This document shows, piece by piece, positions 1 through 27,612 of a DNA stretch of 27,612 bases. The stretch comes from Candidatus Zixiibacteriota bacterium. Lineage in GTDB: Bacteria > Zixibacteria > MSB-5A5 > DSPP01 > RBG-1. Where the stretch lies: the NCBI GenBank assembly GCA_044870015.1, contig JBIOYE010000160.1:1-27612 (forward strand), in the 5' to 3' direction. The notes beneath the pieces are model-generated. The model saw nothing but the letters and a program-made list of their open reading frames with translations. It did not search any database and had not been told where the DNA came from. A program made the translations under genes and the position numbers. Numbering within the stretch: the first letter of the stretch is position 1; every line of letters begins with the position of its first letter.

Positions 1-1610
1 AAACAACAGGTGGCTGGCTGGGGCGGAGGTCCGTCTTTGAAGACGTAATTGACTAAATAAATTACATCTGCGATGGTGACAAAATTATCATTATTGGCAT
101 CTCCGTCGCATTTTTCGGGAACGGGTCCGGGGCCGCCTTTGAAGACGTAATTGGTGAGATAGATTATGTCGGGTAAAGTGATTTGTCCGTTGCCATTGGG
201 GTCGCCTCTTTTGGTTGTGCCGCAGTTGACTGTGATTTGGACGGTTTCGCTGTCACAGGCGACTGTGTCGCAGGCGGTAAAAATGACATAATATGTCCCG
301 CTCTGGGTGTAGGAGGGAGTGAATGTGAAGACGCCGGAGCCGTTGCCGGAGTCGTAGAAGGAGGAGTTAGGAGGGAGGGTGAGGGCGGAGAGAGTGGGAA
401 GTCCCTGGCAATTACCGAAAGTTGTAATTCTAAGATTTAAACTCTCACTTTCAACAACAGATACCGGAGATAAGGACTTTAATAAGGTATGCGGTTGACA
501 AAACACATTGATTAGGACTGAAATCTGACCATTGGGTTCATCGGCAGCAGCTAAATCCATATCTCCGTCTAAGTCTAAATCAGCTGCAACAACCCAGTGA
601 ATACCTCCTCCCATCACATAGTCAACTCTTCCTGAGAAACTACCAGTACCATTGTTTTTCCATATAGAAATAATTGGACTCCCATCATGCGAGATAGCAA
701 TATCAAGATCTCCATCTCCATCAAAATCTGAAGCAAAGGCCTTGCTCGGGTTGTTTGCAGTAACATAGTTCACTCTCTCAGAAAATGTGCCATCTCCATT
801 GTTCTTTAGAACTGAAAATGTGTGTTCTGAATTATTCGGAACTATTAAATCTTGGTCGCCATCAAAATCAATGTCAGCTACATCAATAGGGTGAGGGCCA
901 CTTCCAACGGCATAGTCAACTTTCCCAATAAAAGTCCCATCACCATTATTTTTTAATACCGAAATATAGCCACTGCAATAACTCCCAGAGGCCAAATCTC
1001 TATCTCCGTCTGAATCCAAATCAGAAGCTATGACTGAATTGCCGCAACCACTAGTTCCGTATTCGATTTTAGTGGCAAAAGTTCCATCACCATTATTCAG
1101 TAAAACGGCGATTGCTGGGCTGTAGTTGGTGACGGCGAGATCTTGGTCTCCGTCTAAGTCTAAGTCTGCAATATACACGTCAACTGGTTCAGGACCTACC
1201 CCATAGTCCACCTTCACAGAAAAAGTTCCATCTCCATTATTACTGAAAATAGAAACTGATGCACTTTGCCAATTTGCAACTGCTAAATCCTTATCTATGT
1301 CGCCATCCAAATCTGATGAAAATACAAATCTTGGATAGCTTGCTGTTGGATAATCCACTTTTGTTGAAAAAGTACCATCCCCATTGTTTTTTAAAATTGA
1401 GACGTTGTCGCTATAAGAGTTTGGAACTGCCAAATCTAAGTCTCCGTCTCCATCCAAATCTGATGCAAAAAGGCAGTCGGGATTATTCCCAACAGGATAG
1501 TCCATTCTAGGTGCAAATGGTATCGAATCTGGATTTTGAGAAAAAGCAATATGAAAAGAAGCCAAAAGAAAAATAAGAACAACAACCACTCCAATAGCAG
1601 ATTTTTTCAA
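1..1610 (-). CDS. Secreted FG-GAP/VCBS-like repeat (about 7-blade beta-propeller) protein with Ig-like linker and C-terminal tandem dockerin/EF-hand-like domain; 3' end runs off the window
   Basis: Manual translation, open from TTG at 1610 (SD-like AAGGGGAG upstream) to base 1. Signal peptide MKKSAIGVVVLIFLLASFHIAFS. Seven D-(L/F/I)-D-x-D-G/x-D-x-D repeats, most followed by NNG(D/T)G(T/S)F. C-terminus GDPNGNGQITLPDIIYLTNYVFKGGPGP...GDANNDNFVTIADVIYLVNYVFKDGPPPQPATCC. Absent from the ORF track because there is no stop in the window. Confidence 0.9.
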   Translation of the reverse strand, partial: MKKSAIGVVVVLIFLLASFHIAFSQNPDSIPFAPRMDYPVGNNPDCLFASDLDGDGDLDLAVPNSYSDNVSILKNNGDGTFSTKVDYPTASYPRFVFSSDLDGDIDKDLAVANWQSASVSIFSNNGDGTFSVKVDYGVGPEPVDVYIADLDLDGDQDLAVTNYSPAIAVLLNNGDGTFATKIEYGTSGCGNSVIASDLDSDGDRDLASGSYCSGYISVLKNNGDGTFIGKVDYAVGSGPHPIDVADIDFDGDQDLIVPNNSEHTFSVLKNNGDGTFSERVNYVTANNPSKAFASDFDGDGDLDIAISHDGSPIISIWKNNGTGSFSGRVDYVMGGGIHWVVAADLDLDGDMDLAAADEPNGQISVLINVFCQPHTLLKSLSPVSVVESESLNLRITTFGNCQGLPTLSALTLPPNSSFYDSGNGSGVFTFTPSYTQSGTYYVIFTACDTVACDSETVQITVNCGTTKRGDPNGNGQITLPDIIYLTNYVFKGGPGPVPEKCDGDANNDNFVTIADVIYLVNYVFKDGPPPQPATCC

Positions 1611-1661
1611 CTTTTTAACTCCCCTTTTAATAGGTTTACACTATCCCGTAGGGACAACTCC

Positions 1662-1690
1662 AATCTACCCAAAAATCTTCCCCCTGTCAA
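1662..1690 (-). promoter_or_regulatory. sigma70-type promoter of the FG-GAP gene
   Basis: TTGACA (1690-1685), 17-nt spacer, TAGATT (1667-1662), about 50 nt upstream of the TTG start. Confidence 0.7.
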
Positions 1691-1716
1691 TCACTTTTTA
1701 ACCGATTTTCTGACGC

Positions 1717-1907
1717 GTAGGGGCGGACTTTATGTCCGCCCGACCTTTTTGGGTGGAGGCAAGCTCCACCCCTACGCGATTTCCCGACAACCCGCGTAGG
1801 GGCGGAGTTCATCTCCGCCCGCTTCAAGGGAGGAGACAAGCTCCTCCCCGACGCGACACCTTTTCCTTGCTTCTACCTCCGCGTAGGGGCGGATTTTATA
1901 TCCGCCC
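1717..1907. repeat. Cluster of five GTAG-type REP hairpins (set 1) downstream of RAYT
   Basis: 1717-1741 (+), 1751-1775 (-), 1796-1820 (+), 1828-1852 (-, GTCG variant), 1883-1907 (+). Each is GTAG + 8-bp stem + 5-nt loop, e.g. GTAG-GGGCGGAC-TTTAT-GTCCGCCC. Confidence 0.92.
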
Positions 1908-2331
1908 GCCTTTTTTTAATTTCCAACGCCAAAGGATTATTCAAAACATAATTCATCTTCTCCAAAAAATCCTTTTCATTCCTAATAACATGCTCATAAA
2001 ACCCTCTTTGCCAAATTCTATTTTTATTCCCCTTCAATCTAAAATCGTATGCGACCAACGACTTGAAAACTTGAACTATTTTGGACAAACTAAAAGAATT
2101 GTCTTCCGGCAAAGTAACAATCAGATGCAGGTGGTCTGGCATAACTACATATGCATTCACAGTAATCGAGAAGCGTTTTTCTATGTTTTCAATATTTCTT
2201 ACCAGAATTTGCTTTAACAGTTTATTCTCAAAAAATGACTTTTTCTCCCGACAACCTATGGTTACAAAATATGCACCTTCTTTTTTGTAATCGAAATCTT
2301 TTAATCTTAGAGAGTTTCTTCGTCGATACAT
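1873..2331 (-). CDS. rayT: REP-associated tyrosine transposase (RAYT / TnpA-REP, IS200/IS605 Y1 HUH family)
   Basis: RRNSLRLKDFDY N-terminus, YFVTI, HUH motif VMPDHLHLI, WQRGFYEHVIRNE and NYVLNNP with the catalytic Tyr, flanking REPs. ATG at 2331 is preferred over the track start at 2373, which lies inside a REP. Confidence 0.92.
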   Translation of the reverse strand: MYRRRNSLRLKDFDYKKEGAYFVTIGCREKKSFFENKLLKQILVRNIENIEKRFSITVNAYVVMPDHLHLIVTLPEDNSFSLSKIVQVFKSLVAYDFRLKGNKNRIWQRGFYEHVIRNEKDFLEKMNYVLNNPLALEIKKRRADIKSAPTRR

Positions 2332-2354
2332 TTTTGACCCTGGTACCATTTTTC

Positions 2355-2424
2355 GGGTGGAGGCAAGCTCCACCCCTACGCGATTTCCTGCTGACCCGCG
2401 TAGGGGCGGAGTTCATCTCCGCCC
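2355..2424. repeat. Two GTAG-type REP hairpins (set 1) upstream of RAYT
   Basis: 2355-2379 (-) and 2400-2424 (+). 2355-2427 matches 1751-1823 at 69 of 73 positions. Confidence 0.92.
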
Positions 2425-2425
2425 G

Positions 2426-3259
2426 CTATAAAACTCTTTTCAGAATCAAAAGCAAAATCAGAATAGCTAAGGCAAGATAAAACCACCTCCACATAATTAT
2501 ATCCCCCAAACGCAGCCATAATGCGTTTAACTTCGCTAAAATGGCAACGAATACCGGAAATGTGTAGACCGGAAAGCCCAACCAGAGACAGTAGCAGACC
2601 GCTCGAGCTACTTTCTCAGGGGAAATTTTGGGGGATAAACGAATAGTAGCCGGGAGATATTTCTGAGGTGTATTCTGTTCATTCCAAAATTCAGTTTTAA
2701 TCGAACCCGGATGCAGACAGGAAACTTTGACACCCGTGAATCGTAGCTCGCGATATAACGCTTCCGAAAGACCGGTAACAGCAAACTTGGAGGCGCTGTA
2801 CCCGCTAGTCACCGATAAAGCGAACTTGCCAGTGCCGGAAGAGATATTGATAATGTGACCTTTTTTATTAGCCAGCATGCTTGGTAAGATAGCTCTGATA
2901 AAGTTATAGGTCCCCCAATAGTTGGTTTCCATCATTTTTTGATGCTCTTGATTGGAAATTTCCAAAAACGGCTTCCAGACCCCGAACCCAGCCGAGTTCA
3001 CTAAAATTTGAACCGGTCCCAATTCTTGAATAACGGTTTGAACCGCAGATTTTACTTGATTAGAATCTGTCACGTCACATGCCACAACTAATACCTTCAC
3101 CCCCAATTTTTCCGCTTGACGGGCCACATCTTCCAGCTTATCGCGCTCTCTGGCAACCAGCGCCAGATTAACCCCATATTTTGCCAATCTCAAAGCTACA
3201 GCTTTGCCGACCCCTCTTGAAGCACCGGTGATGATTGCTGTCTTACCTTTAATTTTCAT
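2426..3259 (-). CDS. Short-chain dehydrogenase/reductase (classical SDR) with hydrophobic C-terminal tail
   Basis: TGASRGVG cofactor motif, NSAG, catalytic YSASK. ATG at 3259 has GGAG upstream, so it is preferred over 3277. Confidence 0.9.
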   Translation of the reverse strand: MKIKGKTAIITGASRGVGKAVALRLAKYGVNLALVARERDKLEDVARQAEKLGVKVLVVACDVTDSNQVKSAVQTVIQELGPVQILVNSAGFGVWKPFLEISNQEHQKMMETNYWGTYNFIRAILPSMLANKKGHIINISSGTGKFALSVTSGYSASKFAVTGLSEALYRELRFTGVKVSCLHPGSIKTEFWNEQNTPQKYLPATIRLSPKISPEKVARAVCYCLWLGFPVYTFPVFVAILAKLNALWLRLGDIIMWRWFYLALAILILLLILKRVL

Positions 3260-3294
3260 ATTGTAATCTCCTGACAAATTTTTTATCCAAAATT

Positions 3295-3323
3295 TAATTA
3301 GCTAAAAATCTTCAAGATGTCAA
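3295..3323 (-). promoter_or_regulatory. Putative promoter of the SDR gene, near-copy of the FG-GAP promoter
   Basis: TTGACA (3323-3318), 17 nt, TAATTA (weak -10). Flanks and spacer are shared with 1671-1700. Confidence 0.45.
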
Positions 3324-3334
3324 TCACTTTTTAG

Positions 3335-3363
3335 TTGACAAACCCACCTCCCCACCCTATATT
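3335..3363 (+). promoter_or_regulatory. sigma70-type promoter of the small zinc-ribbon gene
   Basis: TTGACA (3335-3340), 17 nt, TATATT (3358-3363). Confidence 0.8.
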
Positions 3364-3435
3364 CAAGCAAAATTTATGGATAAAACCATAAACTAACAAA
3401 ATCTCCCCGACTTTGTCGGGGATAAAGGAGGCAAA

Positions 3436-3585
3436 ATGCCAGCAGCCGTAAAAGCGTACTGTGTCAAGTGCAAAGCCAAACGGGAAATGAAAAACCCCAA
3501 AGCCATCACCATGAAAAACAAAAGAAAGGCCATGAAAGGTACCTGTCCCAAGTGCGGTACCGGAATGTTCCGAATCGGCGGATAA
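3436..3585 (+). CDS. 49-aa lysine-rich CxxC...CxxC zinc-ribbon protein (DUF5679-like)
   Basis: MPAAVKAYCVKCKAKREMKNPKAITMKNKRKAMKGTCPKCGTGMFRIGG*. SD AAGGAGG 4 nt before ATG, own promoter and terminator-like hairpin. Family assignment is from recall of the YCVKCK...GTCPxCG...MFRIG pattern. Confidence 0.88.
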   Translation: MPAAVKAYCVKCKAKREMKNPKAITMKNKRKAMKGTCPKCGTGMFRIGG

Positions 3586-3588
3586 CAA

Positions 3589-3614
3589 CCCCTATTTTAG
3601 GTAGGGGATTTTTA
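3589..3614 (+). terminator. Putative intrinsic terminator after the zinc-ribbon gene
   Basis: CCCCTA/TAGGGG stem followed by ATTTTTT, 3 nt after the stop. Confidence 0.5.
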
Positions 3615-3629
3615 TTTTAGAATATAACT

Positions 3630-3655
3630 GTAGCGCCCCGATTTTATCGGGGCGC
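3630..3655 (+). repeat. REP-like hairpin, set 2 (singlet)
   Basis: GTAG-CGCCCCGA-TTTTA-TCGGGGCG. Confidence 0.75.
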
Positions 3656-3712
3656 TTGTTATTATTTGTAACCTTGATTATAACCGTTCCCTTACTTAGA
3701 TGAGGGAACTTT

Positions 3713-3764
3713 GTAACGCCCTACTTTATGTAGGGCGTGCGTCCCGTGTAAAACGGGACGTTAC
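3713..3764. repeat. REP-like doublet, set 2
   Basis: GTAA-CGCCCTAC-TTTAT-GTAGGGCG nearly abutting an inverted GTAA-CGTCCCGT-TTTAC-ACGGGACG. Confidence 0.8.
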
Positions 3765-3826
3765 ATTTTAAGCCCCCTAACTCTCCCCCTTTTAGGAGAG
3801 GGTTCTTACTCCCTAATCCCTAAATA

Positions 3827-3900
3827 TACCCCCGGGGAGGTTCGAACTCCCAACCTTCAGCTCCGGAGGCTGCTGCTCTATCCAATTGAGCTACGGGGGC
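3827..3900 (-). tRNA. tRNA-Arg (anticodon CCG), CCA not encoded
   Basis: GCCCCCG acceptor stem, D arm GCTC-AATTGGATA-GAGC, anticodon loop CT-CCG-GA, T arm GGGAG-TTCGAAC-CTCCC, discriminator A. Confidence 0.95.
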
Positions 3901-3993
3901 AAATTTTCAATTCAACAGAATATACGGAATTTGGACAATTCAAACAAGATTTATATTTGGTCTCTAAATTTAAAAAGGATTAGGGAGGGTTTT

Positions 3994-4045
3994 GTAGCGC
4001 CCCGTTTTATACGGGGCGTGCGTCCTATGTAAAATGGAACACTAC
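3994..4045. repeat. REP-like doublet, set 2 (second copy)
   Basis: GTAG-CGCCCCGT-TTTAT-ACGGGGCG plus inverted, degenerate GTAG-TGTTCCAT-TTTAC-ATAGGACG. Same 52-nt length and same TTT/ATTTT flanks as 3713-3764. Confidence 0.8.
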
Positions 4046-4057
4046 ATTTTGATACAA

Positions 4058-4084
4058 ACAAAAAGCCCCGACTTGCTCGGGGCT
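4058..4084 (-). terminator. Intrinsic terminator of the cold-shock gene
   Basis: AGCCCCGA-GCAAG-TCGGGGCT followed by TTTTGTTTG, 24 nt after the stop. Confidence 0.75.
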
Positions 4085-4108
4085 AAAACTGCATTATTTT
4101 CAGTTTTC

Positions 4109-4312
4109 TTAGGCTTTGGTCACCTTAGTAGCTTGAGGACCTTTGGGACCCTCGGTCAGCTCGTAGGAGACGGTATCCCCTTCCTTTAAGGTTTTGAAAC
4201 CATTACCCTCAATCGAGGAATAATGGACAAAAACCTCCTTACCACCCTCATTGGGCACGATGAAACCATATCCTTTGGCTTCATCAAACCATTTCACTTT
4301 ACCTTGAGGCAA
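4109..4312 (-). CDS. cspA: Cold-shock domain protein (CspA family)
   Basis: GKVKWF, RNP-1 KGYGFI, RNP-2 [16 protein letters not shown] at 4312 gives 67 aa with AGGTGGTGA upstream. GTG at 4324 is the alternative. Confidence 0.95.
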
Positions 4313-4351
4313 AACACTCACCACCTTTCACTAGGTTAAAACGTTAAAAGT

Positions 4352-4416
4352 AAAAAACCACTTGGCTTAGAAGCTTTGGGCTTGAAAGCTCAAGTGGTTT
4401 CCGTAAAACTCACTTA
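4352..4416 (-). promoter_or_regulatory. Putative terminator/antiterminator switch in the csp 5' leader
   Basis: Terminator AAACCACTTG...CAAGTGGTTT(TTT), 10-bp stem plus inner AGCTTT/AAAGCT stem. Upstream AAGTGAGTTTT can pair with the same 5' arm. Confidence 0.55.
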
Positions 4417-4496
4417 TCTGACTCTTTAATAATTAACACGGAAATTCGTCTACAATTCATTAATTATAAGCTTATTTCTTCAATCTGAATGCCTTA

Positions 4497-4524
4497 ATTA
4501 TAATCATTATTTGTTTAAAGTCAA
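4497..4524 (-). promoter_or_regulatory. Promoter of the csp gene, giving a leader of about 180 nt
   Basis: TTGACT (4524-4519), 16 nt, TATAAT (4502-4497). Confidence 0.65.
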
Positions 4525-4562
4525 TAGCCAATATCTATATTTTCGACAGAATTTTACAAAAA

Positions 4563-5057
4563 TTAATTCTTTATTTCCACAATTTCTCCCCAGATTTCCT
4601 CCTGGTCGATATTGAGTGTGCCGTAACTGGGTAAACCGGTGTTTTTATTGCCGGATAAACTGCCTGGATTGAACATCAGGCAGTTTTCGAGCTTCTGGTT
4701 ATAAGGGGTATGGGAGTGACCGAAAACTATCACATCCAGATTCCGGTTGACTTTGTCGTAAACTTTTCTCTCCAGATTATCCGGGGCGCCATAGCCGTGA
4801 TAAATCCCAATTTTTTTCCCTTCCAGTTGGAAAATCTCTATTTCCGGCAGAATTTTCTTAACCCTTCCCTCATCCATATTCCCCCACACCGCGTAAACTT
4901 TTCCCAATTTCTGAAGCTCCTGCAAAACCTCCAGATTGGTAAAATCTCCGGCATGCACTATGATATCTTCCGGGCTGACCTGCTTTACAAACTGGGGAGG
5001 TAATTTCTGAGCCCTTTCGGGAATATGGGTGTCAGAAATCACCAGAATCCTCTTCAT
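4563..5057 (-). CDS. YfcE/Vps29-like metallophosphoesterase
   Basis: Calcineurin-like motifs SDTH, HAGD, GNMD, HG, GHSH, NPGS. Confidence 0.9.
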   Translation of the reverse strand: MKRILVISDTHIPERAQKLPPQFVKQVSPEDIIVHAGDFTNLEVLQELQKLGKVYAVWGNMDEGRVKKILPEIEIFQLEGKKIGIYHGYGAPDNLERKVYDKVNRNLDVIVFGHSHTPYNQKLENCLMFNPGSLSGNKNTGLPSYGTLNIDQEEIWGEIVEIKN

Positions 5058-5149
5058 CTGTTTTTCTTCTTGTGACGTAACCTTCTTCTCATTTTCCGGC
5101 GCTTATGAGTTTTGATTTTTTTTCTTTTTCTCTTTTTCCCTGAGGGCAT
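5054..5149 (-). CDS. 31-aa basic peptide, AURKAIP1/COX24 (mS38/bS22-like) family
   Basis: MPSGKKRKRKKIKTHKRRKMRRRLRHKKKNR*. SD GGAGGTG at 5160-5154. The stop overlaps the phosphoesterase start (ATGA). Confidence 0.85.
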   Translation of the reverse strand: MPSGKKRKRKKIKTHKRRKMRRRLRHKKKNR

Positions 5150-5160
5150 TTTTCACCTCC

Positions 5161-5268
5161 TTTATGTCGAACGTAGTTGAGACATTTTATGTCGAGTTTA
5201 TTCGAGACCTCTTTTTCAAGTTTGGTGGTTCGGCTGGCTCACCATAAATCGAGACATTTGTGTCGAGC
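5161..5268. repeat. Degenerate GTCGA...TCGAGAC / TTCGACAAGCTCACC-like palindromic repeats
   Basis: Tandem TTTATGTCGAACGTAGTTGAGAC and TTTATGTCGAGTTTATTCGAGAC, then TTCGGCTGGCTCACC and TCGAGACATTTGTGTCGAG. Confidence 0.5.
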
Positions 5269-5303
5269 TAATGGTTGGGCTGGTTCAGCATATCTTAAAA
5301 ACT

Positions 5304-5585
5304 TTAGCTTTGCTTTATAATCAGACTTTTAAATTCATTGGAAGGTTTAAACACCGGAACTTTGCGGTCCGGCACCGGAACTTCTTCTCCGGTGCGGGGG
5401 TTTCTGGCTTTGCGGGCTTTGCGGGCTTTGATCTTGAAAGTTCCGAAACCTCTGATTTCGATGTTGTTGCCGTTTTCTAATGTTTTTTTGACTGCTTCTA
5501 AAAATTCGTCGACCACCGCGGCCACATCCGATCTGGTCAGCCCGGTTTTGCTGGCCACCATCTCCACCAAATCAGCTTTGGTCAT
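5304..5585 (-). CDS. HU/IHF family DNA-binding protein (IHF-beta-like)
   Basis: MTKADLV start, IEIRGFGTF, ARNPRTG, VPVFKPS. SD AAGGAG. Confidence 0.95.
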   Translation of the reverse strand: MTKADLVEMVASKTGLTRSDVAAVVDEFLEAVKKTLENGNNIEIRGFGTFKIKARKARKARNPRTGEEVPVPDRKVPVFKPSNEFKSLIIKQS

Positions 5586-5681
5586 AAAAAACTCTCCTTT
5601 GCTTAATGTTAAGGTAACAGGCTTGATACATCGCCATCCCTTTGGGATAAGATAAAATCTTTTTTGGGATAATCAAATATT

Positions 5682-6578
5682 TTATTTAAGCTTATATAAA
5701 TATTGCAGCTTGGGCGAAAAATTTTCGGCCTTGCTCAATTCGTCCACCTTATTCAGACTCTCGGAAAGCACGTCCCAGAACGTCACCTGTCGCGCTCTTT
5801 CCTTGATGGTGCGGGGTTTCCCCTTGATGCCCGCCATCTTGGCCGCTATTTCAATAGCGTCTTCCAGATCTCCTAATTCATCAATCAGTTTTAACTTTTG
5901 GGCCTGGCGTCCGGTAAAAACCCGCCCGTCGGCAAGTTTGTAAACCTGGGAGGAAGCGAGGTCCCTTTCTTTAACGACCACCTCCACAAACTGGTCATAG
6001 GTGTCATTGATGACCTGTTGCAGATACTCTCTTTCTCTGGGAGTTATGGAGCGCGCGAACGACCCGGCATCTTTCATCTCTCCGCTTTTGATTACCTCAA
6101 ATCTGATTCCCACTTTTTTCAGAAGTTCTTCAATTATAGGGATTTCAAAAATGACTCCGATGGAACCGGTGATGGTGCCGGGATTGGCAACTATGGTATC
6201 CGCGGCGCAGGCGATATAATATCCTCCGGAGGCACCCAGGCTCCCCATCGAGGCCACTACTGTTTTCCCCTTTTCCCGCACTTTTCTTATTTCCTCATAT
6301 ATTTCCTGCGAAGCCGCCACCCCTCCGCCCGGTGAATCGATATGAATGATCAAAGCCGGAATGGAAGAGTCATCTCCGAATTTTTTGAGCTGACGAATGA
6401 CGTTGGCGGAACTGGAAATCACTCCGTGCACATCGATTATGGCTATTTTCTCCCCGAAATCTAGGGCAACATTATTGTCTTCATATAGGGCCCCAAAGAA
6501 AGCAAGAAGTATCATTCCTAGAAATAAAATAAAGCAGGCGGCAATTATCGAAGCTAAGATGATATCTTTTTTCTTCAT
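5682..6578 (-). CDS. sppA: Signal peptide peptidase SppA, short (36K) type, S49 family
   Basis: N-terminal TM helix, IDSPGG, SMGSLGASGGYYIA, TITGSIGV, DGRVFTG. Confidence 0.93.
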   Translation of the reverse strand: MKKKDIILASIIAACFILFLGMILLAFFGALYEDNNVALDFGEKIAIIDVHGVISSSANVIRQLKKFGDDSSIPALIIHIDSPGGGVAASQEIYEEIRKVREKGKTVVASMGSLGASGGYYIACAADTIVANPGTITGSIGVIFEIPIIEELLKKVGIRFEVIKSGEMKDAGSFARSITPREREYLQQVINDTYDQFVEVVVKERDLASSQVYKLADGRVFTGRQAQKLKLIDELGDLEDAIEIAAKMAGIKGKPRTIKERARQVTFWDVLSESLNKVDELSKAENFSPKLQYLYKLK

Positions 6579-8531
6579 TTAGCTGGCCGGTACGTAGATT
6601 TTAAGTCTCTGTCCTGGTTTTAGCTTGCGGGGGTTCATTAGATTGTTCCAGTCCTTCAATGAGCGCAAACTGGTTCCAAACGATTGAGCTATTCCCCATA
6701 AGGTGTCCCCCGATTTTACTATATAAATTAGCGCCTTATGGGTGGCTTTGTCAATAAAATTATCATCCTTTTGAGCCAGGGAAGTTACCAGAGGTATTTT
6801 TATGACGTGGCCCTGAATTAAATAATCTTGCTTTTCCATACCGTTCAATTGCCTGATCTGGGAGGGGGTGGTATTGAATCTTTGGGCTAATTCAAACAGG
6901 CTGTCCCCCGATTTTACTCTATACCTGATTAATTTTTGTTGCGCTATGGCTTTGGGCTTGACGGTCGAGGCAATTTTGGGAGAAGAATTTTTCTTTATCA
7001 CCTCGCTGGCGGCATATTTTTGGCTCACAACCACGGGTATTTTTATGGGCTGTCCCCGTCTTAATTTGGCCTTGGTCGACAAATTGTTGGTCTTGGCTAA
7101 AGTCACAGTGGAAACTCCGTATTTGTAGGCAATCCGCGAGAGATTCTCTCCTCTTTGGACTTTGTGAGTTACCCAGTAGGTTTTCTTCTGCACCGGGAGT
7201 TGGTTATAATAGCCCCAGAATACTTCGGAGCTGTTCTTGGGAATTCTTAAATTATAGTCGTAAACATGAGGAGGAGTTATGTCCCGCAAGAGTTCCGGAT
7301 TTAGCTCCCGTAAAGTTTCTATATCGGTGTCCAGTACCTTGGCTATCGATTTCAAATCCAGGCATTTATCAATCACTACTTCATCATACACCAGAGGTGG
7401 TTCCGGGGTTACGTAAAAACCGTACTTCTCCGGGTTTTTGGCAATTATCGCTGAAGCCATAAACAGAGGCACATAGTTATAGGTCTGTCTTTTCAGCTTC
7501 AAGCCCCAGAAATCTCTTTTGTTTTGTCTGACCACGGCCCGGCCGATTCCCCCTTCGCCGGCGTTGTAAGCCGCTAAAGCCAAATTCCAGTCCTTGAAGG
7601 TGTCATATAAAAAGGCCAGATAATTGCAAGCCGCGTGAGTGGATTTTACAAAGTCCCTTCTCTCATCCATCCACCAGTTGCGGTCCAAATCGTAATTTCT
7701 GCCGGTGCTGGCGATGAACTGCCAGAAGCCCACCGCATGCGCCCAGGAATAAGCCTTGGCGCTGAAACCGGATTCGATGAAAGGCAAATAAACTATATTC
7801 TCCGGCAGGTTTTTGCTTTTGATGATTTCCAGCATCAGAGGCATATACTTTCCGGAGCGTTTCAGATATTTTTCAAACGGCTTTCTTCCCACGGTCTGTA
7901 AATAATTCAGGGCTTTCATGACCCGGGCATTGTTCTCTATGGTGATTTCGTAAGTCGATTCAGACCCGGATGGCTCTTCCCCTTTTAATAAATCTTCAGG
8001 TATAGTTTCGACCCCGTTATCTTTTTTGATATTCTTGAGGTCTTCAAATCTCTGAACAAAGGCGGAAACCGAGCTTTCATCTGAAAGTTCCCCTAAGGAT
8101 TCCAGGGTTTCTTTGTAATCTTCCTCTATCTCATGGGTAAGTTTATTGAATTCTTTGGTATAATCTTCGTCTCCGTCCGGGTCCAAGTCTAGGTCCGACA
8201 AGGTCGCCAGCCCCTTTTCGAAGCAACCCTGAGCTTTCTTCCATTCTTTTTCTTGATTGAAAAGTACCCCCTGGGCATAATAATCTCTAGCTTGTTGCAA
8301 TAGCAACTTAATGGTATCCTCTTCCGCTGGAAAGTTGTCTGCTTTATCTGTGACAAGAGCGCTATCCAGTCCATCCTGAACAGCTTCGGTAGTTTTGGAG
8401 CTGTCTTTATCTGTTTTAGCAGTGGCTGGCGGCTTATAAGCTGTCGACCGGACCACTGGTTTGGAGCATCCCATTAGCGCCAGCATAAAGAAACTTGCTA
8501 CTATTATTAAACCGATTACCATTTTTTTCAT
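6579..8531 (-). CDS. mltD: Lipoprotein lytic murein transglycosylase with three LysM domains (MltD-like)
   Basis: Lipobox LMGC, SLT motifs IESGF, AVGFWQFI and ALAAYNAGEG, three LysM repeats (HKVQRGENL, YRVKSGDSL, YIVKSGDTL). Confidence 0.88.
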   Translation of the reverse strand: MKKMVIGLIIVASFFMLALMGCSKPVVRSTAYKPPATAKTDKDSSKTTEAVQDGLDSALVTDKADNFPAEEDTIKLLLQQARDYYAQGVLFNQEKEWKKAQGCFEKGLATLSDLDLDPDGDEDYTKEFNKLTHEIEEDYKETLESLGELSDESSVSAFVQRFEDLKNIKKDNGVETIPEDLLKGEEPSGSESTYEITIENNARVMKALNYLQTVGRKPFEKYLKRSGKYMPLMLEIIKSKNLPENIVYLPFIESGFSAKAYSWAHAVGFWQFIASTGRNYDLDRNWWMDERRDFVKSTHAACNYLAFLYDTFKDWNLALAAYNAGEGGIGRAVVRQNKRDFWGLKLKRQTYNYVPLFMASAIIAKNPEKYGFYVTPEPPLVYDEVVIDKCLDLKSIAKVLDTDIETLRELNPELLRDITPPHVYDYNLRIPKNSSEVFWGYYNQLPVQKKTYWVTHKVQRGENLSRIAYKYGVSTVTLAKTNNLSTKAKLRRGQPIKIPVVVSQKYAASEVIKKNSSPKIASTVKPKAIAQQKLIRYRVKSGDSLFELAQRFNTTPSQIRQLNGMEKQDYLIQGHVIKIPLVTSLAQKDDNFIDKATHKALIYIVKSGDTLWGIAQSFGTSLRSLKDWNNLMNPRKLKPGQRLKIYVPAS

Positions 8532-8564
8532 TATTCCACCTTTGTTTCTATTCTAATTCGTTGA

Positions 8565-8593
8565 TATATATGTAAATACTCCAACCTTGTCAA
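8565..8593 (-). promoter_or_regulatory. Possible promoter of mltD-sppA
   Basis: TTGACA (8593-8588), 17 nt, TATATA (imperfect -10). Confidence 0.4.
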
Positions 8594-8600
8594 GATAATT

Positions 8601-9518
8601 TTAATGGGCTTGCTCAAATTTACCTAAAATAGTCCCAACCGGATTATCCTGCTCTATATCAATCCACTCTATCTTTTTATCGGCTCGAAACCAGGTTAAT
8701 TGCCTTTTGGCATAATTCCTGGTCCCCTGCTTGAACTTCTCCAGAGCTTCATCCAGCCCGATTTGATCCTGCAGGTAGGCCTCCATATCCAGATATCCGA
8801 AGGTTCTCAAGGCTGGCAGCTGAAAAGAGTAGCTCCTGGCTATTAGGTTCTTGACTTCTTCTAAAAAGCCGTTTCCAATCATTTTCTCCACCCTCATATT
8901 TATTCTATGATAAAGTGCTTTACGCTCCAGGTTTAAGCCAAATTTGATAAAGTTCAAACTTTTATCACTATATTGCCCTTTTTCCTGCCATTCTGAAATC
9001 GATTTTCCGGTCAACTCGTAGACCTCCAGCCCCCGGATGATTCTGATTTCATCGGTGGGGGAGATTTTCTCTGAAGTCCTAGAATCCACTCTTTTTAACT
9101 TCTGATATAAACTTTCCAAACCCAATCTCTCTTTTTCCTTTCTTAAAACATCTCTCAATTTATAGTCTGCCGGAGGTCCCTGAAAAAGACCCCATTCCAG
9201 GGCTTTTAGGTATAAACCGGACCCTCCTACTATTATCGGAAGTTTTTGGCGAATAAAAATATTATTTATCGCTTCCGTGGCTTTTTTTTCATATAACCCG
9301 GCTGAAAATCTCTCATCCGGATATACTATATCGATCAGGTGATGTACTGCCCGGGCTTGTTCCTCTTTAGTCGGTTTGGCAGTTCCTATATCCATTAACT
9401 TATAAATCTGCCGGGAATCGCAGGAGACGATTTCCCCATTTAACCTTCGGGCTAACTCTATTCCGACTGTGGTTTTCCCTATAGCGGTGGGACCCACAAT
9501 GGTTAACACTGTTTTCAT
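8601..9518 (-). CDS. miaA: tRNA dimethylallyltransferase
   Basis: GPTAIGKT P-loop, DSRQIYK, GTAKP, VGGSGLY, YAKRQLTWFR. Confidence 0.97.
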   Translation of the reverse strand: MKTVLTIVGPTAIGKTTVGIELARRLNGEIVSCDSRQIYKLMDIGTAKPTKEEQARAVHHLIDIVYPDERFSAGLYEKKATEAINNIFIRQKLPIIVGGSGLYLKALEWGLFQGPPADYKLRDVLRKEKERLGLESLYQKLKRVDSRTSEKISPTDEIRIIRGLEVYELTGKSISEWQEKGQYSDKSLNFIKFGLNLERKALYHRINMRVEKMIGNGFLEEVKNLIARSYSFQLPALRTFGYLDMEAYLQDQIGLDEALEKFKQGTRNYAKRQLTWFRADKKIEWIDIEQDNPVGTILGKFEQAH

Positions 9519-9584
9519 ATGTTTTTTTTGGCGAGGAGAAAATCAGGTTGACATTTGATAGAGTTGAAATTTTTGTGATGGAAA

Positions 9585-11348
9585 TTACGGCCGTCCGAAC
9601 TTGTGGTTGATCTCTTCCAGCGGGATTCGGACTAAAGTGGGACGCCCGTGCGGGCAGATATAAGGGTTATCAGTGGCAAACAATCTGTCGAATAAAGAGT
9701 TCATCTCTTCGGTGGTTAGCTTATCCCCGGCTTTGACCGCGGCTTTGCAGGCGAAGGTGGAGGTTATGGCTTTGATGCGGTCATTTCCTGGTTTGAAATT
9801 GGCCGCCAAATCCGTCAAAATCTCCTTGAAAAAGTTGCCGGAATTTTTATTTCTGATACCGGAAGGAACCCCGGAGACCACTACGGTCTTTCCTCCCAGG
9901 GGCTTGACCTCAAAACCTAATTCTTCCCAGACCGCTAAATTTTCATCAAAGAATGAAAACTCCAGAGGGGTCAATTCTAATGATTGGGGAAAAAGCAGTT
10001 GCTGGACTGTTGGTTTTTTGCTGGCCAAGTTTTTGGTGGCTTCTTCATATAAGATTCTCTCATGGGCGGTATGCTGGTCCATGACGATTAAACTTTCTTT
10101 GACGGCCGCTAAAATATAAGTATTGGCTAATTGCCAGAAATTGCTAATCCCGTAATAATCTTCTGTTTTTTCAGCCAAAACAATTTCCGGTTCCACTTTT
10201 CTGTCGAAAATTTCTTTCAAGATTGTTTTCTGTTGGGTTTCAACTGTACTGCTTTTGGTTTCGTAATTTCCCAAGGACTCTCTGACTAAACTGTGCCTTT
10301 CACCACCCATTGTGGGAAACACGGTTTTTTCACCGACCGCTTCGTATACCGGCATAACCATTGTTGAGCTTAAAGTCTTTTTGATGGCTAAATAAACCAG
10401 ATCATGCGCCTGTTTTTCATTGGCGAATCGGACTTCTAATTTCTGGGGATGGACATTGACATCCACTAATTGAGGAATGACTTCCAGAAAAAGATAAATC
10501 AGAGGATATTTTCCTTTGGGCAACAATTCTCCGTATCCCAACTGCACTGCATGCAATAGACTCCGGTTGGAAATAATCCTTCCATTGACAAAAAATCTGA
10601 TTTCACCTCGGGTGGCTTTGGCAAGCTCCGGCTTACCCAAAAATCCAGCCACCTGAATTTCGTTGGGTTCTTTTCTTATCTCCAGCATTTTCAAAAAAGT
10701 CTCTTTCCCCACAATTTCCCGTACTCTTTGTGATGAAGTGGTTTTGGCATTTAAATTTAATACTTCCCGATTGTCAATTTTCAATTTGAAGGAGACCGAA
10801 GGGTTCGCTATAGCGAAATTGGTAACCAAATCAATTATGTGTCTATTTTCGGTAACTTCTGATTTTAAAAATTTTCTCCTGGCCGGAGTGTTGTAAAATA
10901 AATCGGAGACAGTGACGATAGTTCCCACATTGGCGGGAGTATCTTTAGCTTCCCTAATTTCACCGGTTTCAATTTTAAGTTTGGTTCCATTTACGGAATC
11001 TTTGGTTTTAGTAACCATTTCAACTTTTGATACTGAAGCAATGGATGGTAGCGCTTCTCCCCGGAAACCCAGGCTGGAGATATTGAACAAATCTTCTGCC
11101 GAAGAAATTTTACTGGTGGCATGCCTGGAAAAAGCCAGCTTAGCGTCCGAAGCATCTATTCCCCGGCCGTTATCCACTACCCGAATCAGTTTTTTCCCCC
11201 CTTCTTTTATCTCAATCTCAATTTGAGTGGCTTCGGCATCCACAGAATTTTCAACCAGTTCTTTGACCACGCTGGCCGGGCGCTCCACCACTTCACCGGC
11301 CGCAATTTTATTGATTAATTCTTCTGATAAAATTTTAATCCGGTTCAT
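9585..11348 (-). CDS. mutL: DNA mismatch repair protein MutL, endonuclease-proficient type
   Basis: KIAAGEVVERPASVVKELVENS, GFRGEAL. C-terminal DQHTAHERILYE, QQLLFP clamp motif, ACK and CPHGRP. Confidence 0.98.
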   Translation of the reverse strand: MNRIKILSEELINKIAAGEVVERPASVVKELVENSVDAEATQIEIEIKEGGKKLIRVVDNGRGIDASDAKLAFSRHATSKISSAEDLFNISSLGFRGEALPSIASVSKVEMVTKTKDSVNGTKLKIETGEIREAKDTPANVGTIVTVSDLFYNTPARRKFLKSEVTENRHIIDLVTNFAIANPSVSFKLKIDNREVLNLNAKTTSSQRVREIVGKETFLKMLEIRKEPNEIQVAGFLGKPELAKATRGEIRFFVNGRIISNRSLLHAVQLGYGELLPKGKYPLIYLFLEVIPQLVDVNVHPQKLEVRFANEKQAHDLVYLAIKKTLSSTMVMPVYEAVGEKTVFPTMGGERHSLVRESLGNYETKSSTVETQQKTILKEIFDRKVEPEIVLAEKTEDYYGISNFWQLANTYILAAVKESLIVMDQHTAHERILYEEATKNLASKKPTVQQLLFPQSLELTPLEFSFFDENLAVWEELGFEVKPLGGKTVVVSGVPSGIRNKNSGNFFKEILTDLAANFKPGNDRIKAITSTFACKAAVKAGDKLTTEEMNSLFDRLFATDNPYICPHGRPTLVRIPLEEINHKFGRP

Positions 11349-11349
11349 T

Positions 11350-13938
11350 TCAATCCGCCAACTTTCTTTTCCATTCTGCCAGCTTATTCAAGGCCTCGAT
11401 AGCGGTCATTTTTTCCACTTCCAATCCTTTTAACTCTTTTTCTATTTCGCTTGATTGCTCCTCAAATAAAGTTTTTTGAGACAGGTTCAGTCGCTCAACT
11501 TTGGTCATAGGAATTTTCTTAACCGTGACCTCCCCTTCTTCTAATTGAGTCAAAATATCTTTGGCTCTTTCTAAAACCTCTTTAGGAATTCCGGCTAATT
11601 TAGCCACTTCAATTCCATAACTGTCATCACATCCGCCCGGAACAATTTTTCTCAAAAAAATTACTTCCCCTTTGGATTCTTTGACAGCTACATTATAATT
11701 TTTCACCTGCGGTAAAAATGTCGCCAGTTCTGTCAATTCATGATAATGAGTGGCAAACAAGGTCTTAGCTTTGATTTGATTGTGAATATGCTCTGTTACG
11801 GCCCAGGCGATAGACAAGCCGTCAAAAGTTGAAGTTCCCCGACCGATTTCATCCAGTAAAATCAGACTTTTGGCAGTGGCATAATTCAGAATATTGGCAG
11901 TCTCATTCATCTCCACCAAGAAAGTGGACTGCCCCAAAGTTATATTATCCATCGCTCCTACTCGGGTGAAAATCCGGTCCACAATCCCGATTTTGGCTTT
12001 TTTGGCCGGGACAAATGACCCGATTTGAGCCAGCAGTGCAATCAAACCCACCTGCCGTAAATAAGTTGATTTGCCAGCCATATTGGGACCGGTGATGATA
12101 TGTATCAGCTCTGAATCGGATAATCTGGTTTCATTGGGAATGAAACTTCCGGAATCCAAAACTCTTTCCAAAACCGGATGTCTTCCTTCTTCAATTAGAA
12201 CGTCGCTCGATTGGTCAACTTCCGGTCTGGTGTAGCCGAAATCTGTGGCAACGGTAGACAAAGCAGTCAGAACGTCTATGGCCGACAACAGTTCTGCGGT
12301 TTTTTGGATATCTTTGGTCCTCTCTGCTACCTGTGAACGTATTTGTAAAAACAGCTCATATTCTTTCTGGTTGATTTTTTCCTGGGCGTTCAGAATCAAA
12401 TCTTCTCTTTCTTTTAACTCCGGAGTGATGAATCTTTCAGCATTGGTCAAGGTTTGCTTGCGGATATAATTGGCAGGGACTTTTGATAAATGGGGAGTGG
12501 TAACTTCAATGTAATAGCCGAAAACCTGATTGTATCCGACTTTAAGAGATGAAATCCCGCTTTTTTCTCTTTCTTCTTTTTGCAGATTCAAAATCCATTC
12601 TTTATTTTTGGAAACCATTTCACTTAATTTATCCAGCTCCGCATCAAATCCCTTTTTTATGATTCCACCTTCATTGAGAACCAGAGGCGGATCGTCGGCA
12701 ATCGAATTTTCCATCAAATTGACTAAATCATCTGCTTTGAGGAAATTATCTTTGATATTTTTCAGAAGCGGGCTTTTTAAAATGGTAAGCTGTTTTTGTA
12801 TTGCAGGCACAATTTTCAAAGATTCTTTTACCCCCAATAAATCTTTGGGGGTAGCTTTACCATAACCGATTTTACCGGCTAATCTTTCTAAATCAGATAT
12901 AAAAGAAAGTTTTTCTTTTAAATCCGATTTCGCATCAGAATTTAAAACCAACTCCGCCACGGCGCTTTGTCGTTCTAAAATTTTCTCCCGATTTAAAAGC
13001 GGCTTAGCCAGCCAGCTTTTTAAAAGCCGTCCCCCCATGGCGGTTTTGGTCTGGTTTAAAATTGAGAATAATGAAATAGATTGGTTGTTGTCAGTGGAAG
13101 GGAACAGTTCCAGATTGCGAATGGTATTGGCATCCAAGAACATTTCTTCATTATTTTGCAGAACCGAAATTTTGTTGAGATGAGCCAGCAGAGTTTTTTT
13201 GGTCCCTTTTAGATAACTCAAAACCGCCCCGGCCGCCACAACCCCCAATTTCAAGTTCTGACAGCCGAAACCATCTAAAGAAGCTACTTGTAACTGTTCG
13301 GTCAAATTTTTGTGAGCAGAATCATAGTCATATTTCCAGCTTTCGAATTTTGTAAAATGTGAAGTATCTGCAAAAGCTTTTAAATATTTAACTTTTTCTT
13401 CATACCAACTGTCCGGAATCAATATTTCAGCCGGATTTAGGACCTCCAATTCTTCTAAAATTTTATACTTTTCTCGCTGGTCAATTTTGAATTCTCCGGT
13501 GGCCAAATCCACCACAGCCAGACCCATTTCTTTTTCATCTTCAATCAGTGCGGCTAAATAATGATTTTTCTGATTTTCTATGACCTGATCTAAGGTAACT
13601 GTTCCGGGAGTGATAATTTCGACCACTTCTCTTTTGACTAGTTTTTTGGCTGGGGAGGCCTCTTCGGTCTGTTCACAGATAACCACTTTCTTGCCGGCCT
13701 GAATTAATTTGGCTAAATATCTTTCCGCCGAATGATAAGGAACTCCGGCTAAAGGGACTCTATCTGATTTTCCATGACTGCGTGAGGTTAAGGCAATCCC
13801 TAAAATCTGGGAGGCCACTTTGGCGTCCTCACCGAACATCTCATAAAAATCCCCCATTCTGAAGAACAGAATTTCGTGCGGGTAATCTTTTTTGATTTCA
13901 AGATACTGCTTCATCAAGGGGGTGCTTAAATCCGACAT
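11350..13938 (-). CDS. mutS: DNA mismatch repair protein MutS
   Basis: TPLMKQY, FFRMGDFYEMF mismatch-recognition motif, Walker A GPNMAGKST, DEIGRGTS, ATHYHEL, SYGIEVA. Confidence 0.98.
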   Translation of the reverse strand: MSDLSTPLMKQYLEIKKDYPHEILFFRMGDFYEMFGEDAKVASQILGIALTSRSHGKSDRVPLAGVPYHSAERYLAKLIQAGKKVVICEQTEEASPAKKLVKREVVEIITPGTVTLDQVIENQKNHYLAALIEDEKEMGLAVVDLATGEFKIDQREKYKILEELEVLNPAEILIPDSWYEEKVKYLKAFADTSHFTKFESWKYDYDSAHKNLTEQLQVASLDGFGCQNLKLGVVAAGAVLSYLKGTKKTLLAHLNKISVLQNNEEMFLDANTIRNLELFPSTDNNQSISLFSILNQTKTAMGGRLLKSWLAKPLLNREKILERQSAVAELVLNSDAKSDLKEKLSFISDLERLAGKIGYGKATPKDLLGVKESLKIVPAIQKQLTILKSPLLKNIKDNFLKADDLVNLMENSIADDPPLVLNEGGIIKKGFDAELDKLSEMVSKNKEWILNLQKEEREKSGISSLKVGYNQVFGYYIEVTTPHLSKVPANYIRKQTLTNAERFITPELKEREDLILNAQEKINQKEYELFLQIRSQVAERTKDIQKTAELLSAIDVLTALSTVATDFGYTRPEVDQSSDVLIEEGRHPVLERVLDSGSFIPNETRLSDSELIHIITGPNMAGKSTYLRQVGLIALLAQIGSFVPAKKAKIGIVDRIFTRVGAMDNITLGQSTFLVEMNETANILNYATAKSLILLDEIGRGTSTFDGLSIAWAVTEHIHNQIKAKTLFATHYHELTELATFLPQVKNYNVAVKESKGEVIFLRKIVPGGCDDSYGIEVAKLAGIPKEVLERAKDILTQLEEGEVTVKKIPMTKVERLNLSQKTLFEEQSSEIEKELKGLEVEKMTAIEALNKLAEWKRKLAD

Positions 13939-13939
13939 A

Positions 13940-14968
13940 TCACTTGATGACCACGCGGAAGGATTGATTCAGGGCTTGCTCTAAGCCTTCTTTGCGATCC
14001 TGGGCCTCTTCCAGAGAATCGAAGGATCCGGTCTGAACCACGAAGTATTTTTTGTCGTTGATGACTTTGTTGGTCAGATAAGGTTTAAGTCCCAGGGCTT
14101 TGACCTGTGCCATTAGATTCTCAGCGTAATCTTTATTGCTGAAGACTCCCAACTGAATGGTATAGGTAACTTTTAAAAATTTCTCGGCCTCCCCGGACTT
14201 GATTTTCGAGTTGGTTTTTTTGAGCGGAGTTATGGGCTCAAAGATGGCTGTAGATTGCAGCCCCACCGGAAATTTTTCTTTATACATATTTATGTATAAA
14301 CTGGCTTTGATCTCATCCCCTAATTCCGCATAAGCGGAACTTATTTGAGCAAAGGCTAATCCAAGGGCATCAGAGCCCGGATAATTTTCCAGCACTTTCT
14401 GATAGAAAGTTATGGCATTCTCATACTCTCCGGAAGCAAAATAGGCATCCCCTAATCCCAGATATCCCCAGCTGGCCCAGGTGTAGGGATAGTTTTCAGT
14501 CAGGGTTTGGAATTCGGCTTTGGCTTCCTCCATCTGTTCGGTGGCTAAATACGACTCACCCAAAATCCAGATTACCTGCGGCATGAAATCGCTGGAGGTG
14601 AATTGCTTTTTAAAAGTGGTCAGAAGCTCAATGGCAGTCACGTATTGTCCTTTGACATAATAGTAATAGCCGATTTGGAGATTGGCCTCCTGGGCCCTCT
14701 TATCCACATCCGAGCTTCTCTGCACATCCTTGAAATATCCCAGGGAGATATCTCCTTCTTTTTCAAGTTTTCCCATCAAAAGCAGAGCGGCCACATCTTT
14801 GGAATGCTCTTTTAAGTGTTTCTGCAAAATCTGTCTGGCTTCCTCCACTTTACCCTGCTGTATTAAGGTTCGGGCTTGCTGGAGCGGAGAATTGGTTTGC
14901 GAGAAAAGCTGAGCTGATGAAAAAATCAGGCTGGCAAAAATTATTAATCTGAGATATCTGGCTGACAT
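13940..14968 (-). CDS. Periplasmic TPR-repeat protein with C-terminal SPOR domain
   Basis: Signal peptide, helical TPR-like repeats (LGDAYFASGEYENAITFYQKVLENYP), SPOR-like YTIQLGVFSNKDYAENL. Confidence 0.8.
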   Translation of the reverse strand: MSARYLRLIIFASLIFSSAQLFSQTNSPLQQARTLIQQGKVEEARQILQKHLKEHSKDVAALLLMGKLEKEGDISLGYFKDVQRSSDVDKRAQEANLQIGYYYYVKGQYVTAIELLTTFKKQFTSSDFMPQVIWILGESYLATEQMEEAKAEFQTLTENYPYTWASWGYLGLGDAYFASGEYENAITFYQKVLENYPGSDALGLAFAQISSAYAELGDEIKASLYINMYKEKFPVGLQSTAIFEPITPLKKTNSKIKSGEAEKFLKVTYTIQLGVFSNKDYAENLMAQVKALGLKPYLTNKVINDKKYFVVQTGSFDSLEEAQDRKEGLEQALNQSFRVVIK

Positions 14969-14970
14969 AA

Positions 14971-16125
14971 TTATATGTTAAAACTGTTGATTTTTCGGCA
15001 TTGCGGACAGAGCCAGAGCGGCCCTGTGGATACATAATTACAGTTGCCACAGGTATAATTTTCAAATTTACCGGGCATATATTCTGCCATCTGCTGGCTG
15101 ATTCGCAGAGCCTTATCTGTCTCCCCGTTATGTCGGTAAAGATTGATTAGATCTTTCATGGCCGGATAAAAATCTGCATCTATTTCCAGCACGTCCGTCA
15201 TGGCTTCAATGGCCGCCTTGACGTTTCCTTTCTTTTCATAGATACTCGCCAAGGCGTACAGAGTTCTGACATCCTTGGGGTTTTCTCTCAAAATGCTGTG
15301 ATAGATTTCAGCCATGTCCTGAAATCTCCCTTTTTCAAATAAGGTCTTCTCCAGCCTTTCGAAAACCAACCAGCCGGCTTCCGGCTTGATTTCAATCAGT
15401 TTTTTCCAGTACTCCACCGCTTCATCCAGCCGGCGGTCCAGATAGTAAGCATCCCCTAAAAAAATGTAAGCCGGCACGCAGGTCTCATCATAATGCAGGG
15501 CTTCTTTGAAAGCCAAACGGGCTTGATGGTATTCTCCCTTTTCGGCCTTTTGGTTTCCTTCCAAGACTCTATAATAAGCCAAAATACGGTCGTCCTTTTC
15601 CTGTTTATGTTTCAAGATTTGCTTTTTGATTTCAAAGGCTTTTTCCCACTCATTATTTTTTTCATACTCTTCCAGCAGTCTTTCACTCAACCCCGGATTT
15701 CCCTTGTCCTCTTTTAAAAGCTCTTCTAAGAGGGAAACCCCTTTGTCGGTATGACCCAGACTTATATAATCCAGCGCCAGAGAAATCTGGATATCGTGTT
15801 TGGCGACACCGTCTAAATTCGGACGCAGGCTCAGCTGACGGTGGATTTCCAGGGCTTTGTCCCCCCGGTTTCTCTTTCTCAAGAGGTCCCCTAATTTCAG
15901 ATAGGCATCGATATTGTCGGTATCTTCCAGAACCGCCTCTCTTAATTTTACGAAAGCCATATTATCATCTCCGGCTACCAGGGCTTTAAGGGCTTCGATA
16001 TATTTTTGGGGGGAAACTCTCTTTTTTGAGGTCCGGGCTTTGGACCAGAAAAATAAAATTATCAAAAGCAGGATTAAAGTCGCTGCAATCAGTGCTAAGA
16101 CCTGGTTTACGTTCAAAGGTTCCAT
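14971..16125 (-). CDS. lapB: LapB/YciM-like TPR protein with rubredoxin-like domain
   Basis: N-terminal TM, TPRs (ALEIHRQL), C-terminal CGNC...WLCPQC, downstream of a lapA-like gene. Confidence 0.85.
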   Translation of the reverse strand: MEPLNVNQVLALIAATLILLLIILFFWSKARTSKKRVSPQKYIEALKALVAGDDNMAFVKLREAVLEDTDNIDAYLKLGDLLRKRNRGDKALEIHRQLSLRPNLDGVAKHDIQISLALDYISLGHTDKGVSLLEELLKEDKGNPGLSERLLEEYEKNNEWEKAFEIKKQILKHKQEKDDRILAYYRVLEGNQKAEKGEYHQARLAFKEALHYDETCVPAYIFLGDAYYLDRRLDEAVEYWKKLIEIKPEAGWLVFERLEKTLFEKGRFQDMAEIYHSILRENPKDVRTLYALASIYEKKGNVKAAIEAMTDVLEIDADFYPAMKDLINLYRHNGETDKALRISQQMAEYMPGKFENYTCGNCNYVSTGPLWLCPQCRKINSFNI

Positions 16126-16128
16126 AAT

Positions 16129-16431
16129 TTATTTTTCTTCCACATCTTCCAAAGCCATATTTCGTAGAGCTTTCAGCTCTTCTGTTAATCTCTTGGTTTC
16201 CTTTTTCTGTTGAGATAATTCTCCATGAATTTTTAAATAGTAGGTGATTCCCAGAATGAAGGAAACTATCATCCCCACCACGAAGACCCAGTAAGAAACC
16301 ACGATCATGGGCACTTGGGTGTATTTATGACCGAAGAGATTGATGTTGACTTTTTCGCCGGAATTGTAGATGGAAAATCCTATGATGATGATAATCAAAA
16401 GCATTATAACCAGAACTCTTAAAACCCACAT
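16129..16431 (-). CDS. lapA: LapA (DUF1049) family membrane protein
   Basis: Two hydrophobic segments with N..KVNINLF between them, coiled-coil tail, SD GGAGG, adjacent to lapB. Confidence 0.78.
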   Translation of the reverse strand: MWVLRVLVIMLLIIIIIGFSIYNSGEKVNINLFGHKYTQVPMIVVSYWVFVVGMIVSFILGITYYLKIHGELSQQKKETKRLTEELKALRNMALEDVEEK

Positions 16432-16455
16432 AAGCCCTCCTTGAAATTTAAAATC

Positions 16456-16484
16456 AATTTAGCATAAGCCAAAAAAGTTGTCAA
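16456..16484 (-). promoter_or_regulatory. Extended -10 sigma70 promoter of the lapA...mutL operon
   Basis: TTGACA (16484-16479), 17 nt ending TGC, TAAATT (16461-16456). Confidence 0.7.
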
Positions 16485-16571
16485 ACTAAAATTAGGATTA
16501 TGTTTTAAGATGCTGAAGGCAATTTCAAAAACCGGTGAATAGGGCTGCACCTTCAAACAAGCTCTCTTATC

Positions 16572-17240
16572 CTATTGGCTGGGTCGGATAAATTTCCAGC
16601 TGGAAAGCAATTGATGCCAATCCTCCTCATTTATTCTGAAAATCTCCCGGTCGCTGGAACAGTGGATGAAAAAAACATTATTTCCCTTCTTGAACACCAC
16701 TAAAAACCCTAACAGAAAGTCCTCTATCACGATGGTGTTGTCCAATTCTCCGTAGCCGGCTCGGGGGTCTTTTACCGGTTTTTGATACTTCTTTTTCATA
16801 TAGATTTTTTGAGCGGTAATGCTGTCCACCTGTATTTTCATGCGCTCCACCACATCCGAATTGGTCAGGAATTCCAGTTTGTATAAATAGATATCCGGGT
16901 TGGGCAGCTTTTTAGGGTTTTCCAGAATAAGTTTGCAGAAGGAATCCACATCCATAGAGGTGCTTTCCACACACACGAACAGGCTGGGAATATTTACCTG
17001 GGTCTGGTTATAAGAGGCGCTTCCGTAACGCTCAATTTTGGTCTTTTGTAAGATAGCCCTGATAGGTGAGGGCTCTTTTTCCGCTTTGGCTTTCCAGTTA
17101 GCCGGGGTGGTGAACTGATAATTATATTTGCTGTCTGTGAAAATATTTTTTTCTATTACTCCAGTCTTGTTGGACTTGTCCGCCCAAACTGCCGTGATAA
17201 GTATGGCTCCCCACAAAAGTATCAGATATCTAATCTTCAT
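16572..17240 (-). CDS. Hypothetical secreted protein (possibly PsbP/Mog1-like fold)
   Basis: 222-aa ORF with signal peptide and SD-like AGGGGG. FTDSKYNYQFTTPANW resembles PsbP-like N-termini (inference). Confidence 0.7.
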   Translation of the reverse strand: MKIRYLILLWGAILITAVWADKSNKTGVIEKNIFTDSKYNYQFTTPANWKAKAEKEPSPIRAILQKTKIERYGSASYNQTQVNIPSLFVCVESTSMDVDSFCKLILENPKKLPNPDIYLYKLEFLTNSDVVERMKIQVDSITAQKIYMKKKYQKPVKDPRAGYGELDNTIVIEDFLLGFLVVFKKGNNVFFIHCSSDREIFRINEEDWHQLLSSWKFIRPSQ

Positions 17241-17344
17241 AGCACCCCCTTTTAGATTGCGACAACTTGACTTAAATCTCCATGAGAATTATTCATAAAA
17301 TCTAAAACTTATACGCAACTAACTTATTATCGGTTAATCCGATC

Positions 17345-17908
17345 TTATAAATGACCTTGAGTCTGTTTGAGCATATGGAGAAATTTGCGAAAATATCCGA
17401 ATATGGAAACAGCGGTCAGAACCAACGCTATAGCCAAACAAATTTGCTTGGCTATGTTAAATTCTAAAATATAAGACAAAATGCACAGAGTCCAACCAAG
17501 GGCCGTCAATTTCCCCAAAAGGTCGGATATCGGAATTTCTTTAATTCTATTCAGAGTCAACAGCCCACCCACCAGAATCAAAAGATCTTTCAAAATCACA
17601 AAGACTACAGCCCAGAGAGGGAAATCTTTATGCAGTAAAGCATATATGGCAAAAATCCCAATCGCAATTTTATCCACCAAAGGATCCAATATTTTACCTA
17701 AATTTGAAGCTTGATTAAACTTCCTGGCCAAAATACCATCGAATATATCTGTGCAAATTCCCAGCAAGGTAAGCAGGACCACGGCGAACAGATTTTCTTT
17801 GACTAAAAAATTGTAAATCAAGGGCAGGGATAACAATCGCAAGTAAGTCAATATATTGGGCAGGTAAAAAATCTCTTTGCGAGAAATTTTCAGATTTGAG
17901 GCACTCAA
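17345..17908 (-). CDS. pgsA: CDP-alcohol phosphatidyltransferase (PgsA-like)
   Basis: PNILTYLRL and DIFDGILAR...GKILDPLVDK signature, multiple TM helices. Substrate specificity is not provable from sequence alone. Confidence 0.85.
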   Translation of the reverse strand: MSASNLKISRKEIFYLPNILTYLRLLSLPLIYNFLVKENLFAVVLLTLLGICTDIFDGILARKFNQASNLGKILDPLVDKIAIGIFAIYALLHKDFPLWAVVFVILKDLLILVGGLLTLNRIKEIPISDLLGKLTALGWTLCILSYILEFNIAKQICLAIALVLTAVSIFGYFRKFLHMLKQTQGHL

Positions 17909-17909
17909 T

Positions 17910-19616
17910 TTAATCCAGGGCTTCTTCTAAAAGCTGTGAGGCTTGCTTCTCTGCCAAAGCTGTTATTTTTTTGCCGGAGAGCATCCGGGCAATTTCTGTA
18001 ACTCTTTCTTCTTTGGATAATTTTTTAATCCTGGTCGAAGTCCGCTCCCCCTTTACTTCCTTGAAAACTCGGTAATGCTGGTCAGCCACGGAGGCAATCT
18101 GCTGTAAATGGGTAATGGCTAAAACCTGATGAGATTTGGCTAACTCTTTGAGTTTTTTCCCGACTTTATGTGCCACCTCCCCCCCGATACCGGAATCAAT
18201 TTCGTCAAAAATCAGAGTGGAAACATTGTCCGCGCCAGCCAATGCCGATTTCAGCGCTAACATTACTCTGGAAATTTCACCGCCGGAAGCAATTTTAGCT
18301 AGGGGTTTTAACTCCTCGCCCACATTGGGAGAAATCATAAATTCAATCTGGTCCAATCCCTTCTCATCTATTTTATATTTTTTGTCTTGTAATTGAATTA
18401 ACCCGTTGTCATCTTCCTGATAACTCATCTGAATTTCAAACCTAGTCTTCTCCATCCCCAAAAAAGTCAGTTCCTGACTTATTTTTTTCTGCAGCCCTAA
18501 AGCTTTTGTCTTTCTGGCAGTTGAAAGTTTTAGGCAGTTTCCTTTCATAGTTTCAGTAGCTTTGACAATTTCTTTTTCTAACTTCTCAATAAGCTCTGAC
18601 CGGTTTTCCAGCAGATTTAAGCTTTTCTTAATCTCTTCTGCATAAACCATTAATTCCTCCGGACTCTTGCCATATTTTTTCTTGAGCTTAATCAGTAAGT
18701 CCATTCTCTCCCTGATATGATTTAACCTTTCCGGGTCATACTCCAATTTATCTTTGTAATTATCGAAATGTCGGGTAAGTTCCTTGATTTGGATGTAGGA
18801 GTTTTCCAAAAGTTCTTGCTGTTCTTTCAAACTTTTATCCCAGGTTGCGGCTGAATTAAGCTCCTTTTGAGCTGCAGCTAATCGTCTTAAGACCGAATCT
18901 TCCGATTCCTGCAGGTTATCTAAAATTGTTCCGACCGATTGAGAAATTTTCTCCACATTTTCCAACATAGATTTTTCCTGTGCCAGTTTTTCTTCCTCAC
19001 CTGGTTGAGGATTTGCTTTTTCAATTTCTCCTAACTGAAAGGAGTACAATTCTTTTTTATCTTGAGCTATTTTTCCCTGCTCTTTTAAGCTGCTTAAATC
19101 AGCCAACTCCTTTCGTAAATCCAAATAGTTATTTCTGACAGCATTTAAAAGGTCAGTGTAATTCCCGAAATTATCCAGAAAATCGATATGCTTTTTGTGG
19201 TCCAAAAGGGATTGGTGCTGATGCTGTCCATGCAGGTCTACCAAAAAGTCTCCGATGACCTTTAAGGTTGTTAAAGCTGCGGTCTTGTCGTTGACAAAAT
19301 TTTTGCTTCCCCCCTTGCTGGATATCTCCCTGCGAATAATGACAGAATTTTCTTGGCCTGACAGTGATTCATTTTGCAGAAAAACTGCCAAAGGAGAATT
19401 TTTATTGACTTCAAAAATAGCCTCCACCACAGAGTGAGAAGCCCCTGTGCGAATCAGGCCTGAATCGGCTTTCTCACCCAAAATCAGACTTAAAGCTCCG
19501 ATTAGAATTGACTTTCCCGCGCCCGTGGAACCGGTTAAGATGTTTAGACCGGTGGGAAAGTCTACCTCTAAGTTTTCAATGATGGCGTAATCTTTAATCC
19601 TTAGTGTTTTCAGCAT
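17910..19616 (-). CDS. recN: DNA repair protein RecN
   Basis: MLKTLRIKDYAIIE start (ATG 19616), Walker A GSTGAGKS, HGQHQHQ, ASGGEISR, FDEIDSG, ITHLQQIAS. Confidence 0.97.
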   Translation of the reverse strand: MLKTLRIKDYAIIENLEVDFPTGLNILTGSTGAGKSILIGALSLILGEKADSGLIRTGASHSVVEAIFEVNKNSPLAVFLQNESLSGQENSVIIRREISSKGGSKNFVNDKTAALTTLKVIGDFLVDLHGQHQHQSLLDHKKHIDFLDNFGNYTDLLNAVRNNYLDLRKELADLSSLKEQGKIAQDKKELYSFQLGEIEKANPQPGEEEKLAQEKSMLENVEKISQSVGTILDNLQESEDSVLRRLAAAQKELNSAATWDKSLKEQQELLENSYIQIKELTRHFDNYKDKLEYDPERLNHIRERMDLLIKLKKKYGKSPEELMVYAEEIKKSLNLLENRSELIEKLEKEIVKATETMKGNCLKLSTARKTKALGLQKKISQELTFLGMEKTRFEIQMSYQEDDNGLIQLQDKKYKIDEKGLDQIEFMISPNVGEELKPLAKIASGGEISRVMLALKSALAGADNVSTLIFDEIDSGIGGEVAHKVGKKLKELAKSHQVLAITHLQQIASVADQHYRVFKEVKGERTSTRIKKLSKEERVTEIARMLSGKKITALAEKQASQLLEEALD

Positions 19617-19624
19617 CTTGAATT

Positions 19625-20503
19625 TTAACTTCCGGCTTTCGGCTTTACTCCCCAATTCAGTTTTTGTCTTAAAATTTCAAAAAATGACCTCTCCGGAAAA
19701 GTTATCAGGTTAACGGTATGCCCGGCTTTTTGAATTAGGATTTCATCTCCGGATTTTATGGGATGGGTAATCTGGCCGTCCACTGTCAAAATGGCTTCTT
19801 TCTGAGGGGTTTCTACTTTAATTTTTATAGTTTCATCTGCCGGAAAAATAATCGGTCTGACCGCCAAACTCTGGGGGCAGATGGGGGATAAAATTATGGC
19901 TGCCATTTTAGGATTTACTATTGGCCCTCCGGCTGACATCGAATGAGCGGTGGACCCAGTGGGAGTGGCAATAATTAATCCGTCTGCCGAAAAAGAGCCC
20001 ACAAATTCTTTATTGTTAGAAATGTGCAAATTTATTAAGCGTGATATTCCCCCTTTCTCGATTACCACCTCGTTGAGGGCATACCAATGATGGTTGTGAG
20101 CAAAAGAGGCCTGCAAGACCATTCTTTCTTCTATTTTAAAATCTTTATTCTTGATTCTGCTCAACGCGTTTTCTATGTCGGCGGTCTGAATCTGCGTCAT
20201 AAAACCCAAGCCACCCAGATTGATTCCCAAAATGGGTGTCTTGTGGTCAGCCACGGCTCTGGCAGTAGTCAGGATAGTTCCGTCACCTCCCAGGGCTAAA
20301 ATTATATCAGAGCTTGCCCACAAATCTTCCTTGGCGACTGATTTATTTTTTATCTTCACCGAGGAGTTGGAGCTTAAAAATTCGGCCGCCTCCTGGTTGA
20401 AAGTGATTTCGATTTGGTTTATATCGCACCAGCTGGAAATTCTCTCCAACATCTCCACCGCTTTTGGTCTTTTGATATTGGCAATGGCCCCGATTTTTTT
20501 CAT
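19625..20503 (-). CDS. nadK: NAD kinase
   Basis: LGGDGT, GINLGGLGF, LNEVV, DGLIIATPTGSTA. Confidence 0.96.
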   Translation of the reverse strand: MKKIGAIANIKRPKAVEMLERISSWCDINQIEITFNQEAAEFLSSNSSVKIKNKSVAKEDLWASSDIILALGGDGTILTTARAVADHKTPILGINLGGLGFMTQIQTADIENALSRIKNKDFKIEERMVLQASFAHNHHWYALNEVVIEKGGISRLINLHISNNKEFVGSFSADGLIIATPTGSTAHSMSAGGPIVNPKMAAIILSPICPQSLAVRPIIFPADETIKIKVETPQKEAILTVDGQITHPIKSGDEILIQKAGHTVNLITFPERSFFEILRQKLNWGVKPKAGS

Positions 20504-21360
20504 TTTATTCTGGAAAGTAAATAGTCGGCTAACTCCTGCAAAATTTTCCCGTTGGATAAATTTTTTAAACTGGCTTGGGCTTCCCGGGTTAATTTGCGGG
20601 CCATGATTTTGGAATTTTTAAGCCCCACAATTTTAGGATAAGTGGCTTTTTTCTTCAAATTATCCGAGCCCACTTTTTTTCCTATTTTTTCCTCTTTCCC
20701 TTCCACATTTAAGATATCATCTGAAATCTGAAAAGCCAGCCCTATTTTTTCTCCGTAGTTTGAAAGGATTTTTAATTTCTGGGAATCTGCTCCACCTAAA
20801 ATGGCGCCGGCCCTGATGGAGGCTTTGATCAAGGCCGCGGTTTTATTTTTGTGAATGAACTCCAGCTGGCTTAATTTTATTTTCTTTCCCTCCGCTTCCA
20901 AATCAGCGATTTGACCCCCAATCATTCCTTGTCTGCCTATGGCTTGGGCCACTTCGGATAAAACTTGCAAGTTTCCGGTCTGGGCCAAAAGTTGAAAAGC
21001 CAGAGCCATCAAAGCATCTCCGGCCAAGACGGCAATCCCTTCTCCGTAAATTTTGTGCAGGGTCGGTCTTCCCCTTCTTAAATCGTCGTTATCGATACAA
21101 GGCAGGTCATCATGTATCAGAGAAAAGGCATGTAAAAGCTCGATAGCGCAGGCGGCTGGAACGGCCTGGGGCGTGTTGCCATTTATCTGTTCAGCGGCGG
21201 CTATTACTAGAATGGGTCGTAATCTTTTCCCGCCCCCTAAAACCGCATAGCGCAAAGCCCGGGACAACACTTGCGGTTTTTGATTAGAGGCAGGCAGATA
21301 ATTTTCCAATGCCTTTTCAATAATTTTTCTTTTGCCCACTAAATATTTCTCTAAATTCAT
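20500..21360 (-). CDS. ispA: Farnesyl/geranylgeranyl diphosphate synthase
   Basis: GGKRLRP, first Asp-rich motif HDDLPCIDNDDLRRG, KTAAL, FQISDDIL, GKKVGSD. Confidence 0.93.
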   Translation of the reverse strand: MNLEKYLVGKRKIIEKALENYLPASNQKPQVLSRALRYAVLGGGKRLRPILVIAAAEQINGNTPQAVPAACAIELLHAFSLIHDDLPCIDNDDLRRGRPTLHKIYGEGIAVLAGDALMALAFQLLAQTGNLQVLSEVAQAIGRQGMIGGQIADLEAEGKKIKLSQLEFIHKNKTAALIKASIRAGAILGGADSQKLKILSNYGEKIGLAFQISDDILNVEGKEEKIGKKVGSDNLKKKATYPKIVGLKNSKIMARKLTREAQASLKNLSNGKILQELADYLLSRIK

Positions 21361-21596
21361 TCTTCCTTATCTTCTATTTCCAAATCTTCCAATTTGAATT
21401 TCCCAGAACCGGTTTTGATTAATTTCTTGACTTTGCTTTCTGCTTCGCTCAATTTTTTGGTGCAGATGCGGGACAGCTCTATTCCTTCCTGAAAGATTTT
21501 TAAAGACTGGTCTAAAGATAAATCTCCCGATTCTAATTGACTCACAATTTCTTCTAAACGATTCAAGGCCTTTTCAAAGCTGCTTTTCTGTTTCAT
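21357..21596 (-). CDS. xseB: Exodeoxyribonuclease VII small subunit
   Basis: SFEKALNRLEEIVSQLESGDLSLDQSLKIFQEG. Confidence 0.95.
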   Translation of the reverse strand: MKQKSSFEKALNRLEEIVSQLESGDLSLDQSLKIFQEGIELSRICTKKLSEAESKVKKLIKTGSGKFKLEDLEIEDKEE

Positions 21597-21598
21597 AT

Positions 21599-22819
21599 TT
21601 ACCAGCTTTTCTCAATTTTTTCTACTTTGCTTTTAAATTTTCCTTTATGCAGACGAACCTCGACCGAATCTTCCAATTTTAGCTTGCTTACATCTTTGAT
21701 TAACTTTAAATCTGGCAGTTTGTAACAGACACTATAACCTCTTTCCAGAATTGACAGAGGCGACAAGGCATTTAACTTTCCCATCACAGTGGCTAAATTT
21801 TGCTTGGAATTTTTTAGGCTTTGATTTACCAGCCACCCCATTTTTTTCAAAAGTTCATCAATTCTTTGACCTTTTTGAGTCAAAATATCCCAGGGTCTTT
21901 TCATACCGTAACTTTCTACTGCTGTTTTTACTCTGATTTTTGCTTCTGCAATTTGTGCCAGCTGATATTCTATTGAACTTTTGATTAAGTTTTTTATTTG
22001 AGAGAGAATTTCTCTTCTGTCTTTGACCACTAATTCAGCGGCAGCTGATGGAGTCGGTGCTCTCAAATCAGCCACCAAGTCTGCAATGGTAAAATCAATT
22101 TCATGTCCGACCGCGGATACCACAGGTATTTCGGAGGCATAAATGGCTCTGGCCACTATCTCTTCATTGAAAGCCCATAAATCTTCCAAGGAACCGCCTC
22201 CTCTGCCTGTGATTATTACGTCCACATTTTGAAATTGATTAAAATCCGTGATAGCTTGGGCAATCTCCCAGCTGGCTCCTTCTCCCTGTACTCTTACCGG
22301 ATTTAAAATTATTTCAACTGAAGGCATTCTGCGATGGAGAATTTTAATCATATCTTGGATAGCGGCACCGGTGGGAGAAGTTACTATTCCGATAGTTTGA
22401 GGAAATTCCGGTAGTGGTTTTTTATGCTCTTCCTCGAAAAACCCTTCTTTAAACAGTTTTTCTTTCAGCTGCCTGAACGCCAATTCCAATTTTCCTAATC
22501 CAGCCGGAACAATATCTTCCACATAAAGTTGATACTGCCCCTGCTTTTCATACAGGGAAATATTGCCGTAGGCAACCACTTTCATCCCGTCTTCTATATC
22601 AAAATTGAGAAAGTCACCGATATCTCTCCACAAAACGCATTTTATTTGAGCATTTTCATCTTTTAAAGTAAAATAGCGGTGACCGGAAGAATGATGGATA
22701 AAATTGGAAATTTCTCCTTCGATCCAGAGAGTAGGTAAATTAATCTCTAAAAGAGCTTTTACCTCGCGGGTAATTTCGGAGACCGTATATATTTTAATCT
22801 GTTCTGTTAAATTTTCCAT
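21599..22819 (-). CDS. xseA: Exodeoxyribonuclease VII large subunit
   Basis: OB-fold GEISNF...GHRYFTLKD, VTSPTGAAIQD, GRGGGSLEDLWAFNEE, VGHEIDFTIAD, APTPSAAAE. Confidence 0.97.
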   Translation of the reverse strand: MENLTEQIKIYTVSEITREVKALLEINLPTLWIEGEISNFIHHSSGHRYFTLKDENAQIKCVLWRDIGDFLNFDIEDGMKVVAYGNISLYEKQGQYQLYVEDIVPAGLGKLELAFRQLKEKLFKEGFFEEEHKKPLPEFPQTIGIVTSPTGAAIQDMIKILHRRMPSVEIILNPVRVQGEGASWEIAQAITDFNQFQNVDVIITGRGGGSLEDLWAFNEEIVARAIYASEIPVVSAVGHEIDFTIADLVADLRAPTPSAAAELVVKDRREILSQIKNLIKSSIEYQLAQIAEAKIRVKTAVESYGMKRPWDILTQKGQRIDELLKKMGWLVNQSLKNSKQNLATVMGKLNALSPLSILERGYSVCYKLPDLKLIKDVSKLKLEDSVEVRLHKGKFKSKVEKIEKSW

Positions 22820-22838
22820 AATCGTTAGATTTTTTTAA

Positions 22839-22868
22839 AATATAAGTCAGCCGCAACTGGCTTGTCAA
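22839..22868 (-). promoter_or_regulatory. Promoter of the xseA operon, overlapping a hairpin downstream of folD
   Basis: TTGACA (22868-22863), 18 nt, TATATT (22844-22839). The spacer contains the inverted repeat AAGCCAG/CTGACTT. Confidence 0.55.
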
Positions 22869-22932
22869 ATCTTATCTGGAAAAGTTATTCTGACTTTGGT
22901 TCAAACTCAAGAGGAATAATTCTCAAACAAAA

Positions 22933-23817
22933 TTAATCTTTGATGCTGTTTTGAATCTCGGCCGCTTTGATGGTGTTATTCAGAAGCATGGCAATGGTCA
23001 TGGGTCCGACTCCTCCCGGAACCGGAGTTATGGCAGAAGCAATTTTGCTTACCTCTTCAAAATCCACATCCCCTACTATTTTACTTTTAGCGGAGGCCGG
23101 ATCCGGAATCGAATTAATTCCGACATCTATGACCACCGCCCCAGGTTTGACCATATCTCCCGTGACAAATTGAGGCTGTCCGATAGCTACCACCAAAATA
23201 TCTCCAGTTCTGGTAACTTTCGGCAAATTGCTGGTTCCTCGGTGACAGATGGTCACCGTAGCATCCGCTCCTTTGGCTTTTTGGACCAGAAGGGCGGCCA
23301 ATGGTTTTCCTACAATATTTCCCCTACCCAATATCACTACATTTTTTCCTCCGGGGTCATGGCCGGACCGCATAAGCAGTTCCTGAATCCCTAAGGGGGT
23401 GCAGGGAACAAAAATCGGTGTCCCTAAAAATAACATTCCTAAGTTGTAGGGGTGAAACCCGTCCACATCTTTGTTTCTATCGACTGTGGAAAAAATATTA
23501 AACTGATTTATATGTTCCGGCAAAGGTGACTGGACTAAGATTCCATGGATTTTTCTGTTTTGGTTCAATTCTAAAACTTTGCGGATAAGCTCTTTTTCTG
23601 TAGTTGACTCAGGCAACTGGATTACTGCCGAATTCAATCCCAATTCCTGGCAGGCCTTGGCTTTGTTGCGGACATAAATGGCTGAAGCTGGGTTATCTCC
23701 TACAATTACAGCTGCTAAACCGGGAACAATTCCCTGACGCTTTAGAGCCTCGACTTTTGATTTTAATTCATTTTTTATCTCTTGAGCAATTTTTCTCCCG
23801 TCAATTATCTTAGCGAT
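22933..23817 (-). CDS. folD: Bifunctional methylenetetrahydrofolate dehydrogenase/cyclohydrolase, apparent ATC start
   Basis: The frame is open upstream of the track start: IAKIIDGRKIAQEIK...PGLAAVIVGDNPASAIYVRNK... Downstream KDVDGFHP, PCTP, GRGNIVGKP and VPGGVGPMT. An in-frame TAA lies 14 codons above 23817 with no ATG/GTG/TTG in between. Confidence 0.93.
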   Translation of the reverse strand: MAKIIDGRKIAQEIKNELKSKVEALKRQGIVPGLAAVIVGDNPASAIYVRNKAKACQELGLNSAVIQLPESTTEKELIRKVLELNQNRKIHGILVQSPLPEHINQFNIFSTVDRNKDVDGFHPYNLGMLFLGTPIFVPCTPLGIQELLMRSGHDPGGKNVVILGRGNIVGKPLAALLVQKAKGADATVTICHRGTSNLPKVTRTGDILVVAIGQPQFVTGDMVKPGAVVIDVGINSIPDPASAKSKIVGDVDFEEVSKIASAITPVPGGVGPMTIAMLLNNTIKAAEIQNSIKD

Positions 23818-24652
23818 CTTCTTCCTCCTCCGATAAGTAGGCTTCTTCTCTTACTTCATCAGTCTGGGCTTTGGGAACATCGATTCGTAACCTCTCAATT
23901 TTTTTGGCCTCACCGCTCTTTTCATCGATTTCCAAAAGTATGGCGCTTAATTTAATATCTTTGTCAGCCACCGAAAACCGGCGGGGCAGCTGTTTGACAA
24001 ATCTTTCCAAGGCATCCTCTTTGTTTATCCCGATTACCGAATGATGCGGACCGGTCATGCCGGCATCCGTGATATAAGCGGTTCCGTTGGGTAAAATGGT
24101 TTCATCCGCGGTTTGGACATGGGTATGTGTTCCTAATACAGCCGAAACTCTGCCGTCCAAATACCAGCCCAGGGCTTGTTTTTCGGAAGTGGCTTCGGCA
24201 TGGAAATCGACAACGATTACATTGGTTTCGGATTTTAATTTTTCAATCTCTTTATCAGCCGCTCTGAAAGGGCAATCCAGCTGAGCCATAAAAATTCTTC
24301 CCTGCAGATTTATGACGCCGATGTTGATACCGGATTTGGTTTTGAAGAGACCGGAACCGGACCCCGGAGTTCCCGGAGGAAAATTGGCCGGTCTTAACAT
24401 ATTAGGGGTCTGCCCTATGAATTCTAATAGCTCTCTGCGATCCCAGACATGATTGCCGTTGGTCTGGCAATCCACTCCGTAATGAAAAATCTTGTGGGCT
24501 ATTTCTTTGGTGACACCGAAACCGCCGGCGGCATTTTCTACATTGGCTATGACAAAATCAACCGTATATTTTTTCTTCAAAGGGGTAAGCAGAGTGGCTA
24601 CCGCGTAGCGGCCCGGCTTTCCCATTATGTCGGCGATGAATAAAATTACCAA
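23810..24652 (-). CDS. ymdB: YmdB-like 2',3'-cyclic nucleotide phosphodiesterase (TIGR00282 family)
   Basis: NVENAAGG, GNHVWD, RPANFP, DFHAEATSEK, GTHTHVQT, TDAGMTG, downstream of rny. Confidence 0.93.
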   Translation of the reverse strand: MVILFIADIMGKPGRYAVATLLTPLKKKYTVDFVIANVENAAGGFGVTKEIAHKIFHYGVDCQTNGNHVWDRRELLEFIGQTPNMLRPANFPPGTPGSGSGLFKTKSGINIGVINLQGRIFMAQLDCPFRAADKEIEKLKSETNVIVVDFHAEATSEKQALGWYLDGRVSAVLGTHTHVQTADETILPNGTAYITDAGMTGPHHSVIGINKEDALERFVKQLPRRFSVADKDIKLSAILLEIDEKSGEAKKIERLRIDVPKAQTDEVREEAYLSEEEEDR

Positions 24653-24780
24653 CTAAACTCCGTTCTAAGTCCGCCTTTGGCGGATTGGTCTCGGAAACAT
24701 TTTCTGCCAAAAAAATATAATCTAAACTGATTTAATTTACAATTGCAATATCTTTCCACAATCCAGTTATTGTCCACGAA

Positions 24781-26343
24781 TTACTTGGCATAATCCACCG
24801 CTCTAGTCTCTCGGATAACAGTCACCTTAATCTGCCCCGGATATTCCACCTCGGCCTGAATCTTTTGAGCAACCTGACCGGCCAAATCCTTGGCTTGCTC
24901 ATCATTTATTTCCGAATGCTCCACAATCACCCTGATTTCCCTGCCGGCCTGGATAGCATAAGACTTAGAGACCCCTTTGAAAGAATAGGCAATCTCTTCT
25001 AATTTCTCTAATCTCTTAATATAATTTTCCAATGACTCTCTTCTGGCACCCGGACGGGAACCGGAGATAGCGTCGGCCGCCTGAATCAGTATAGGATAAG
25101 GTGATTCAAAAGGCACATCCCCATGGTGGGAAGCGATGGCATTTACCACCAGCTGTTCTTCTCCATATTTTCCGGCTACTTCAGCTCCTAATTGGATATG
25201 AGTTCCTTCGGTATTGCGGTCTAAAGCTTTTCCGACATCATGCAAAAGTGCCGACCTCTTGGCAATATTAGGGTCTAAGCCTAACTCGGCTGCTAAAAGT
25301 CCGGCTAAAATTGCCACCTCTTTGGTATGCTGCAGAACATTCTGACCGTAGCTGGTGCGGTAATTTAGTTTACCTAAAAGCTTTATTAACTCCGGATGCA
25401 TGTTATGAATTCCTACTTCAAAACAGGCCTGCTCTCCGGATTCTCTGATTATGTTCTCCATCTCCTTTTCAGTTTTGGCTACCACCTCTTCGATTCGGGC
25501 CGGATGAATCCTGCCATCCAGAATAAGTTTTTCCATAGCCATCCTGGCAATTTCCCGGCGAATTGGGTCAAATCCGGATAAAATCACGGCCTCCGGGGTA
25601 TCGTCCACTATTACATCCACTCCGGTGGCGGTCTCAAAAGAGCGGATATTTCTTCCTTCTCGGCCGATAATTCTACCCTTCATCTCATCATTGGGTAGGG
25701 TGACTACGGAAACTGTGGTTTCAACCGTATGCTCTGCCGCACAGCGTTGAATAGCCGAGATGATAATATTCTTGGCTTCCCGGTCCGCATTCTGCTCGGC
25801 CTGCTCTTTGATCTCTTTTATTAGCTGAGCCGCCTCCTGCCGGGCCTGGGATTCTAAATTTTCAATCAGCTGTCTTTTGGCTTCCTCCTGGGTCATCTGG
25901 GCGATTTTCTCTAACATCAGATTCTGGTCCGCAATCAATCTTTCCAGATCATCCTCTCTGGTTTTAACCGCCTTCTCTTTGGCCTGAAGCACTTTCTCCC
26001 GGTTGAGAATTTCCCGGTCCTTTTTGTTAAGAATATCTACTTTGCGATCTAAGTTCAGCTCCTTTTCCTGTAATCTCTTTTCGATTTTCTGCATCTCCAT
26101 CTTCTTATTCTGCATCTCCCGCTCGAAATTCAGCTTGGCTTTGTACCATTCATCTTTGGCTTCCAAAATGGCTTCTTTTTTCTTTATCTCCGCCTCTTTT
26201 TCCGCTTCCTGGATGATTTTTTTGCCCCATTGTTCTATTTTGGCTAAGCGGGTCTCTCCTACCCGGCGGCTGATGACCCAGCCCAAACCGAACGCCACCA
26301 AACCTATTCCAACCGCTATTCCAACCCAAATCATGTTTGTCAT
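24781..26343 (-). CDS. rny: Ribonuclease Y
   Basis: N-terminal TM anchor, coiled coil, KH motif [15 protein letters not shown] domain [28 protein letters not shown]. Confidence 0.98.
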
Positions 26344-26357
26344 TTTCTCCTCCTTCT

Positions 26358-26390
26358 TTCGACCATGCTCAAGACGGTGAGCTTGTCGAA
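26358..26390. repeat. TTCGACAAGCTCA-type palindrome just upstream of the rny SD
   Basis: TTCGAC...GCTCA-AGACGG-TGAGC...GTCGAA hairpin. Confidence 0.55.
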
Positions 26391-26412
26391 CCGTAATCTA
26401 AGTTACACCAAT

Positions 26413-26480
26413 AAAAAACCCACTTGAATTAGTCTCCCTCCGCTATTGCGGGGAGGAAAAACCCAACTAATTTAAGTGGG
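26413..26480 (-). terminator. Long terminator-like hairpin between zapA and rny
   Basis: CCCACTT/AAGTGGG, A-C mismatch, AATTAGT/ACTAATT, asymmetric internal loop, GC-rich apical stem with AATA loop, ending in a U6 tract. Confidence 0.65.
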
Positions 26481-26512
26481 CAGAATAGGGCTATTAACCC
26501 TTTAATCTATTT

Positions 26513-26815
26513 TTATAACTCTACTTCTTCTAATTTATGATCTAACCATTCCAATAAATGAGAAGCCTTTTTCTCCACCTCCGAAAGTTGCTTTTCCTTT
26601 TCATCTCTTTCCTTGTACAGCTCATCGGCGATGTTCAAAGCGGCCAAAACCGCCACTCTGGTTGGTGAATATTGGGGCAATTTTTCGGCTACTTCTTTCA
26701 TCTTTTTATCGACATATAGGGCAACTTTTTCTACGTAAGTGATATCGGCTTCACTTTTTATAGGATAATCCTCACCATATATATGGACTTTTATGGTAGC
26801 TTTATTTAAAGACAT
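26513..26815 (-). CDS. zapA: Cell division protein ZapA
   Basis: VHIYGEDYPI, VALYVDKKM, RVAVLAALNIADEL. Confidence 0.92.
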   Translation of the reverse strand: MSLNKATIKVHIYGEDYPIKSEADITYVEKVALYVDKKMKEVAEKLPQYSPTRVAVLAALNIADELYKERDEKEKQLSEVEKKASHLLEWLDHKLEEVEL

Positions 26816-26951
26816 ATTGATTTTTTGGAATAGTTAGCTGTTTATTCTAACCCACTTAGGGGTTTTTATTATGACCTTATTTGTTTGTCTTTTGTTTGTG
26901 TTTTCTGTTTAAAGTTTATGGTTAAAAAACAGTTGATTTTACCTCTATTTC

Positions 26952-26980
26952 AAATTACCATCCTCAAACTTACTTGTCAA
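26952..26980 (-). promoter_or_regulatory. Extended -10 sigma70 promoter of zapA(-rny), giving a leader of about 130 nt
   Basis: TTGACA (26980-26975), 17 nt ending TGG, TAATTT (26957-26952). Confidence 0.7.
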
Positions 26981-26993
26981 GTATTATTACGTT

Positions 26994-27272
26994 TTATTTT
27001 TCCAAAACTTCAAGCTTGGAAAGCAAGCTTTCGATCCTCCTTTTGATTTGTCCCTTCTGGTTCTTATGCTGATTTTCAGCCCTGAGCTTAGCGATTTTTA
27101 ATTTTTCTACTTCCTGGGCTAAATTTTGTCTATCTTTCTGATACTCGGAAACTTTGCCAAAAACTTCAGCCTGCCCCTGGGAGATTTGTCTATTTTTGGA
27201 GTTGAGTTTATCTAAAGTGGCTACTAATTTATTCAATCTGTCTTCCAATTTATCAAAAGTCCTCAGATTCAT
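26994..27272 (-). CDS. zapB: ZapB-like coiled-coil cell division protein
   Basis: 92-aa heptad coiled coil (FDKLEDRLNKLV...IKRRIESLLSKLE), SD AAGGAG, position between pheT and zapA. Confidence 0.7.
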   Translation of the reverse strand: MNLRTFDKLEDRLNKLVATLDKLNSKNRQISQGQAEVFGKVSEYQKDRQNLAQEVEKLKIAKLRAENQHKNQKGQIKRRIESLLSKLEVLEK

Positions 27273-27429
27273 TTTGAACTCCTTTACTTATGGTGAGCTT
27301 GTCCCTATAAATGTAAGGGAGGTCAATAAGTCAACGTAGTTGACTATCCCGAGGGACAAAGTTGACCTATCGAACTATTTTAAAGTTTAAACCCTGATTT
27401 TAATTTGACTTAACCTTTTTCACTTACTT

Positions 27430-27612
27430 TCAACTTCTGATTTCTGCTCTAAAGTATTGCTTTAAGTCGTTGATAATTCTTCTATGAATTTCATCTACTT
27501 CCGCATCAGTCAGGGTCTTAGAACTGGAGCGGTAGCAGATGGCATAAGCCAGGCTCTTTTTACCTTCTGGAACCGGGTCTCCGCGGTAAATGTCGAACAG
27601 TTCCACTTCCTC
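27430..27612 (-). CDS. pheT: Phenylalanyl-tRNA synthetase beta subunit, 3' end (anticodon-binding domain)
   Basis: Manual translation EEVELFDIYRGDPVPEGKKSLAYAICYRSSSKTLTDAEVDEIHRRIINDLKQYFRAEIRS*. Partial, runs in from the window edge. Confidence 0.93.
   Translation of the reverse strand, partial: EEVELFDIYRGDPVPEGKKSLAYAICYRSSSKTLTDAEVDEIHRRIINDLKQYFRAEIRS

Follow-up and report, generated by a model that had tools for sequence, protein, structure and literature searches.

A putative long-range antiterminator/terminator toggle at zapA-rny and a separate, attenuator-like csp leader in Zixibacteria

The stretch of DNA analyzed here, referred to as the window, spans 27,612 nucleotides of a Candidatus Zixiibacteriota genome of 1.47 Mb (contig JBIOYE010000160.1, positions 1-27,612, assembly GCA_044870015.1). 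Products recognized by Pfam are CSD, ZapA, ZapB, RNase Y (RNase_Y_N, KH and HD) and YmdB. Two loci concern us, and their csp, zapA and rny genes all lie on the minus strand. The csp gene (4109-4330; Pfam CSD, E = 2.7e-29) is preceded by the extended SD sequence GAAAGGTGGTGA. The zapA open reading frame (26513-26815; Pfam ZapA, E = 6.5e-22) encodes 100 amino acids and has no obvious SD sequence, and rny (24781-26343; Pfam), which encodes a 520-amino-acid RNase Y, has the SD sequence AAGGAGGAG. The zapA-rny synteny is kept in 29 of 30 relatives of the class. An original prediction placed three elements, A, B and C, ahead of both csp and rny, and all six were found at the expected positions on the minus strand. 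At gathering thresholds, Rfam yielded tRNA alone in the window and no match at either element. Permissive Rfam scans of both loci returned a single match, a sub-threshold cspA thermoregulator (RF01766) driven by coding sequence. We rejected this candidate, which scored 32 bits against a gathering threshold of 78 (E = 1.3e-6), with mostly coding sequence aligned and the leader helices deleted.

At the zapA-rny locus, a predicted zapA promoter was read from the sequence at 26952-26980 (minus strand), with TTGACA, a 17-nt spacer, TAATTT and a TG at the extended -10 position. A simple promoter scanner gave this promoter no score, its -10 box having 3/6 matches. Element A (TAAGTGGGTTAGAATAAACAGCTAAC, 26833-26858, minus strand), the putative antiterminator strand, lies in the zapA 5' UTR, ends about 18 nt 5' of the zapA ATG and includes TAAGTGGGTT at 26858-26849. 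Its duplex partner, element B (GTTAATAGCCCTATTCTGCCCACTTA, 26473-26498, minus strand), starts 15 nt past the zapA stop codon, and the 3' end of B, CCCACTTA (26480-26473), doubles as the 5' base of a terminator hairpin. Element C, CAAGTGGG followed by U6, occupies 26426-26413. The B:C pairing had been drawn as a simple stem, but it is instead the base (CCCACTT:AAGTGGG) of a 62-nt compound hairpin (26419-26480, minus strand; -26.8 kcal/mol) that begins 32 nt after the zapA stop and contains a second stem, ATTAGT:ACTAAT, and an apex, CTCCC..GGGAG. With the intrinsic-terminator-like U6 tract (26413-26418, minus strand), this stem has the structure of an intrinsic terminator, and the U-run is kept in all homologues. 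The tract ends 69 nt before the rny ATG (26343). In the window, the A:B duplex is predicted at -24.7 to -24.9 kcal/mol, near the hairpin energy, and it loops out the whole zapA open reading frame, about 340 nt. A copy of a dispersed mini-element (ACGGTTCGACAAGCTCACCGT, 26374-26394, minus strand) sits between the terminator and the rny SD sequence; the sister genome has no such copy, and the mini-element is outside the switch.

The csp locus has a promoter with 11/12 consensus matches (TTGACT, a 16-nt spacer and TATAAT; 4497-4524, minus strand) and a leader of about 165-175 nt. Here, element A (TAAGTGAGTTTT, 4405-4416, minus strand; with TAAGTGAGTT at 4416-4407) abuts B (ACCACTTG, 4398-4391), with which it is predicted to form a 9-bp bulged hairpin of -8.7 kcal/mol (z = -0.5). 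Element C consists of CAAGTGG and U6 at 4364-4352. A terminator-like hairpin (AAACCACTTG..CAAGTGGTTT plus U6, 4352-4400, minus strand) folds at -18.4 to -21.9 kcal/mol with an inner stem AGCTTT..AAAGCT, and its CCACTTG:CAAGTGG stem followed by U6 has the structure of an intrinsic terminator (-18.4 kcal/mol). From the end of the U-run it is about 40 nt to the likely TTG start at 4312 and 28 nt to a GTG at 4324.

We compared the rny locus across 17 loci from a single Zixibacteria clade, which represent about 6-7 independent lineages; the hairpin set comprised 18 loci. In 17/17 loci, a segment A of the zapA 5' UTR (GTGGGG and about 18 further nucleotides) is complementary to a post-stop B that ends in CCCCAC, and across the clade C is a GTGGGG at the 3' base of the hairpin followed by U5-6. 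In every one of the 17, segment A is found 19-57 nt ahead of the zapA start and B 19-32 nt past the stop. The B tail begins about 4-15 nt past the zapA stop, and the A tail ends near the zapA initiation region in most lineages. The A:B and B:C pairings are mutually exclusive, and both are positionally conserved in 17/17 loci. Terminator hairpins of the relatives are 54-109 nt long, with a T4-6 run kept in 18/18 loci. Their basal stem is near-invariant, with one U.G variant among the 18, and G-U and compensatory changes occur in the second stem; RNAalifold applied to the 18 hairpins recovered the invariant basal stem alone.

Because MAFFT broke the GTGGGG anchor of A inconsistently, we relied instead on tests of three kinds: anchor-based, cognate/non-cognate and permutation. 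When the roughly 860 windows of each 4.5-kb locus were ranked, the A window was the best complement of B in 11 of the 17 loci and within the top nine in 15; in two loci the A:B helix is shorter or shifted. Cognate A:B duplexes averaged -27.7 kcal/mol versus -21.4 kcal/mol for non-cognate ones, with blocks that follow lineage. When the invariant cores were removed and one representative per lineage was kept, the cognate sum was -77.0 kcal/mol against a permutation mean of -50.0 kcal/mol; a sum at least as favorable arose in only 3 of 5040 permutations and in none of 1854 derangements. Within the 12 loci that could be aligned free of gaps, position 6 is U-A in three and A-U in nine, and positions 0-19 hold 27 G.U pairs and 3 A.C pairs, although the A and B tails are purine- and pyrimidine-rich in most lineages and therefore inflate both the complementarity and the G.U excess. 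In unconstrained RNAfold predictions that stop before C is transcribed, the CCCAC of B pairs with A in 17/17 loci. With C included, A:B is retained in 14 of the 17, and B:C prevails in three, the window among them.

The position of promoters bears on whether such a structure could control rny. In 13 of the other 15 loci, an equivalent promoter, CTTGACAAA-17/18-TAATAT, precedes A by 16-41 nt, the distance being 95 nt in the source genus, and the only strong promoter at zapA-rny is upstream of A. A minus-strand scan of the window found no promoter between the U-tract of C and the rny start, and across the loci no conserved promoter was found inside the hairpin or between C and rny, where 12-75 nt separate the U-run from the start codon of rny. 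An attenuating role is therefore plausible for a gene that has no promoter of its own.

At csp, the hairpin with its U-run occurs in csp1, csp2 and csp3, three of the four paralogs of the source genome, in the sister-genome orthologs and in four other genera. Promoter, 5' box, terminator-like hairpin with U-run and extended SD sequence are conserved together in three csp paralogs and four other genera, and the extended SD sequence is invariant across 11 aligned leaders. The sister genome is the only other one in which element A is kept. For csp B, the strongest complement upstream reaches -6 to -10 kcal/mol, with z from 0.9 to -1.0 versus shuffles, and its position varies across paralogs and genera. 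In folds computed before C emerges, B pairs upstream in 8 of 11 leaders, and the csp leader in the window folds into the A:B hairpin. The conserved leader probably attenuates csp transcription; an antiterminator at csp, if any, is weak and unproven. A further candidate, SD mimicry, in which the 5' arm would act as anti-SD and the 3' arm as a mimic of the invariant SD sequence GGTGGTGA, was rejected: the B:SD pairing of 5-6 bp loses to the local hairpin.

The original prediction held that one and the same A-B-C switch precedes both genes. The order A-B-C is present at both, but the layout differs, with rny A located about 340 nt upstream, across an open reading frame and before zapA, and csp A directly adjacent to B. 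The claim that B pairs with either A or C stood at rny, where the toggle is found in 17/17 loci and covaries, and lacked statistical support at csp, where A did no better than shuffles and no equivalent, positionally conserved A was seen. The motif itself is rare. The pattern CCACTT-N20-50-AAGTGGKTTTT has two matches in the window versus 0.00 expected (100 shuffles), and a looser CCACTT..AAGTGG pattern with a T-run recovered only three true hairpins in the 1.47-Mb genome, those of rny, csp1 and csp2, the second csp gene, on contig C139. This count speaks against a dispersed repeat, an alternative raised with the original prediction; the motif is not one. A dispersed repeat or uptake sequence was also rejected on word counts, as AAGTGGG-type words have 16-88 copies each and fall outside the 30 commonest 8-mers (500 or more). 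Further members were sought by hairpin census and by pattern, as alignments of the csp hairpins are poor, with csp3 misplaced, and the signal in common is too short to be specific at genome scale. Beyond the source genus the stems of the two loci differ, with CCACGAAAG/CTTTCGTGG at csp versus CCCCACTT/AAGTGGGG at rny, and only CCAC/GTGG and the U-run are in common, so the proposed single family is not supported. The shared CCACTT/AAGTGG core is genus-specific, and the csp and rny elements are analogous, not homologous.

A common csp/rny regulon is unproven, and we consider it improbable that the two genes share an A-B-C riboregulator to which one trans factor, Csp for example, responds. The near-identity of A, B and C at csp and rny in the source genome speaks for such a regulon, as do the CCAC/GTGG base and U-run kept at both gene families in four genera and the finding that 4 of the 6 CCAC..GTGG intergenic hairpin loci in the source genome flank csp or rny; Csp proteins reportedly act as antiterminators in E. 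coli. However, besides the unlike architectures and a csp A that is neither significant nor conserved, the CCACGAAAG and CCCCACTT types outside the source genus show no csp/rny co-variation, and csp3 retains the CCACGAA type, so that the CCACTT of csp1 and csp2 is derived. The shorter CCAC..GTGG base is also used by ordinary gene-end terminators of the sister genome, the count of the pattern equals that of its reversed control (27 versus 24), and the genome hairpin census placed no such hairpin before any other RNA-metabolism gene. Could both hairpins then simply be ordinary intrinsic terminators, of a metallophosphoesterase gene and of zapA, with the complementarity of A due to chance? About 1 in 5 terminator-like hairpins of the source genome lie within 110 nt upstream of the next same-strand gene, the rny hairpin begins shortly after the zapA stop, and shuffled controls do as well as csp A:B. 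Yet the csp hairpin is downstream of a near-consensus promoter and 165 nt from the upstream gene, it travels with the csp paralogs, and zapA A:B is positionally conserved and covarying, all of which makes this explanation very unlikely.

For the rny element, it is possible, if on balance unlikely, that A:B is mainly a device of mRNA processing or stability, with its overlap with the terminator base secondary: the helix could be a site at which RNase III cuts out the zapA cistron, or a 5'/3' pairing that shields zapA from RNases. RNase III is suited to helices of 20-25 bp or more, which is the length of A:B, and A lies close to the predicted mRNA 5' end. Moreover, other families of Zixibacteria, in which a U-run terminator is lacking, also have predicted helices around zapA, with unrelated sequences (GATTTTGGG:CCCAAAATC in one family and a helix of -46 kcal/mol in another); in these families, the pairing of the zapA leader with the post-stop region was top-ranked in 6 of 31 loci and among the five best in 14. 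The presence of a helix in such families means that its primary role may differ from antitermination. Against this, support in the other families is modest and comes from phylogenetically clustered loci, and in the terminator clade the helix ends exactly on 6-8 nt of the terminator base in 17/17 loci, an overlap left unexplained if the two are unrelated. Still another reading takes the zapA-rny hairpin for a reduced or divergent 6S RNA. 6S RNA adjoins zapA in many bacteria, and RF00013 gave no 6S match in five Zixibacteria genomes, so that the 6S RNA of this lineage is not placed elsewhere. A 6S RNA would be recognized by an RF00013 match together with a rod some 150-200 nt long that opens into a large bubble at its center; RF00013 matches neither the window (E up to 10) nor any of eight related loci (E up to 1), and the hairpin is a much shorter, nearly continuous rod with small internal loops and no large central bubble. 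With its base shared with the A:B helix and the rny SD sequence following directly, an identity as 6S RNA is extremely unlikely.

The reading that we favor, with somewhat better than even confidence, is that of two separate cis-acting RNA elements, a zapA-rny toggle and a probably attenuating csp leader, analogous but not homologous. At rny, the comparative evidence indicates that A:B and B:C most likely form a long-range antiterminator/terminator toggle that tunes read-through into rny. A single promoter would drive zapA and rny. Element A, GTGGG(G) with a lineage-specific purine-rich tail, lies in the zapA 5' UTR; B, a complementary tail followed by CCC(C)AC, just past the zapA stop; and C, GTGGG(G) as the 3' base of the hairpin, is followed by the U-run, with the ribosome-binding site of rny directly after it. 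Pairing of B with A would give a helix of 20-25 bp with zapA looped out, and pairing of B with C would complete the intrinsic terminator. Since A:B is able to form before C is made, the default of the naked RNA would be read-through into rny, and termination would be favored when A and B are held apart. Candidates for this task are ribosomes at the start or stop of zapA, a cut in the leader, and a protein bound to the RNA. We infer that termination and antitermination do take place at the rny U-run.

A more specific version of the toggle would make zapA-rny a translation-sensing attenuator in which a full-length protein gene takes the role of a leader peptide, together with a coupling of RNase Y to translation. 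With the B tail near the zapA stop and the A tail near the initiation region, ribosome traffic on zapA would decide whether the antiterminator forms. We offer this version only tentatively and regard it as rather unlikely. If true, RNase Y synthesis would be inversely coupled to translation efficiency, and thus to cold or other stress, as well as to a cell-division gene, and such coupling would span a candidate phylum. The bracketing helix may also be an older and wider feature of zapA-rny in Zixibacteria that one clade co-opted for the control of termination.

In bacteria that have no RNase E, RNase Y is the chief endonuclease to initiate decay. The control of its level is known only for Bacillus subtilis, where autoregulation proceeds through cleavage in the 5' UTR and at the start of the open reading frame followed by decay by RNase J1 (PMC10303841). 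As there, the mRNA upstream of rny would be the control point for RNase Y synthesis in Zixibacteria, but the B. subtilis control involves neither zapA, a terminator nor a long-range helix, and we saw no sequence similarity. Competition between A:B and the terminator looks like an undescribed way of setting RNase Y transcription, and among the papers searched none dealt with the zapA-rny operon or its A:B/terminator structure. In its logic the toggle resembles the trp, pyr and T-box leaders and the terminator/antiterminator attenuator of the B. subtilis infC leader, which is controlled by L20 (PMC1865079): rny B would pair upstream for read-through or downstream, before a U-run, for termination, and the element lies directly before the regulated gene. 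Unlike in those attenuators, about 340 nt separate the rny partners, and between them lies the whole of a functional gene, zapA, of 100 amino acids rather than a short leader or leader peptide, the element sits between two cistrons, and no ligand, tRNA or protein site is recognizable. An antiterminator that spans the entire upstream gene would be a new attenuation layout and would tie a cell-division gene to mRNA decay within one transcript. Long-range pairing across a cistron is said to form the L20 operator pseudoknot of the E. coli infC-rpmI-rplT operon, and rRNA processing stems are long-range helices cut by RNase III. Like these, A:B joins sequences hundreds of nucleotides apart and brackets a gene; they control translation or processing, whereas the Zixibacteria A:B helix would exclude an intrinsic terminator. 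It would be a clear case of a functional long-range mRNA structure recovered by comparative genomics from an uncultivated phylum.

The csp leader, for its part, recalls the enterobacterial cspA 5' UTR with its thermosensor and cold box (RF01766) in being long (113-179 nt) and in having a strong promoter, a 5' box that is conserved, and an extended SD sequence preceded by structured RNA. Unlike RF01766, it bears a hairpin followed by a U-run, which gives Zixibacteria, as an uncultivated phylum, a terminator-bearing csp leader.

The two loci under study lie on contig C160 of a metagenome-assembled genome of 1.47 Mb (76% complete) whose nearest relative is candidate division Zixibacteria bacterium RBG-1, with a 98% identical RNase Y. 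Every relevant gene of both loci lies on the minus strand; Pfam assignments give a cold-shock protein (csp; 4109-4324) at one and ZapB (26994-27272), ZapA (26513-26815), RNase Y (rny; 24781-26343), and YmdB (23810-24652) at the other. The zapA-rny synteny was found in 29 of 30 class relatives. The original prediction held that one three-part switch, in which a segment B pairs with either A or C, precedes both csp and rny as a single attenuation regulon. All six elements were present where predicted, and the window has two matches to the combined pattern versus 0.00 expected. Across the genome, only three loci form true hairpins with it, the third being immediately 5' of a second csp gene (contig C139). 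A and B adjoin at csp and are separated by ~340 nt at the rny locus, where A precedes the zapA ORF. Our analysis confirmed the observation and partly supported its interpretation.

The zapA-rny intergenic region consists of a long hairpin (54-109 nt) in the genome of the window, RBG-1, the related genomes G011, G020, and G028, and 13 further Zixibacteria genomes. The basal stem, CCC(C)AC:GTGGG(G), hardly varies, and a T4-6 run comes after it; in the largest group, G-U and compensatory changes are seen in a second stem, GATTTTGCC:GGCAAAATC, and the apex varies freely. The SD and start of rny lie 12-75 nt after the T-run. Since no conserved promoter fits between hairpin and rny, and the strong predicted promoter of the locus is found upstream of zapA only, rny must be transcribed through the terminator-like signal and depends on the predicted zapA promoter.

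We found that the 5' arm of this hairpin (B), together with 14 upstream nucleotides, has a 20-25-bp complement (A) in 15 of 17 loci, at a distance of 329-355 nt on the 5' side and shortly ahead of the zapA start. A GTGG(G/A) element 19-57 nt before the zapA start is present in all 17. When the whole 4.5-kb locus was considered, no other window matched B as well as the A window in 11 of the 17 loci, and the A window ranked among the top nine in 15. The tails of A and B are lineage-specific in sequence with complementarity kept: TTAGAATA..GCTAAC pairs with GTTAATAGC..TATTCTG in the window, GGGGTTGGAAGCAAAAA with TTTTTGCTTTTTAACCCC in G020, and GGGGAAAGAAAACAAAAG with CTTTTTGTTTTTGTTCCCC in the main clade. 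Cognate duplexes had a mean energy of -27.7 kcal/mol, versus -21.4 kcal/mol for non-cognate ones; in a permutation test with the invariant cores stripped and one representative per lineage, 3 of 5040 permutations reached the observed energy, and none of the derangements did. Unconstrained RNAfold predictions, run from A to just before C, paired B with A in 17/17 loci. When C was included, A:B won in 14/17 loci and B:C in the other three (the window, RBG-1, and G028); the window's two states differ little in energy (about -25 kcal/mol for A:B vs -26.8 kcal/mol for the hairpin). Together, these results show the presence, mutual exclusivity, conservation, and covariation of A, B, and C at rny.

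We infer that A:B would form first and act as an antiterminator, letting RNA polymerase run into rny, and that interference with A:B would leave B:C free to terminate. Because the B tail starts ~4-15 nt past the zapA stop codon and, in some lineages, the A tail ends close to where zapA translation initiates, ribosomes on zapA could, speculatively, be the modulator of this toggle. The helix bracketing zapA may also have a role in the processing of the RNA or in its stability, for instance by offering RNase III a substrate, and such a helix is predicted in Zixibacteria loci that have no terminator. Among 31 further loci that have no CCCCAC terminator, the zapA leader is the best partner of the 45 nt downstream of the zapA stop in more cases than expected (rank 1 in 6/31, top 5 in 14/31), with unrelated pairing sequences and no U-run; the bracketing helix may therefore predate the terminator. 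The long-range antiterminator/terminator toggle before rny, conserved and covarying, would represent a new variant of attenuation and is the valuable part of the result. No paper on the zapA-rny operon or its structure was found; the nearest documented systems are the autoregulation of B. subtilis RNase Y through self-cleavage (PMC10303841) and the infC leader attenuator under L20 control (PMC1865079).

The A-B-C logic is thus real at rny, where it is long-range and loops out a whole gene, but at csp1 the proposed A:B helix (9 bp, bulged, -8.7 kcal/mol) did not outperform shuffled controls (z = -0.5). No partner of B at a consistent position was found in the other csp leaders. In folds of the RNA preceding the emergence of C, B was paired upstream in 8/11 csp leaders, its partner in G028 and G020 being a 5' box common to csp leaders (GTAAAG..GTkTTnGTTA); a csp antiterminator is possible but unproven. 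The hairpin itself, followed by U5-7, lies in a 113-179-nt leader in all but one of the window genome's four csp paralogs and in their RBG-1 orthologs, with a near-consensus promoter at the 5' side and an invariant SD, GAAAGGTGGTGA, at the end. This layout recurs in four other genera, represented by G002, from the window's family, and by G011, G020, and G028, from two other families. Because the stem is CCACGA(A/G).../...(T/G)GTGG in G011, G020, G028, and csp3 of the window's genome, csp1 and csp2, with their CCACTTG stems, carry a derived variant. The cspA thermoregulator model of Rfam scored 32 bits on csp, below its threshold of 78 and mostly over coding sequence. The csp hairpin is a conserved leader element separate from the rny toggle.

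The csp and rny loci are probably not one system. Outside the window's genus, CCAC/GTGG and the U-run are the sole features their stems have in common, and the stems do not co-vary; the idea of a shared regulon rests on a short stem-base identity. In RBG-1, CCAC-N10-40-GTGGNTTTT gave 27 matches versus 24 for the reversed control, which is no enrichment, and several of these matches are ordinary gene-end terminators. Of the window genome's 122 intergenic terminator-like hairpins, those at 6 loci have the CCAC/GTGG base. Among the 23 leader-type hairpins of this 76%-complete genome, none of this kind was found to precede another RNA-metabolism gene.

The zapA-rny hairpin was also considered as a 6S RNA and rejected: it is too short and rod-like, and RF00013 (Rfam 6S RNA) has no match in the window or 8 related loci. 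Whole-genome searches with RF00013 found nothing in G000 (the window's genome), G001, G011, G020, and G028, four of which have a completeness of 97% or more; this lineage either lacks a 6S RNA or has a very divergent one.

Several minor features were observed. The fourth csp paralog of the window's genome, on contig C189, has no leader hairpin; after it comes a terminator that is bidirectional, CCCCACTGGTGG..CCACTCAAGGTGGGG (C189 ~1491-1522), with the base CCCCAC/GTGGGG, as in the rny hairpin. Multiple alignment of csp leaders revealed a box of the form GTGAGTTTT or GTTTTCGT, and some leaders carry a Y-box-like ATTGG or GTTGG. The A core (GTGGGTT) can form a local 5-bp hairpin with AACCC just upstream (26849-26864); the scanner scored it as terminator-like on the plus strand, and this pairing seems limited to the window's genus. 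Near the 5' end of zapA mRNAs, between the -10 box and A, lies a U-rich box, GAG(G)TGTTTTAA (relatives' loci L066-L111); this box and that of the csp leaders might be a protein site in common. zapA has no recognisable SD in the window (26816-26835, minus strand; TTCCAAAAAATCAATATG) or at the equivalent position of L066-L111 (for example ACTTGGCATTATG in the main clade), unlike rny and csp of these genomes, which have strong extended SDs. In loci L041, L043, L045, L046, L056, L059, L064, and L081, from other families, leader/post-stop pairing is predicted (-24 to -47 kcal/mol) with family-specific sequences and no U-run terminator after it; in L045, the 3' partner spans the rny SD and start codon.

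Finally, ATGGTTCGACAAGCTCACCAT is a ~21-nt dispersed mini-element with 5-bp inverted ends, present in at least 8 copies in the 76%-complete genome: at 26374-26394 and ~27285-27305 of the window (minus strand) and on contigs C5, C12, C14, C37, C57, and C78. In the copy that separates the terminator from the rny SD, the stem is compensated (ACGGT..ACCGT); this copy belongs to a 38-nt insertion and is missing from RBG-1. Several copies lie directly 5' of an SD and start codon.
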